DNA of 64,000 nt from an uncultured Bdellovibrionales bacterium (GTDB lineage: Bacteria > Bdellovibrionota_C > UBA2361 > SZUA-149 > DAOLCO01): NCBI GenBank assembly GCA_964353175.1, contig CAYGUX010000013.1:544-64543 (forward strand). Direction: 5' to 3'. The translations under genes and the position numbers were made by a program. Below, in pieces: positions 1 to 64,000 of the stretch. The first letter of the stretch is position 1, and the number at the start of each line of letters is the position of its first letter. Under the pieces are notes generated by a model. The model was not told where the DNA came from. It did not search any database and was given only the letters and a program-made list of their open reading frames with translations.

Positions 1-3000
1 GACGCTAACAGAGCTAAATGGGGAGAACTTATCAGATAAGTTAGAACTCGCGGAGGGACTATTTAGAAAAGCTCCAAATCTCTATCTAGAGAAGACCTCT
101 AAGAATGAACAACTCCAGATCTTAGACAAAGTTTATACTTCACTCTCCACATACCGAGAGTCTAAAAAAGACCTATTTGCCGAATACTTCCACCTAGATG
201 GCCATGAAGGATTAATTGGATTCACCTTTATACTAAAAGATCGCCCTTTTATCATTGATACAATAAGTAAATACTTTAGCAGTCTATCGTACCAGCCATA
301 CTGCCTACTCCATCCAATACTAGAGATAGATGGTGTAATTAAGGTATCCCTGACTTACTTAGAAATACAACTTCCGAAAGAACATGATTTAGATTCATTG
401 CTCGCTGAGATACGAGAAAGACTGGAGTTGTTATCTGCTATTACCGATACTTTTGAAATAATGACCAACAAGATCTCCAAGCTAAAAGATAGCTCCAAAG
501 ATCCTCAAGCTAAAGCTCTAATAGACTGGCTTCTTGATGGTGGAATAATATTTTTAGGCACTCTTGATCACACAAGCGGAGAATCGCTCGGGATACTTTC
601 TGACAAACAAGAATTCGACACAAAAGAACAACTGCTAGTCCAATTGGATCAAGATAAAAAAATGCTTCTCGATTCAGACAGGCAAATTATATTTTCTAAA
701 CTCAAAAATAGAAGCCCTATTCACAGATCGGACTATTTAGAAGCTATAAGTTTTAAGGCTGAGAATGGCAATGTTGTGTCTTTACTAGGCATTTTTACCT
801 CCAGAACATGGAAACAAGAGGTTGCTTCTATTCCTATATTAAAAAACAAACTCTCTAATATACTAATCGAAGAAGGCTTAATTCCGAGCTCACATGATTA
901 TAAAGAATTAATCAGCCTCGCTGACACAGTGCCAAAATCGGACTTTTTTCAATATTCTGAAGCTCAAATCAAAATATATTTTAACCAACTCATTCAGGCA
1001 GAAGTAAATGAGGCGGTGAGAATAATTCATTTCACAGATGAATTTAAACGCCTGTCATATTTTACAACTATTTTACCGAACGAACGATATTCAGCTACTA
1101 CCATAGACCAAATAGAAGAAATTTTATCTTCTAAATTGGGCATCTCTAGACAGGCTATGGAATCACATTCCACCTTAGGAGATCACCCGCTTGTTCTTGT
1201 AAGAACAGCATTCCCCTATTCAGCAATCTGCGATGATGAACAGTTTATTATTGAAGTCCAAAAGCTAATCACCCATGATACAGCAAATTGGAACGATTCT
1301 ATTAGATTCCTTCTAACAGAAAATTTCGATGAGGAGAAAGCTTCCAAACTATACCATTATTACAAACTAGCCTTTAGACAATCTTACAAAGCAAGCAACT
1401 CCCCTACTACTGCGCTTCAAGATATTCTAATGCTTGAAAAGCTTACCGCATCCGAACCACTAGATCTGGTGTTAGAGCCCATTGAAAGTTATCGCAGCAA
1501 CCCGAATTACAGACTTAGGATATACAAAAGAGGTGAGAGCTTAATACTCAGTGACATTGTTCCGTTTTTAGAAAATCTAGGCTTAGAAGTTATTAGTGAA
1601 ATAATCTCTCAAATCACTACGGAAGAAGCAGTTTGGGCGGAGATATACGACATTACAGTCAATACTAAAGATGGTTCAAGTATTGATATTAAACAGTTGG
1701 CCTCGAATGTAATTCCATCTTTAAAGCTAATTCTATCCAAAAGATTGTATAATGACACTCTAAATCATCTACTACTATCTCCTGGATTAAAGCCAAAAGA
1801 GATAGCATTCTGTAGAGCAGTTGGAAGATACCTAATTCAACTAAAACTAGCTACTTCAATTAGTTCTGTTGCAAACGCCTACCTCGCGCATCCTGAAATA
1901 ATTCAGTTATTAGTTCAATATTTCCACGCTAAATTTGAACCAAACGAATCAGAAAGAAGCGGTCCAGCAAATGAGTCACGTATAGAAAAAGCTGGAGTCG
2001 CGCGAGAACTTGTATTTCAGGCCCTAAAGAATATTACTGATTCAAGCCATGACAAAATTATAAGGTCATCTTTATATGTAATAGATTCAATGCTTAGAAC
2101 GAATTACTATATTGATGAAAGTAGTTTTAAAATCTCGTTTCAAATCGATTGTTCCTTAATAAGACAAATGCCCTTACCAACCCCTTATCGGGAAATTTTC
2201 GTAAGCGCATCCCATTTCCAAGGTACTCATCTCAGAGGTGGGAAGGTAGCTAGGGGTGGATTACGTTGGTCTTCAAGAAAGGAAGATTTTAGAACTGAAG
2301 TACTTGGTTTAATGAAAACCCAGATGGTAAAAAACTCTATTATTGTACCCGTTGGTGCAAAGGGAGGATTTATACTGCATGAAGAGCCAAAGGAAAGGGA
2401 TGAGTTGCTAAAGGCTGTAGAATCAACTTATAAAGAATTTATTCGTGGACTTCTAGACATCACAGATAATAGAATTGGTAAGAGTATCGCCCATCCTCAC
2501 AATGTTATCTTTTATGACCAGGCAGATCCCTACTTTGTGGTGGCAGCAGATAGAGGTACTGCAACCTTTAGTGATATCGCTAACAACATAGCTAGAGATG
2601 AATATAAGTTCTGGCTAGACGATGCTTTTGCTTCTGGTGGAAGTGCGGGCTATGATCATAAGGCATTGGGCATTACGGCAAAAGGTGCTTGGGAGTGCGC
2701 CATTAGACACTTTAAAGAACTTAGCATAGATATTGATACTACTGAATTTTCAGTAGTAGGTATTGGTGATATGTCAGGGGACGTATTTGGTAATGGTTTA
2801 CTGTTAAGTAAAAATGCGAAGTTAATCGCTGCATTTGATCATAGACACATATTTATAGATCCAAATCCTAATTCTAAAATATCATTTGATGAACGCCTAA
2901 GACTATTCAAGCTGTCAAGGTCATCTTGGGCAGACTACTCGGAAGAATTACTCTCAAAGGGTGGGGCTGTATATGCAAGAAGTCTTAAAGAGATCAATCC

Positions 3001-4645
3001 TAGTACTGAAGCTAAAGAGATATTAAATCTTACGGAGGAATCATACTCACCTACTGAGCTCATTAAGCAGATTCTAAAAGCACCATGTGATCTACTCTGG
3101 AACGGAGGAATTGGAACTTATGTCAAAGCCTCAACGGAAGGGAATACCGATGCTAATGACAGGGCGAATGATGAGCTTAGAATAGATGCTAATGAACTAA
3201 AGGCAAGAATCGTTGCTGAGGGCGGGAATCTTGGATTTACTCAAAGAGCAAGGATTGAATACGCTCGAGTCGGCGGAAGAATAAATACTGATGCCGTAGA
3301 TAATTCTGGCGGAGTAGATACAAGCGATATTGAAGTAAACTTAAAGCTACTTTTCAGACAGGCTATTCTAGATAGAAAAATTAAAATAGAAGAACGAGAT
3401 AAAGCTTTAAAAGCATGTGAAGAAGAAGTCTGCGTTAAAGTTAAGGATCGAAATAGATCCCAAAGTATCATTCTCAGCATTTCTCTTAAAGATAGTCGAG
3501 AAAATTTATCTTCCTATCAGGATCTAATCGTGAGTCTTGAATCTAGTGGAAGATTAAAACGCTCTTTAGAATTTCTTCCAAACAAAGAGGAACTAGAGAA
3601 ACGAAAAGAAGCAAAGGCAGGGTTATCAAGACCTGAGTTAGCCGTATTAGTTGCGTATGTGAAAATGCTTGTTTTTGAAACAGTGCTAGAGTCTAAACTG
3701 GTGGAAGATCCGTATCTTGAAAAGCTTTTAATTAGTTATTTCCCGATTAGTATCGCTGAAAAATACCCTGAACTAATTAAAATTCATCCCCTAAGGAAGG
3801 AAATAATAGCCACTCAAATTGGGAATATCATAGTAGAAAAAATGGGGGCTCCATTTATATTTAAAATTGAAGAAGACCTAGGGTCCAGTCTTACAAATAC
3901 GGTTAAGGCATTCTTAGTTGCAGAAAGTATTCTTAATACTTCCTCTACAGCCCAAGAGTTGGGAGTATTAGATAGAGCCAATACTTCAAGATTTTTCCTA
4001 AGTTCTCTGTATAGAATTCAAACCTCCATAGAAGCAGTCACAAGATGGTTTATTAATGACGAATCTAGAAAACTACCACTTAATGACCTGATGGTTCGGT
4101 ATAGTAAAGAATTTGATACCCTAGTAAATCATACGGACAAGATATTAAGTGGGCCAGAGGAGATTAGATATCAAGAATCCTTACGAGAGTTGTTGATGCA
4201 TAGTATCCCTGCAGACCTTGCTAGGAAACTATGCTCCTCCCAGTATGCGACAAATTATCTTGATATAATTAGAGTCGCTGAGAACACTAATACAAAACCA
4301 TTAGAAATTGCAAGATTAAACTCAACAATATCCTCTGAGCTAAATATAAGTGCCCTTTTAGATATTAGCACTTCAATTCACACTGAGGATAAATGGGAAT
4401 CAAAAGCACTAACCGCCTTAAACAATAACCTTAGACAGTCCGCTTCAAGAATCTCCTATAGGCTTATTAAAGAGCTTGGTGGATTCTCAGAATCACACAT
4501 TAAGAGTTATTTTATATCGAGACAGGAACTTTTAGGTCGCTACAGAAGTACTTTAAAACAAATTGAAGGTACGACGCCCTCTTTCTCCGCTATCTATGTT
4601 GTAGGAAATCTATTAAGACAAATTGGGAAAGCACTTATAAAATAA
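1..4645 (+). CDS. gdhB: NAD-specific glutamate dehydrogenase, large form (5' truncated by window edge)
   Basis: Frame is open from position 2 (DRPFIIDT...LLHP N-terminal motif). Contains HLRGGKVARGGLRWS, EVLGLMKTQMVKNSIIVPVGAKGGF, DPYFVVAADRGTATFSD, GIGDMSGDVFGNG and DNSGGVDTSD motifs. Confidence 0.95.
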   Translation, partial: TLTELNGENLSDKLELAEGLFRKAPNLYLEKTSKNEQLQILDKVYTSLSTYRESKKDLFAEYFHLDGHEGLIGFTFILKDRPFIIDTISKYFSSLSYQPYCLLHPILEIDGVIKVSLTYLEIQLPKEHDLDSLLAEIRERLELLSAITDTFEIMTNKISKLKDSSKDPQAKALIDWLLDGGIIFLGTLDHTSGESLGILSDKQEFDTKEQLLVQLDQDKKMLLDSDRQIIFSKLKNRSPIHRSDYLEAISFKAENGNVVSLLGIFTSRTWKQEVASIPILKNKLSNILIEEGLIPSSHDYKELISLADTVPKSDFFQYSEAQIKIYFNQLIQAEVNEAVRIIHFTDEFKRLSYFTTILPNERYSATTIDQIEEILSSKLGISRQAMESHSTLGDHPLVLVRTAFPYSAICDDEQFIIEVQKLITHDTANWNDSIRFLLTENFDEEKASKLYHYYKLAFRQSYKASNSPTTALQDILMLEKLTASEPLDLVLEPIESYRSNPNYRLRIYKRGESLILSDIVPFLENLGLEVISEIISQITTEEAVWAEIYDITVNTKDGSSIDIKQLASNVIPSLKLILSKRLYNDTLNHLLLSPGLKPKEIAFCRAVGRYLIQLKLATSISSVANAYLAHPEIIQLLVQYFHAKFEPNESERSGPANESRIEKAGVARELVFQALKNITDSSHDKIIRSSLYVIDSMLRTNYYIDESSFKISFQIDCSLIRQMPLPTPYREIFVSASHFQGTHLRGGKVARGGLRWSSRKEDFRTEVLGLMKTQMVKNSIIVPVGAKGGFILHEEPKERDELLKAVESTYKEFIRGLLDITDNRIGKSIAHPHNVIFYDQADPYFVVAADRGTATFSDIANNIARDEYKFWLDDAFASGGSAGYDHKALGITAKGAWECAIRHFKELSIDIDTTEFSVVGIGDMSGDVFGNGLLLSKNAKLIAAFDHRHIFIDPNPNSKISFDERLRLFKLSRSSWADYSEELLSKGGAVYARSLKEINPSTEAKEILNLTEESYSPTELIKQILKAPCDLLWNGGIGTYVKASTEGNTDANDRANDELRIDANELKARIVAEGGNLGFTQRARIEYARVGGRINTDAVDNSGGVDTSDIEVNLKLLFRQAILDRKIKIEERDKALKACEEEVCVKVKDRNRSQSIILSISLKDSRENLSSYQDLIVSLESSGRLKRSLEFLPNKEELEKRKEAKAGLSRPELAVLVAYVKMLVFETVLESKLVEDPYLEKLLISYFPISIAEKYPELIKIHPLRKEIIATQIGNIIVEKMGAPFIFKIEEDLGSSLTNTVKAFLVAESILNTSSTAQELGVLDRANTSRFFLSSLYRIQTSIEAVTRWFINDESRKLPLNDLMVRYSKEFDTLVNHTDKILSGPEEIRYQESLRELLMHSIPADLARKLCSSQYATNYLDIIRVAENTNTKPLEIARLNSTISSELNISALLDISTSIHTEDKWESKALTALNNNLRQSASRISYRLIKELGGFSESHIKSYFISRQELLGRYRSTLKQIEGTTPSFSAIYVVGNLLRQIGKALIK

Positions 4646-5774
4646 GATACATCGAAATAAGAGCACAAAGGCTCATGACTACAAGTGCAGTGATCATGAG
4701 CATCTTTTCCTTGGAGTCTTGTTGATTCCCTGTAGGCAGGGCATCCGTAGGCTTTCTCGGCTTCAAGATTATAGGCTTTGGCTCTGCTTCCCTTGGCAGG
4801 GTTCTCTCCATTTTTTGTATAGTAGCCTCACTCTTGGTATTTACCACTCGTAAAAACTCTTCCGTATCATGCCGATAGGCTCTAAACTTTTTTGTATCCG
4901 TAGAAACAGATACATTTTTTTCCACTATTCCAATCAACTCCATCGCATCTCTAGGGCGATCCTGCTTTTGTTTAGATAGAAGTCTTAGAATCAAACGATT
5001 GATATAAGATGGCATACCAGCTTGAATATCCTTAGGAGGTATAGGAGTGGCTTGCAAATGCTTTCTCATTAACTCACCAGGAGATGTGCCATCGAAAGGG
5101 ACCATGCCTGTCATCATCTCATATAGTACTACCCCTAAACTATATAAATCTACACTTGAAGTAGGCTCCTCACCTATCCAAATCTCAGGTGGAATATAAC
5201 AAACAGATCCTACGATTTCATTATGATGAGTGAGCTGGGAATTTTCGGGTCTTGCTATTCCGAAGTCCATCAGCTTAGGAGAGAAGTCTTCAGATAGGAC
5301 GATATTAGCAGGTTTTAAATCTCTATGAATAATCCCTTTTTGATGAATTGCGTTTAGAGCGCTAGCAATGGCTACTATAAATTCAGCTATCTTTGAAACA
5401 GGATATAGATCTATTTTAAGTAGATCCTCAAGTGTTTTACCATGCGCATACTCCATAGCATAAAAAGTAAGGCCTGAGATTGAGTTAGCCTCATAGACCT
5501 TAATAACATTTGGATGATCTACTTTTTGTAGAAGCTCTGCCTCTCTTAGAAATCTTTTTAGAAGATTTTCATCTAAGGCATATTCTGGATGAAGAATTTT
5601 TATGGCAATTGGCTCCGCGGAAAGGTGGGGAGCACTGGCTAAATATACATTTCCCATACCACCATTACCAATTGGCTTGATCAAACGATAGACAGGGTCA
5701 AGAATACGAGAAATGTGATTCAATTCTTCCACAACTTTCAAATCTATCGCTCTATCTAATTCAGGTAATTCCAT
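4635..5774 (-). CDS. Hanks-type Ser/Thr protein kinase with C-terminal membrane anchor
   Basis: GNGGMGNVY, AIKIL, HRDLKPAN, DFG and DLYSLG kinase motifs; hydrophobic C-terminus; 11-bp convergent overlap with gdhB. Confidence 0.93.
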   Translation of the reverse strand: MELPELDRAIDLKVVEELNHISRILDPVYRLIKPIGNGGMGNVYLASAPHLSAEPIAIKILHPEYALDENLLKRFLREAELLQKVDHPNVIKVYEANSISGLTFYAMEYAHGKTLEDLLKIDLYPVSKIAEFIVAIASALNAIHQKGIIHRDLKPANIVLSEDFSPKLMDFGIARPENSQLTHHNEIVGSVCYIPPEIWIGEEPTSSVDLYSLGVVLYEMMTGMVPFDGTSPGELMRKHLQATPIPPKDIQAGMPSYINRLILRLLSKQKQDRPRDAMELIGIVEKNVSVSTDTKKFRAYRHDTEEFLRVVNTKSEATIQKMERTLPREAEPKPIILKPRKPTDALPTGNQQDSKEKMLMITALVVMSLCALISMYLIL

Positions 5775-6051
5775 AGGGTAGAAATCGGCATATTAGATAA
5801 ATCACTAAAGCACTGAAACTATGCGGCATGGATGCTAAATTTAGGCCAAAGGGCGGACGAGTGAAACATCATACATTACAACCACTTACAAGTTTAAAGC
5901 GCTTAAAGCGGGCTATTGAACCATGCTCTGAGGCCTACTTTACATGCTTTACATGCAGAGTAGACTTGTTTAATCTGAATATGTTCAAATCCTACGGCAT
6001 AATATATGAATCATATTAACTTCATTATTGATTTAGCTTACTACTACACTC

Positions 6052-8184
6052 ATGGCTTCAAATTTCTTTAAACTCACAATAGTCTTATTTGCATTTCTAA
6101 TTGGCTTTTCTAATTCCTATGCAGACAATAAAAAAATTACTCCTAGAATTGTTGGAGGGATTGAAGCTCCTGTGGGTGGATGGCCTTTTATGGTTGGTCT
6201 GTTTTCATCTGGTTTTGGAAGCCTAAAGGACAGAGTGTTTTGTGGTGGAACTTTAATTCACCCCAAGTGGGTACTTACCGCAGCTCACTGCCTTGACGGA
6301 GAATCAACCTCATCATTTATTATTGGTCTATCACTTCATAACTTAACTAATGATAGCGGAGAGCAAAAGACTGTTGCGAGATTCATTCAACATCCTAACT
6401 ATAATAGTACAACACTTGACTATGACATTGCCCTAGTTGAACTTTCATCAAATTCAACTTCTGCTACCCCTATTGCCCCCTATACGGGCAGTAGTAATCT
6501 AGTTGGTACAAACTCAACGGCAATCGGTTGGGGACTCACTGCAGAGAACGGGAACGTCTCAAATACACTTCAACAAGTAGAATTACCGATAATCCCCAAC
6601 GCAACCAGTGGGTGCCAAGTAGATAGCCTTAAAATGTGTGCTGGCTTTGCGTCTGGAGGAAAGGATGCTTGTCAAGGAGATAGTGGCGGGCCCTTAGTTA
6701 CTGGTAGTGGCACTAATGCATCACTCGTAGGAGTTACTTCTTCTGGTGATGGTTGCGCTCGGCCTGGCGAATATGGGATCTGGACAAGAGTCAGTGAATT
6801 TACTTCTTTTATTGAAACCTATGTCCCACCTTTAAATCCAGTGAGTGAAACCAATGGCCCTTATGGTTTGTGGAATAGTTATCTTGGAATGATAAATATT
6901 CTTGAACTACAGAATCCTAGTAATGTGGCTGTCTCTGCTCAGGTCAATCTTCTTAATAGCAATGGTACGATTCGCTCTTCCACACTGGTTTCAGTTCCAG
7001 CCCAGGATCAGTTTGATGTGATTGTAAATGGACTAAGTGGATTTACAAGCGAAGCCTTTGGACTCATCCAAGTATCTAATAATGTAAGTGGGCGCATTTC
7101 TTACTATAAGCCTTCGACCTCAAATCCTTCTTCCTATGACTTTTCCTACAGCGTTCCTCTTAGGAATGGGATATCTAATACCTCCTATGTTTCTTTTAAT
7201 ACCTTCCAACCTAGCAATAATGTCTCTGACAGTGGAAATCTCGTAGCTAACTGGCTCTCATTGGTGAACCTTGAAACTAACACTAAAAGTTTTACTGTTA
7301 ATAAGTATAATCAAGCTGGCACACTTCTAAGTAGTGCAGTATATAATTTGAGTGCTAGAAGCAGAGTGGATGTTGAAGGAGGACATGGAAACCCAGGGCC
7401 CAATACTGTTGGCTATTTAGAAGTGATTCCAAGTGACTCAAGTTGCTTATATCTTAGTCAATTAATTCGTTATGGTTATGGTAACCCAGATTTTGCATTC
7501 GCATTCCCCCTTGAAGCTAGGCCAGCAAGTACCTCTGTAAAATACTTACCACTTGGTAGTGGAGCAACCAATCAAAACTGGATTGAAATTATTAATTTAA
7601 GTGAAAGTGATGTTTCATCAAATATCTTAAAAATCTTTTCCTCCGAAGGAGCGATATTATATAACGGCTCATTACTAAACGCGAGGAGGTCACAAACTCA
7701 CTTTAATGCATCGAGTATTATCCCAAGCGGGGCGATAGGTTTTGCAGAGGTTTCTTCGATGGATAATCAACCTTTTATGGCTCAGTCCATGATCTACTAT
7801 CGATTACCATCTGGGAGTATAGCTTCACTAGTTGGACTACAAACCATTCCTGCAAGTATCGATTCGCTAAGAGGAAGTTATAATTTATTCCTTTCAATGG
7901 AAAGCTATCTTCAAATTCACAATCCATTAGAAACGAATAGCGTAGTGGATATCAGTATTCTCTCTCAAGCTAGCTCAGGAAGTAGTTTTACAGACACGCT
8001 AGGAGCAAAACAAAGTAAATCTTACTACCTAAACTCAAGCATTTACGGCACTAAAAGCGATTCCTATGGATCTGTGACAGTTACTCCGAAAATTGGCAGT
8101 AGCATTCTTGGAACTACATTCAGAGTAAGACGAGAAGGCGCAACGCCTAACCTAGAATATGTAAATCCAGGTGTTTTAGAATAA
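6052..8184 (+). CDS. Secreted trypsin-like (S1) serine protease with about 450-aa repeated C-terminal extension
   Basis: Signal peptide, R|IVGG activation site, LTAAHC, DIAL and GDSGGP catalytic motifs. Confidence 0.92.
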   Translation: MASNFFKLTIVLFAFLIGFSNSYADNKKITPRIVGGIEAPVGGWPFMVGLFSSGFGSLKDRVFCGGTLIHPKWVLTAAHCLDGESTSSFIIGLSLHNLTNDSGEQKTVARFIQHPNYNSTTLDYDIALVELSSNSTSATPIAPYTGSSNLVGTNSTAIGWGLTAENGNVSNTLQQVELPIIPNATSGCQVDSLKMCAGFASGGKDACQGDSGGPLVTGSGTNASLVGVTSSGDGCARPGEYGIWTRVSEFTSFIETYVPPLNPVSETNGPYGLWNSYLGMINILELQNPSNVAVSAQVNLLNSNGTIRSSTLVSVPAQDQFDVIVNGLSGFTSEAFGLIQVSNNVSGRISYYKPSTSNPSSYDFSYSVPLRNGISNTSYVSFNTFQPSNNVSDSGNLVANWLSLVNLETNTKSFTVNKYNQAGTLLSSAVYNLSARSRVDVEGGHGNPGPNTVGYLEVIPSDSSCLYLSQLIRYGYGNPDFAFAFPLEARPASTSVKYLPLGSGATNQNWIEIINLSESDVSSNILKIFSSEGAILYNGSLLNARRSQTHFNASSIIPSGAIGFAEVSSMDNQPFMAQSMIYYRLPSGSIASLVGLQTIPASIDSLRGSYNLFLSMESYLQIHNPLETNSVVDISILSQASSGSSFTDTLGAKQSKSYYLNSSIYGTKSDSYGSVTVTPKIGSSILGTTFRVRREGATPNLEYVNPGVLE

Positions 8185-8194
8185 TCAAATAAAA

Positions 8195-8227
8195 AAAGCC
8201 TGAGAAGTAATATACTCCTCAGGCTTT
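8195..8227. terminator. Bidirectional intrinsic terminator
   Basis: AAAGCCTGAG...CTCAGGCTTT hairpin with A and T runs, between convergent genes. Confidence 0.7.
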
Positions 8228-8245
8228 AGATTCTGTGCGTGAAAC

Positions 8246-9427
8246 CTAATTGGGGCTTGTTTCCGCATTTAACTCTTGGTTAAGGGCTACCCAAAAACTA
8301 ACTAAGGACTTTCTAGATACCCACCCATTTCCCTGTTCGATTAAATTTGTCAACAGAGTATTTGCAGTCTCTAGAATCCGTCCGATCTCTTCATCAATTC
8401 TGGAAACCTCAGCATAAGAATCATCCAGCTCCTGCCTAAGAGAATCGAGATCCTTACGAAATCCAAAGCCAGCACTCACCGCAGAGGACAGAGCCGCTTT
8501 GAGCTGAGAGACTTCCTCTCGCATAGTCTGCAGACAAACTTCCTTCGTTGATCCTGCCCTCCTGAGTTCTAAAACTAATTCATTCAAGAGTTCGATCTCA
8601 GACACAGCATCGGAAAATGCTTCTTCATACCGAAGAACCTCTTGGCGTGAGTCTTCTAGGGTAATCTTAAGTCCTGCATTCTCTACCAATACGAATGGAA
8701 GACTCTCAAAAGCCCTATAATATCCAACAACATCAAGAAACTCCTCCATACGGTTGAGGCCTTCTTGCTCCCGAAAAAGAATCTCCAATGTACAGACATC
8801 GAACATCCCTCTCAATGCCAAATTCTCATTCTCTAACATACGCTGAGTCTCCAAGGATTTGGCATTCTCGCGTTCTAAACGCCTTAGCACTCTACGTGAC
8901 GCTCTAGCCGCCTTACGAATGGCATCAAACTCTTCCTTGGTACGCTTAGCTTTCCCTGTCTGTTGACCTACCACAGTCGGAATATTAGTTTTAATTATCG
9001 TTTCAGGAGACTGCCCCTTATCAAGCGATGCTGGGATCTCCGAACTATCCTTAGAACTGGCCGGTTCATTTTCCCTCGATTCCAGTCTCCTCTTCAATAA
9101 TGCTAGTTCGCCCCTTAAACTCCCAAGTTCCCTATGTGCTTCTGCCACTTCCTTAACTCCTGGAAAATTGCAAAAGCGATAGAAGGTCAAAAGGACAGTA
9201 GGGATAATCATGGCACTCATAGTGAGAAGGAGTGTCATTTCACGAGAAATATGCTCTATCACCAGACTTAGCATAAACCAGCACATTCCAGCTACGCACA
9301 GATACAAAGTTATCCCCTCAAGAAAGGGATGCCTAAGGGATACTCCTTCCTGGAATTCCTTTTTTTCCTGGACTTCCTTTTTGCTTGCGTTTCCTGAATT
9401 CCTTCTACCCTTATTTGATTTCGCCAT
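8246..9427 (-). CDS. Hypothetical membrane protein (2 TM helices plus long coiled coil)
   Basis: 393-aa ORF with GGAGG RBS upstream, two hydrophobic segments and a heptad-rich C-terminus; no family recognised. Confidence 0.7.
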   Translation of the reverse strand: MAKSNKGRRNSGNASKKEVQEKKEFQEGVSLRHPFLEGITLYLCVAGMCWFMLSLVIEHISREMTLLLTMSAMIIPTVLLTFYRFCNFPGVKEVAEAHRELGSLRGELALLKRRLESRENEPASSKDSSEIPASLDKGQSPETIIKTNIPTVVGQQTGKAKRTKEEFDAIRKAARASRRVLRRLERENAKSLETQRMLENENLALRGMFDVCTLEILFREQEGLNRMEEFLDVVGYYRAFESLPFVLVENAGLKITLEDSRQEVLRYEEAFSDAVSEIELLNELVLELRRAGSTKEVCLQTMREEVSQLKAALSSAVSAGFGFRKDLDSLRQELDDSYAEVSRIDEEIGRILETANTLLTNLIEQGNGWVSRKSLVSFWVALNQELNAETSPN

Positions 9428-9687
9428 AACAACCTCCCTTTCTGGAAAAAGTGGCGAAAATAAAAACCTTTCACACTCCGCATATCTACAGCAAATTCAT
9501 GGGATTATCAAATATGTAGGGGAAAATTTGGTCCGATAGGAGCCAAGGTTAGGAAAATAAAAAGGCAAAAAGATCAAATTCTACCCTTTTTGCATTACAC
9601 TAGATTTTACGATGATATGAGCTAACGGCCACCAGCTACTCTTGCCCAAGACGAACTGGGCAAAAAGGCCAATAAAATGGAGTAATA

Positions 9688-9760
<73 letters not shown>

Positions 9761-9844
9761 ATGTGTAATACATGGAATAACCTAAGCAGTAATAAAACCT
9801 GACCAGAACAAGCCCCCTTATAGATTAACTAAAAGGGATCCAAC

Positions 9845-9921
9845 TGGTGGGCCAGGGAAGACTTGAACTTCCGACCTCACGCTTATCAGGCGTGCACTCT
9901 AACCAGCTGAGCTACTGGCCC
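9845..9921 (-). tRNA. tRNA-Ile (GAT), CCA encoded
   Basis: Reverse complement GGGCCAGTAGCTCAGCTGGTTAGAGTG-CACGC-CT-GAT-AA-GCGTG...AGTTCAAGT...TGGCCCACCA. Confidence 0.97.
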
Positions 9922-10239
9922 ATAACCGACTAATTTATTTAGCCTAATTAATAGCTAAAGTCGGGGGGAAACTATTCTTTTAAGGAGCTTATGTCAATAA
10001 ACAAGCAATAAGTATTTCAAAAAATATTAAGGAAGCCTTGGATGCCCTCATATTTATAGTCTGTCCTAATCTAATATATTTTATGTTTAAGGGGTGAAAG
10101 TGATAAAATACAAGGCCTTAAGCTATCCAAGCCTCCTACATCAGATAAAAACTCTACTTGCAGGATCGATTTTTGCCATTTAGAATCTAAATAGTAGGTA
10201 TAGAAGAACTACCCTAGGTTTCTGCAGACTGAAAGTATT

Positions 10240-10746
10240 ATGAATTCGACGCTTTTGTTAAATGCTAGCTACGAACCACTAAGAATTATTTCTTGGGAAA
10301 AAGCTATTACTCTATTTTTCTTGGGTAAAGTTGAAGTCATAGAAACCTATGACAAAAATATTAGAAGCGTTTCACTAGTAATGAGAGCTCCATCTGTAGT
10401 AAGGCTTGTAAACTACGTTCGCCTAGGCTCAAGAAAACCTCCGCTTTCTAAAATAAATCTACTCGCTAGAGATAACTTCACCTGCCAATATTGTAAAAAG
10501 ACCCTCAGTAGAACAGACTCCACTGTTGACCATGTCGTTCCAAGAACCAAAGGTGGGAAAACAAGTTGGGAGAATATTGTTCTTGCATGCCCTCCTTGCA
10601 ATAGAAAAAAAGGCGGAAGGACACCGGATGAGGCTAATATGAAACTATTAAAACAACCCGAAGCCCCTACTTGGTTACCTGTTGTAAATTTCACCTTTGA
10701 AAATAATATCCCTAAAATTTGGAATATCTTTTTAAGAAAACTATAG
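10240..10746 (+). CDS. HNH endonuclease (McrA-like, common chromosomal type)
   Basis: LLLNASYEPL N-terminus, RDNFTCQYC, TVDHVVPRTKGG and ACPPCNRKK motifs. Confidence 0.92.
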   Translation: MNSTLLLNASYEPLRIISWEKAITLFFLGKVEVIETYDKNIRSVSLVMRAPSVVRLVNYVRLGSRKPPLSKINLLARDNFTCQYCKKTLSRTDSTVDHVVPRTKGGKTSWENIVLACPPCNRKKGGRTPDEANMKLLKQPEAPTWLPVVNFTFENNIPKIWNIFLRKL

Positions 10747-10878
10747 AGACTCTCTAATAATTTAAAAAACTTTTAACGAACATATTTGCTTCTTAAAGGT
10801 ACCACGAGCTACCTAAATCCAGGTATTTAAGGCCCGAATAAACAACCCTTTGAACTATTATTGATTCAAATGCCCTGA

Positions 10879-12240
10879 TTGCTTGCCATTTTAGGTGGTC
10901 TATATAGAATATGTTGCATGATAAATGCCTTTGAACATCTCTTAGACGACCCTAGAGTCCAAATTCTCAGACAATTAAGTCCTAAGAAAAACCTATTCTA
11001 CCTAGTAGGTGGAGCATTAAGAGATGCTGTCATAGGAAAACAATCTAATGATCTCGATTTCGCTACACCCCTAAGAGCGAATGAAATCATTCAGATGATG
11101 AACCAATCTGGATTTAAAGTAATCCCAACTGGAATTTCTTTTGAAACTATTACTGTCATACTAGGTCAGAATCTCCCTCAGATTCAAATCTCATCTTTCA
11201 GAGGATCTGGAACGAGTCTGCTTGAAGACTTATCCCTAAGAGATTTTAACATAAACTCATTAGCGCTCGCGCTTACTGATGGTCAACTCTTCGATCCTCA
11301 AAATGGACGAGCAGATATTAATGCTAAAATTGTTAGAGCAAATGGAAGTCCTGCAAAAAGATTTGAAGAAGACCCTCTAAGAATATTACGCTTAATTAGA
11401 CTTGCATCCGAGCTAAACTTTAAAATAGGAGAAGCGACAGAACAAGAAGCTAGAAACTTAGCCCCACTCTTAACCAAAATAAGCATTGAAAGACTTACTG
11501 AGGAATTTATAAAAATCATAGTTTCTGAACATTTCAGGCCGGCTATGAGATTTCTAAAGGAAATAGAGTTTTTTAAACACTATTTACCTGAGCTTGAAGT
11601 CTGCATTGATTTTGAACAAAATGAATTTCATAAACATGACGTATTCGAACATACCTTAGATGTCATAGAACTATGTCATCAAGATAAACTACTCAGGTTG
11701 TCCGCACTATTTCATGATATCGGAAAACCTCCATCCTTAACCATCGATGATGATGGAAGACGGCATTTTTACCTCCACGAAAAAATTGGAGCTGAAATGA
11801 TGTCATCAATTGGGAAAAAAATCAGACTTCCGAATGATTTAATTAAATCAATTCAGACCCTCGTTTTAACACACATGAGACCCCTAGATTGTGGAGATGC
11901 TGGATTAAGAAGGATACTAAGAGATACTGACACCCTCTATGATACTTGGAGAGAATTAAAATGGGCTGACACCATTAGTGTCCTTGGAGATACCACCGTA
12001 ACAAAGGAAGCTTTTCTAGATTTCGATCAAAGGTTAGAGCAGGTAAAGAAAAAGGCTGAAAAGTCACCCTTTAGTGCTCTAGCCATTAGAGGACAAGACT
12101 TAATTAATCTCGGGCTTGCACCGAGTCCAAAATTCAAAGATATTCTAAATAGTTTAAATGAAAAAATAATCGAAAATCCCGATCTAAACAATAGGGATAC
12201 CTTGCTCGATATAATAAAAAATGACTACCTGGATCAATAA
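10879..12240 (+). CDS. cca: tRNA nucleotidyltransferase (CCA-adding/poly(A) polymerase family) with HD domain; start probably ATG 10918
   Basis: LVGGALRD, DLDFAT, DLSLRDFNINSLA, RFEEDPLRILR, HDVFEHT and LFHDIGKP motifs. Confidence 0.88.
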   Translation: MLAILGGLYRICCMINAFEHLLDDPRVQILRQLSPKKNLFYLVGGALRDAVIGKQSNDLDFATPLRANEIIQMMNQSGFKVIPTGISFETITVILGQNLPQIQISSFRGSGTSLLEDLSLRDFNINSLALALTDGQLFDPQNGRADINAKIVRANGSPAKRFEEDPLRILRLIRLASELNFKIGEATEQEARNLAPLLTKISIERLTEEFIKIIVSEHFRPAMRFLKEIEFFKHYLPELEVCIDFEQNEFHKHDVFEHTLDVIELCHQDKLLRLSALFHDIGKPPSLTIDDDGRRHFYLHEKIGAEMMSSIGKKIRLPNDLIKSIQTLVLTHMRPLDCGDAGLRRILRDTDTLYDTWRELKWADTISVLGDTTVTKEAFLDFDQRLEQVKKKAEKSPFSALAIRGQDLINLGLAPSPKFKDILNSLNEKIIENPDLNNRDTLLDIIKNDYLDQ

Positions 12241-12306
12241 GTAATTGCTTTTATAAGTATTGATAAGTAATAATCAACAAAAAATTAATCAAGATCTTCT
12301 AATAAA

Positions 12307-13188
12307 ATGATGAAAAATAAACTCTTAACCATATTTTTATCTACGCTTTCACTTTTTCTAGTCTCCTGCGGAGGGAGCTCAAAAGATGCAACAGTTTTTG
12401 AAATCACTTTTAAGAACACTTCCAAGTCCCCTACTTTCACAGCGCAAAACGGAGCGAGAGTGACTGTGGCCTACTCTGCCATGATCGGAGTTGTTCATAC
12501 TGCAAATTCTCCAATTTACAGGCTAAACCAAAGTGCATCAGAAGGGCTTGAACAGCTTGCTGAGAATGGCAACCCTTCTACATTCATTAGCGAATTAAAT
12601 GTTCTTGAGAATGTCGAAGTTGTTGGTATTGCAAATCAATCTAATACAAGTTCTTCCGGACTATTAGGCCCAGAGGAATCTTTCACCTTGTTAATTTCCG
12701 CAAGTGATACATCTTCAAATTTAAGCTTAGCATCTTCTTTTGTACAAGCTAACGATATCATCATAGCAACTCCTGAGAATGGCGTTCCACTTTTCAACGC
12801 AGATGGTAGTCCAATTTCTGGGAATATCAGCGGTCAAATGGGATATTATGATATAGGTACGGAGTTCAACGAAGCACCAGGCATAGGATCTACTCAAGTA
12901 CTTAGGCAAGGCCCAGCTCCAGAAGGTGAGGTTTCACAAGGACGTAAAGAAGGCGGGGTAGTGACAGTCTTAAATGATGGATTTATATACCCTTCAGCTG
13001 CCTCTACGATACAAGTAAGTATAAAAGTTATAGATAGAGGCAATCTTCCTCCAGCTAGTCCGTCACCTAGCCCACTACCCTCACCTTCTGCAGCAGAACC
13101 AACAGCTACAGCGACTCCTTCTGCTAGCGCAAGTGCTTCAAGTAGTCCAAGCGTAAGTGCGAGTACTGCTGCTAGTCCTATTGCATAA
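12307..13188 (+). CDS. Spondin_N-like domain lipoprotein with Pro/Ser/Ala-rich tail
   Basis: Lipobox LVSC; ASEGLEQLAENG, NDIIIA and YDIGTEFNE match the bacterial spondin-domain pattern. Confidence 0.75.
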   Translation: MMKNKLLTIFLSTLSLFLVSCGGSSKDATVFEITFKNTSKSPTFTAQNGARVTVAYSAMIGVVHTANSPIYRLNQSASEGLEQLAENGNPSTFISELNVLENVEVVGIANQSNTSSSGLLGPEESFTLLISASDTSSNLSLASSFVQANDIIIATPENGVPLFNADGSPISGNISGQMGYYDIGTEFNEAPGIGSTQVLRQGPAPEGEVSQGRKEGGVVTVLNDGFIYPSAASTIQVSIKVIDRGNLPPASPSPSPLPSPSAAEPTATATPSASASASSSPSVSASTAASPIA

Positions 13189-13250
13189 TCTAGCGGAGGG
13201 TATTTATCTAGGTAATATTACAATACATATTATTTAGAGAAGTTAACTAC

Positions 13251-13655
13251 CTAGGAGAGCTTAGTTGCGTTCTTAACCCACTCAACACAATCGACAGTGG
13301 ATGCTCCGGGTGTAAATATTTTTTTCACACCCATCTCTACTAACTTTCCAATATCGTCATCGGGGATAATTCCACCGCCGAATACTTGAATTTCCTCCGC
13401 TCCCTCCGCCTTCAATAGCCTAAGAACTTTAGGGAACACTGTCATGTGTGCCCCTGAAAGGATACTAATCCCTAAAAAATCTACATCTTCCTGAATAGCG
13501 GTAGTAACTACGGCTTCAGCTGTTTGATGTAGCCCCGTATAAATAACTTCCATCCCACCATCTCTTAAAGCTCTCGCAATTACTTTTGCGCCTCTATCAT
13601 GACCATCAAGGCCAACCTTAGCTACCAAAACTCTGATTTTTTTATCCATGCCCAT
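13251..13655 (-). CDS. B12-binding small subunit of acyl-CoA mutase (IcmB-like)
   Basis: [13 protein letters not shown] (DxHxxG), GISILSGAH and FGGGIIP motifs. Start adjusted to ATG 13655/13649 behind AAGGGA. Confidence 0.92.
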
Positions 13656-13671
13656 TCCCTTAACTCTAAAT

Positions 13672-15315
13672 CTATATAAATCCTGGATCAGTATAGACAC
13701 CAAATACTTCTCTATATACATCACAGACCTCGCCCAATGTTACTCCCTTAGAAACTGCCTCTATTAATATAGGCATAACATTTTCAGTGGTCTTACAGGA
13801 TTCCTTCAAACTAACTAAGCTCTGCCTTACTTCACTCTCAGATCTTCTCGACAAGAACCCCCTGAACTGCTCAATCCTATTTTGCTCAAGCTCTAAAGGC
13901 ACCTTATGAGTTTCAATCTTAGGATCATCAGCAGAATCACTATAATCAGTAACTCCCACTATCGATCGTTTCCCTTGTTCAAGTTCTTTTTGAAATAAAT
14001 AAGCAGATTCAGCTATTTCTTTCTGCGGGTAACCATTATCGATAGCAATAACCATCCCGCCCATTTGATCTAACTTATTTATATACTGCATCGCCTCCGC
14101 TTCGACTTTATCAGTCAACCACTCGACATAATAAGACCCACCTAGAGGATCGACAGTATTAGTAACTCCTGTTTCATTAGCTATGATCTGTTGAGTTTTT
14201 AAGGCAACCTTCACAGCTTGCTCTGTTGGCAAAGACAAAGTCTCATCCATTGCATTGGTATGTAAGGACTGAGTTCCACCTAATACCGCCGCCAAAGCTT
14301 GTATTGCGACTCTAGCGACATTATTTAAAGGTTGTTGCGCTGTTAAACTTACGCCAGCAGTTTGTGCGTGTGTTCTAAGCATCATAGACATTGGGTTCTT
14401 TGCACCAAAACGATCTTTCATAAACCTTGCCCACATCCTCCTACCCGCTCGGAACTTAGCAATCTCTTCAAAAAAATCGTTATGTACATCCCAAAAGAAA
14501 GAAAGACGAGAAGCAAAACTATCTACATCCAAGCCACGCTTACAAAGCTCCTCTACATAAGCAATCCCATCATACAAAGTAAAAGCCAACTCTTGCACTG
14601 CAGAAGCCCCTGCCTCTCTAATATGATAGCCTGAGATACTTACAGCTTGGAATCGTTTTGCCTCCTTACTGCAATACTCAATCATATCGCAAACAAGCCT
14701 AACTGAAGGCTTAGGTGGAGATATCCACTCTTTCTGAGCAATGTATTCTTTAAATATATCATTCTGGATAGTCCCACCCATATCATTCAAAGAATAGCCT
14801 CTACTCTTACCAAGGGCAAAATACATTGCTAAAACAGGTGAAGCGCTACAATTAATAGTCATAGAAGTAGTGACTTTTGTTAAATCAATACCTGAAAATA
14901 GAATCTCCATATCCTCGATACAACTTAGACTAACCCCTTCTCTTCCTACTTCTCCCTCTGACAAAGGATGAGTAGGATCGTAACCCATCAAACTTGGCAT
15001 ATCAAAAGCTGTAGATAATCCTGTTTGACCTTGGCTTAACAAATAATGAAAACGTTCATTTGTATCTTTTGGGTCGCCAAAGCCTGCAAACTGCCTCATA
15101 GTCCATAACTTGGTCCGATAACCTTTAGATCTTACTCCTCGGGTATAAGGGTAAATACCAGGGAAGCCTATCTCCTCAGGCACTTCACCGGAAGCGGGAT
15201 AGGATAGAACTGGCACGTCAATTCCACCTAGAGTTTTATAATAATCCTCTCTTTCCTTATCCTTGGAACTTAGTTCCTTCCAAAGTTCAAATTGCAGAGA
15301 AGACTTTTTACCCAT
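13672..15315 (-). CDS. Acyl-CoA mutase large (substrate-binding) subunit, probably isobutyryl-CoA mutase IcmA rather than methylmalonyl-CoA mutase
   Basis: [38 protein letters not shown] and [10 protein letters not shown] motifs; Phe and Gln at the specificity positions. Confidence 0.9.
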
Positions 15316-16489
15316 TTTGAAATTCCTTTAGTACCGCCGCAGAAATTACCATTCTCTGAATCTCACTTGTTCCTTCATAGATTTCAGTGATTTTAGCATC
15401 TCTTAGATGTCTTTCAACATTAAAATCTTTTACATATCCATAACCACCATGAATTTGAATGGCCTTATTCGTAATTCTCATGGCCGTTTCTGAAGAAAAC
15501 AACTTAGCCTGAGCAGCAAATCTACTATAAGGTAATTTTTTGTCCTTTCTCCTAGCTGCGGACAGGGCCAACATTCTACTTGCATCAAGTTCCGTGTTCA
15601 TATCAGCCAAATAATTTTGAATAGACTGATGCTCATATAAAAACTTTCCAAAAGTTTGTCTCTCAGTCGTATATCTCACAGCAGCCTCTAATGCCGCCCC
15701 AGCTATTCCACATGCCTGAGAGGCTATCCCTATACGACCACCATCAAGAGTTGACATAGCAATTTTAAACCCATCTCCACTTTTACCTAACATCTGAGAC
15801 TCTGTAAGCTTAACATCTTCAAATGTAATACTTGCTGTTGGAGAACCACAAATTCCTAACTTATCCTCCTTATGACCAATACTTATGCCCTCAGTTTTCA
15901 AATCCACTATAAAAGCGGTAATACCCTTATGGCCTTTATCTGCATTTTCCATTGTAAAGAGTACGCATACATCAGCAATCGGCGCATTAGTAATCCAATT
16001 CTTAACCCCATTTACAACATAATCAGATCCACTCTTCTTAGCCATACAAGTCTGTCTAGCCGCATCACTGCCAGTACCAGGCTCACTCAATGCGAAACAA
16101 CCAATCTTTTTACCCGCTGACATCTCAGGCAAATACTTAGCTTTCTGTTCATCAGTCCCATAAGTTAGTATCGGCCAAATCGCTAATGAATTGTGCGCAC
16201 TCACAACCACACAGGTTGAAGCGCAACCACGAGCTAACTCCTCAACGATTAAAGCATAAGACGTATAACTAAGATCACTTCCACCATAAGCCTCTGGAAC
16301 ACACACGCCCATAAATCCTAAAGAAGCACATTCTTCGACTAAAGATAAAGGAACTGCATGCTCCTTATCAATCTGCCGAGAGAGTGGTTCGATCTTCTCT
16401 GTAGCAAAATCCCTACAAGCATCCCTAACTAACCTTTCTTCTTCACTTAAAAATAGTTCTACCGCACTCTCAATCATATTATTTCCCAA
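15308..16489 (-). CDS. Short-chain (butyryl-CoA type) acyl-CoA dehydrogenase
   Basis: FALSEPGTGSDA, KNWITN, LDGGRIGIA, QIHGGYGY and EIYEGTSEIQR motifs. Confidence 0.95.
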   Translation of the reverse strand: MGNNMIESAVELFLSEEERLVRDACRDFATEKIEPLSRQIDKEHAVPLSLVEECASLGFMGVCVPEAYGGSDLSYTSYALIVEELARGCASTCVVVSAHNSLAIWPILTYGTDEQKAKYLPEMSAGKKIGCFALSEPGTGSDAARQTCMAKKSGSDYVVNGVKNWITNAPIADVCVLFTMENADKGHKGITAFIVDLKTEGISIGHKEDKLGICGSPTASITFEDVKLTESQMLGKSGDGFKIAMSTLDGGRIGIASQACGIAGAALEAAVRYTTERQTFGKFLYEHQSIQNYLADMNTELDASRMLALSAARRKDKKLPYSRFAAQAKLFSSETAMRITNKAIQIHGGYGYVKDFNVERHLRDAKITEIYEGTSEIQRMVISAAVLKEFQNG

Positions 16490-17282
16490 TAAATACAGGT
16501 TTTCTTTTTTCTATAAAAGCTTTTCGACCTTCTATCCCATCCTCAGTATAAAACAGCTCGTAAAACTCCTTAGTCTCTGACTGAATGCTAGCTAAATATT
16601 CTTCGCTTGCGGGTTTAGACAAAGCTCGTTTAATCGATTGAATTGCTAATGGAGGCTTTACAGATAATTCCTTAGCGAATTTATTCACTTCGCTGGAAAG
16701 ATCATCCTTGGAAGTTAATTCATCTATTAATCCTATTCTCAAAGCATCTTCCGCATCAAGCATATCTCCGCTCATTACCATTTTATTAGCTCTTGATAAA
16801 GGAAGCCTCCTCAATACCCTTCTTGTCCCTCCAAATCCTGGCAACAAACCTAATGTAACTTCAGGAAATCCAAACTTAGAAGTCTCATCTGCAAATATAA
16901 AATCACAGGACAACGCAAGCTCTAAACCACCACCCAAACAATACCCACCAACCTCCGCTATCACTGGACATCGAAAGTTATCAATCTTTTCCATCACCCG
17001 CAGAGCTAAACTAATATATTCCTCTAACTGTGTTCTAGACATTTGATCGAATTCGAGAATATCAGCCCCAGCGACAAAAGCTTTATCCCCAGCCCCAGCA
17101 AGGATTAACACTCTTGTCTGTTTTTCAGGTTTAACTTGAACATCATTTAAATGTGCGAGGGCATTATTTAGCTCACGTAATATATCACTATTTAAAGCAT
17201 TAAGTGCTTTGGTTCGATCAATCGTAATTTTTGAAACATGATCACTTATATTTTCTATAACCAAAAGTCCGGACATAATCAC
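16479..17282 (-). CDS. Enoyl-CoA hydratase (crotonase)
   Basis: KAFVAGADI, GGGLELALSCD and PEVTLGLLPGFGGT motifs. Confidence 0.94.
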   Translation of the reverse strand: MIMSGLLVIENISDHVSKITIDRTKALNALNSDILRELNNALAHLNDVQVKPEKQTRVLILAGAGDKAFVAGADILEFDQMSRTQLEEYISLALRVMEKIDNFRCPVIAEVGGYCLGGGLELALSCDFIFADETSKFGFPEVTLGLLPGFGGTRRVLRRLPLSRANKMVMSGDMLDAEDALRIGLIDELTSKDDLSSEVNKFAKELSVKPPLAIQSIKRALSKPASEEYLASIQSETKEFYELFYTEDGIEGRKAFIEKRKPVFIGK

Positions 17283-17313
17283 TCTAAAAATTTACAGAAT
17301 TAACAATTACCAC

Positions 17314-17661
17314 TTAACCAGGTGGCCAAGAGAACTCTCTACCCCCTACAACATGTAGATGCAGTTGGAATACAGTTTGACCTGCAGATTCTCCAGAATT
17401 TATAACAACTCTATAACCACTTTCTGAGATCTTTTCTTGGCGAGCGACTTCCGCGCTAACAAATAACAAATGTCCTAAAAGTTCTTTATGACTTGAATCA
17501 GCTTCACTTAGTTGAGGGATATCTACTTTGGGGATTACTAGTATATGAACAGGACTGATTGGAGCAACATCCCTAATAGCAAAACACTTCTCATCATCCC
17601 AGATTTTGATAGAAGGAATTTCTCCCCTCATAATCTTATGAAATATTGTATTATTTGGCAT
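17314..17661 (-). CDS. hinT: Histidine triad nucleotide-binding protein
   Basis: IFHKIMRGEIP and GQTVFQLHLHVVGGR...WPPG (first triad His reads Q). Confidence 0.9.
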   Translation of the reverse strand: MPNNTIFHKIMRGEIPSIKIWDDEKCFAIRDVAPISPVHILVIPKVDIPQLSEADSSHKELLGHLLFVSAEVARQEKISESGYRVVINSGESAGQTVFQLHLHVVGGREFSWPPG

Positions 17662-17784
17662 ACTTAAGTTGTTTCAATATTATTGTAAATTTTTGGATCA
17701 AATTACTTCTTTAATACATCTAAACTAATGCTACTATAACACTAGGAGTTTCGTTTGGCTTTAACTAATTGAGTAATAGAGATT

Positions 17785-18345
17785 ATGGATCAAGAACTTG
17801 AAAGGACAGCAGTATTAGAAGGAGTTAAAAATGACTCTATAAAAGAACTTGCTAGTATTCAAACACTTAAAAGTGGCATTGAATCTGGCGCGGCCTTCCC
17901 GAAACTAAGCGAACCTATCGCGGTTGTTAAGTTTGAAATGCTTGAAGCAGAGCTTCTTAATCAAAGGATTCTACCTAAAACTCACGAAACTTTATCCCAA
18001 AAAATCAGGCACGAAGTAAATCTACTATCTTGGCACGCCAAACGACTGGGAGTAGATATTCAAAGTATTAACTTCCTTGTAGATGTACCTAGACTAATTC
18101 TTAAATTGAGTTCGCAGGATATGTCTCCTAGCACATCTTCTCTAGCATACTTAGAATTATTTTCAGACTATATTCAGGGAAAATTTGATAGCACCTCAAA
18201 TAAGTATGAAGAAGGGCTAAACCTGGTACTAAATGCAATTTTAAACTCTAAACAAGATAAAGTATTAGATCAAAATACCTGCATTTTACCTATCTCTAAA
18301 ACTGATTTTTTTAAGCAGCTAAACTTAAATATTAAGCAAGTCTAA
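17785..18345 (+). CDS. Hypothetical protein
   Basis: 186-aa ORF with normal composition; no family recognised. Confidence 0.65.
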   Translation: MDQELERTAVLEGVKNDSIKELASIQTLKSGIESGAAFPKLSEPIAVVKFEMLEAELLNQRILPKTHETLSQKIRHEVNLLSWHAKRLGVDIQSINFLVDVPRLILKLSSQDMSPSTSSLAYLELFSDYIQGKFDSTSNKYEEGLNLVLNAILNSKQDKVLDQNTCILPISKTDFFKQLNLNIKQV

Positions 18346-18374
18346 GAAAACTACCTTTTGGAAGCTGACCCTAT

Positions 18375-18551
18375 TTAGCGCCTAATAACTTTTAGCCTTT
18401 TACCAATCACACTTTGCCTCTCTGCAACAATCATAAGCCATGACGCTGCAAAAGCATAATATGGAACTTGCGTTAAGGGGGAATTCACAAACCTAGCCTG
18501 TATGGCAAAAGTAAGAAGAAACAAAAATAGAAATCCTAAGCGTAATAACAT
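18375..18551 (-). CDS. Putative small membrane protein (58 aa), below the ORF-track cutoff
   Basis: Hand translation gives MLLRLGFLFLFLLTFAIQARFVNSPLTQVPYYAFAASWLMIVAERQSVIGKRLKVIRR*; AAGGG just upstream. Confidence 0.45.
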   Translation of the reverse strand: MLLRLGFLFLFLLTFAIQARFVNSPLTQVPYYAFAASWLMIVAERQSVIGKRLKVIRR

Positions 18552-18601
18552 ACCCTTGATATCGAGTAATGTTATGGGAAACTTTACACTCCGGCTCTTA
18601 A

Positions 18602-18628
18602 AGCCCTAAGATTTTCAACCTTAGGGCT
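18602..18628 (-). terminator. Probable terminator hairpin downstream of 18672..19505
   Basis: AGCCCTAAG...CTTAGGGCT 9-bp stem. Confidence 0.5.
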
Positions 18629-18671
18629 CAGTCTATTCTCGAACAAACAAATAGAAACGCAATAAGTGTAA

Positions 18672-19505
18672 TTAGTTACACTTAACGACTACATTTAGAT
18701 TCCCAGTATTACTTGTACTGAAGGATCCAATAAAAGAGGTAGACCCTCCATCCTCAACTACTAGTTCACCAGTCCCAGTGAAACTAGAATTAGAACTTAT
18801 AAGTGTAAAATCTCCCGCCTCAGAGATACTAAAGCTATACTTTTCACTATCCTTGCATAGCTCATCTATTTCGCAGGTAGAAAAAATAAATGCATTTAAA
18901 CTCTGAACTCCTCCACCGGAGTTCGCTCCATCTACCGCAGTGGCAGAAGCTTCTAGAGAAGGTAAGCCCGTACTATCTCCAGTAGCTTCGCTACCTTCCG
19001 TTAAAATAGTAGCGTCACAGCTTAAAGATGATCCAGACAATACAGTGTGAACTTCAGATATAGTAGATGCACCACCACGGTCTCTCACAATTAATCTAAA
19101 CTCTGCTGGCAAATAATCCTCGAACGCAAGAACAGATTCAACATCCACAGAATCTTCAACCTTAGTTTCGCTTATACTCTTCAATAAACCCTCATTGACT
19201 TCAACGGAAGCAGGGAAACCCAAAAAGTCTTTAACTTTTCTGCTAATGTTCTGTCCCTTGGGCTTAATCCATAATTCTGAACGTAAATCTTCCTTAGGAC
19301 TATTATTGTCCGTACAATCCCACTTAACGAAAAATGCTTCCGAAGCGATTGAAGGAATATCAAAGGTACACTCAGGTGGCACTAGATCACCATCACCAAC
19401 GAATTGCTCCTTATCTCCGCCAAAAGTAGAGACCTCCGCAAATGTCTGTGTTGAAAAAGCTAAAGCACCTATAAAAAGCGCGGACTTACTTAAAAAATTA
19501 GCCAT
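18672..19505 (-). CDS. Hypothetical secreted protein
   Basis: Signal peptide (TQTFA|EV); acidic, Ser/Gly-rich, paired cysteines. Confidence 0.7.
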   Translation of the reverse strand: MANFLSKSALFIGALAFSTQTFAEVSTFGGDKEQFVGDGDLVPPECTFDIPSIASEAFFVKWDCTDNNSPKEDLRSELWIKPKGQNISRKVKDFLGFPASVEVNEGLLKSISETKVEDSVDVESVLAFEDYLPAEFRLIVRDRGGASTISEVHTVLSGSSLSCDATILTEGSEATGDSTGLPSLEASATAVDGANSGGGVQSLNAFIFSTCEIDELCKDSEKYSFSISEAGDFTLISSNSSFTGTGELVVEDGGSTSFIGSFSTSNTGNLNVVVKCN

Positions 19506-19644
19506 GATATCGATACTTTATAAAATCTGATTTATTAAACTACATACCTTACAATAAATGTAAGATCTCATATCTTTAGATTTGCTACCACTAAAAAAGT
19601 TTCGTATTATCTCGACAATTAATACGAATTAAGTAGAAAATTAG

Positions 19645-20139
19645 ATGCGACAAAAAATTTGGGTATATCCCCTAGCAACGAACTTAAGTGAACCTATAGC
19701 CGATAAAATCAGTCGGGAGATCTCTGGCTTTTTGGCTATGTGGGATACACATGGAGTACCTGTTGATGGTGGACTAAAGATCTTGGGTAATAAGATCATA
19801 ATGATTTCACTAAACAGTGAGGAGGTGATACCCTCGGGGTGCGCTAAGGATAAACTTGATAATTCGATTCGGCAAATTTGTTTAAATAACGGGATCACCG
19901 TACTAGATGAGTCAAATCTTATAATAAAGAAAAGTGACCTTAGTTTTGAAGTATTAAACAGGCTTGAATTAAAGGCACTCTTGAATTCAGGAGATCTCGG
20001 GTTGGAGACCCTACTTCTAGATTACTCGTGCTTAGGAAATGAAGAGACAGATTTAAACAATGTATTTCGCCCGATAAAAGATACTTGGGCATTTAAGCTT
20101 AAAAACAAACCAATAGAGGAAAAACAAAATGGCATTTGA
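19645..20139 (+). CDS. Conserved hypothetical protein (WxxHG...SGCxxD family)
   Basis: WDTHG and PSGCAKD motifs recalled from a widespread uncharacterised family; overlaps the start of sod. Confidence 0.65.
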
Positions 20140-20731
20140 ATTACCAAAACTACCTTACGATTACAAAGCACTTGAACCACATATTGATGCTAAGACTATG
20201 GAGATTCACCATACTAAGCATCATCAAGCATATATAAATAAAGCTAATGAGACTTTAGCCGGGACTCCTTTTGAGGATAAATCAGCTGAAGAGATCCTAA
20301 GAGGATTTAGCGATCTTCCAGACAATATAAAAGGTGTCGTTCAGAATCATGTAGGCGGACATGCGAATCACAGTCTTTTCTGGGAGGTCATGAGCCCAAC
20401 TAAATCAATCCCTTCTAAAGATTTAGCATCAGCCATAGACACTGACTTAGGTGGAATGGATTCACTAAAAGAAAAGTTTTCTGCGCTTGCGATGGGCCGA
20501 TTTGGAAGTGGCTGGGCATGGGTGAACGTAAACAATGGCAAGCTTGAATTAGAGAATACCCCTAATCAAGACTCACCGTTAATGGCTGGCAAAACTCCGA
20601 TACTTGGGCTTGATGTATGGGAACACGCCTACTACCTAAACTATCAAAACAAAAGAGCGGACTATGTAAGTGCGTTCTTCAATATCGTGAATTGGGAAAA
20701 AGTTAGTGAGTTATACTCTAAGGCTAAATAG
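20129..20731 (+). CDS. sodA: Fe/Mn superoxide dismutase (cytoplasmic, Mn-type signature GGHANH)
   Basis: [26 protein letters not shown] and DVWEHAYY motifs. Confidence 0.95.
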
Positions 20732-20745
20732 TTCACTACTAAGTT

Positions 20746-20781
20746 AGAATGCCCCTCTTTTTAAGATGAGAGAGGCATTCT
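20746..20781 (+). terminator. Hairpin/terminator after sodA
   Basis: AGAATGCC.CCTCT...AGAG.AGGCATTCT imperfect stem just after the stop codon. Confidence 0.55.
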
Positions 20782-22562
20782 TCTGCCCCCTGAGAGGATA
20801 CGACATCACGACTAACCCCGACTCTATGGCCATAGACACTTCGCCCCCCTTTTATCTTTTTGAAGATAATCAGAGCACCAATAAAAAAAAATCATTTTGC
20901 TTTAGTGCACCTGAGCATGAAATAATCGCGGAAGATTACTCTCAACTAGATGAAAGCTTTTTAAAGCTTGAAGAGTTAAATCAAAAAGGTTATTTCTTAG
21001 CGGGTCATGTCGCCTATGAAGCAGGCATGCATTTTCTTGGAATACCCCCAATCCACCCTACCAAGATACCACTACTACACTTCCACGCATTTTCTAAAAA
21101 ATCCTTAATAGAAATGCCAATAAAATCTTTAGACAAACTCTATCTTCATCAATTTAAAAGGGATCTTAATTTCCCCGACTACCTAAATGCATTTCAGAAA
21201 GTCCAATCTCATCTTCACCGTGGAGATACCTATCAGGTGAATCTAAGCCTTCGTGAATACTTCAAAGGCCCGTCAGACTCCTTTGCTCTATATCAAGCTT
21301 TACGAGAGATACAAAAAGTACGTTATGCGGCCTATGTATCCTTAGATCAGTTTGACCTTCTCTCCTTCTCTCCTGAACTATTTCTACAAAAAGAACATGC
21401 CAATTTAACTTCCCTACCGATGAAAGGAACAAGTCAGAGAAGTGGCTCTCATAATACTCTAGATCTAACCAAAGACTATAAAAGCATTTCAGAAAACACA
21501 ATGATAGTAGATCTCATAAGAAATGACATGAGCCTTATCGCCGAGAGAGGAAGCGTAAGAGCCAACAAAATGTGTTATACAGAACAATACGAGACACTAA
21601 CACAAATGGTATCGGAAGTTAGTTGTACCATCCCTAAAGACATGCCATTTTCTAATATTTTCAAAGCGCTCTTCCCCTGTGGTTCTATCACTGGTGCTCC
21701 TAAAAAAAGTACCACTGAAATCATTTCTAAACTGGAAGCTACCTCAAGAGGTATTTACACAGGATCGATTGGATACATTGAACCCAATAGAGATTTCCTT
21801 TTTAATGTAGCAATCAGAACAATTATCGGCGACAAAAAAGGCAACTATACTATCGGGCTAGGAAGTGGAGTTTTATCCGAGTCCGATGCCCAGGAGGAAC
21901 ACAATGAAATATGGCTCAAATCGAAATTTATAAAAACTACGAATTCTCATTTCACCTTATTTGAAACTCTAAGACTAGAGAATCATACGCTTGTGAATCT
22001 GAACCTCCACCTAGACAGACTAAGTAAAAGTGCTGACTACTTTGGTTTCTTTTTTGATCTGGGCAAAGTACTAGAAAAAGTACAGCCATTAACATCGGAA
22101 GAAGGCTACAAACGCTGTAAAATCATCCTGTCTTATGACGGATCAATAAGAATGGAAATCGAAAACCTTCCTGAGCTTACCGATAGCCCTACCGTATCAA
22201 TTAACTCTAATCTACTTAATTCAAGCGATATTTTTCTAAGGCACAAGACCTCTAAACGAGAACTCTATACCCAAGAGCACTTAATAGCCTCCAAGGATGG
22301 ACTTTATGACACTTTATTCTTTAATGAGAAAAAAGAACTTTGTGAAGCTAGTAGGCATAATATATTTCTTAAACTAAATGGCGACTGGATTACACCCTCC
22401 ATAGATTCCGGGATACTGCCTGGCATTCAAAGAAGTCTAACCATAAAACGACTTGATGCAGTGGAAAGGGTCATATATGAACCAGACCTTCTAGCATCAG
22501 AGAAAATCCTACTAACGAACTCCTTAAGGGGCGAGACTTTTGTTAGCATGAGATTCAGCTAA
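20766..22562 (+). CDS. pabB: Aminodeoxychorismate synthase component I fused to ADC lyase (PabB-PabC); start probably ATG 20826
   Basis: GDTYQVN, SPELF, PMKGT, ENTMIVDLIRND and LFPCGSITGAPK motifs; C-terminal class IV aminotransferase motifs (LFETL, HLDRL, HKT, GILPG). Confidence 0.92.
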   Translation: MREAFFCPLRGYDITTNPDSMAIDTSPPFYLFEDNQSTNKKKSFCFSAPEHEIIAEDYSQLDESFLKLEELNQKGYFLAGHVAYEAGMHFLGIPPIHPTKIPLLHFHAFSKKSLIEMPIKSLDKLYLHQFKRDLNFPDYLNAFQKVQSHLHRGDTYQVNLSLREYFKGPSDSFALYQALREIQKVRYAAYVSLDQFDLLSFSPELFLQKEHANLTSLPMKGTSQRSGSHNTLDLTKDYKSISENTMIVDLIRNDMSLIAERGSVRANKMCYTEQYETLTQMVSEVSCTIPKDMPFSNIFKALFPCGSITGAPKKSTTEIISKLEATSRGIYTGSIGYIEPNRDFLFNVAIRTIIGDKKGNYTIGLGSGVLSESDAQEEHNEIWLKSKFIKTTNSHFTLFETLRLENHTLVNLNLHLDRLSKSADYFGFFFDLGKVLEKVQPLTSEEGYKRCKIILSYDGSIRMEIENLPELTDSPTVSINSNLLNSSDIFLRHKTSKRELYTQEHLIASKDGLYDTLFFNEKKELCEASRHNIFLKLNGDWITPSIDSGILPGIQRSLTIKRLDAVERVIYEPDLLASEKILLTNSLRGETFVSMRFS

Positions 22563-22678
22563 GCACCTTAAATCACCTAGCTTTATAAAGAACTACTCTA
22601 ATAAAATATTTACAATAAAGTCCTTTTGAACTTCTGACGAAATACATAAACATACTAAATTCAACTAATAAGAATTAA

Positions 22679-23165
22679 ATGTTTAGTGCCATAACTCTTC
22701 TATTCATAACAATTATCAGTCTTGCGCTCAATAAATTCAGAGGCAGAAGAATCTTACTTGAGCGAAGAGCTGAAGTAAGATTTCAGGAATTTTACCGACT
22801 AGAAAAACAGATACATGCGATTACTGACTTAGCTAGTAGCTACACCAATACTTTGGGGCAAGATGGGGCAAGATGGGGCAAATAAAATTAATGCCCTTCA
22901 AAAAATATTAAAACAACAGGAAGAAATCCTTTCTGCGATTGATTTAAGCTTAACCAAAGGTAAGCTAGATGAGGTAGAAGAAACTCTCTCTCAATTCACT
23001 CTAGATAGAACTGCCTTAGAAAGTAAATCTCTACTATCAAAGATGTCCAATGATATTCTTGCAGCCTCAAAAAAGGCTACTGATATAGGAATTCCTAAAA
23101 TCAAGAAGAGACAATCTACCGTTATGACATTAAGGCAGGTTGGATTAGATAAAGAACATACATAA
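22679..23165 (+). pseudogene. Membrane-anchored hypothetical protein split by a 10-bp tandem duplication
   Basis: ORFs 22679..22885 and 22863..23165 join into one 158-aa frame if one TGGGGCAAGA unit is removed. Confidence 0.75.
22854..22881 (+). repeat. Tandem repeat (TGGGGCAAGA) x2.8
   Basis: tggggcaaga tggggcaaga tggggcaa read directly. Confidence 0.95.
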
Positions 23166-23278
23166 TTTATTTGTTTAGATCTCCATTAAGGGAATGAATA
23201 TAAATATCACCCTTGCGATTGCATTGCCCCCCTGCTAGTAATAAGTTCTAGTCAAACCATTCCTCGCTGAGATACATA

Positions 23279-23989
23279 ATGAAAATTACTTATTTGGGAC
23301 ATTCAAGCATCCTACTTACTACTTCAGATAATCAAAATATTCTGATAGACCCCTTTATCTCAACTGGCCCAACCTCACCTATACAATTTAAAGATCTTCC
23401 TTCTATAGATCTACTCGTCCTAACTCATGGTCACGCTGACCATACTTCAGATATATTTAACATCTTAGAAAGAGACAATTCAAAACTAATCGCTACCTAC
23501 GAACTAGGCTGCCTAATATCTACTCTTGCAAAAAGCCCAGTAAAATATGATCCCATGAACAAAGGTGGGACAATTGAGCTTAAAGAATTGAATCTAAAGA
23601 TTTCACTTACCCACGCTCATCACTCCAACTCCTATACTACCGAAGATGGAATATCTCACTATGCTGGGGAAGCTTGCGGAGTAATTCTCAACTTTAACAA
23701 TGGTCCATGTATTTATCATGCTGGAGATACTTGCTACTTTGAGGAGATGAAACTTATTAGAGAATTTTATGCTCCAAGCTTGGCCTTTCTTCCTATAGGA
23801 GATAGATTTACCATGGGACCAAAAGAAGCTGGGATTTCAGCACAGGCATTAGGAGTTAAAACAGCAATACCTATTCATTGGGGCACATTTCCTCTTCTTA
23901 CCGGTACTCCAAGTGAATTTAAGGAAGAATGTATTACAAGAGATGTTGAAGCGATTACATTAGAGCCAGGTGTTACATTGGATCTCTAA
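23279..23989 (+). CDS. Metal-dependent hydrolase, metallo-beta-lactamase fold (UPF0173-like)
   Basis: YLGHS, IDPF, THGHADH, YHAGDT, LPIGDRFTMG and PIHWGTFP motifs. Confidence 0.92.
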   Translation: MKITYLGHSSILLTTSDNQNILIDPFISTGPTSPIQFKDLPSIDLLVLTHGHADHTSDIFNILERDNSKLIATYELGCLISTLAKSPVKYDPMNKGGTIELKELNLKISLTHAHHSNSYTTEDGISHYAGEACGVILNFNNGPCIYHAGDTCYFEEMKLIREFYAPSLAFLPIGDRFTMGPKEAGISAQALGVKTAIPIHWGTFPLLTGTPSEFKEECITRDVEAITLEPGVTLDL

Positions 23990-24064
23990 TATATAGCATA
24001 CTGAATCTTGAAAAAATTTTTAGTGGTATTGTGGTATTGAAGTGTTAGGTCAAACACCTTTAAT

Positions 24065-24544
24065 CTAATCTCGAACCAAGATAACTACAGCCTGAGCTAA
24101 AACTCCTTCTTCCCTACCAATAAAACCCATTTTCTCGCCTGTCGTAGCTTTTATACTTACTTGATCTAAGTCCGCCTTTAGAAGTCCGGCCAAGCTCTCC
24201 CTCATCGAATCTATGTGAGGCCTTAATTTAGGTTTCTCAAGTAGAAGTGTTAAATCACAGTTCGAAAGTCTCCAACCTTTCTCCGTAACTTTTAACCATA
24301 CCTGCTTAAATAGTTCAACACTATTGGCCCCCTTATATTGAGGATCGGTATCTGGAAACCAAGAACCGATATCGCCCCAAGCCAAGGCTCCGAGTATCGC
24401 ATCAATTAAGGCGTGAATTGCGACATCTGCGTCGGAATGACCTGCTAAACCGCGATAATGATCAAGCTTGACCCCACAAAGAATTAAAGGCCTATTTTCA
24501 ATGAAAGCATGTATATCGATGCCTGAACCTATTCTAAGATCCAT
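24065..24544 (-). CDS. ispF: 2-C-methyl-D-erythritol 2,4-cyclodiphosphate synthase
   Basis: GIDIH, GHSDADV, GDIG..FPD and KATTGEKMGFIGREEG motifs. Confidence 0.97.
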   Translation of the reverse strand: MDLRIGSGIDIHAFIENRPLILCGVKLDHYRGLAGHSDADVAIHALIDAILGALAWGDIGSWFPDTDPQYKGANSVELFKQVWLKVTEKGWRLSNCDLTLLLEKPKLRPHIDSMRESLAGLLKADLDQVSIKATTGEKMGFIGREEGVLAQAVVILVRD

Positions 24545-24562
24545 TAGAATGCCCCTTAAGCC

Positions 24563-25408
24563 TTAATTAACAAGTGGCTTATCTCCATAGACATCTTCAT
24601 TAGAGGAGTTGATCTCATAAAGATCTGGATTATTAGTGATCATTGTAATCGCGATAAATTTAGAGACATGATTAATCGTCTCTCTAGGGAGTAGTTTCTT
24701 AGCCGCTAACTTATAGAAGTCTCTTTCTCCACCTGCTCTCTGAATCGCATTAGCTACTCTATTCGGCCCAGCATTATATGCTGCTAACGCTAAAAGCCAA
24801 TCGTCAAATCGATTATTTAATTCAGTTAGATATTTGGCTGCCGCAATAGTTGACCTAAGAACATCCTTTCTCTCATCATTCCAATAGGAGCAATCTAGCC
24901 CTAAGTTCTCTGCAGTAGGTCTCATAAACTGCCAAACTCCCACTGCCCCATCTTCACTCACAGCCTCAGTATCAAACTTACTTTCGACAAAAGCAACATT
25001 TGATAGTTCTAATGGTAAATTATAATAATCCAATACCTTCTCAACTAATGGACGATATTCATCAAAGCGCGCTAGAGGTAACTCGAGGTCTCTCTTCCTC
25101 TTACCCGTATAAAGACTAACAAACTTCCGTACATGGGCATTGTCCCTCAATACGATGCTTGGAGCAGATGAATCCACATCCTCGGTATTTTCAATGTTTC
25201 CTATTGAATTAGCAGAACCATTTAATCTTGCTCTACTCGCTAAACCGCCCGATACCTTAGAGTTGGATTTTGCGATGGACGCTCGGACGTGGGGTTTTGA
25301 TTTATGATTCAATACCGCATTAATTTCGGGGTCCCAAGTACGCGATGAACAAGACAAAAGTCCTGTAACAATAAAAAACAAACGTATATATTTAAAGTAT
25401 AAATTCAT
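24563..25408 (-). CDS. Lytic transglycosylase (SLT/MltD-like) lipoprotein
   Basis: Lipobox LLSC; VES, GVWQFM, DER, ALAAYNAG and PRET motifs. Confidence 0.92.
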   Translation of the reverse strand: MNLYFKYIRLFFIVTGLLSCSSRTWDPEINAVLNHKSKPHVRASIAKSNSKVSGGLASRARLNGSANSIGNIENTEDVDSSAPSIVLRDNAHVRKFVSLYTGKRKRDLELPLARFDEYRPLVEKVLDYYNLPLELSNVAFVESKFDTEAVSEDGAVGVWQFMRPTAENLGLDCSYWNDERKDVLRSTIAAAKYLTELNNRFDDWLLALAAYNAGPNRVANAIQRAGGERDFYKLAAKKLLPRETINHVSKFIAITMITNNPDLYEINSSNEDVYGDKPLVN

Positions 25409-25718
25409 AGTGAAATTTTATTTGAAATTTTGCTTCTCAAGTAGAAGCACTGAACAAAAACTAATTTATTTTTTAATAATCACAAATTGAAATCCTACCA
25501 GCTCTCAATTCACTCAATCATTAAAAATTCCTTAGTGTGTCCTCCATTCGATTTGGTTGAATAATCAAAAACTGAAAGGGGAAATTAATATCTTCTTCTC
25601 AGTATTCGTTATGACAACTTAAAAAAATTTAGTAGCAAATACTAAAAATGTTTTTAAGCGAGTAGCAAAGTTTCCCTATTGCCAGCTCTTCGGAGCCTGA
25701 TATACTCTTCTTTGTTAG

Positions 25719-26543
25719 ATGCAGTCAAGCAGGTTAAATCCAACAATTATTATGAAAAAATTAAATACTAGATACCTTCTAAGCACTATAATACCCATGA
25801 TTTTCATGGCTTGCTCTTCCAATATCACAGAGCCAATTCAAGCAAATTTGAATTTATTCTCAAATAATCAGTACCTTAAAAGTGGCACTACAATAATCGG
25901 CTTTAATGTCGCGGAAGTAAGAAACACCCACGATACCCGAGCAAATCACTCAAACAAACCCTCCTTGTATGCACTGAATTTTTCTTCAGATATCGACGTT
26001 GTTGCACCTTTATTGTGTGAGAATCTAGATGATTTATCGACACTTTTTGATGCTTCGCCACTTGTAAAAAAGAATACGCATACTAAAAACAAGAGCGATC
26101 AACAGTTTGCCCCATTAGTAGGATTTTTCCCTTTAAGCATACAATTTAAACCTGCAGACAATGAAGTTTGGTTACAAATTGTTCGTGAAAAAAATCAACT
26201 AGAAGTTTATAAAGGCAAAGAAATCATTAAAGTCATTCCAGTAGAGGGTGAAATCAAGTTAGCTTCGGGAGAATATCCTCTGCAACATAAACAAAGAAAT
26301 CCTCTTTGGTATGCGCCTGATGAATATTTTTCTAAACGCGAATTAAGAATTCCACCCAGAGGTGATCACTTCAGATATAGAAGAGGCGCACTAGGAAATT
26401 ACGCTTTATACCCCACGATGGACTTCGTAATTCACAGTGGACCATTTTGGTCTGAAGAAGTTGGTGGTTTAAAAGTTTCAGAATCAGATCTTGCCTCCAT
26501 CTTCGTAATGCTAAACGTAGGTACTCCCATTCTAGTCAAATAG
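25719..26543 (+). CDS. L,D-transpeptidase (YkuD)-like lipoprotein lacking the catalytic Cys
   Basis: KQRNPLWYAP...GALGNYALY...VIH...VGTPILV pattern; SHGC replaced by EVGG. Confidence 0.7.
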   Translation: MQSSRLNPTIIMKKLNTRYLLSTIIPMIFMACSSNITEPIQANLNLFSNNQYLKSGTTIIGFNVAEVRNTHDTRANHSNKPSLYALNFSSDIDVVAPLLCENLDDLSTLFDASPLVKKNTHTKNKSDQQFAPLVGFFPLSIQFKPADNEVWLQIVREKNQLEVYKGKEIIKVIPVEGEIKLASGEYPLQHKQRNPLWYAPDEYFSKRELRIPPRGDHFRYRRGALGNYALYPTMDFVIHSGPFWSEEVGGLKVSESDLASIFVMLNVGTPILVK

Positions 26544-26801
26544 CTGAAACTAGAAGCAAAAGTAACGCATTTCGGGCTAACCCAGCCTAATAAGTCCTAT
26601 TTAGGTCTTTACCTCTGCTCAATATAGTTATAGGGTCATTTTGTGTCCTAATTCTAAATACGAGACCTTTCAATTTAAGCCGTATTTTGATAGGCATACA
26701 CCAAGATTTGCGAATTCCGCACTAAGTTTAGCGCCGAATGAGACAAAAAGCTGGCCTAGGGTAATAACCCTAATGTTATAATCAAAGAAAGATATTTTTA
26801 T

Positions 26802-27419
26802 ATGGGTAGAGAAGAACTCGAAATCATCGGCAAAGGCATTGTTAAACGTCGTACTAAAAGAGTTGTAGGACTTTTCATCGACGCTACAGGTTTAGATCGG
26901 GCAACAAGAAGACTTGAAAAGAAAGTAGATCTCTCAAGGCTTGTGACTGGTTTAACTCAAGGCTTGGAAACAGAAGTCTCCCGCTACTACTCACTAATCC
27001 CACATGAAGATGATTCTAGGCAACTCTCTTTTCTAGAAGCAGTTCAAAGGGCCGGAGTGGAAGTTATAACAAAAAGGCTACCGCCTAAGGGAGTTAAAAG
27101 GCAGGTATCAATTGATGTTCAAATTGCAACAGACCTCATGGACTATACCTACAAAAGATTTGCTAAACAAAGCGTACAATCACTTTCCGTAAACTCAGAA
27201 GAACAAGCGGCCACTACTTCTACACCTAGAAGCGAGGTAAAAAGAATCGCTATTATAGTATGCCCGAGTAGAGATCTAAATTATGCGCTGAACTCTGCAT
27301 ACATGCAGGGTACAGAGACTGTCTTAGCGGACTTTGGTTTATACGGACAAACTGATGGCTGGAAAGGAGTTGACCGTTGGGTTGATCTTTCTACTTCTGA
27401 AACCATCTGGCGGGATTAA
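26802..27419 (+). CDS. NYN/LabA (DUF88) domain protein, degenerate
   Basis: GLFIDATG, IDVQIATD and VCPSRDL correspond to the NYN motifs. Confidence 0.7.
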   Translation: MGREELEIIGKGIVKRRTKRVVGLFIDATGLDRATRRLEKKVDLSRLVTGLTQGLETEVSRYYSLIPHEDDSRQLSFLEAVQRAGVEVITKRLPPKGVKRQVSIDVQIATDLMDYTYKRFAKQSVQSLSVNSEEQAATTSTPRSEVKRIAIIVCPSRDLNYALNSAYMQGTETVLADFGLYGQTDGWKGVDRWVDLSTSETIWRD

Positions 27420-27553
27420 TTTCATAACACTCTCCCCCGATATATTTATTGCAACGTTCTTAATTATATTACGATAAATAATTACCCGCGATTTAGTTTG
27501 CAGGAATAATATCTAATATAACATCTAATACGTGTAATTTTTATTAAATCCGA

Positions 27554-28429
27554 ATGTACAGCCTACTTAGGTCCCATAATCCTGTTTTTGCCTGCCTCTT
27601 AGATGGCATTTTTCCACTTCGCTGCATCTACTGCACGAAATACATTAATACGAATCGAGCATTCAAAGACCAAAATTCCAAGAATCCATTCTTAATAGGC
27701 TTATCCAATAGAGAATATCTGGAAGATCGAATATTTTGTAAAGACTGTCTCTCAAGAATATATATCTCCAAAGTATGTCATTTGACTTCATTATGTAGCT
27801 GCTGCGGCAGCCCAATACCTGTTCATAGGACTTGTCCCTGCGTTTCGAAATTCCAAACCTATGAAAGTCGAATTAGGTTTAGAAGCTACTTTAATTATTC
27901 AGAGGAAATTAGGACTCTAATTTTTTTAATTAAATTCAACCCCAGCATAGATCTTTGCAATTGGTCTGCTCTACTTCTCTATTCTAACCTCTGCGAGCTA
28001 TTTAAGGATAAGTCTGCTCCTAGTAAACTCTCCTGGGATTCCATTGCCTATGTCCCATCAAGATTATCCAATATTAAAAAAAGAGGTGGCTATAGCACAT
28101 TTTTAATTTGCAAACGCCTTGCTAGCTTATTAGGTGGACTCCCAATAATCACATTTCAAAACAACACCCTAAACAGACAATCTAGTCTTAAAATACATCA
28201 ACGCATCGAGCGGAAACTGGACTATCAACTAGTGCCTACTACAAGCACAAAAGCCACCAAAAATTCTACGCTATTAATTGATGATATGCTAACTACAGGC
28301 TCTTCCTCCCACCAACTAGCCTTAAGGCTTTTAGATTTCGGCATCAAAAGAGTTGACATTCTAACTCTTGCACGATCGATAGACTTTAGAAAAAACTTTT
28401 TAAAATATCTCGAAGCTTCAAAGGATTAA
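27554..28429 (+). CDS. comF: ComF family phosphoribosyltransferase-like protein
   Basis: N-terminal CxxC zinc ribbons (FPLRCIYC), KRGGY and LLIDDMLTTGSS PRPP motif. Confidence 0.8.
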   Translation: MYSLLRSHNPVFACLLDGIFPLRCIYCTKYINTNRAFKDQNSKNPFLIGLSNREYLEDRIFCKDCLSRIYISKVCHLTSLCSCCGSPIPVHRTCPCVSKFQTYESRIRFRSYFNYSEEIRTLIFLIKFNPSIDLCNWSALLLYSNLCELFKDKSAPSKLSWDSIAYVPSRLSNIKKRGGYSTFLICKRLASLLGGLPIITFQNNTLNRQSSLKIHQRIERKLDYQLVPTTSTKATKNSTLLIDDMLTTGSSSHQLALRLLDFGIKRVDILTLARSIDFRKNFLKYLEASKD

Positions 28430-28490
28430 TAAATACCTAATATTGCCGCAGGGGGTGCTAAATCTTTTATAAAATGATACTAATTTTTGC

Positions 28491-29324
28491 ATGTATAAAT
28501 TAGTCGAAATCATATTAATAGTAGCCCTATTCTCCTTAGTGTCCTGCAAGGACTCCTCTGAGGCTTATTCTGAGTTTGGCTCGCTAAATGATAGGGTCGC
28601 TTACTTAGAAAGTAAAATTAAGTCGCTCGATACAAGATATGAAATTTTAACTAGAAGGATACAATCAAAAAATACAAACCATGATACCGGCACTGACTCA
28701 GGAGTGAAGACGCCAAAGGCCACGAATAAACGATCTCCTGTGAAAGAGGGCATCACTCTAAAACTTGATAGAGACTTCTATGATGACGCATATATTGGCA
28801 CGAGCTCGCCTAAGATAGTAGTTGTAATCTATAGTGACCTCAACTGCGCGAACTGCAAATCCTTTCTAAGCACTTTGATTCCTAGCCTAAGAGAAAATTA
28901 CAAATCAAGCCTTAATGTGCAAGCAAGGCTCAGGGACTTCCCATTGGAGAAGTATCCCTTATCATCTCATTACGCCCAAGCGACCCATTGTGTCGGTGAA
29001 CAAGGACACTATTGGAATTTTGTAGAATTACTTTTAAAATCTAAGCCACAGTCTGATGATGATATTCTTAGACTAGCGAATAACCCTAAAGTAAACCTAA
29101 AAGATCTTCAGACACTCTCCCAATGCCTGAAATCTAGTAAATACGAGAAAGAGGTCACTAAAGATAAAGAATCAGGAATTCACCTAGGAGTAGAAGGTGT
29201 CCCATCCGTATTTATCGGGAAAAAAGTTGGGGATGAAGAATTTAAAGGCGCAATTATCCGAGGCAGTCAGGATATTTCTATTATCCACAAGTACATTGAA
29301 CTTTTAGAATCAGATGAAAAATGA
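28491..29324 (+). CDS. DsbA-family thioredoxin-fold lipoprotein
   Basis: Lipobox LVSC; YSDLNCANC, RDFPL, EQGHYW and GVEGVPS motifs. Confidence 0.88.
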   Translation: MYKLVEIILIVALFSLVSCKDSSEAYSEFGSLNDRVAYLESKIKSLDTRYEILTRRIQSKNTNHDTGTDSGVKTPKATNKRSPVKEGITLKLDRDFYDDAYIGTSSPKIVVVIYSDLNCANCKSFLSTLIPSLRENYKSSLNVQARLRDFPLEKYPLSSHYAQATHCVGEQGHYWNFVELLLKSKPQSDDDILRLANNPKVNLKDLQTLSQCLKSSKYEKEVTKDKESGIHLGVEGVPSVFIGKKVGDEEFKGAIIRGSQDISIIHKYIELLESDEK

Positions 29325-30003
29325 TGCCCTCATAAATAATTGTCTAATACTGGATGACGACAAGAGCTTTAGGCAGATTTTAAAAATGAGATTAAATACA
29401 ATCTCATATAAATTTCAGATTGTTGAAAAAGGCACAATTGAATCTGCGCTTGCATACTTAAAGGATAATACTCCAAAATTAGTTTTTTTAGATCAACACC
29501 TACCAGATGGAATGGGGCATGACCTATTAAAAAGTGGCGCCCTTGCAAACTCAATAGTGGTCTCTTTATCTTCCGATGATTCATCCGACTTGCCAGTAAC
29601 CAATCTAAAAGATGGCGCTAAACTCTTTTTTCTAAAGTCAGAAGTTAGCCGGCCTTTTTTCTTTCCCATGATAGAAGCCCTCATTGCTAGAGATGAACTT
29701 GAACATACCAAAAGAAAAGAGGAAGATTCTTACAAACAAATTCAAACTGTAAAAACACTTATACGTACACTTAAACACGAACTAAGTAATCCTCTGGGCG
29801 CAGTGATGGGTGGCTTATATCTAATTAAATCACCGAAAACTTCCGAAGAAGATAAAAACAGTGCCATTAAACTTCTAGAAGAGAGTTCGGCTAGGATCAA
29901 AACAGTTTTAGAAAAACTTGGTGACGCCCTTACATTAGACCAAGTTGAAAAGGGCCCTGATCTACTATTTCACGTTCCTGGAGATAAAGAATGGAAAAAA
30001 TAA
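29314..30003 (+). CDS. Response regulator receiver domain plus HisKA dimerisation domain (no HATPase)
   Basis: ILDDD and FLDQHLPDG receiver motifs; LKHELSNPL H-box. Confidence 0.85.
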   Translation: MKNDALINNCLILDDDKSFRQILKMRLNTISYKFQIVEKGTIESALAYLKDNTPKLVFLDQHLPDGMGHDLLKSGALANSIVVSLSSDDSSDLPVTNLKDGAKLFFLKSEVSRPFFFPMIEALIARDELEHTKRKEEDSYKQIQTVKTLIRTLKHELSNPLGAVMGGLYLIKSPKTSEEDKNSAIKLLEESSARIKTVLEKLGDALTLDQVEKGPDLLFHVPGDKEWKK

Positions 30004-30479
30004 AAATCGGCTTAAAAGTAACTCTACTTATTCTAGTACTCCTAATCCACTCAACTACGGTGTTCGCGGAGCAAACCAAACAAGTTGAGATAGATGATGA
30101 AATCGTTTTTGACCTAGCGCAAGAGGTTGGTGAGGAGATAATGAGTCCCTTCTGCCCCGGAAGGACTCTCCAGTCCTGCCCAAGTGAGAATGCACGGCAA
30201 CTAAAATTGGAAATAACTTCTCTACTAAAAATGGGGTATTCAAAGGATGCGGTAAAACGAAAGATGTTAATAGATTATGGCGAAGAAATTAGCGGGCTTC
30301 CTGCTAACAATTCTTTTAAAAACGTTGCCTGGCTATCCCCTGCCCTATTTGGACTAATCGGCCTTATCATAGTATATCTTGGCCTACGTTTTATGAGAAA
30401 TGAATCGACAGATTCCAATATTAAGCCCTCTAAAACAGACGAAGATTTACTAAAAATCGAGGAACAATTAAGAAAATAA
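29991..30479 (+). CDS. ccmH: Cytochrome c biogenesis CcmH-like protein
   Basis: Signal peptide, MSPFCPGRTLQSCPS, YGEEI...P and AWLSP-TM pattern. Confidence 0.75.
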   Translation: MEKIKIGLKVTLLILVLLIHSTTVFAEQTKQVEIDDEIVFDLAQEVGEEIMSPFCPGRTLQSCPSENARQLKLEITSLLKMGYSKDAVKRKMLIDYGEEISGLPANNSFKNVAWLSPALFGLIGLIIVYLGLRFMRNESTDSNIKPSKTDEDLLKIEEQLRK

Positions 30480-30482
30480 ATC

Positions 30483-30917
30483 ATGACAACTCTAAGAGAT
30501 AAAATAGCTTCAGACTTAAAAATCGCAATGAAAGCTAGAGAACAAGCTACCGTTACAAATTTAAGAGGTCTAACTGCCGCTATTAAGCAGTTTGAAGTAG
30601 ATACTAGGACTGAAGCCTCAGAAGAGAAAATCCTATCTATAGTGCAAAAAGAAATTAAAATGCGTAGAGACGCACTGGGCTTCGCAATTGATCAAAATAG
30701 ACCTGAACTTATAGCTCAGAATGAGTTTGAAATTTCCCTACTTCAAAAATACTTAGGGGAACAATTAACTGAAGAAGAACTAAAAAGCCTAATTGAAGAA
30801 ACTATTGCTGGAGGTGCGAATAACCTCGGAGCAATTATGGGCACTTTAAACAAGTCCCATAAAGGCAAGTTTGAGGGGAAGGTTGCTAGTGAATTAGCGA
30901 AAACTCTACTGGCTTAG
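30483..30917 (+). CDS. GatB/YqeY domain protein
   Basis: DLKIAMKAR, KEIKMRRD and E...LQKYL..QL.EEEL motifs. Confidence 0.92.
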   Translation: MTTLRDKIASDLKIAMKAREQATVTNLRGLTAAIKQFEVDTRTEASEEKILSIVQKEIKMRRDALGFAIDQNRPELIAQNEFEISLLQKYLGEQLTEEELKSLIEETIAGGANNLGAIMGTLNKSHKGKFEGKVASELAKTLLA

Positions 30918-30920
30918 AAC

Positions 30921-31733
30921 ATGTTGGACCTAAAAAATATATCTGAAAGTCTTTTTGAAGGGAGTCGAGCTTCGCTTAGAGAGAACAATACAAAAATTTG
31001 CTCTCTTAATCCTAAAGATTCAATAAAGGCGTGCAAGCTTTTATTAGAAGTTCTACTACCGGGGCGTTTTGGTTCTACAGATGAAACTGTAGCAGATAGT
31101 ATATTTCAAAATGTTACTAAAGCTCATCGATTACTAGAGAAACAATTGTGCTTGGTGTTACCAATAGAGACAGCATTGAATGTCTTGGAAGTTTTTTTTA
31201 ATCAACTAAACTACCTTAGACAAATGATCGAGGAGGATATACATGCCTCTTTTATTGGTGATCCCGCGGCAAAAGATCATTGTGAAGTGCTACTAGCCTA
31301 TCCAGGTCTTCTTGCAATTAGTTGCCATAGGTTGGCCCACTCACTCTATCAGTTAGAAGTCCCTTATATCCCAAGGATTCTAAATGAGTGGGCACATTCC
31401 AAAACAGGCATAGACATTCACCCAGGTGCTAAGATTGAAGCAGGAATATTTATCGATCATGGTACAGGAGTGGTTATTGGTCAAACTTGTAAGATCGGCA
31501 AGAATGTTAAAATATACCAAGGCGTAACGCTCGGCGCAAAAAGTTTTGAGTTAGATGAGAATGGCAATCCGATTAAAAACGTTCAACGACATCCTACGGT
31601 TGAAGATAATGTAGTAATTTATGCCAACGCTACTATATTAGGTGGCAAGACCATCATCGGTAAAGGGGCTGTGGTTGGAGGGAATGTGTTTATTACTAAG
31701 AGTGTTGAGGCGGGTAGTAAGGTTAGTTTGTAA
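30921..31733 (+). CDS. cysE: Serine O-acetyltransferase (EpsC/CysE type)
   Basis: GDPAA, YPG...HRLAH, TGIDIHPGA, IDHGTGVVIG and RHPT motifs. Confidence 0.95.
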   Translation: MLDLKNISESLFEGSRASLRENNTKICSLNPKDSIKACKLLLEVLLPGRFGSTDETVADSIFQNVTKAHRLLEKQLCLVLPIETALNVLEVFFNQLNYLRQMIEEDIHASFIGDPAAKDHCEVLLAYPGLLAISCHRLAHSLYQLEVPYIPRILNEWAHSKTGIDIHPGAKIEAGIFIDHGTGVVIGQTCKIGKNVKIYQGVTLGAKSFELDENGNPIKNVQRHPTVEDNVVIYANATILGGKTIIGKGAVVGGNVFITKSVEAGSKVSL

Positions 31734-31804
31734 TTGGATCATTTTGTAGATAGTAATTCTAAAACCCTTCGATGCGCTCTCCCTTTGGTCGAGCTTACTC
31801 AGGG

Positions 31805-31907
31805 TGGGTCCATTCGACTCTAGTTGTAGATTCACGAACTCTTAGATAGATAGAATGGCTTGCCATGAGCGAGCCGGAGCGTAGCGACGGCGAGTCGAAT
31901 GGACCCA
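31805..31907. repeat. 16-bp perfect inverted repeat duplicating the tRNA-Ala 3' end and trailer
   Basis: TGGGTCCATTCGACTC (31805-31820) versus GAGTCGAATGGACCCA (31892-31907). Confidence 0.85.
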
Positions 31908-31972
31908 AGCGGGATCGAACCGCTGACCTCCACAATGCCATTGTGGCGCTCTCCCAGCTGAGCTATGGGCCC
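31900..31972 (-). tRNA. tRNA-Ala (GGC), CCA not encoded
   Basis: Reverse complement GGGCCCATAGCTCAGCTGGGAGAGCG-CCACA-AT-GGC-AT-TGTGG...GGTTCGATCC...TGGGTCCA. Confidence 0.97.
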
Positions 31973-32032
31973 TTATATCGCTAGATATCTCTGGGTTTTT
32001 ACATTAAGCGCTGAAAAATTACAATCTTCTAC

Positions 32033-32764
32033 TTAAGATAGATAGCTTAAATACATAAAATATTCTTGATTACCACTTTTTCTCCCCTTTAATTGGGATG
32101 GCACACGACCTTCAACCTGACACCTTAGGTCAGTAAAAAATATTTCTAACTCATCCATTACCCTTATACTATCGCTTTCATCTTTTACTATCCCACCTTT
32201 TCCAATCTCCTTAGAAGAAAGCTCAAACTGAGGTTTAATTAAAAGTAACAATTTCGCACCACTTTCAATACAAGGCAAAATAAATGGAACTACCTTTTTT
32301 AAACTAATAAAACTAACATCTACGACGATAATATTCGGTTTAATTTCAAGTGCAATCTCAGAAAGATCTTTTACATGAGTTTTTTCAAAGCACTTAACTC
32401 TTGGATCAATTCTAAGTTTATGCACGAGTTGGTTCGTACCTACATCTACTGCATAGACAAGCCTAGCTCCTTTCTGAAGAAGACAATCTGTAAATCCTCC
32501 AGTTGAAGCACCCACATCTAGTCCAATAAGACCTTCGACTGATATTTTAAAATGATCTAAAGCACCTTCTAACTTATCCCCGCCTCTGCCCACATAGAGT
32601 GAGCCTTCGCCTTTTAGTCTTATTTCAGCATCTAATTTAATTTTGGTGCCAGCCTTTGTACAAGGCACATCATTGACGAGGACTTCTCCCGCCATGATAC
32701 GAGCTTGAGCTTTTTGTCTGGTTTCTACTAGGCCTAGCTCTACTAATAACTGATCTAATCGCAT
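32033..32764 (-). CDS. tlyA: TlyA family rRNA 2'-O-methyltransferase
   Basis: MRLDQLLV S4 domain; YVGRGGDKL, DVGASTGGFTD, DVSFISL and LIKPQFE motifs. Confidence 0.96.
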   Translation of the reverse strand: MRLDQLLVELGLVETRQKAQARIMAGEVLVNDVPCTKAGTKIKLDAEIRLKGEGSLYVGRGGDKLEGALDHFKISVEGLIGLDVGASTGGFTDCLLQKGARLVYAVDVGTNQLVHKLRIDPRVKCFEKTHVKDLSEIALEIKPNIIVVDVSFISLKKVVPFILPCIESGAKLLLLIKPQFELSSKEIGKGGIVKDESDSIRVMDELEIFFTDLRCQVEGRVPSQLKGRKSGNQEYFMYLSYLS

Positions 32765-32780
32765 TAAGAGCTAAAAAAAT

Positions 32781-34163
32781 TTAAGTATTTACTACTTCTT
32801 TCTTTGGCTCGCTACTAAAACGACTCCAAGTTTTAAGAAGCTTTAATGCTTCATCCAACTGCGAATCTAATTTTAATAATTCCTTTAAGTCCATGTCCAT
32901 TAAACTTCTAATAGTAATTGGCTTAATATCATCTTCGTCGATGTCTAAAGCTTCTTTTAGATCTCCATCCTTTGAGTTACTATCAGGATGACTCGGATTC
33001 TTAATAGCTCCAGGAAGATCCTTCTCTTTTATCTGTAAATACTCCCCTTCCTTCTTCTCTCCATCCTTAGTAAGAGGCTTTAACTCCACTTCGATATCAG
33101 GCTTAATCCCTTCAGCTTGAATCGACCTACCATTTTTAGTGTAGTACAAAGCTGTTGTAAGGCGTAAAGCATCACCACCTTCCATTGGAAGAACTGTCTG
33201 AACGCTACCTTTCCCAAAAGTCTGTTGGCCAAGGATTAAAGCTCTACCATGATCTTGCAAAGCTCCCGCTATAATCTCAGATGCTGAAGCGGAACCTTCA
33301 TTCACTAACAAAACGATTGGATATTCAGGTTCATTACCATCGTCATGCGCGAAGTATTTTTGCTTTTGACTCTCAAGCCTACCTTCTGTGTAAACTACGA
33401 CTCCATCTTTAAGAAATAGATCTGCAACTCTTATCGCTTGATTTAAAAGTCCACCAGGATTATTTCGAACATCAATCACTAAGCCCTTCATATTATTCCC
33501 ACCCAAACTTTCCAATGCCTTTTTAAATTCATCGGATGATCCGTCTTGAAACTGAGCTAGTCTTACATAACCATAACCTGGATCTAATATTCGAGACCTG
33601 ACGCTTCTTACTTTAATAATATCTCTAACAATACTTATCGGTATTAAGCCTTTAGTTCCTTTTCTTTGAACATATATTTTAACTGGCGAACCCTTAGGTC
33701 CTTTCATTCTTTTTACGGCATCTTCTAAGGAGAGATTTTTAGTAAACTCATCCTCTATTTTCATTATTTGGTCTCCAGCTTTAACCCCTGCTCTAAAAGC
33801 TGGCGAATCCTCTATAGGAGAAACTACAGTCAACAGACCATCCTTCATATTGATCTCAATTCCAAGACCACCAAATTCACCAGACGTCTCTTCTTTTAAA
33901 GATTTATAAGTTTGCGGATTTAAATAACTAGTATGAGGATCTAAGGTCATCAACATGCCTTTAATCGCGCCCTCGACAAGTTGCGTCATGTTTACACCTT
34001 CAACATAATTCTTCTCAACTAAAGTAATTACATTGGCAAATGTTTTAAGTATTTCATACTGATCGATATCATCAGCTTGAACGGCTTGAGCAATTCCAAC
34101 TGCCTTGGGTGCGAGTAATGCCAAGGATAACAGGGAGAATAATAAGAATTTCTTTTTAAACAT
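32781..34163 (-). CDS. ctpA: Carboxyl-terminal processing protease (S41, PDZ)
   Basis: LDPHT, GLGI PDZ motif, DVRNNPGG, SASASEI, TFGKGSVQ and GIKPD. Confidence 0.95.
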   Translation of the reverse strand: MFKKKFLLFSLLSLALLAPKAVGIAQAVQADDIDQYEILKTFANVITLVEKNYVEGVNMTQLVEGAIKGMLMTLDPHTSYLNPQTYKSLKEETSGEFGGLGIEINMKDGLLTVVSPIEDSPAFRAGVKAGDQIMKIEDEFTKNLSLEDAVKRMKGPKGSPVKIYVQRKGTKGLIPISIVRDIIKVRSVRSRILDPGYGYVRLAQFQDGSSDEFKKALESLGGNNMKGLVIDVRNNPGGLLNQAIRVADLFLKDGVVVYTEGRLESQKQKYFAHDDGNEPEYPIVLLVNEGSASASEIIAGALQDHGRALILGQQTFGKGSVQTVLPMEGGDALRLTTALYYTKNGRSIQAEGIKPDIEVELKPLTKDGEKKEGEYLQIKEKDLPGAIKNPSHPDSNSKDGDLKEALDIDEDDIKPITIRSLMDMDLKELLKLDSQLDEALKLLKTWSRFSSEPKKEVVNT

Positions 34164-34250
34164 GAATTATCTTTTAATATTTTATATAAACTTTTAGATT
34201 ACTTAATACAGAATAAGGTTTTATTATAGATGAATTTTTGGTGATTTTTT

Positions 34251-35111
34251 CTACTTTAACAAACAAACACCCAGAATACTCAAAGCCACACCTATCCACT
34301 GAGGAATCCTAAGATTCTCCTTATACGCATAGATTCCGAATATTGCTCCAACTATTGGTGAGCAACCAGCTATGCCCGTTACGATACTAGGGTTACCTAA
34401 TGAGAGGGCCTTATAAAAGCACAAAGACCCTACTAGTGCGAGGATGCCAGCCTTTACACCTATCTTTAAGGTCTTTACACTTATATTCCTTAGATTCTTA
34501 GTATAATAAGAATGTAAGCTCGCACTTATAAATGTACCAAGCTGGGCACAGAACACAAACGGAATAAATCCAAGTTTTTCATTAGGTAGCTGAACCAATG
34601 TAAAAAAGACTCCCCATAATAGGCACGCGCCAAGAGCGAGTAAGTTTGCCCTTCTATATATAATATTATCTAATGGAGTCTGATGCTTGGACTTAAGTGG
34701 TCTGAATAAGGATAGAACAAAAACTCCAGAAGTAGTCAAAATAACCCCAAGCCAGTTGAACGGAGTTAAGGGAACGCCCCAAAGAAAATATGAAAGGATA
34801 CATACAACCAATGGAAATGAATTTCCAATAGCAGTCACTATCCCAATTGGAGCTAGCACCATTGCCTGGCACAATAGAAAAAAGGGAATATATCCATAAC
34901 AACCGAGCAATACACTACAAACCATCCAATAAGGAGATAAACCTTGAATGCTACATAAAAAAGGAATAAATAAGAATAAAAGCATAAAAGCTTGTCTCAA
35001 CATGATTGCCCGAGGAGAGCCTACAGAAAGACTAGGCAGCTTCATAAACGCATTAGAAAGCCCCCATGAGGTAGCAGTGACTAGTGCTAAAAAAATATAA
35101 ATATTATCCAA
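34251..35111 (-). CDS. DMT/EamA family transporter
   Basis: About 10 TM segments in two repeats; YKENL..PQWIG C-terminal pattern. Confidence 0.85.
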   Translation of the reverse strand: MDNIYIFLALVTATSWGLSNAFMKLPSLSVGSPRAIMLRQAFMLLFLFIPFLCSIQGLSPYWMVCSVLLGCYGYIPFFLLCQAMVLAPIGIVTAIGNSFPLVVCILSYFLWGVPLTPFNWLGVILTTSGVFVLSLFRPLKSKHQTPLDNIIYRRANLLALGACLLWGVFFTLVQLPNEKLGFIPFVFCAQLGTFISASLHSYYTKNLRNISVKTLKIGVKAGILALVGSLCFYKALSLGNPSIVTGIAGCSPIVGAIFGIYAYKENLRIPQWIGVALSILGVCLLK

Positions 35112-35152
35112 TGTTTGTAGGCAAAAAATACGAGTAGAAAATCTTTATAGAT

Positions 35153-36253
35153 CTATTTAATATTACAATTTTGTATAAGTACTTCCCTAAACTTGCCTGT
35201 GGTCAAGTCAGTCTTCTCAATAGTAACAACTTCAAACAAACTAACTAGCTCGAACTGAGAATTACTTTTTTCTTCGTAATAAGATATCTGATGAGGTACA
35301 TAGGTGCCATTTTCTAAACTAAGCCAAGAATACTCTATTACTCCCTTTCGAGTCGTACCTTCTATTAAAAACTGAACTTGATATGGCAAGCCATTCTTCA
35401 CATCTATATGAGCTAGAGTTGAAGTTCTTGCATATAAAGATGAGATAGCCTTAAGATTGACTATTTGCATCTCCTTTAAAGTGTATTGCTCAGTAGTACG
35501 GCCTAAGAATTTTTTTTCAGATAATTCACTTAACTTAACTAAGGTACTTTCAGGAACTAATAATTCTTCGCTTTGAATACTGGTTAGACTAAACTGACTT
35601 TCAGGTTTTATGTTAAAAAATATATCGTCGAAAGATAGGCCTGACAGGAGGACTGGATCACCTCTACCTTCGGCTGGAATCTGCCGACATTTTTTAGTAA
35701 TTGGGCTCTGAATACTCAACATTGAATAATCATTACCTAAATCTCCTTGGACGAATAAATAGTCACCCAGACTAGAACCATTCGGTGGCAATATTTTTAG
35801 CGCTCCAATATTAGGTACATCTTCTGCTCCCTTCAAATACTGAAGCTGTCCTTTTAGAAGTTTCCCAGATTTCATTAGACTGATATCAATACCTAGCTCA
35901 AGGCTTACTTTAGGGGAAGAATTTGAATTTAACTCCTGAAGAACACTAACTTCAAGCATACTTGAAGAAGGTTGCCCCTTAACTTGCTCAGAACTTCTTT
36001 GGAATAAACCTTTTAAAAGACCTTCCTTAGTAAAGGACTTCGCCAAAGGTATCGATAATCTACCTTCTTTTACCTTATCTCTTTCTGCCAACCGTAATAA
36101 ATGAGAAAAAAATACATAGTTACCTTGATCTATCGTATTAATCTTAGCAGAAGTTTCCTGAGCTTGAACAATACCAAAACTACTTGCAGTCAATATAACA
36201 ACAGAAGAAAGTAAAAAGTACTTTCTTAATCTAAGATTAATACTCAGTTTCAA
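35153..36253 (-). CDS. Secreted protein, LolA-like/DUF1329-like
   Basis: Signal peptide; SPITKKCRQI...RGDPVLLSGLSFDDI resembles the P..RRVRRI...RSD...GSD.SYDD motif of this family. Confidence 0.5.
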   Translation of the reverse strand: MKLSINLRLRKYFLLSSVVILTASSFGIVQAQETSAKINTIDQGNYVFFSHLLRLAERDKVKEGRLSIPLAKSFTKEGLLKGLFQRSSEQVKGQPSSSMLEVSVLQELNSNSSPKVSLELGIDISLMKSGKLLKGQLQYLKGAEDVPNIGALKILPPNGSSLGDYLFVQGDLGNDYSMLSIQSPITKKCRQIPAEGRGDPVLLSGLSFDDIFFNIKPESQFSLTSIQSEELLVPESTLVKLSELSEKKFLGRTTEQYTLKEMQIVNLKAISSLYARTSTLAHIDVKNGLPYQVQFLIEGTTRKGVIEYSWLSLENGTYVPHQISYYEEKSNSQFELVSLFEVVTIEKTDLTTGKFREVLIQNCNIK

Positions 36254-36833
36254 AAGGTTTAGTCTCTATATCTTTTAGCTTCTTCATATGAGCTTTGAAT
36301 AATGCTTCAGGCCCATTATCTTCCAAAACTCTAGAACGAATCATGAGTGTTTCCTTGTCTTCAATAAATGCTCTAGGATCAGGAGGATAAATCTCTGGAT
36401 GTATGCCCGTATCCATTCTAATCGCATCGACTGGACAGGCCTCAACACAATAACCACAATAGATACAAAGTAGTGTGTCTATCTCGTATCTATTAGGAAA
36501 TTTCTCCACCTGAGGATCATCATGCTCGGAAGCCTCTATGTAAATACATTTGGCAGGACATGCAGTTGCACACAAGAAACAAGCCGTACATCTAGTAGAT
36601 CCATCTTGATTTAAAGTTAATCTATGCCTACCACGAAACCGATCGGCATAAGGCCGTGCCTCATCTGGATACTCATAGGTAGCCCAAGGCTTTGTATTCT
36701 TAAGGAAACCAAGAGTCCTAAGAAGAAAAATTGCAAAGTGTTTAATTAGATGTGTGGTGGTCTGAAAAACTCCCTTAATCACTTCAAATATATATAGCCT
36801 TTCAACTAAGGTAAGGCTTTCTCTTCTCTTCAT
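36237..36833 (-). CDS. nuoI: NADH-quinone oxidoreductase subunit I (2x[4Fe-4S])
   Basis: TYEYPDE, RFRGRHRL, CTACFLCATACP and CIYCGYCVEACP motifs. Confidence 0.93.
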   Translation of the reverse strand: MKRRESLTLVERLYIFEVIKGVFQTTTHLIKHFAIFLLRTLGFLKNTKPWATYEYPDEARPYADRFRGRHRLTLNQDGSTRCTACFLCATACPAKCIYIEASEHDDPQVEKFPNRYEIDTLLCIYCGYCVEACPVDAIRMDTGIHPEIYPPDPRAFIEDKETLMIRSRVLEDNGPEALFKAHMKKLKDIETKPFETEY

Positions 36834-37327
36834 CGATTCCCCTTTTTATTAATACAATGACATGGGTCTAAATAGACACGGCTCTAAATATCGTATTTAT
36901 CTTTGAGTAGCTAGCCTATTAATATTCCATACATAATTCATCGAGATAGATTTCCACTAGACTTTTTTAAGCGCCTGCTTTACAGTGCCGTCCATAAAAT
37001 AAAGTGTTTTGTTTATAAAGGTTCACTTTGGATTCAATGGAAGGTTAATACTTGATTAGTGCATAATTTTAGTGCGAGATATATTATCTGCCTGAACATG
37101 TTGGTATCAGGTAGTAAACTTTCATTCCTTTCACAGATTTACCTATAGCAAACATACCTCTTTCCTAATAAAGTGCTAGTTAATACAGTTTTCAAATTCA
37201 TTTTTGAAAACAATTTATTACTATACTATTATTAATAAAGATGGATTTTAATAGCTTCTAAGTGTAAGTGTTATGCTTAGAAAAATGATTTTTAACTATT
37301 ATATAATCAAGGTTACTTTTTATAATT

Positions 37328-37933
37328 ATGGTCCAAACAGTAGAAATATTTTACACCTTTCAGTGCCCATACTCTTACCTTGCTTTTGATCAACTCTCTC
37401 AATTAGAGCAAAAGTTTGATATAAAAGTGTTGTGGCAACCTTTCTCAACTAGAGCTGGCGCAAAGGGCTTTCAAGGTCCTTCTATTGCACCAGACAGAGC
37501 AAGTTATATTAGAGAAGACGTTGCTAGGCTTGCTAAGTCAGTTGAGCTTCCTCTTGTTATCAGCGAAGAATGGCCTGAAGAGGAATTCGATTCTGATAAG
37601 AGCATGAGAGGTGCGCTAGTAGCTTACGATCTAAATCTTGGACTTGAATACAACATCAAGATGTTTCAAAGATGGTGGGAAGAAGCTCAAGATCCAAACG
37701 AACAAAAGTTCTTTATTGAGCTTTGTGATGACTTAGATATTGATCCAAATGAATTCTCTGGCAGAATCAACGCTACAGATACTAGAGAAAGAATCAAAGG
37801 AATTCATAAGAGAGCTCGTAAACTTGGGATTTTTGATACTCCAACAATCCTAATTGAAGAAGAGAGATTCTCTGGGATCGACAGAATAAGTCATGCTGAG
37901 GCAAAACTTACTGAACTTGGTCTTAAGAAGTAA
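37328..37933 (+). CDS. DsbA/kappa-GST (HCCA isomerase) family protein
   Basis: FYTFQCPYSYLA, GIFDTPT and FSGIDRI motifs. Confidence 0.88.
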   Translation: MVQTVEIFYTFQCPYSYLAFDQLSQLEQKFDIKVLWQPFSTRAGAKGFQGPSIAPDRASYIREDVARLAKSVELPLVISEEWPEEEFDSDKSMRGALVAYDLNLGLEYNIKMFQRWWEEAQDPNEQKFFIELCDDLDIDPNEFSGRINATDTRERIKGIHKRARKLGIFDTPTILIEEERFSGIDRISHAEAKLTELGLKK

Positions 37934-37956
37934 TTACATCTAATTACGACGGCCGA

Positions 37957-38775
37957 ATGAAAAAAGGGAGAAAAAGAGCAGAAAGGCAGTTCCTCTGCTC
38001 TACTCCCGACAATTTCTTACACTTCCCACTAAACAAGAAGCTCGACTTAGGCCTACACCACGATACAATAGACAGTCCCTTTTTAATCGAGCTTACCGCA
38101 GAAGAACATAAGCATTTAAGTTTAGCCCTTCGTTTAAAAGTTGGAGACGAAGTTGCTTTATTTGATAAGGCTCAAGAAATAAAATTTCATGGCACTATAA
38201 AAAACATCTCAAAAGACGTCTCTACGATTGAAGTTACTTCGACTAGCTATCGAGTACAAGCCCACATAAGTGCAATAATTGGCATTACAGATTCAAAAAC
38301 TTTAGAATTTTTAGTTGAAAAATTAACAGAGCTGGGGATAAATCAAATTACCTTTTTCAAAGCCGAACATTCTAGTGCTCAAAGCACCTCCAAACCTCTA
38401 AAGATGGATAGACTATTAAAAATTAGAGATAGTGCCATTAAACAAAGTAGCGCCTACCTTACCACACAAATCAGACACACCCAAAATCTAACTGAGAGCT
38501 TAAATTCACTGACTAAGGACTCCTTAAAACTCGCCATGCTTCCACCCAATGGGGATGATTGGACCTCTCTCAACTACTTGTTAGAGCATAGCAAGAATGT
38601 TACTAAAATAGTCTTTGCGATAGGTCCTGAGGGAGGGTTTTCTGATTTGGAAGAAAGCAAGTTGCGGGATGCAGGATTCATCGCAAGTGGCCTGTCCACA
38701 AACACCTTGAGAGTGGATACAGCATGCTTAGTCACTGCTGGCTCCATCCTTCAATACATCAACACCTATCCTTAG
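37957..38775 (+). CDS. rsmE: 16S rRNA m3U1498 methyltransferase
   Basis: HL..ALRLKVGD, EKLTELG, IGPEGGFS and LRVDTA motifs. Confidence 0.92.
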   Translation: MKKGRKRAERQFLCSTPDNFLHFPLNKKLDLGLHHDTIDSPFLIELTAEEHKHLSLALRLKVGDEVALFDKAQEIKFHGTIKNISKDVSTIEVTSTSYRVQAHISAIIGITDSKTLEFLVEKLTELGINQITFFKAEHSSAQSTSKPLKMDRLLKIRDSAIKQSSAYLTTQIRHTQNLTESLNSLTKDSLKLAMLPPNGDDWTSLNYLLEHSKNVTKIVFAIGPEGGFSDLEESKLRDAGFIASGLSTNTLRVDTACLVTAGSILQYINTYP

Positions 38776-38782
38776 TGCGCAA

Positions 38783-39853
38783 ATGAAAGACCAAGATGAT
38801 CCTAAGGCTACTGAAAAAATAGATTCACTCGCACCAGAGTCAGAAGTTCAACGAATCTCTAAACTAATTTCAAGAATTAAAGAAAGCTCTGCCACTCAAA
38901 GCACCAGCCTAAATTCAACATCCGATACACCCAATAACAACATAGATAATACTGAAGAAAGAATACCTCAGACCCCTAGGGGAACGCATGTTAAGGCATC
39001 TACCCAAGATCAAAACGACTTATACACAAAGACGATATCAGACCTGGATATTTTAATCTCAAGTTACATCCCTAAGGGCGATATAGAAGGCCTGAAGTCA
39101 GACATCTTATCCGAGTTTGATAAGATTTTGCTTAGACAATCTGAAAGCGTGGATGCTGAAATAAACATATCAACTATTCTATCTAATTCAGATACTCAAA
39201 AGATTAATGATTTATTCTTACTTATTGAGACAGAATTATCATCTACCACCAAAAAATTTAAGGTAAAGGATATACCACTTTCCAAAACTAAAACCCTTCA
39301 TAAAGAAGAATTAGAAGAGATTTTTCAAGAACTAGGAGAAAAAGTAATCAAAGAATTTGAAAGCGAAAAAACTCACCATCACTCAGACCTAGAAATGGAC
39401 GAGATCCCTTTTGCTGGATTCTCTTATGTTTTTTTCCCATTTATTTTTGATACAATAATTTTTTCTCTTGTCTCTATATATTTCACCTCCCAATATACAA
39501 AAAACCCTATAGACCTAAATGATCCCCTTCCCTTCATTCTTTCAGAATACAAACCTATAGTAATCGCATTTTTTGCAACTTGGTTTCTCATTCAAGCCCT
39601 CTCACTTATATTGGTGCAAGCTACGTTCACTCAATCATTAGTACGTATTATAGTGGTAGATGATAACAACAGGAATCCAAGTATCCTAACCCTATTAAAA
39701 AGACTGAGCCTTCATTTCTTTAATTTCCTCACAATTGGCATATATTCATGTCTCATTGTTAAGTATATTCTTGGTAAAAATAAAAAAGGTATTTACTGCC
39801 CAATATCTAAAACCACTCTGAGCTTTAAAGGTTTTGCTAAAGATTCTAAATAG
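38783..39853 (+). CDS. Membrane protein with C-terminal RDD-like domain
   Basis: Charged N-terminus, then about 3 TM segments with FIFD...ATFTQSLVRIIVVD...LLKR pattern. Confidence 0.55.
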   Translation: MKDQDDPKATEKIDSLAPESEVQRISKLISRIKESSATQSTSLNSTSDTPNNNIDNTEERIPQTPRGTHVKASTQDQNDLYTKTISDLDILISSYIPKGDIEGLKSDILSEFDKILLRQSESVDAEINISTILSNSDTQKINDLFLLIETELSSTTKKFKVKDIPLSKTKTLHKEELEEIFQELGEKVIKEFESEKTHHHSDLEMDEIPFAGFSYVFFPFIFDTIIFSLVSIYFTSQYTKNPIDLNDPLPFILSEYKPIVIAFFATWFLIQALSLILVQATFTQSLVRIIVVDDNNRNPSILTLLKRLSLHFFNFLTIGIYSCLIVKYILGKNKKGIYCPISKTTLSFKGFAKDSK

Positions 39854-39874
39854 TTTCTATGGCAACCTATCTGG

Positions 39875-42800
39875 CTAGATAGACTTAGTTAATTCTTGAA
39901 CATCTACTTTTCCACTACCAAGAACTGGCAATTTATTCAAAATTCTTATTTCCTTTGGAAATGATAATTCAGACAAACCACTAGATCTGAGTGCTTCAAA
40001 TAACTGATCCTTCTCTAGAGAACTCAAAGTTGTAAATAAAATTAACCTTTCACCTTTTTTGGCGTCAGGTATCGCTATCACTGAATGTTGATTATCTCGC
40101 CATTTCGCATCCAATACTTGTTCTATCGCTGTTAAGGAAACCATCTCTCCCCCAATCTTTGCAAACCGCTTCGCTCGTCCTTTTATGCTAATAAAGCCTT
40201 GCGAATCTACCTGAACAATATCACCTGTATCATACCACTCAGACTCTAAAGGTTGCAAAACTCCAGGTTGATCAATCTTTAAGTAACCTTTCATCACATT
40301 TGGTCCCTTAACAAACAATCGAGCACCCTCTTCGATCCCAGGTATAGCGTCCAAGCGATACTCCACTCCAGGAACAAACCTACCGACTGTACCCATCTTT
40401 GTGTAAAAAGGATTATTCACAGCCAACACAGGAGAGGTCTCTGTAGCACCATAGCCTTCAAAAATACGAATACCAAAACGTTCATTGTACTGAGTACGAA
40501 CTGCCTCAGAAAGTCTCTCAGCACCAGAGAATATATATCGAAGGGAAAAGAAATCATAAGGGTGGGCGTAATTAGCGTAAGCTCCTAAGAAAGTAGGCGT
40601 ACCAAAAAGAATTGTAGAAGACTCGCTATATATAACCTCAGGAATAATACGATAATGAAGTGGAGAAGGATATAGATACACAGACACTCCCTTAATTAAC
40701 GGCATTAAAGTTCCACCCGTAAGCCCAAAGGAATGAAACATTGGCAAAGCATTAAATACACTATCAGAACTTACCAAAGGAATATTCGCTGTAACTTGAT
40801 CGATGTTATTTAGTAGATTTCCATGACTTAGTACTACCCCCTTCGGAGTCCCCTCTGAACCAGACGTAAACAAAACTACTGCTTCATCCGTTTCTGATCC
40901 AGGGATATAATCAACTCCACGAAAAGAAGCTGATATTTTTTCCAATTTATACTTTACTATGGCCTTAAACTTATCTACTTTAGTAAATGTAGTCTGTAGA
41001 TCCTCTAAATGGAGAACTTCCACACCACTATTCTCTAAAACACTAATATGCTCTCCCAACTTTCCAAGTTCAATAAATTTCCTTGAAGTAACAATTGACT
41101 TTAAATTGGCAACATTACATGTAGAGAGTAATTGCTCAGGAGCATGAGAATAATTTAAAAGAGCAGGTACTTTTCTAGCCCACTGAAATGCAAAAAAGAA
41201 AACCAGCATGCTAACACCATTTGGCAAAAGCAAACCTACTCGGGAATCAGTACTCGAACTATTTTTTAACAGTTGAGCTGCCACATAACTATTCCTCATT
41301 AACATCTTATACGTTATCGCTCCGCCAAGAGCATCACGGACAATTAGTTTACTTGGAACAACCCGATTAGAAACCTCTCGAATCGAATGTAGTAAGGTTG
41401 GTCCTCTTCTATTCGTTTCATAAATCATATTAGTCATCAGATCATATAAGGCAGTACCCAATGCCTCTCTTCGCTCTCGACTCGCTAAATCTCCATCAAT
41501 TTTCAAATGAACAGGCTCGCAAACCGTCATAGATAACTTAGGAAAGAATTTCCATTGCAAGATATTTTTAGCTCTTGAGAAGAAAGAATATTGAAACCCA
41601 TCTAGTCGAATAGGAATGATTGGAGCATCTGCTTTTTCAGCAATTAGAGCAGGACCTTCATAGACCTTCATTAAAGCACCGGTCACTGTAATTCGACCTT
41701 CTGGGAATATTACAACCTTCTTATTCTGCTTAACTCGATCGATGAGCATCCTAATCGCCATTGGGTTTGCTGGATCGATAGGTATTAGATCAAAACAAGC
41801 CATCGCAGGCTTCATCCACCATAATTTTGAAATTTCAGTGTTTACAGCAAACGTAACTCTTTCTGGACAATAGGCAGCTAACATTACCGCATCTAAGAAT
41901 GAAAGGTGATTCGCGATAATTACTGCTTTCGGCCCGACTTTAGCAAAGTTCTCTAAGCCACTAACTTCCGCTCTAAAAAAGCTCTTAAAAACAATTCGTA
42001 AAACGCTTCTAAAAAGCTGGTCTGGTAGAAGCAGACACGCATAAATACCAGCAAAGATATTAAAAAGAACGAGGACTAACAACACAAAGGAAACACTAAC
42101 TCCTAGTTTAAACAACAAAGAGATAACAACACTTCCTAAAACCATAAAAAGAGCATTTAGAATATTATTCCCAGCAACCACTTGAGACCTCTCCTCCAAA
42201 GTAGCAGACCGCTGCAAAAGACCATATAGGGGCACTATAAAGATCCCTGCAAAAACAGACGTCGAAAATAGACAAAGTAAAATTAGACAGGCTCTAATAT
42301 AAGGAAAATCTAAAGGTTCTGGTAAAGAGCTTACGATAGGGCTAGGTAGTAATAGATAAAATCCAAAAAGCGAAATAGCCATCCCCAAAGCTGAAATAGG
42401 AACCCACGTCGCAACAATCTCTTTATTCAATATCTTACCACATAACAAAGAACCAACTCCTACGCCGATGGAGAATACGGTAAAAAATATAGTTACATAA
42501 TAGTCAGGCCCATTCAGAACGTCTTTTACAATCAGAGCAAACAGGGAAATTAAAATTGCACCAAGAGTCCAAAACCATGAAATCCCTATACTTAATAAAT
42601 AAGTGTTACGATCAAAATAAATTCTCTTCAATAGACCGACCGTACTCTTCCGAACGATTAAAGTATCATTTGCAGGCTTAGCACTGGGAATATAGAAACT
42701 AGACAAAATGCCAATTATCGAGAAACTAAGAGCTAGAGCTGATACTACATAAATTCCTCCACTGAATCCGACTGCCAAACTTCCTAAGATCGTCCCAAGC

Positions 42801-43258
42801 AATATTCCAACGTTAGTACCAGCCTCGATTAAGCCATTCGCTTCCATTAACTCCTCAGCTTTTAAATGTTGAGGAGGAAGGGAATATTTAATAGGCCCAA
42901 AAAATGCAGAATGGATTCCTAAACCTACAACTGCTAACACTGAAAACCATAAACTATCCGTGAATAAGGCATAGATGGCAATCAAAACAACTGCCAACTC
43001 CGCAAATTTCACCAATTTTATAATGTACTCTTTCGGTTTTATATCAGCGAGGTACCCTGCAAAGGCCGAACAAATAAAGAAAGGACTCATAAAAACTGCC
43101 AACAGAAGAAATATCGCCACCTCTGGAGATAAAGAACCACTTAGACCTTTGAAGGCAATTAACATTTCAAAAGATCTTCTAATTAAAGAATCGTTAAATG
43201 TCCCACCAAACATGGCGATAAAGAATGGTAGAAATTGCCTTGTTTTAAGAAGTTTCAT
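39875..43258 (-). CDS. aas: MFS (LplT)-acyltransferase-acyl-ACP synthetase fusion (Aas type)
   Basis: MFS N-terminus (FFGPIKYS.PP), NHLSFLD/FPEG acyltransferase, FTSGSEGTPKG, GYGATE, WYDTGD and SGKVD AMP-binding motifs. Confidence 0.94.
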   Translation of the reverse strand: MKLLKTRQFLPFFIAMFGGTFNDSLIRRSFEMLIAFKGLSGSLSPEVAIFLLLAVFMSPFFICSAFAGYLADIKPKEYIIKLVKFAELAVVLIAIYALFTDSLWFSVLAVVGLGIHSAFFGPIKYSLPPQHLKAEELMEANGLIEAGTNVGILLGTILGSLAVGFSGGIYVVSALALSFSIIGILSSFYIPSAKPANDTLIVRKSTVGLLKRIYFDRNTYLLSIGISWFWTLGAILISLFALIVKDVLNGPDYYVTIFFTVFSIGVGVGSLLCGKILNKEIVATWVPISALGMAISLFGFYLLLPSPIVSSLPEPLDFPYIRACLILLCLFSTSVFAGIFIVPLYGLLQRSATLEERSQVVAGNNILNALFMVLGSVVISLLFKLGVSVSFVLLVLVLFNIFAGIYACLLLPDQLFRSVLRIVFKSFFRAEVSGLENFAKVGPKAVIIANHLSFLDAVMLAAYCPERVTFAVNTEISKLWWMKPAMACFDLIPIDPANPMAIRMLIDRVKQNKKVVIFPEGRITVTGALMKVYEGPALIAEKADAPIIPIRLDGFQYSFFSRAKNILQWKFFPKLSMTVCEPVHLKIDGDLASRERREALGTALYDLMTNMIYETNRRGPTLLHSIREVSNRVVPSKLIVRDALGGAITYKMLMRNSYVAAQLLKNSSSTDSRVGLLLPNGVSMLVFFFAFQWARKVPALLNYSHAPEQLLSTCNVANLKSIVTSRKFIELGKLGEHISVLENSGVEVLHLEDLQTTFTKVDKFKAIVKYKLEKISASFRGVDYIPGSETDEAVVLFTSGSEGTPKGVVLSHGNLLNNIDQVTANIPLVSSDSVFNALPMFHSFGLTGGTLMPLIKGVSVYLYPSPLHYRIIPEVIYSESSTILFGTPTFLGAYANYAHPYDFFSLRYIFSGAERLSEAVRTQYNERFGIRIFEGYGATETSPVLAVNNPFYTKMGTVGRFVPGVEYRLDAIPGIEEGARLFVKGPNVMKGYLKIDQPGVLQPLESEWYDTGDIVQVDSQGFISIKGRAKRFAKIGGEMVSLTAIEQVLDAKWRDNQHSVIAIPDAKKGERLILFTTLSSLEKDQLFEALRSSGLSELSFPKEIRILNKLPVLGSGKVDVQELTKSI

Positions 43259-43267
43259 TGAATTAAC

Positions 43268-45037
43268 CTAATTTCCTTTTGGGGGTATTAATGGGAGGAT
43301 GATCTGAGATGGATATTTTTTAGAATGATATATTCGCTGTTTAGCAACCTTCCAATCAAACTCAAGGTCACTTTTTTCGCTCGTATTAAAGTTTCTGTCA
43401 AAACGAGGGAAATTACTACTTGAAATCTCAATTCGTATTTGATGGCCGGGCAAGAACACATAACTAGTAGGCCACAACTCTACTTCAATTTTTTCAGGCT
43501 TATTTAAATTGCCTTTATATAGCTTTCTTAATATCCCATCAGTAACATTATAAACATCACCGTTAGGGTAAACATCCACCAACTTAACTGTAAAATCTGT
43601 GTTTTTTACATCCGTTGAAACATACAGAACTGCCTTAATGGGCCCCGTCGCTTCTAATCTTCCTTCTAAAATTGGTAAAGAATATATCAATATATCAGAC
43701 CTGCTTTCAATATCATTCTGCCGATATACTCCCGCTCGATCACTAAACATCGCTCCGCCAACTGTTGGAACGGGATCTTCTGGATTATATTGATACTCAT
43801 CAAACTCTTTAGTGGAGTTAGTTAAGAGCAATTTTAAACTTCCATCACCTGCGCTAGAATTTGCACCTTGATCACTGCTAAGATAAAAAGGAGTACTCAT
43901 AGTCCTCTCTAAAGGCCATTCATCTTCCTTCCGCCAGATGTTCTCTCCCATTACAAATAATCGTACTTTGGGAATTTCAGAGAGGCTTCCATTTATGCCA
44001 AGCAATGCATCAAACCAAGCCGTTGTTAATAAAACACTTTTGCTCTTATAATTAGCATCAGATTCAAACTCTGGTATCTCTATCTCTTGACCATACTTCC
44101 ATGGACCAACGACCAAGCGAGTCGATTCAGAAATAGCGGAATCCTTATTCTTCATGATATTTTCATAATCGCCCAATTGAGAAGGCAAAAAAGGATCAAA
44201 CCAACCACTAATCAAAAGTGCGGGGGCCTGGACTTTTAAATTGCGATTTTTTCCATCAATACTTTCCCAATAGGTCGTATCACTTTTATTAAGAATCCAA
44301 TCATTGTAATATCGAGCGTCTCCAAATGCATAATCATCTGCTTTTAATATCGGTAAGGCATTTATCCCTTCTTTTAAATCGTCCGCGGTAATTTCACTCT
44401 CTTCCGCTAAGCTATTCATCATCGCCCAAGAAAGAGCACTATCTAAGGAAAACGCACCGCCAGGATATAACATGTCATAAAAATTGGAGCTCACATTCTG
44501 CATGGACATACCAGCTAAACCAGAATCTTTTTGGTCAGCAATAGACCAAGCAGATTGACCAAAAGATGAGAACCCCCAAGTTAGCACACTCCCATCATAC
44601 CAAGCCTGCGTGCCCAACCACTTAAGCATCTCAATACTATCCTCTCGATCACTCACAAGTGGAGCAAACTCTCCACCTGATTTATATCGGCCCCTAAGAC
44701 CTTGAATGACCACGACATAACCCCTACTAGCCCAATGTTCCGCTAAAAATCTAGCCATCAGTCCATTACTGAAAGTATCTGCAAAAGGAAAACTTACAAG
44801 AATAGTTGGAGCGGTCTCAATCCCATCAGGAAGATAAATATCAGCAATTAAATCAATCCCATCCTTAGAAAAAAAACTTACTCCCTCACTTTTACTAACA
44901 GAGTGAGTCGATGGCCGAAGCTCACTGGAAGCAAGATACAAATTATCATTTAAGAGATTTATGCCATAGGAGCATCCATAGAAAGAAGACAGAATAAATA
45001 TAAGAACAAAAACTCTCATTTTCCCATATACCGACAT
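43268..45037 (-). CDS. CocE/NonD family hydrolase lipoprotein (start probably ATG 45019)
   Basis: DGIDLIADIYLP, RGRYKSGG, WGFSSFG, GWFD and SSSNFPRFDRN motifs; lipobox FYGC. Confidence 0.9.
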   Translation of the reverse strand: MSVYGKMRVFVLIFILSSFYGCSYGINLLNDNLYLASSELRPSTHSVSKSEGVSFFSKDGIDLIADIYLPDGIETAPTILVSFPFADTFSNGLMARFLAEHWASRGYVVVIQGLRGRYKSGGEFAPLVSDREDSIEMLKWLGTQAWYDGSVLTWGFSSFGQSAWSIADQKDSGLAGMSMQNVSSNFYDMLYPGGAFSLDSALSWAMMNSLAEESEITADDLKEGINALPILKADDYAFGDARYYNDWILNKSDTTYWESIDGKNRNLKVQAPALLISGWFDPFLPSQLGDYENIMKNKDSAISESTRLVVGPWKYGQEIEIPEFESDANYKSKSVLLTTAWFDALLGINGSLSEIPKVRLFVMGENIWRKEDEWPLERTMSTPFYLSSDQGANSSAGDGSLKLLLTNSTKEFDEYQYNPEDPVPTVGGAMFSDRAGVYRQNDIESRSDILIYSLPILEGRLEATGPIKAVLYVSTDVKNTDFTVKLVDVYPNGDVYNVTDGILRKLYKGNLNKPEKIEVELWPTSYVFLPGHQIRIEISSSNFPRFDRNFNTSEKSDLEFDWKVAKQRIYHSKKYPSQIILPLIPPKGN

Positions 45038-45395
45038 TTAAAAATAACCCTAACTCTAAATTTCCTCTAATCCAACTTTATATCTAGTTGCAATGAACTA
45101 ACAGAGATAAGTAACAAACCCACGAAACCACACAAAAACCACGCATAATTAGATGCCCACTTCACAACCTAAGGCTCATAATAATATAAATACCGACTCT
45201 ACTCATTAGAAATTCTGCTCTTAGTTGGAACAGAAAGATAACTTGTAGATTTCAAGCAGACAATTGTGCAGTATTAAAGTGGTATTATTCGCTTATGCTG
45301 AGACTCGGTGACACACCAAAAGGATAAAAAAGAGAATGGATAAGGCGACTTTTATTAAATGTATAAGGTGGTTAAGTTAGTAGGTAGGCCACTAG
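44849..45395 (+). repeat. Long direct repeat copy 1 (cocE 5' end, upstream region and first short repeat)
   Basis: Aligns by eye with 57029-57590; about 20 mismatches in the first 190 bp. Confidence 0.92.
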
Positions 45396-45403
45396 TCTAC
45401 AGG
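45367..45403 (+). repeat. Island repeat R1 (type A)
   Basis: GGTGGTTAAGTTAGTAGGTAGGCCACTAGTCTACAGG; 33/37 identical to 56183-56219. Confidence 0.9.
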
Positions 45404-45405
45404 AA

Positions 45406-47094
45406 TTACTCTTTTGCACTGCCATTTTGCCAATATATCTGGCCCAAACCAAAAATCAAATCAGTTAGAATTTTCTTAAAAACGGAACTGAGACTTAAGT
45501 TTACAAAGCCTTCCCTACTCCATAATCGTTCAAACTTTTTACCCCTTCTATGAGCAACGCATGTGGAACGTACACTCTGAATGAGTAATAAAGAATTTAC
45601 TAAACCTTCTCCGCAATTAATTTTCTGTAAATCAAAGAAAAGTTCTAACCTTTTGATCCCCTCTAAATTACTCTCTTTTGGAATAAATTTAGCTATCTCA
45701 GATTGATTCAATGAATCAACCATAAGCTTAGTTAAAGACAAAATTTGACCGTCAAACTCTTCCTCGCCATCGTCTAAAGGAATCCTAAAACTTTTTTTCC
45801 TATACTGATCTTCCGCACGCAAATCCTTAAACAATTCCCAGCCAAAACTAGATTTCCATTTTTGATTGAATTCTTTTAGTTTCTTTAATAATATAAAATC
45901 TAATCGTTCCGCATCTGCCCATATTCCCAGCATATCTCTCTTGATTTTCACATCACTAAGACCAATCCCATTTGGAGCTATATTAAAGCTTTTCCAATAT
46001 AGTTGTTCCTTATTAGTTATCTGCTCACCCAAGTAACACAAATATACTATGACCTCATTCTCTTGATGATTATCTATATCAAGAATCTGTCCTGATTTAA
46101 ATTTTATATAACTATCCCCTACTTCATACTTATCTGTATTGCTATAATATTTTTTTAATACCTCTTTCTTAAAATATACTGGAGTCAGTTGATGAGGAGC
46201 TCCTTCGTTCCCGCCAAAGTAGTCGGCTAATTTATCTGGATCGCATGTAAAAGAACTTTCATCACCCATCTCATCAATTCCTATAATAAATTCTTCATAC
46301 TTACGAGTTCTATCTAACGGCCATTCTTCATTTTCATTTAAAGGAGTTGGTGGAAAGACAATCTTACCAAGTAAACGAGAATTGGATTTGAAATTTCTAC
46401 TTGCAAAATGTCCGCAATTTTGAAATGAAACATTAAAATTGTGGTATATATCCACGTCTAAAATACACTCCCTTTCTGAAAGTTCGTATTCTTCGATATC
46501 CGATAAAGAGAATTTAAAAATATCAAAAAAAAGCAATAACCCTTGCTGAGTGTATTTTAAGTACTGTCTTAGTTCTCTTTGTCTAACTTGAACTAAATTA
46601 TTAATCATAGTTATTACAGTTCTTTCCTCTCCGTCTTCATTATAGCAAACAAATTTCTGATCTTTATGAACGAAGTGCAAATTGTGAAAAAGTATGAACT
46701 CTTGAAGGACTTCCTGATAAATCACATTTTTCATTTCCCAAAATCTGTGGTGTATAAGGGGTTTAAAACCTTCCTTATCTCCTACTTCAAAATATTTTGA
46801 TTTCAATTGTCCATACTCAAAGCTGGTGATCGTGCCAGGAATACAGTCTCCAAGTCTAATATCCCAATTGTAATTTCGACAACATTCGGCTATTTTGCTC
46901 TTTATGACTAATGAAGAATATATTCCAACACTGTTTTGTGAACCCTTTAATTCGGATAGGCTATATACAGTAATCCAATCTTCTTTTAAGAACTGATATT
47001 TTAGATAGTCTCTTATCTCAGAGAATATTAGATCTTCTTTGGATGTCACATCTCTGTCCACTAATTCCTTGATAATGTTCATAATTATAGACAT
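45406..47094 (-). CDS. Conserved hypothetical defence-island protein with candidate C-terminal HEPN motif
   Basis: 562-aa AT-rich ORF; YFGGNEGAPHQLTPVYFKKEVL and EQLYWKSFNI blocks; C-terminal RSTCVAH (Rx5H). Confidence 0.65.
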   Translation of the reverse strand: MSIIMNIIKELVDRDVTSKEDLIFSEIRDYLKYQFLKEDWITVYSLSELKGSQNSVGIYSSLVIKSKIAECCRNYNWDIRLGDCIPGTITSFEYGQLKSKYFEVGDKEGFKPLIHHRFWEMKNVIYQEVLQEFILFHNLHFVHKDQKFVCYNEDGEERTVITMINNLVQVRQRELRQYLKYTQQGLLLFFDIFKFSLSDIEEYELSERECILDVDIYHNFNVSFQNCGHFASRNFKSNSRLLGKIVFPPTPLNENEEWPLDRTRKYEEFIIGIDEMGDESSFTCDPDKLADYFGGNEGAPHQLTPVYFKKEVLKKYYSNTDKYEVGDSYIKFKSGQILDIDNHQENEVIVYLCYLGEQITNKEQLYWKSFNIAPNGIGLSDVKIKRDMLGIWADAERLDFILLKKLKEFNQKWKSSFGWELFKDLRAEDQYRKKSFRIPLDDGEEEFDGQILSLTKLMVDSLNQSEIAKFIPKESNLEGIKRLELFFDLQKINCGEGLVNSLLLIQSVRSTCVAHRRGKKFERLWSREGFVNLSLSSVFKKILTDLIFGLGQIYWQNGSAKE

Positions 47095-47323
47095 CCTTCT
47101 AAAATTTAAAATTCAACATAAGCCATCTACTTTCAGCAAAACAACTAAAAAACTCTGTTGAGAATGTAAAAACAGATTCGAACTAACTTCCAATTAGATG
47201 ACAGATTATCGGTGCAGCCAGAAATAGATGCGACAAATTCGACCTGAATTTCAAAACTATTTATATAAGCCTTCAATTCACCAAACTACCTAATTTTCTG
47301 AAGAGATGATAAGATTTGAAAAA

Positions 47324-48586
47324 TTAACCAAGAAAGTGGCCTCTAATAATTGAATTTAGCGTTTCTATCTTTTTTTTAATTTCGTCAAAAGTAACTATCT
47401 CAACGTCGCGATTATTATTCCTAAAAAGTTCGAAAGCATATCTCTGCTTTCTATTTAGTGCCCCTAATGACCCAGCGAGTACGTAGCAGGTAGAACCTAT
47501 CGACTCAAATTCTTGTTCACTATTCAATTTAAGTGTAGCATACGATTTTTGAAAGTTATCACGTTGATTTAAGACTTGGTTAATACTCCCTCCCAATTCT
47601 CTTGTTGTACTAAAAACATCATTACCCCTATATGCTCTATCTTCTAAAAGCTTCGTTAAATGTGTTTTAATTTCAAAAAAAGCGACGTTCTCACTTAAAC
47701 TACTCTTGATTAAAATGTCAGTATATTTACCATTTTTATTGTCAATGGACTTTCCGCCTGTATAAGCCTCATCTTGAAATAAAATTACAGGTTGAGCGAA
47801 TATAGATGAAAATATCCAAGCATTATTTCTAAGGTATTTCTGCCATTTTTTTTCCAATGCAGTTACCATTTTATTTTGTGAAAATAGATCTTCAAATTCG
47901 GATAACGCACTCTCTATTAATCGGATATCGACAATTTCCTTTGTGCTTTTGAGTGATTCTAAGGATAAAAAATCAGTAGTTGATGATAATGATTCAAAAA
48001 GTTCCATGATCGCTTTCTTATCTTGCTCGGAGAATTCGTCTATTGCATTTCCCCATGTCGCAAGGGATAAAGACAACGCATTTTTTATATATTTAACATT
48101 ATGTTTCTCTATTTGTTTAGGAAAAAGATCATGCAAAAGACCTGTCAACACAACTTCAATTTCAGCTTTATTTTTTGCAAAAACAGCAGTAAAAGCGCCG
48201 TTCATCTTTTTCAAAGATAGTTCATTCAAATATAGCAATTTAGAAGTGCTATCAATCTTTGTGCAGCCACCCTTCTCTATAATAATTTCTCTGAACTCAA
48301 AATTTTTATCAAAATATCTAGCTACTGGTGCTAAAGTCTTCGTAAAGCCATACCCATAGAACGGTGACTTTATCATCCCAACCGGAATTTTCCCTCCAAA
48401 ACCAATAAATGATACCTTCTTTATTGTTTTATATTTTTGTCCTCCTTCAAAACCTCTGGGGTAATGCACCTCTAAATCTCGATTCTTAAAAACCTCTCTA
48501 GACAGTTGATCTATTCGTTCATCATCATCTACAAAATGGTAGACTTCTTTAGTCTTAAGATCTCGCTTCAGAATTTCTTCTTTCAT
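47324..48586 (-). CDS. sduA: Shedu anti-phage nuclease SduA (DUF4263)
   Basis: EKKWQ.YL..NAWIF, EAYTGGK, TDIL, FEIKT, ELGGSINQVLNQ and FELFR...VEIVTFDE motifs. Confidence 0.85.
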   Translation of the reverse strand: MKEEILKRDLKTKEVYHFVDDDERIDQLSREVFKNRDLEVHYPRGFEGGQKYKTIKKVSFIGFGGKIPVGMIKSPFYGYGFTKTLAPVARYFDKNFEFREIIIEKGGCTKIDSTSKLLYLNELSLKKMNGAFTAVFAKNKAEIEVVLTGLLHDLFPKQIEKHNVKYIKNALSLSLATWGNAIDEFSEQDKKAIMELFESLSSTTDFLSLESLKSTKEIVDIRLIESALSEFEDLFSQNKMVTALEKKWQKYLRNNAWIFSSIFAQPVILFQDEAYTGGKSIDNKNGKYTDILIKSSLSENVAFFEIKTHLTKLLEDRAYRGNDVFSTTRELGGSINQVLNQRDNFQKSYATLKLNSEQEFESIGSTCYVLAGSLGALNRKQRYAFELFRNNNRDVEIVTFDEIKKKIETLNSIIRGHFLG

Positions 48587-48775
48587 AAATAACTTACTGT
48601 AAAAACTTTTATTTTATAGAAAGTCAATTATACAAATCACGACACCTAAAGTAAAATGCGATACCATAGCGCCCCCATCTCCTCATTGTTAATAGAATTG
48701 GCACCATGAATTCTACTCAGCGCTTAGGATAATCAAATTTCAGTTTCTTCGGAAACTTAGATCTTAAAGTAAAGT

Positions 48776-48840
48776 CAGGTAGTTAAATAAGTAGGCAGGT
48801 GGTTAAATAGGTACGTAGGCTACTAGCCGACTCTAACTAA
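48776..48840 (+). repeat. Island repeat R2 (partial type A plus type B)
   Basis: CAGGTAGTTAAATAAGTAGG-CAGGTGGTTAAATAGGTACGTAGGCTACTAGCCGACTCTAACTAA. Confidence 0.92.
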
Positions 48841-48859
48841 TTACTCCCCCTATGCCACA

Positions 48860-50470
48860 TCAAAGCGGAAGTAAAGGCAAACCGAGTTCCTTTAAAAATT
48901 CATTATGTTTCATTGTAGCTTTATAAATAGTTTTCTCAATTTCAACAATTGAGCTATGCACTTTTTCAAGATCGATCTTCTCTTCTTCTTTTGCAGTACT
49001 CACGTATCTGGAAATGTTTAGATTAAAATCATTCTTTTCAATCTCCTCCATTGAAACTCTTTTCGAATATCGATCTTCTTCCTTACGAAACTGATACGTA
49101 TCAATAATTTTTCTGATATGTTCAGGAAGGAGTTGGTTTTGTCGTTTACCTTTTTCAAAGTGTTCACTCGCATTGACGATAAGTACGTCATCGTATTTTT
49201 TACATTTCTTTAAGACAAGTATGCAGACCGGAATACCAGTTGAAAAGAATAAGTTAGCGGGAAGACCAATTACTGTATCAATGTGATTATCTTTTAGAAG
49301 TTTGGTGCGAATTTTAGATTCTGCACCTCCACGAAATAGAACCCCATGTGGCAAAATAATAGCCATGGTACCTTCATCACTTAAGAAATGGAATCCATGC
49401 AAAAGAAAGGCAAAGTCGGCGGCAGACTTTGGCGCGAGGCCATGACCTTTAAAACGAAAATCTTCACCAATAGCTTCACTTGGTTCCCACCGATAGCTAA
49501 ATGGGGGATTAGCCACCACCGCGTCGCATTGAAGTTTCTTAGCTGGATTCATCTCACTCAGAACATTCCAATCATTAAGAAGGGTATCGCCATGATGAAT
49601 TTCAAACTCAGAATCTTTCATACCGTGCAACAGCATATTCATCCGGGCAAGGTTGTAGGTGGTAATGTTCTTTTCTTGTCCGTATATTTTTCCAATACTG
49701 TTCGGGCCAAGTTGATTTCGCACATTGAGTAGCAATGATCCCGAACCACATGCAAAGTCTAATATCTTGCTGAGTTTTTTCTTTTTACCGCTTGATGGGT
49801 CTTGACTGTCTAGCGTTACTATCTCAGACAATATGCTTGAAATCTGCTGAGGTGTGTAGAATTCTCCCGCCTTTTTACCAGATCCTGCAGCAAACTGACC
49901 GATTAAGTACTCATAGGCATCGCCTAGGGCATCGCTGTCAGCAGAAAAATCAGCAATTCCTTCAGCGATCTTGGTGATGATCGTGCAGAGTTTAGCATTT
50001 CTTTGGGTATAGTTTTTACCAAGCTTCTCAGAGTCGAGATTAATCTCAGAAAATAACCCGCGAAAACTATTTTCAAAAGATTTATTCTCAATGTATTTAA
50101 AGCCCTTTTGCAAAGTAAGCAAAAGATCCTTATCTTGAATTCTAGCAAGCTCTGAGATATTGCTCCAAAGATACTCAGGCTCTAAAACATAATGCACCTT
50201 ACGACGCATTTGTTTTTCAAAAGCTAGTATATCTTCAGAGTTCTTTTCATACCAAACACGAAGAGGTGGCCGTTTATCGTCTTCAGGAAGCTTCGGATAG
50301 TCTGACTGCAACTCCTTCTCTGCTGCAATTTCATAGTTACCAGATAAATATCTTAAAAAGATAAAGGACAACATATAATCCCGAAAATCATCGGCATTCA
50401 TCGCCCCGCGTAAATCATCCGCAATCGCCCAAAGAGTGATACCTAGTTTATTTCGCTGTTCTTCTGTCAT
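48860..50470 (-). CDS. hsdM: Type I R-M methyltransferase subunit
   Basis: LWAIADDLRG, GEFYTP, DFACGSGSLL, ANPPFS and LPHGVLFRG motifs. Confidence 0.97.
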   Translation of the reverse strand: MTEEQRNKLGITLWAIADDLRGAMNADDFRDYMLSFIFLRYLSGNYEIAAEKELQSDYPKLPEDDKRPPLRVWYEKNSEDILAFEKQMRRKVHYVLEPEYLWSNISELARIQDKDLLLTLQKGFKYIENKSFENSFRGLFSEINLDSEKLGKNYTQRNAKLCTIITKIAEGIADFSADSDALGDAYEYLIGQFAAGSGKKAGEFYTPQQISSILSEIVTLDSQDPSSGKKKKLSKILDFACGSGSLLLNVRNQLGPNSIGKIYGQEKNITTYNLARMNMLLHGMKDSEFEIHHGDTLLNDWNVLSEMNPAKKLQCDAVVANPPFSYRWEPSEAIGEDFRFKGHGLAPKSAADFAFLLHGFHFLSDEGTMAIILPHGVLFRGGAESKIRTKLLKDNHIDTVIGLPANLFFSTGIPVCILVLKKCKKYDDVLIVNASEHFEKGKRQNQLLPEHIRKIIDTYQFRKEEDRYSKRVSMEEIEKNDFNLNISRYVSTAKEEEKIDLEKVHSSIVEIEKTIYKATMKHNEFLKELGLPLLPL

Positions 50471-50472
50471 AA

Positions 50473-51711
50473 TTAATTTTCACCTATCTTTTCACCGAAA
50501 ATTTTCGGCAATGTAAATTGAAATGTTGTGGTAAATTGTCTAAGAATTTTACGAAAGAGATCCTGATTATCTTCTCCCATTGGCGTAGGCTCATGAACTG
50601 CGTATGCCCCATGACTCAATAAATTTAAGGCTCGATTAAATAAGGCCTCATTCTCCTGATTATCAAGAGCAGCAAGACAGAAAGAAATTTTAGAGTGTCC
50701 GAAAAAAGCTGCTGTCTTTTCCATAATAGTACGAAGCGCATTAAAATGAAACGTATAAAGAATTCCACTTTCCGGATCTGCAGCCTTATGCAATTCAGCA
50801 AGAGTAGCTACATGATGAAAAAAAGGAGTATCTTCTGTTGAGCGAAGCGTATATGATCCTTCACCATTTGGGCGATGAAGAAAATAGCGTTTATGATTAA
50901 TTCCTTTCTCAACTCCCTTCTTTCTTCCTATCTCGTTACACATCACATTAAAGAAGAGTGAATGATGAGTGGAAACTACGATTTTTAAAGGGTCGGAAGT
51001 TTTACTTTCATTAACGCGCTTTACTGCCTTTCGTAAAAGCTCAGAAAGATCACAAGCAACCGCAATAGCGTTGTTGTCATCTAGAGAAGAAATCGGATCG
51101 TCAATGTAAATGTACTTGACCCATCCGTATGCCTCATGTCCATCAATAACTCTCTCACAGATGGCCATGAAGATACACCAGACAAAAATAATTTCTTCAC
51201 CGCGAGAGATTTTTATATTTTCATCTTCGTTGTCTTCCTTCTCCTCTTTCCCCTTTTCTCCTTTATCCCGACTCTTTTTGAAAGTCTCCTTTCTAAAAGT
51301 AATAAAGTGAGGTCTGGAAAATGATTCTTCACCTTTTTGAATCTCTTTATATTCAATATTAAACTTAAAATCTGCGTAACGATCAAGGTACATTGCAATC
51401 GTCGGTTCAAGATCAAGGCTTGAAAAACCTTCAAAAAATCTAGAGTACTCGTTAATCTTCAAGCCCCTTTGAGAATCATTCTCTAAATCGTTTTCCCAAG
51501 TAAAAAGGTCTTCGGTAAACGCATTGAAATAAAGGGTATTAGGCTTGCCACCATTTTTATTTTTACACCGATCCTTAAACCCCATAGACAATCTAGTTTT
51601 TCCTGTCCGATTATAGGCATATAGAAGTACAATATCCTCGTTGTTAAGATCATCTCGAATCCGATCTACTAAACGATTTAAAGTTTGAAAGCTCTTTACT
51701 CCCTCGCTCAT
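50473..51711 (-). CDS. prrC: PrrC-type anticodon nuclease (ABC ATPase plus HEPN)
   Basis: YAYNRTGKTRLS (Walker A), YFNAFTEDLFTWEND (PrrC box), ISRGEE, IDDPISSLD, STHH and RALNLLSH; embedded in the hsd operon. Confidence 0.88.
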   Translation of the reverse strand: MSEGVKSFQTLNRLVDRIRDDLNNEDIVLLYAYNRTGKTRLSMGFKDRCKNKNGGKPNTLYFNAFTEDLFTWENDLENDSQRGLKINEYSRFFEGFSSLDLEPTIAMYLDRYADFKFNIEYKEIQKGEESFSRPHFITFRKETFKKSRDKGEKGKEEKEDNEDENIKISRGEEIIFVWCIFMAICERVIDGHEAYGWVKYIYIDDPISSLDDNNAIAVACDLSELLRKAVKRVNESKTSDPLKIVVSTHHSLFFNVMCNEIGRKKGVEKGINHKRYFLHRPNGEGSYTLRSTEDTPFFHHVATLAELHKAADPESGILYTFHFNALRTIMEKTAAFFGHSKISFCLAALDNQENEALFNRALNLLSHGAYAVHEPTPMGEDNQDLFRKILRQFTTTFQFTLPKIFGEKIGEN

Positions 51712-52949
51712 TCTGACACCTTATCCACAATTGGAAAAAGCTGTTGCATTAAACCTTTTTTATGAGCTTTAAGATCTTTGATCTTTTTATCTTCAGCAGC
51801 AATTAAATCATCAAGGGAAGAGAGGCAGTCTGAGATTTTTAGTTGTTCTGTTACATCTGGAACTGTAAATTCAATCTCAGAAAATTGATTAAAGCTAATC
51901 ATCTTACCATCTCGAAGTCCTTCAAGATTCTTCGTAAGAATTTTAATAAAAGATTGTGTTTTAAATAATTGCCTGAAAAATCCATCTATAATTTCTATTT
52001 TTTTTCTTAAAATTACATAGGCAGGACTACAGATGCCCTTAAAATACGAATATTCAATACCTCCTTGAAATGACCTAAGGCTAATAATAAAATCACCAAT
52101 TTCTACAACCTTATAACTTTGTATACTCTTTTCCGTCGCCGACACATGGTAATTTATTAAATCTCTAGGAATTGCCCCGTGCTCTTGTGTTATTGCTAGT
52201 ACTGGTAGGTCAGAATCATGTTCCTTGTTACTTATCTGATGAAAAACATCCGATCCCTTGAATTCCTCCCACTCCCCCTCAAACCCCGGAAACCTCAATT
52301 CCGGAACACTCGCCCCTTCAGCCGGAAATAGATTCTGCATCAAGCCTTTTTTGTAGGTCTTAAGTGCTTCGTGTTTTTTTGTATGCGCGGTGATTAGATC
52401 ATCAAGGGATGAGAGGCAGTCGGCGATTTTTTGTCTCTCATCTACGCTGTCGGGAACCCAAAACCTATATTTTTTTAGTTGTCCTCCATTTATTGAATTG
52501 ATGGTGGCACCTAAGTCAGCAGATACCTGTTTTTGATAATTCTCTGTTTGAAGCAGTTGAAATACAAAATCGGGACCTAACGATCGCAAAACCGTCATAA
52601 ATGCGCCATGCGTGCATCGCGGAAGACCTGAGGGTATTAATGCATTTTTACCAATTAAAGGCTTCGAACCATTTCTTACACAAATGAGGATATCTTTAGG
52701 TTGAGATAAATTAGCTCCTTTAATATCGTCTCGAACATATACATTATCCTCTAAATAGATATTGCCATTCTGAACGTTCGAAGATCTTAAAACCAGAAGT
52801 CCATCTTTTCTCAAATCGCTAGGGCTATAAGTAAGGCCGGACACTAGCTCGCCCAGCTTACTTAATTTTGTTTCAGTCCAATCACTTCCCCCCTCAAACC
52901 CCGGAAACCTCAACTTGGGCACTAAACCCTTCCCCTTCTTCTTACTCAT
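51708..52949 (-). CDS. hsdS: Type I R-M specificity subunit
   Basis: Two TRDs, each preceded by P(K/E)LRFPGFEG and followed by KI.DCLSSLDDLI...KKGLMQ.LFP. Confidence 0.96.
   Translation of the reverse strand: MSKKKGKGLVPKLRFPGFEGGSDWTETKLSKLGELVSGLTYSPSDLRKDGLLVLRSSNVQNGNIYLEDNVYVRDDIKGANLSQPKDILICVRNGSKPLIGKNALIPSGLPRCTHGAFMTVLRSLGPDFVFQLLQTENYQKQVSADLGATINSINGGQLKKYRFWVPDSVDERQKIADCLSSLDDLITAHTKKHEALKTYKKGLMQNLFPAEGASVPELRFPGFEGEWEEFKGSDVFHQISNKEHDSDLPVLAITQEHGAIPRDLINYHVSATEKSIQSYKVVEIGDFIISLRSFQGGIEYSYFKGICSPAYVILRKKIEIIDGFFRQLFKTQSFIKILTKNLEGLRDGKMISFNQFSEIEFTVPDVTEQLKISDCLSSLDDLIAAEDKKIKDLKAHKKGLMQQLFPIVDKVSE
52274..52913 (+). repeat. 25-bp exact direct repeat inside hsdS (52274-52298 and 52889-52913)
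   Basis: CCCCCTCAAACCCCGGAAACCTCAA occurs twice; second near-identical pair ATCATCAAGGGA(A/T)GAGAGGCAGTC at about 51807 and 52398. Confidence 0.9.
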
Positions 52950-55900
52950 AAGCAGCCAGCCCCGAAATTTCTCTTCCTCGCGCTAGCTTCTTAAGCATTG
53001 GCGCTAAATCTTCCATTAACGTAAGCTCTGCTTGACTTCTTACCTTCCATCCTAAGTCCAAAGGCTCAAACAACTCACTCAAGCGTTCACCATCAAAAAT
53101 CATTCGACCTAAAATGCCATCAACGAACTCTTGTAAGATCTCTTTCTTAATTCGATGCTTCTCCGCCAACTCTCCTAATTCCTTTGCCAATTTTTCAGCT
53201 TTAAAACGTTCATATCCACGACGAACATCTTTCTCGTTAAGGCTGGTATTTGGAGTTAGACTATTGATGTAATCTACAATGTCTTCACGCTCATCCATTA
53301 AGTTTGAGCTTGAACAAATTAAATCAATTAATTGCCGCCGACTCATTTTTTGCTTGCTTGATTTATCATCTGTTGATTTCGCAATTAAGCCCATGATGTA
53401 ATCATAATCAATCAGGGCTGAAGCAAAAAGCACCAATTCGAATTCTAACTGCCGTACAGGATCATCTGCTTTGCTCTTACCTTGCTCCACCTTTAGTCGC
53501 TCAGCGGTTTCTAAATACGAACCTCTGAATGAACGCATTTGATCTTCAGGTAATAACTGCTCAATCTTTTCCTTCTGTTCAGAAGTTAAATCAGTATATT
53601 GATCCAACTGAGTTTTTAATCTCTGAACTTCCTTAAATCGATTTACGAACTCGATTCTGGCTGTGTCACCTTTTAGGCTGTAAACTGCTTCAGGCTCACA
53701 TAAAAGATCACTTGAAGTCATGAAATTTCCAAGCGCGGCAACAGCCTTTTCATATTTTTCTATAACTACTGGCGCTGGATCAACCAGCCAAATTTCTTTA
53801 GAGCGGTTTATATCTTGCCCTGAAAATCGCGCGATTGCAGTATTTACAGCATCTTCTTGGTAGCGAAAATCAAGAATATTTCCATATGGCTTCGTATCGT
53901 TTAGTACGCGATTAGTACGAGAAAATGCTTGGATCAATCCATGATACTTGAGGTTCTTATCTACATACAAGGTATTAAGATATTTTGAATCAAAACCCGT
54001 AAGTAACATATCTACAACAATTGTAATGTCGATCTTATTCTTACGTGGATAGTCCTGACTCGAATACTTTTGATCTTTAATCCTCTGCTGCACATCTTGA
54101 TAATATAGGTCGAATTCGTTGATGCTATGGTTTCTATCGTACTGCTCATTATAGTCAGATATGATTATTTTTAAGGCTGCCTTTTTCTCATCAGGAGATT
54201 GCTTGTTATCTTCTTTTTCCTGTGGCAGGTCCTCTTGAATCTGTTGCACATCTCTATTACCTTCCGCTGGAGGCGAGAATACACAGGCGACATTTAAATG
54301 CACGTAGCCTTCATCTTGAGCCAGCATTTTTGCCTGAGCTTCTTTTAACAATTCGTAATATTGGATTGCATCATTGATAGAAGAGGTCGCAAGTAAGGCA
54401 TTAAATCTTCTATGATTTGTTGCGCTATCATGTTTTTTAAGAATTTCAGCTACTACCAATTGGGGCGAGGCATGTCTAGGCTTTACCTTGTTCTTACCAT
54501 CTGTAGAAGCATTTTTAGGCTTTTCTCCGAAGTAATCGACATGAAATCGCAATACATTTCTATCATCAATTGCATTTGTAATCGTGTAAGCATGAAGCTG
54601 CTTCTCAAATATATCTTCAGTTGTAAGATACGAACCTATTGTACCATCTACCTTATTATAACTGGCATTGTCGTCAAAAATGGGTGTTCCAGTAAAGCCA
54701 AATAATTGCGCCCTTGGGAAAAAAGTTTTTATAGCCTGATGATTTTCACCAAACTGAGAACGGTGACATTCATCAAAGATGAATACTATCCGTTGATTTC
54801 TAAGGGGCTGAAGACGCTCCTTGTAAGTTTCCCTTCCACCTTGCTTGATTTGCTGATTTCGCTTGCTATTTTCATCTAACGCAAGTCCCAGTTTTTGAAT
54901 TGTAGTAACGATGACCTTATCGGCATAATCGTCTGATAGCATTCGACGAACCAGTGTCTCAGTATTGGTATTCTCTTCTACGCAACCCTCTTGAAACTTA
55001 TTGAACTCGTCTCTAGTTTGTTTATCCAGATCTTTACGGTCAACTACGAACAGGCATTTGTCGATGTCAGGATTATCTTTTAATAGGGTAGATGCTTTAA
55101 AAGAGGTAAGAGTCTTACCACTTCCAGTTGTATGCCAGATGTATCCATTCCCACGATTTTGGTGTATGCAATCAACGATCGCCTTAACAGCATATATTTG
55201 ATACGGACGCATCATCATCAATTTTTGTTCGCTTACAACCAAGACCATATAGCGGCTTATCATCTGACCTAGGGTGCATTTAGCAAGAAAGTTCTCTGCA
55301 AAATCGTCTAGGTGGGTGATCTTTGTATTATCTTCTTTTGCCAGCTGATAGATGGGTAAAAATCGCTCATCCGCGTCAAAGCTAAAATGCTGATTGTGGT
55401 TATTTGCAAAGTAGAGAGTATTGTCCCTATTGCTTACTATGAAAAGCTGGACGAAGCATAATAAAGTGTTCTCATAGCCGTTTCCAAGATCATTTTTGTA
55501 GTCGACAATCTGCTCCATCGCACGGCGAGGAGTGAGGCCCAAGGTCTTTAGTTCTATTTGAACAACTGGAATACCATTTATAAGTAGTATTACGTCATAC
55601 CGGTGATGGCTGCTATCTGTATTAATCCGAAGTTGATTAATTACTTCAAAATCGTTTTTGCACCAATCTTTAATATTAACGAGGGTGTACTGAAGAGGTG
55701 TTCCATCTTCGCGCTGAAAGGTGTTTCTTTCTCTTAAAGTTTTAGAGGCATTAAAGACATCCGAATCTACTATCTCATCTCGGAGGCGAGCGAATTCAGA
55801 ATCGGTCAGTTTTACCTGATTTAGGGCTTGAAACTTTTCACGAAAATTCTGCTCGAGAGTTAGCTTGTCACGAATATCAGGCCTGTATGCGTATTTGAGA

Positions 55901-55950
55901 TCCTTAAGTTTCTCAATTAATGCTTGTTCGATCTGCTGCTCTTTAGTCAT
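52942..55950 (-). CDS. hsdR: Type I restriction endonuclease subunit R (EcoR124-like)
   Basis: RYDV..LINGIPVVQIELK, WHTTGSGKT, DECHRSQFG, FTGTP, MLLTGFD and QAFSRTNR motifs. Confidence 0.97.
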   Translation of the reverse strand: MTKEQQIEQALIEKLKDLKYAYRPDIRDKLTLEQNFREKFQALNQVKLTDSEFARLRDEIVDSDVFNASKTLRERNTFQREDGTPLQYTLVNIKDWCKNDFEVINQLRINTDSSHHRYDVILLINGIPVVQIELKTLGLTPRRAMEQIVDYKNDLGNGYENTLLCFVQLFIVSNRDNTLYFANNHNQHFSFDADERFLPIYQLAKEDNTKITHLDDFAENFLAKCTLGQMISRYMVLVVSEQKLMMMRPYQIYAVKAIVDCIHQNRGNGYIWHTTGSGKTLTSFKASTLLKDNPDIDKCLFVVDRKDLDKQTRDEFNKFQEGCVEENTNTETLVRRMLSDDYADKVIVTTIQKLGLALDENSKRNQQIKQGGRETYKERLQPLRNQRIVFIFDECHRSQFGENHQAIKTFFPRAQLFGFTGTPIFDDNASYNKVDGTIGSYLTTEDIFEKQLHAYTITNAIDDRNVLRFHVDYFGEKPKNASTDGKNKVKPRHASPQLVVAEILKKHDSATNHRRFNALLATSSINDAIQYYELLKEAQAKMLAQDEGYVHLNVACVFSPPAEGNRDVQQIQEDLPQEKEDNKQSPDEKKAALKIIISDYNEQYDRNHSINEFDLYYQDVQQRIKDQKYSSQDYPRKNKIDITIVVDMLLTGFDSKYLNTLYVDKNLKYHGLIQAFSRTNRVLNDTKPYGNILDFRYQEDAVNTAIARFSGQDINRSKEIWLVDPAPVVIEKYEKAVAALGNFMTSSDLLCEPEAVYSLKGDTARIEFVNRFKEVQRLKTQLDQYTDLTSEQKEKIEQLLPEDQMRSFRGSYLETAERLKVEQGKSKADDPVRQLEFELVLFASALIDYDYIMGLIAKSTDDKSSKQKMSRRQLIDLICSSSNLMDEREDIVDYINSLTPNTSLNEKDVRRGYERFKAEKLAKELGELAEKHRIKKEILQEFVDGILGRMIFDGERLSELFEPLDLGWKVRSQAELTLMEDLAPMLKKLARGREISGLAAYE

Positions 55951-56167
55951 TTATTGATAATAAATTTTATAGGAATGTTTGAATTAGTATTCAAACTTAT
56001 ATTACGTTCTTTTAACATACGAAAGCCGTTAAAACTATAGAATCCTATTGTTTGTTTTCCCCAATTCACTCTCTCGCGCATGCATATTTATTACTTTCTA
56101 ATAGTGCAACGCTTCATTGCACTATTAAATCCTGGCATAGAATTTAATTTTACCCTCAAATAGATCA

Positions 56168-56219
56168 TTAAATTAGTAGCCAGGTAGTTAAATTAGTAGG
56201 TTGGCCACTAGCCTACAGG
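56168..56219 (+). repeat. Island repeat R3 (partial plus type A)
   Basis: TTAAATTAGTAGC-CAGGTAGTTAAATTAGTAGGTTGGCCACTAGCCTACAGG. Confidence 0.9.
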
Positions 56220-56303
56220 CACTATTGAAATACCCAAAGATTAGAAAAAAGAAGAGTAAAAACACTAAGGAAAAGATTCTCCAAATAAACTGCAAAGAAG
56301 AAA

Positions 56304-56322
56304 AAAGGACCCCGAGTCCTTT
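56304..56322 (-). terminator. Intrinsic terminator of 56384..56863
   Basis: AAAGGAC-CCCGA-GTCCTTT stem followed by a T run on the minus strand. Confidence 0.65.
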
Positions 56323-56383
56323 ACTTTGAAAACCTTTTAAGTAGAAGATTTTGGGGTCATGGGCCAATGAGAAGATGATCTCC

Positions 56384-56863
56384 TCATTGTATTTGCAATA
56401 GTTCGCTCCCAGCACTAGTTATGGAATAAGTACCCTTTTCCAGTTTAGCTAATCCCAACTTAGCCAGAGAAGTCATGTAACTTCCAACTCCGCTTATACG
56501 GCCAGGATCTTCCTTCGCTTGGACATGAAGAGTGTTTCTGATGAACACGCTATTTTTAGGTCCATGCTCTTGGAGGAGGTGCAAAATAGACAACAATTGT
56601 TCTCCTTCCCGATGGAAGTCCTTAGTCGTGCCATGGTCTACCATTAACGAGGCCAGATTACGAAGTTGCTTCTGTCTGGGCATTGGAACTCCAGACAAGT
56701 CCGCTACTTCCTCCACCAATCTTGCCAACTCTGCTTGGATATTTACCATTGTATCCTGAATGCATTTAAGCCTTTTCAGAATAGCTGATACATTTACCTT
56801 CTTCTGCGCATCGCTACTACTCATAACGAACCTTTCAACTGAACCTAAAATTCGAGGCCACAT
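56384..56863 (-). CDS. Hypothetical protein, N-terminal coiled coil plus probable C-terminal winged HTH
   Basis: SYMTSLAKLGLAKLEKGTYSITSAGSELL resembles a wHTH wing; has its own terminator; start may be ATG 56824. Confidence 0.6.
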   Translation of the reverse strand: MWPRILGSVERFVMSSSDAQKKVNVSAILKRLKCIQDTMVNIQAELARLVEEVADLSGVPMPRQKQLRNLASLMVDHGTTKDFHREGEQLLSILHLLQEHGPKNSVFIRNTLHVQAKEDPGRISGVGSYMTSLAKLGLAKLEKGTYSITSAGSELLQIQ

Positions 56864-56990
56864 TAACCATACATCAAAATCATAGGAAACAATAGTGGCT
56901 GCAAATTATTTTCAAATAGTCCCTTTCCCGTATGCTGAAGATATCATCCTGCTTGTTGCAAAATGCCTTGATTTCATTAGATCTTTCAAA

Positions 56991-57030
56991 TAGTTAGATA
57001 AGTAGCTAGGCTACTAGCCGACTCTAACTA
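56991..57030 (+). repeat. Island repeat R4 (type B)
   Basis: TAGTTAGA-TAAGTAGCTA-GGCTACTAGCC-GAC-TCTAACTA; 8-bp outer and 5-bp inner inverted repeats. Confidence 0.92.
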
Positions 57031-57217
57031 AATCAATCCCATCCTTAGAAAAAAAACTTACACCTTCTGTTTTACTAACAGAGTGAGTTGATGGCCGAAG
57101 CTCACTTGAAGCTAAAAGCAAATTATCGTTTAAAAGATTAATGCTATAGGAGCACCCATAGAAAGAAGACAGAATCAATATAAGAACAAAAACTCTCATT
57201 TCCCCAAACACCCACAT
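57014..57217 (-). pseudogene. Truncated, diverged 5' copy of the cocE-family gene
   Basis: MRVFVLI...SKDGIDL matches 43268..45037 at 53/57 aa, then runs into repeat R4. Confidence 0.92.
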
Positions 57218-57590
57218 TTAAAAAATACCCCTAGCTCTAATTTCCTTTAATACAACCTTATATCTAGTCGCAATGAACTAACAGAAGTAAGTAGCAAGCC
57301 CACGTAACCACACAAAAACCACGCATAATTAGATGCCCACTTCACAACCTAAGGCTCATAATAATATGAATACAGACTATAGTCATAGACAATCCTGCTC
57401 TTAGTTGGAATTGAAAGTAGTTTGCAGAAATTCAAGCAGGCAATTATGCAGTATTAAGGTGGCATTATTGCGTTGTGCTTAGTCGCTGTGGCTAAGCAAT
57501 GCACTGAGAAGAGTTCGGGGAAGAGAAGGAATAACTCTACTTTTATCAAATTTATCAGATGGTTAAATAGGTACGTAGGCTACTAGCCGA
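57029..57590 (+). repeat. Long direct repeat copy 2
   Basis: Aligns with 44849-45395 (offset 12180 at the left end). Confidence 0.92.
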
Positions 57591-57598
57591 CTCTAACT
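57558..57598 (+). repeat. Island repeat R5 (type B)
   Basis: GATGGTTAAATAGGTACGTAGGCTACTAGCCGACTCTAACT; 39 bp identical to 48800-48838. Confidence 0.93.
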
Positions 57599-57627
57599 GA
57601 GAATTGGGGAATTAATAAGATAAGGAA

Positions 57628-57660
57628 CAAAAAAGCCCTCACCAAAGCGTGGGAAGGGCA
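57628..57660 (-). terminator. Intrinsic terminator of 57692..58300
   Basis: GCCCT...AGGGC stem followed by TTTTTT on the minus strand. Confidence 0.55.
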
Positions 57661-57691
57661 ATTGCTCAGAATTTGGAAAAGCACGTTTGGA

Positions 57692-58300
57692 CTATTCGAG
57701 TATCTGATTAAGACACCTCATGAACGCGTCATTGCTACCGATTTCCGAGGACACCACTGAAGCTTCCAAGACGGGGGCGTCTACTGCGACCAGAGAGAGA
57801 CGGAATTCTCGGCACCAATTTGCACTATCAAGTCCAATCTCTTTCAGAAGACCACTCCAGTTGCAGCTACCCAGAGACAACAGCAGCAAGAGCTTATAAG
57901 TCGCCGTCCTCTTTTCCGTCGGAACATCAATGATTTTTCCGTATTCCAGTTTGCAGAATTTCTGCCACTTTTCGAGAACGTCAAACCATTCAATTGCGGC
58001 AGACCTTACATCCCGAACAGTCTTGATCTTTCTGCTACCGATTGTAAATTCGAAATCCATTCCCTCTACGGTAGTACAAATAGAGTCAATTTCTTCTAGC
58101 GAGCAGACATCAAAAAGAAATTTTGTTACCCCTCCATTATAGCTCAGATCAGCCCATTGGATAGAGAACTCCTTGTTTCCCAAGTCACTGGTAGAGATTA
58201 GTAACATTACTCGAATACTAGTCATCTCAAAACTCCCGTCACGTAACCTAAAAACCTTTACCTTACCCACACTAGGTGAGGTACTCATAAAGAAGCACAA
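57692..58300 (-). CDS. Hypothetical protein (ORFan-like; start probably ATG 58288)
   Basis: About 200-aa ORF with a downstream terminator; no family recognised. Confidence 0.6.
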   Translation of the reverse strand: MCFFMSTSPSVGKVKVFRLRDGSFEMTSIRVMLLISTSDLGNKEFSIQWADLSYNGGVTKFLFDVCSLEEIDSICTTVEGMDFEFTIGSRKIKTVRDVRSAAIEWFDVLEKWQKFCKLEYGKIIDVPTEKRTATYKLLLLLSLGSCNWSGLLKEIGLDSANWCREFRLSLVAVDAPVLEASVVSSEIGSNDAFMRCLNQILE

Positions 58301-58323
58301 TTATGCTTCTTTATGAGTACCTC
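58278..58323. repeat. Perfect 20-bp inverted repeat with 6-nt loop over the start codon
   Basis: GAGGTACTCATAAAGAAGCA-CAATTA-TGCTTCTTTATGAGTACCTC. Confidence 0.95.
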
Positions 58324-58429
58324 TTATTTATTTTACCCAAATTGAATTTTAAAAGAGCAGTAGTTAGGTCGGAATAATAGCATTTAGATGAGTTGTAAGC
58401 AATAGGCTGTCCCAGGCTTCAGACAATTC

Positions 58430-58463
58430 CAGATGGTTAAACTAGTAGGTAGGCCACTAGCCC
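58430..58463 (+). repeat. Island repeat R6 (type A)
   Basis: CAGATGGTTAAACTAGTAGGTAGGCCACTAGCCC. Confidence 0.92.
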
Positions 58464-58538
58464 TGATTAGGTATATATTAGCTATGACTCAACCTTAGCA
58501 CGAAGCTCTAACAACAATGAATTTATGTGAGGAGTACC

Positions 58539-58573
58539 CAGGTAGTTAGGTCAGTAGGTAGGCCACTAGCCCC
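58539..58573 (+). repeat. Island repeat R7 (type A)
   Basis: CAGGTAGTTAGGTCAGTAGGTAGGCCACTAGCCCC. Confidence 0.92.
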
Positions 58574-58576
58574 AGG

Positions 58577-59206
58577 CTTACAGCTAACGAATTTTTCGAC
58601 CGCCAACTTGAAAAGATCCGAGAGATTAGGCTTTCTGAGCGCAAGTTTTATCAGAAGATTACTGATATCTACGCTACTGCATTAGATTATGATTCTTCAG
58701 CAAGTTCCACTAAACGTTTTTTTGCCGCTGTTCAAAATAAAATCCATTATGCTATTCATGGCAGTACGGCGGCTGAGGTGATAGTGGAGAGGGCAGACCA
58801 CACCAAAGATAATATGGGACTTACCAATTGGGATACTGCTCCAAAAGGTAAAATTCACAAATATGATGTTGTCGTCGCTAAAAACTATCTCTCAGACTTT
58901 GAGCTTGGGCAGATGGAGCGTATTGTATCTGCATATTTGGATATGGCAGAAATGCAGGCCATACGTAAAATTCCCATGACGATGAGCGACTGGGAGAAGC
59001 GCCTAAGTGGATTTCTGACGTTATGGGATAGAAATATCCTACAAGACGCTGGCAAAGTAACTGCTGAAATTGCGAAGGCTCATGCTGAAAGTGAATTTGA
59101 ATAATACCGCATCGTCCAGGATCACTTGTATGAATCAGATTTTGATCGACAGATAAAAGGATTGGAAGATCTCGAAAAGAGACTCTTAGAGCGTGTCGGG
59201 GGATGA
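58577..59206 (+). pseudogene. rhuM: RhuM family protein, 5' truncated, with internal stop
   Basis: EFFDRQLEKIREIRLSERKFYQKITDIYA...VQNKIHYAIHG.TAAE...AKNYL...ESEFE*YRIVQD.LYESDFD; TAA at 59102. Confidence 0.88.
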
Positions 59207-59262
59207 CGAGTAAGGGGAATTATATGGAGAAATTGTTAGATGGGGTGGAGGCGAAGAGGAAG
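59203..59262 (+). pseudogene. hsdS: 5' stub of a second hsdS gene
   Basis: ATGA overlap with the rhuM stop. MTSKGNYMEKLLDGVEAKRK resembles the type IC HsdS start (YLEKLLDGVEVEW) and is cut by repeat R8. Confidence 0.7.
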
Positions 59263-59311
59263 GTAGTTAGGTAGGTAACTTTTAATTAGTTAGGTAACTA
59301 GGCTACTAGCC
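59261..59311 (+). repeat. Island repeat R8 (composite)
   Basis: AGGTAGTTAGGTAGGTAAC-TTTTAATT-AGTTAGGTAACTAGGCTACTAGCC. Confidence 0.88.
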
Positions 59312-59389
59312 ACATCCATTCTCTCTGTTAGAAAACCATTCCACGACGACTAGTAGTTCTACATAGGCCCAAGGAATATTTTAATTCCT

Positions 59390-59700
59390 GGTCCGGATTG
59401 TCAGGCCTGATTTGGGGGCATGATACTTATGCAAAGTATATAAATACCAAAGCCACTGATTCGCAAGTACTTTCTGCCAGCAAGTATGGCGTTTTGATCA
59501 TAGGCATCAGTGCAGGATTACTTATATTGACTATTAAAGATTACCTAAATGGAGATGTGCTCTTCAATTTCAATAGAGCTGTCGCATCTGCGATAGCCGC
59601 TCCTCTAATACTATCAGTATTCTGGGCAAAACTACCAGAAATTCAATTGTATTTGCTACGCTTATCTCACTAATTATTGGTGCACCGCTTGCTTGGTGGT
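59390..59700 (+). pseudogene. Internal fragment of a sodium:solute symporter with frameshift
   Basis: WGHDTYAKYINTKATDSQVL...APLILSVFW, continuing in another frame as KTTRNSIVFATLISLIIG. Confidence 0.6.
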
Positions 59701-59757
59701 CGAATTCACAATTATATACACACAATGAGCCAACAAAAGTCCATTGGGTAGCTGCCT

Positions 59758-60042
59758 CTACGCCACTTTCTTTAATCTCACCTCCACCTCCATCCCCACA
59801 CCATCCACCATTCGTAACAACCGATCAATAGTTACCTTCTGCAAACTACCCGACAAAATTCCACTAACAGCTGAGCGAGGCAGACCTGACAACTCGGAGA
59901 GTTCAAGATGGGTAATATTGTTAACTCGAATATTATCCTGAATACCCTTAATAAGCTTTGCCTTTATAATAGCTTCGGTACTTCTAGCTCTAGAAATTCC
60001 TAGCATTGTAGATAGTTTTTTAGAATTGGTTCTTTTTTTCAT
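59758..60042 (-). CDS. HigA-like XRE/HTH antitoxin
   Basis: IKAKLI...THLELSELSGLPRSAVS.IL.G...VTIDRL; overlaps the toxin stop codon. Confidence 0.85.
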   Translation of the reverse strand: MKKRTNSKKLSTMLGISRARSTEAIIKAKLIKGIQDNIRVNNITHLELSELSGLPRSAVSGILSGSLQKVTIDRLLRMVDGVGMEVEVRLKKVA

Positions 60043-60353
60043 AGTATCCTTTTTAGCCGATCTGCTGCTGTCTTTAAATTCTGAATAGGGGTCTTGTTGC
60101 TTGTTTTAACAAAGGCATGGATCAACCATATTCCTTCTGCTCCCAAGATAACGAAAATAATCCTATAAATACTATTTCTATCCCTAAGCCTAAGTTCATA
60201 AACCCGCCTCCCGATAGTAGGCATAGGCCGACAAATGGGCATGGCTAAATTCTCTCCGTTTTCTAACCGAACAAGAAGATCAGCCAAATCACCCCTAACA
60301 TCTTCAGGAAACTCTAAAATCTCCTTTTGGCAAGGTTTCAAAATCTTTATCAT
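60039..60353 (-). CDS. RelE/HigB (Gp49/DUF891-like) type II toxin
   Basis: RPMPTIG..VYELR..D....YRI...IWLIHAFVK.S.KTP pattern; toxin-first order. Confidence 0.88.
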   Translation of the reverse strand: MIKILKPCQKEILEFPEDVRGDLADLLVRLENGENLAMPICRPMPTIGRRVYELRLRDRNSIYRIIFVILGAEGIWLIHAFVKTSNKTPIQNLKTAADRLKRIL

Positions 60354-60359
60354 CTGAGT

Positions 60360-60390
60360 GTCTCATATTTAAGACTTTGTCGTCAACAAG
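60360..60390 (-). promoter_or_regulatory. Putative TA promoter/operator
   Basis: Minus strand TTGACG...; imperfect palindrome GTCTCATATTTAAGAC just upstream of the toxin ATG; no SD visible. Confidence 0.4.
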
Positions 60391-60468
60391 AATCTGGTTT
60401 GAATAATGTGTTAATTATTTATCGTATTTATTTCAGCACTGAGCCAAAATAGTAGAACAAACCGATAA

Positions 60469-60517
60469 GCTAGTGGCCTACCCAAAAAGTTAAATAAGTA
60501 GGTACGCACTAGCCTAC
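60469..60517. repeat. Island repeats R9 (inverted) and R10 (direct) forming a doublet
   Basis: GCTAGTGGCCTACC (reverse complement of GGTAGGCCACTAGC), then AGTTAAATAAGTAGGTACGCACTAGCCTAC. Confidence 0.85.
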
Positions 60518-60536
60518 TGGAATAGGTAGTGATGAT

Positions 60537-60549
60537 TAAGTTATTGATT
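60537..60549 (-). promoter_or_regulatory. IHF consensus site
   Basis: Reverse complement AATCAATAACTTA matches WATCAANNNNTTR. Confidence 0.45.
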
Positions 60550-60580
60550 TTTCAATACCTATCGATCTGAGGTAGAAAAG

Positions 60581-60596
60581 GAGTTAGGTAGGTAAC
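60581..60596 (+). repeat. Partial island repeat R11
   Basis: AGTTAGGTAGGTAAC, identical to 59265-59279. Confidence 0.7.
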
Positions 60597-60800
60597 CAAA
60601 ACTCTTGGCTCCTCTCAGTTACCACCCAAAGTGCCACTAAATTAGACAAGTTACATAGACAGGTCTATGAGGACTCCCCCCTAATACCTCAAACTATCCC
60701 ATAGTTTCATATACTTAATACAAATCTATTTGGCATTTCAAATTCTTCTTGGTACAAAACATGAACATTATACTTTTCTAACCCATAACTATTTCAAAAC

Positions 60801-61550
60801 ATGTCCTCTAATTCTGACCTAGATAGAAGAAACTTTATTAAAACTGCAGGTGTTGTTGGAGCGGTCACCTTAGGCCTTGGAGCTACTGCTAAAGTTATTG
60901 CAGATAATGAACCTCCTAAGTCATTAGGTGAAATAACTACACACACACTTCCAGCTCTACCATATTCTTACAATGCCTTGGAGCCTTACATCGATGAAGA
61001 GACAATGAAAATTCATCATTCTAAACACCACCAAGGATATGTAACTGGCCTTAACGCAGCCGAGAAAGCCTTAGCCGAAGCGAGAGCCAGTGCTGATTAT
61101 TCTCTGATTGAATACTGGAGCAAAAAGTTAAGCTTTAATGGAGGAGGTCATGCGTTACATTCAATATTTTGGACCATCATGGCGCCTTCTAAAAACGGCC
61201 CACTAAAAGGTATTGGTGGTGGAGAGCCTGCGGGTAAACTCGCTAAAAAGATAAGTCGAGATTTTGGTAGTCTTGAAGTATTTAAAAAACAGTTTGCAAG
61301 TGCCGCGGCTAAAGTAGAGGGAAGCGGCTGGGCAATACTTTCCTACAGAAAATCTGATGATAGATTAATTGTTCATCAAATTGAGAACCAACATAAATTG
61401 GGGACATGGGATGAAACTCCACTGTTAGTTTTAGATGTATGGGAACATGCTTACTACCTAAAACATAAAAACATGCGGGCAGATTACATAGACGCTTGGT
61501 GGAATGTTGTAAATTGGAAGGCTGTAGAGAATAGACTTAGTTCGATATAG
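60801..61550 (+). CDS. sod: Fe/Mn superoxide dismutase with twin-arginine signal peptide
   Basis: DRRNFIK Tat motif; LPYSYNALEPYID, HHSKHH, GSGW and DVWEHAYY motifs. Confidence 0.93.
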   Translation: MSSNSDLDRRNFIKTAGVVGAVTLGLGATAKVIADNEPPKSLGEITTHTLPALPYSYNALEPYIDEETMKIHHSKHHQGYVTGLNAAEKALAEARASADYSLIEYWSKKLSFNGGGHALHSIFWTIMAPSKNGPLKGIGGGEPAGKLAKKISRDFGSLEVFKKQFASAAAKVEGSGWAILSYRKSDDRLIVHQIENQHKLGTWDETPLLVLDVWEHAYYLKHKNMRADYIDAWWNVVNWKAVENRLSSI

Positions 61551-61575
61551 TTTCACTGCTAGGAGTGATGAAGGG

Positions 61576-62664
61576 CTAGTCTAGCCAGCCCTTCTTTTTA
61601 AAGCCTAGTAACATTCCTCCACCTAGGACAATCATTACGACAATCAATATTGGATATGAGTATTCATACTCCAGTTCAGGCATATACTTAAAGTTCATTC
61701 CGTAAATGCCCGCGAAAAAAGACAAGGGTATAAAAATAGTTGAGATAACAGTAAGTACTTTCATCACATCATTCAACTTATTGCTCATACTAGAGAGATA
61801 CACATCCATAAAACCTGAGGCTAATTCTCTGTAGTTTTCAACTACATCAATAATCTCAATCACATGATCATACACATCCCTAAAGTATGTATTAGTAGTT
61901 TTATTTATATTCTTAAACTCATCTCTTATTAGAGAACTAAAAATTTCTCTCTGAGGCCATATTGCTCGCCTTAGTCCTAAAAGCTGTCTCCTAGCATGAT
62001 ATATTTCGCTTAATATTTCCTTTGAAGGATCAACAATCAACTCTTCCTCGATATCCTCAAGATAGTCTCCATACTTCTCTAAAATAGGAAAGTACTGATC
62101 AATGATTCTATCGGATAATGCATATGCCAAATAATCTGTTCCAGACCTCCTAAGGGCTCCCTTACTTTTTCTAAATCTATCCCTTAAAGACTCAAATACA
62201 TCTCCAGGTTTTTCCTGAAACGTTAAAACGAAATTCTTCCCCAACACTATGCTTATTTGTTCTGAATCTATCTCATACTCTTCATTCATACTCATCATGT
62301 GAGTAATGATTATTGTATAATTCTCCTGTTCCTCAATCTTCGGGCGCTGTGGGACATTAACTATATCTGATAAAGTCAACTCATGGATCGTAAACAAATC
62401 CTTAATTGCACTTAAGACCGATTCATTACTAAGGCCATCTAAATCTAACCAAACTATTTCATCGGACTTCGCAAGAATGCCAGAAGTTGGCAACTTAAAT
62501 TTACCAGATTGAACATACTCAAGAAACTCATCTCCCTTATAACTATGTTCAGTTAAATGATCTTCGCCGTAACGCAACACATTAACCTGAACTTCTTCCT
62601 TCGATGGGTCAAACATTAGGGTCCCTGGCTGGGACCCAACAGGAGCGTAACGCCTTCTAAACAT
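61576..62664 (-). CDS. corA: Magnesium/cobalt transporter
   Basis: QRPKIE, YFRDVYDH, MKVLTVISTIFIPL and YGMNFKYMPEL motifs. Confidence 0.96.
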   Translation of the reverse strand: MFRRRYAPVGSQPGTLMFDPSKEEVQVNVLRYGEDHLTEHSYKGDEFLEYVQSGKFKLPTSGILAKSDEIVWLDLDGLSNESVLSAIKDLFTIHELTLSDIVNVPQRPKIEEQENYTIIITHMMSMNEEYEIDSEQISIVLGKNFVLTFQEKPGDVFESLRDRFRKSKGALRRSGTDYLAYALSDRIIDQYFPILEKYGDYLEDIEEELIVDPSKEILSEIYHARRQLLGLRRAIWPQREIFSSLIRDEFKNINKTTNTYFRDVYDHVIEIIDVVENYRELASGFMDVYLSSMSNKLNDVMKVLTVISTIFIPLSFFAGIYGMNFKYMPELEYEYSYPILIVVMIVLGGGMLLGFKKKGWLD

Positions 62665-62672
62665 CTAATTTA

Positions 62673-64000
62673 TTATTTTGAATATGAAAAAGTACTTTCT
62701 GAAGGCTTACCTAAGTCAGTCTTCTTAACATTTTCAAAATTGGTCATTAAATGCTCAAGGGTAAGATAGACTGTCTCAACATCATCTTCTATCTTCAAGG
62801 CCTTACTGATCGCATCCGCTGTGTGCTCGCCTTTATTACCAACAAGATAATTCATAACCACCTTCTGAATCTCTACTACCTTTGTCGCAGCTTTCTTACC
62901 TGCTTCCACACCAGGTTGATGATAAGCATTGATTCTAACAAAACTGGCATAATAACCAACCGCTCTTTCAAACAGAGCTATCATTGCTCCTAGAGTTTTA
63001 GGATTTAGACTTTCAACTGAAATAGTTATTGAATCTCGTCCATTTTCATACAATGCCTTTCTAGTTCCTTGATAAAATCCAGATAAATAATCACCAGAAG
63101 TAAGCTGATCCTCAACTTGTAGATTATTAAACTTACCTGTCACGCTAGAAACATTTTCAAGAACTCTAATAAACACGGCAAAGAAATTATTTAAGCCATC
63201 CCTTAATTGCTGAATATAAGCATGTTGATCGGTAGAGCCTTTATTCCCATAAACTGCGATACCTTGATTAACTACCTTACCATCAAGGTCCTTTTCTTTC
63301 CCAACAGACTCCATAATTAACTGTTGAAGATATTTACTAAAAAGCACTAGTCTATCTTTGTAAGGAAGAATAACCATATCCTTTTCCCCCTTTCCATTCC
63401 CTGCAAAATGCCACATGAGGGAAAGCAACATAGCTGGATTTTTTAATGGATCATTCTCTCTTGTAACACTATCCATCTCCCCTGCCCCACTTAACAAATC
63501 ATCTACATTAGCGCCCATCAAGGATAATGGTACTAATCCAACTGCAGACAACAAAGAAGTTCTACCACCTACCCAATCCCACATATACAACTGTTTCAAC
63601 CAAGAGGAATCCTTCGAATGTTTATCTAACTTACTACCATCGCAAGTTATAGCCACAGCATGTTTAGCAAATGATAAGCCATCTAGCTTATACCTTGCTT
63701 CTATTTCCAACATTCCATTTCTAGTCTCTACCGTTCCTCCTGATTTGGAGATAACCAAGACTAAGGTTTGATCTAAGGAGCCTTTTAATTCTTGATATAA
63801 ACGCTCTATCCCATCTGGATCTGTGTTATCGCAAAAATAGAGTTCGCATTTATTCTCAGCGGATCCTAAGGCATCGTAACCAAGTTGAGGCCCTAATGCA
63901 GAGCCCCCTATACCAACTACTAGTACTTTATTAAAAAGTTTACCCTTTTCGCCCTTAATCTTTCCAGAATGGACATCTGTAGCGAAGCTTTTTATAGCGG
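62673..64000 (-). CDS. pgi: Glucose-6-phosphate isomerase (5' truncated by window edge)
   Basis: Frame is open to the edge: [40 protein letters not shown] and HQPGVEAGK motifs. Confidence 0.96.

What the first reader, a model, noticed from the sequence alone, without database searches (positions are those of the whole stretch)
45367..60600. Repeat-delimited cassette array: a GTAG-tagged palindromic repeat marks the module junctions of a defence island
Seen: about 10 copies of one 35-45-bp motif, core GTAGG(TAGG)C(C/T)ACTAGCC preceded by RGTTARRY, at 45367, 48776, 56168, 56991, 57558, 58430, 58539, 59261, 60469 (inverted)/60488 and 60581 (partial). There are two subtypes: A, ...GTAGGCCACTAGCCTAC, which can fold as a hairpin, and B, ...GGCTACTAGCCGACTCTAACT. 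All but one face the same way, and I found none by eye in 1-45 kb or 60.6-64 kb. They bracket discrete cargo of 75 bp to 7.3 kb: [HEPN-like + Shedu], [hsdR-hsdS-prrC-hsdM], [wHTH ORF], [cocE 5' copy], [ORFan], [75 bp], [rhuM-hsdS' piece], [symporter piece + TA]. Repeats abut stop codons (2-bp and 19-bp gaps) and lie exactly at the break points of three clipped genes. All intact cargo genes are co-oriented on the minus strand. Known: GTAG plus hairpin is the architecture of REP elements cut by HUH RAYT/TnpA-REP enzymes, and GTTRRRY is the integron integrase core. REPs normally lie scattered between intact genes, attC sites read AAC...GTT (here GTT...AAC), and CRISPR spacers are uniform. Inference: these are recombination or acquisition scars of a trans-acting system that captures and shuffles DNA segments into a defence hotspot.
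Basis: partly seen in the sequence, partly recalled or inferred. Interest (0 to 1): 0.9.

Follow-up and report, generated by a model that had tools for sequence, protein, structure and literature searches.

The report
REP repeats partition a defence island
The repeat is real and belongs to a genome-wide family of short REP-type repeats that form the ends of a small HUH tyrosine-transposase element; nine copies, all facing one way, sit at the joints between phage-defence gene modules and broken gene pieces, which hints that this known repeat/enzyme pair helps to build or reshuffle such islands.

Summary
The core motif with up to 2 mismatches occurs 9 times in the window against 0.15 expected, all between 45.3 and 60.5 kb. 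The copies sit at module joints and at the break points of cocE', rhuM' and hsdS'.

The repeat is not specific to the island. A structure model finds 47 copies in the 3.2-Mb genome; 45 of 46 nhmmer hits are intergenic, and those outside the island mostly lie beside housekeeping genes.

Inverted copies bracket all four members of one RAYT-like Y1 HUH transposase group, three in this genome and one in a congener. The only significant profile match among solved structures, and the best fold match, is the E. coli REP-associated transposase 4er8. Repeat and enzyme co-occur in 2 of 5 genomes and are both missing from the other 3. No integron integrase was found.

So this is a REP/RAYT system. The unusual part is a one-way array holding 19% of the copies in 0.5% of the genome, with gene-sized spacers.

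The parts
43268..45037 (-). Left flank gene, cocE-like S15 peptidase
   Evidence: Pfam Peptidase_S15 and PepX_C
45366..45408 (+). REP copy 1, tail A. Lies 326 nt upstream of cocE. Its tail holds the ORF562 stop codon.
45406..47094 (-). ORF562, no family match. An R-x5-H motif near its C-terminus was seen by eye only.
   Evidence: no hits; not found in 30 relatives
47324..48586 (-). Shedu SduA
   Evidence: Pfam SduA_C E 5e-22; PADLOC SduA E 4.5e-68
48781..48839 (+). Half-REP (48781-48795) joined to REP copy 2, tail B (48797-48839)
48860..55950 (-). Type I R-M module with PrrC: hsdM 48860-50470, prrC 50473-51711, hsdS 51708-52949, hsdR 52942-55950
   Evidence: Pfam; PADLOC PrrC E 2e-125
56168..56224 (+). 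Half-REP (56168-56181) joined to REP copy 3, tail A (56182-56224)
56384..56863 (-). ORF159, no family match. It has its own terminator-like hairpin at 56304-56322.
56988..57030 (+). REP copy 4, tail B. The best-folding island copy.
   Evidence: DNA fold z -3.0
57026..57556 (-). Copy of the cocE 5' end (67 codons) plus its upstream region. 83% identical to 44846-45395 over 564 aligned columns. It starts at the edge of REP 4 and ends in REP 5.
57557..57599 (+). REP copy 5, tail B. 42 of 43 nt identical to copy 2 although the flanks are unrelated.
57692..58300 (-). ORF202, no family match. A 46-nt palindrome covers its start codon.
58431..58582 (+). REP copies 6 (58431-58462) and 7 (58540-58571), 77 nt apart from core end to copy start
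58572..59203 (+). rhuM fragment. It lacks profile positions 1-72 and has an in-frame stop at 59102.
   Evidence: Pfam RhuM 73-242 of 252, E 1e-73
59224..59256 (+). Eleven-codon ORF start that resembles an hsdS start (by eye, from memory of such genes), cut by the next half-REP
   Evidence: reading; too short for a family search
59257..59311 (+). Half-REP (59257-59279) joined to REP copy 8 (59280-59311)
59332..59673 (+). Decayed fragment of a sodium:solute symporter gene (profile positions 321-394 of 406)
   Evidence: Pfam SSF E 7e-4, below cut-off; no paralogue in the genome
59758..60353 (-). Toxin-antitoxin-like pair: HTH_37 (59758-60042) and Gp49/HigB-like (60039-60353)
60466..60520 (.). Inverted REP core (60466-60482, minus) next to forward REP copy 9, tail A-like (60488-60520)
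60581..60597 (+). Solitary half-REP
60801..61550 (+). Right flank gene, Fe/Mn superoxide dismutase with a TAT signal

Best explanation
The repeat is a REP (repetitive extragenic palindrome) family. About 47 copies are spread through the intergenic DNA of this 3.2-Mb genome. The family forms the two inverted ends of a roughly 1.45-kb element that encodes a 327-aa RAYT-like Y1 HUH tyrosine transposase. That element is present three times in this genome, at C9:68643-69626, C6:42723-43703 and C32:12641-13621.

The cocE-sod interval is a strain-specific defence island in which nine copies, all reading the same way, have built up. Their 3' edge (...CTAGCC) lies at the same position as the outer terminus of the transposase element (...CTAGCT). 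DNA has been broken and rejoined at that edge and at the 5' edge. This leaves modules of the form [cargo + upstream region + REP], gene stubs (cocE', rhuM', a likely hsdS', SSF') and half-REP/REP doublets.

What is shown: the identity of the repeat, its link to the enzyme, and the positions of the joints.

What is inferred: that the joints arose by cutting and strand transfer of single-stranded REPs by the RAYT-like enzyme, or by host recombination between the direct REPs that this enzyme seeded.

My odds are 0.85 for REP/RAYT identity, about 0.55 that REPs caused the joints, and about 0.3 that the enzyme itself catalysed them.
For: Genome-wide family:
- nhmmer finds 46 hits at E<0.05, and 45 are intergenic on a map of ORFs of at least 100 aa that covers 86% of the genome.
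- The structure model R1 finds 47 hits, 9 of them in the island.

Link to the enzyme:
- All 4 of 4 group-a genes have an inverted copy about 150 nt upstream and a forward copy about 270 nt downstream.
- The C9 and C6 proteins are 97% identical, and in 40-nt windows the two units stay 82-100% alike at the DNA level from REP to REP, then diverge.

Enzyme identity:
- H61, H63, Y123 and N127 are invariant in 14 aligned homologues.
- NCBIfam REP_Tyr_transpos gives E 7e-15.
- The profile's only significant PDB match is 4er8 TnpArep, E 3.5e-9.
- The AF2 model has pLDDT 86.8. Its best Foldseek hit is 4er8_A, E 8.7e-7, ahead of the IS608, IS200 and ISDra2 TnpA structures.

Co-distribution: R1 hits number 47 in G000, 10 in G002 and 0 in G001, G003 and G004. 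Group-a orthologues (at least 74% identity) occur only in G000 and G002.

Joints. Two further clipped genes abut REPs outside the island, a Peripla_BP_6 C-terminal half at C13:70622-71170 and a permease at C43:9784-10656.

Stutter at the termini: short tandem reiterations of terminus plus flank occur at the upstream end of the C9 unit (period 22, 3 copies) and the C6 unit (period 25, 2.1 copies, 100% match).

No target-site duplications were found, as expected for Y1 enzymes.

A REP-bounded difference exists between the contigs C68, C24 and C49, which are about 90% alike.

In print:
- RAYT genes are flanked by inverted REPs. In-trans ligation between REPs was proposed as a source of rearrangements, and rayt 3' ends were found captured between REPs (PMC2817692, passages read).
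- TnpArep cuts single-stranded REP at C|T and transfers strands in vitro (PMC8266576, passages read).
- REP clusters are reiterated together with flanking DNA of variable length (PMC3733652, passages read).
Against: - The group-a protein is below both curated cut-offs: Pfam Y1_Tnp 18.7 bits against 23, and NCBIfam 55.1 against 80.
- It is about twice the length of solved RAYTs and is multi-copy, whereas RAYTs are typically single-copy (PMC5581495, passages read).
- GTAGG sits in the loop of the family-wide palindrome rather than only at its foot. The outer stem shows no covariation beyond shuffles: 45 of 500 shuffles reach the observed score.
- Six of the 8 single island copies folded do no better than shuffled sequence, so they may be dead scars.
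- REP orientation does not track GC skew: 11 contigs are opposite and 6 the same.
- No copy of the enzyme gene lies on this contig.
- No read, strain or circle evidence links the enzyme to any joint.
- Head-to-tail REP arrangements are described as rare in print (PMC3733652).
- Cargo ORF562, ORF159 and ORF202 were not found in any of 30 relatives, so no REP-bounded gain or loss of these modules could be observed.
Confidence: 0.6

Rival explanations
1. The REPs are passive passengers. The modules arrived by ordinary homologous or homology-facilitated illegitimate recombination from related strains. REPs later settled in the tolerant, gene-poor joints. RecA-dependent or slippage deletions between direct 35-45-nt repeats clipped the genes. 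The RAYT-like enzyme only seeds REPs and joins nothing.
For: - The cocE' copy is only 83% identical to cocE, which fits import from a relative's version of the same locus.
- Its joint shows micro-homology (AA-TAAATCAATCCC).
- Most island REPs fold poorly.
- REPs outside the island lie in ordinary intergenic DNA with no orientation rule relative to genes: 8 divergent, 6 convergent and 10 tandem contexts among 24.
Against: - Joints coincide with REP edges to within a few nt at both ends of the rhuM'-hsdS' piece and at cocE'.
- Copies 2 and 5 are 42 of 43 nt identical between unrelated flanks.
- The island edge ...CTAGCC matches the element terminus.
- The terminus stutter points to activity at that exact position.
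Confidence: 0.25
2. An integron-like or other site-specific tyrosine- or serine-recombinase cassette array, that is, a cluster of attC-like sites without an integrase.
For: Direct repeats follow co-oriented genes, GTT...AAC motifs occur in tail-B copies, and repeats lie close to stop codons.
Against: - There is no IntI. The 4 Phage_integrase-type genes score at most 58 bits against an IntI cut-off of 265, and none is on C13.
- The repeat unit is 33-43 nt, and the core-site order is the reverse of attC.
- Modules hold up to four genes and have upstream regions of 113-340 nt.
- The repeats are genome-wide and bracket an HUH transposase gene instead.
Confidence: 0.02
3. A host regulatory or structural element, such as a terminator, insulator or protein-binding site, that separates transcription units.
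For: - One copy sits at the same thyA-scpA locus in two species whose flanking proteins are 82% identical.
- The inner palindrome is well conserved.
- Some copies abut stop codons.
Against: - Of the 16 terminator-like sites in the island, only one touches a repeat, and that is the inverted core at 60464-60482.
- There is no consistent orientation relative to genes outside the island.
- ORF159 has its own terminator-like hairpin between its stop codon and the REP.
- This reading does not explain the clipped genes.
Confidence: 0.05
4. An assembly chimera: contigs of co-occurring strains were joined falsely through the repeats.
For: The genome is a 76-contig draft with 3.35% contamination. It holds contig pairs about 90% alike. 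Several REPs lie at contig ends.
Against: - Island copies differ from each other (67-86% identity to the reference copy), and the most alike share only 42 of 43 nt.
- The cocE' joint shares only about 12 nt with cocE, too little for a k-mer join.
- No other contig matches any island cargo.
Confidence: 0.03

Closest known systems
REP/RAYT systems (REPtrons; TnpArep of E. coli, PDB 4er8)
   Same: - A Y1 HUH enzyme with an HUH motif and a catalytic Tyr.
- The gene is bracketed by inverted repeats.
- The repeats carry an invariant GTA(G) next to a palindrome.
- Tens of copies, almost all extragenic.
- Each enzyme group in the genome has its own repeat.
- No target-site duplications.
   Different: - The enzyme is 327 aa with a C-terminal extension of about 180 aa, and it falls below the curated cut-offs.
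- Three copies, two of them 97% alike, which is IS-like.
- Copies are mostly singletons or head-to-tail arrays, not inverted doublets (REPINs, BIMEs).
- The spacers are gene-sized, from tens of bp to 7.3 kb, and hold defence systems.
IS200/IS605 insertion sequences and their palindrome-bearing derivatives
   Same: The same fold (IS608, IS200 and ISDra2 TnpA are Foldseek hits 2-10). Hairpin-bearing ends, no duplications, and multi-copy.
   Different: Those elements carry their end hairpins in direct orientation, and their TnpA is about 130-150 aa (from memory and chain lengths). Here the ends are inverted, and the best sequence and fold match is TnpArep.
Integron cassette arrays and attC clusters
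   Same: Direct repeats downstream of co-oriented genes. Single-stranded folded sites are the presumed substrate. Cargo is modular.
   Different: No IntI. The sites are shorter and unlike attC. The modules have their own upstream regions and can hold several genes. The sites are spread across the genome.
Neisserial intergenic mosaic elements (dRS3/RS arrays) and 'minimal mobile elements' (recalled, not checked in any call)
   Same: Short repeats delimit mosaic units between conserved genes. Variable cassettes, often restriction-modification systems, sit between fixed flanks.
   Different: Those are thought to act through homologous recombination after transformation and as phage integration targets, and no HUH enzyme is involved. 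The comparison rests on memory only.

Membership tests
REP/RAYT (REPtron) | Encodes a Y1 HUH transposase with an HUH motif and a catalytic tyrosine | tested here: met
   H61, H63, Y123 and N127 are invariant in 14 homologues. The profile hits only 4er8 at E 3.5e-9. The top Foldseek hit is 4er8_A, E 8.7e-7, TM 0.68 normalised to the target.
REP/RAYT (REPtron) | The protein reaches the curated family score (NCBIfam NF047646; Pfam PF01797) | tested here: not met
   NF047646 gives 55.1 bits against a cut-off of 80. PF01797 gives 18.7 bits against 23.
REP/RAYT (REPtron) | The gene is flanked by two copies of the repeat in inverted orientation | tested here: met
   True for 4 of 4 group-a genes: G000 C9, C6 and C32, and G002 C153.
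REP/RAYT (REPtron) | The repeat carries a conserved GTAG next to a palindrome | tested here: met
   GTA is invariant in 39 of 39 aligned copies. The inner stem TAGTAG/CTACTA forms standard pairs in 26 to 38 of 39 rows, depending on the pair. The outer stem is inconclusive, with no covariation above shuffles.
REP/RAYT (REPtron) | Many extragenic copies | tested here: met
   R1 finds 47 hits at E<=0.1. 45 of 46 nhmmer hits are intergenic. The family is small by REP standards.
REP/RAYT (REPtron) | Repeat and cognate enzyme co-occur across genomes | tested here: met
   Five genomes were tested. G000 and G002 have both. G001, G003 and G004 have neither the repeat nor a group-a orthologue (best identity 30-39%).
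REP/RAYT (REPtron) | Single-copy, housekeeping-like enzyme gene | tested here: not met
   Three copies in G000, at 100%, 97% and 81% protein identity. The whole unit is duplicated from REP to REP.
REP/RAYT (REPtron) | The enzyme binds and cleaves the single-stranded repeat | not testable with these tools
   This needs biochemistry.
Integron | An IntI-type integrase is present | tested here: not met
   The best TIGR02249 score is 58.3 bits against a cut-off of 265, among the 4 tyrosine recombinases found.
Integron | attC-type folded sites of about 57-141 nt (range recalled) after each cassette | tested here: not met
   The units are 33-43 nt. Six of the 8 single island copies fold no better than shuffles.
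DDE-type MITE | Terminal inverted repeats with target-site duplications | tested here: not met
   The longest word shared between the two flanks of each of 39 copies follows the null distribution.
IS200/IS605 autonomous IS | End hairpins in direct orientation on one strand | tested here: not met
   The two ends of all 4 units are inverted. The defining feature itself is recalled from memory, not taken from a call.

The most novel reading that the evidence does not exclude
The RAYT-like enzyme and its REPs work as an integron-like platform that needs no integrase. Single-stranded REPs in direct orientation would be cut at the ...CTAGC(C/T) edge and joined in trans. DNA lying between two REPs, or between a REP and a cryptic site, could then be excised, imported from related strains and stacked next to an existing REP. 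That process would have assembled this defence island module by module.
Probability: 0.17. Interest if true: 0.85.

Novelty: new variant of a known kind. Interest (0 to 1): 0.5.

Why it matters
As far as I recall, how defence islands gain and lose systems where no recombinase gene is nearby is still unresolved. Here a known but poorly understood pair, REP repeats and their HUH tyrosine transposase, marks every module joint of such an island. The joints sit at the nucleotide position that also ends the transposase element. If the enzyme makes these joints, REP/RAYT systems would act as cassette-shuffling machinery and not only as intergenic passengers, and the array offers defined substrates for testing this. 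If it does not, the case still shows that a dense one-way REP array makes an island prone to modular deletion and rearrangement.

Tried and rejected
**Integron.** Rejected. There is no IntI and the sites are unlike attC.

**tRNA- or ncRNA-derived att site.** No tRNA lies in the island. The only Rfam match at E<=1 in 44-62 kb is a chance microRNA hit on the 58278 palindrome.

**The four Y1_Tnp genes found first as the cognate enzyme.** Rejected. They are flanked by a different repeat, GTAGCCCCGCACC. That repeat has 50 copies with up to 1 mismatch, and none is on C13.

**Terminator role.** Not supported.

**Coupling of orientation to replication.** The test against GC skew gave 11 contigs opposite and 6 the same, which is inconclusive.

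**Hairpin covariation.** The 13-pair stem shows no covariation beyond shuffles.

**Target-site duplications.** None found. A 9-nt word, CCCAGGCTT, flanks the REP 6-7 doublet. By the null distribution this is a chance of roughly 2 in 100, and I left it open.

**Comparison across strains.**
- cocE was not found in G001-G005.
- sod is only 42-67% identical in those genomes.
- The aas-like neighbour is not syntenic.
- ORF562, ORF202 and ORF159 were not found in 30 relatives.
- No strain comparison of the cocE-sod interval was therefore possible.

**Exact 20-mer scans.** Scans of genome contigs and metagenome contigs each gave one hit. I read the metagenome hit (L030); it lies in what looks like coding sequence, and I treat it as chance. 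I did not open the genome-contig hit (L029) and count it as chance only because about 4 chance hits were expected for that scan.

**Paralogues of the cargo or fragments in the genome.** None.

**Rows left out.**
- Alignment A1 used 38 of the 39 nhmmer hits with E<=0.005. C68:346 was dropped because it duplicates C24:2215. The G002 copy was added.
- Alignment A2 used 14 of 16 homologues. L054 (short ORF call) and L002 (near-identical to L001) were dropped.
- ORF maps are my own: ORFs of at least 100 aa, with overlaps resolved greedily. They are not a gene caller's output.

**Papers.** I read found passages only, not whole texts. These include Additional file 4 of PMC2817692, on rayt ends captured between REPs, and the additional files of PMC3733652. 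They may hold closer precedents. One search for REP together with defence hotspots returned one unrelated review. This is a thin basis for saying that the arrangement is not in print.

Full report

Yes. The 14-nt core with up to 2 mismatches occurs 9 times in the window. All matches lie between 45384 and 60481. Shuffles give 0.15 on average. The repeat finder aligns 7-8 copies of 29-43 nt in register. Reading the sequence adds an inverted core at 60466-60482 next to a forward copy at 60488, and half-copies at 48781, 56168, 59257 and 60581.

- an unassigned 562-aa ORF plus Shedu SduA;
- hsdR-hsdS-prrC-hsdM;
- ORF159;
- a copy of the cocE 5' end;
- ORF202;
- a short spacer;
- a rhuM piece followed by an 11-codon ORF start that looks like hsdS;
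- a symporter piece plus an HTH/Gp49 pair.

These assignments rest. All intact genes are on the minus strand.

The joints are sharp:
- cocE homology begins at 57026-57031, at the end of tail B.
- The RhuM match starts at profile position 73 of 252, 12 nt after the repeat edge.
- The 11-codon start runs into a half-copy at 59257.

The hairpin claim is weaker. Six of the 8 single island copies folded do no better than shuffled sequence.

**2. The repeat is not confined to the island.**

The window is C13:544-64543 of a 76-contig, 3.2-Mb genome with 38.5% G+C. A profile built from the island copies finds 46 sites at E<0.05, and 45 of them are intergenic. A structure model finds 47.

Outside the island I scanned 40 flanking ORFs.
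- Most that matched a family are ordinary genes: periplasmic binding proteins, aldehyde dehydrogenase, MurJ, an M20 peptidase, a racemase, cytochrome c, a SufS-like aminotransferase with NifU, CobW and TauE.
- Two look accessory: an Imm32 immunity protein and an AAA_14/DUF4143 ATPase.

The 24 outside copies that have two neighbouring ORFs show no orientation rule. Eight are in divergent contexts, 6 in convergent and 10 in tandem.

The family-wide core is TTA..TAGTAG-GTAGG-CTACTA, and its GTA is invariant in 39 of 39 rows. A few copies, among them three on C18, are perfect 13-bp hairpins (z -4.6 for the one folded). The outer stem shows no covariation above shuffles.

**3. The enzyme.**

A 327-aa ORF at C9:68643-69626 had no Pfam hit at the default threshold. 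It lies between two inverted copies of the repeat.
- It has HUH and Tyr motifs.
- It is 24% identical over its full length (E 3e-33) to four paralogues that pass the Pfam Y1_Tnp cut-off.
- It matches NCBIfam 'REP-associated tyrosine transposase' at E 7e-15, below the cut-off.

A 14-sequence alignment keeps H61, H63, Y123 and N127 invariant. The profile of that alignment hits only 4er8, the E. coli REP-associated transposase, at E 3.5e-9. The AF2 model has pLDDT 86.8. Its best structural match is 4er8_A, followed by the IS608, IS200 and ISDra2 transposases.

The genome holds two more close copies, C6 at 97% and C32 at 81% protein identity. A congener, G002, holds one at 74%. All four have the repeat inverted about 150 nt upstream and forward about 270 nt downstream. 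In 40-nt windows the C9 and C6 units stay 82-100% alike from repeat to repeat and then diverge, so the unit [REP-gene-REP] has itself been copied.

Two other RAYT-like groups in the genome each carry different end repeats.

The repeat and the group-a gene also travel together. The model finds 47 sites in G000, 10 in G002 and none in G001, G003 or G004. Only G000 and G002 hold a group-a orthologue.

This matches the published definition of a REP/RAYT unit: the gene is flanked by inverted REPs that carry GTAG (PMC2817692 and PMC3733652, passages read). Multi-copy status and protein length are the exceptions (PMC5581495, passages read).

**4. What is special about the island?**

Nine of the 47 copies (19%) lie in 15.2 kb, which is 0.5% of the genome. 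The forward copies all read the same way. Orientation is also uniform within other contigs: C18 has 4 of 4 alike, C12 3 of 3 and C68 3 of 3.

Island copies share the 3' end ...ACTAGCC. This is closest to the downstream end of the element...ACTAGCT. The point where island copies stop being alike is the point where the C9 and C6 elements stop being alike.

Each module reads [cargo, its upstream region, REP]. The cocE' piece shows this most clearly. It is a stretch 83% identical to cocE that begins at an arbitrary point inside the gene and ends in the same upstream REP as the native gene.

Half-REP/REP doublets are joined at ...GTAGG|CAGG at 48781 and at ...GTAGC|CAGG at 56168. A similar doublet lies at C68:2247.

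The upstream termini of the C9 and C6 elements are preceded by tandem reiterations of terminus plus flank. By eye the same is true at C32, although TRF reported nothing there.

Outside the island two more clipped genes abut REPs. Contig C68 is about 90% alike to parts of C24 and C49, and the switch from one partner to the other happens at REP edges. In G000 the order is thyA-folA-REP-scpA, while in G002 it is thyA-REP-scpA.

**5. Mechanism.**

Published work shows that TnpArep cuts single-stranded REPs at C|T on either side of the hairpin and can transfer strands in vitro (PMC8266576). Nunvar et al. proposed in-trans ligation between REPs as a source of rearrangements, and they noted rayt gene ends captured between REPs (PMC2817692). 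Di Nocera et al. describe REP clusters reiterated with flanking DNA of variable length (PMC3733652).

The island fits a gene-scale version of this. Cuts at the REP edge and rejoining to another REP, or to a cryptic site, would give direct arrays, hybrid tails, half-REP doublets, clipped genes and an absence of target duplications.

The same picture could arise if the enzyme only seeds REPs and host recombination between direct copies does the rest. I cannot separate these two readings.

**6. Rejected readings.**

- Integron: no IntI.
- Terminator or insulator: only 1 of 16 terminator-like sites touches a repeat, and that is the inverted core.
- DDE-type MITE: no target duplications.
- Replication-coupled orientation: not significant.
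- Assembly chimera: unlikely, given the divergence between copies and the roughly 12-nt overlap at the cocE' joint, but not excluded without reads.

**7. Verdict.**

The repeat is a REP family of an IS-like RAYT element, which is a known kind. The one-way array with gene-sized, defence-laden spacers and joints at the element's terminal position is an unusual variant worth testing. The claim that it captures cargo remains unproven.

Noticed in passing
G000 C8:39027-40007, C19:41363-42343, C18:1117-2097, C4:157623-158600 (outside the window): A second RAYT-like group of four near-identical 326-aa genes that pass the Pfam Y1_Tnp cut-off. Each is flanked by its own GTAG repeat, GTAGCCCCGCACC, which has 50 copies with up to 1 mismatch and none on C13. 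A third group (C18:9345-10322, C1:271283-272212) has ends AAAAAGAGGTTGGTACCTAT.
   Followed up: partly
G000 C6:45588-48082 (outside the window): A single 794-aa Cys-rich ORF with a hydrophobic N-terminal stretch (seen by eye) and no family match. It is bracketed tightly, at 17 nt and 12 nt, by two inverted copies of the same REP, and it lies 1.9 kb from the C6 RAYT-like gene.
   Followed up: partly
G000 C2:240533-243000 and L011 (G002): The same REP sits upstream of scpA in both species. G000 has folA between thyA and the REP, and G002 does not.
   Followed up: partly
G000 C68 versus C24:1-2240 and C49:9239-9509: The 2.7-kb contig C68 is 89-93% alike to parts of two other contigs. The switch between partners falls at REP edges. 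It may be a co-assembled strain variant.
   Followed up: partly
window 58278-58323: A 46-nt near-perfect palindrome (stem of 20 pairs or more) covers the ORF202 start codon. It is also the top terminator-like site on the plus strand.
   Followed up: no
window 58403-58424 and 58570-58590: The word CCCAGGCTT flanks the REP 6 / REP 7 doublet on both sides. By the null distribution this is a chance of about 2 in 100.
   Followed up: partly
window 51733-51843 and 52324-52434: An internal 111-nt repeat, 72% alike, inside hsdS. Two-domain specificity subunits usually have such a repeat (my recollection).
   Followed up: no
G000 C68:382-651 and at least 8 other contigs: An unrelated repeat of about 270 bp, 75-94% alike, present on C22, C33, C1, C36, C9, C8, C6 and C12.
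   Followed up: no
G000 C18:14450-26046 (outside the window): A second one-way run of four to five REPs, most of them perfect hairpins, across 11.6 kb. The genes between them are metabolic and of mixed orientation.
   Followed up: partly
window 9687-9921: tRNA-Ile and tRNA-Ala lie side by side, the usual spacer pair of an rRNA operon (my recollection).
   Followed up: no
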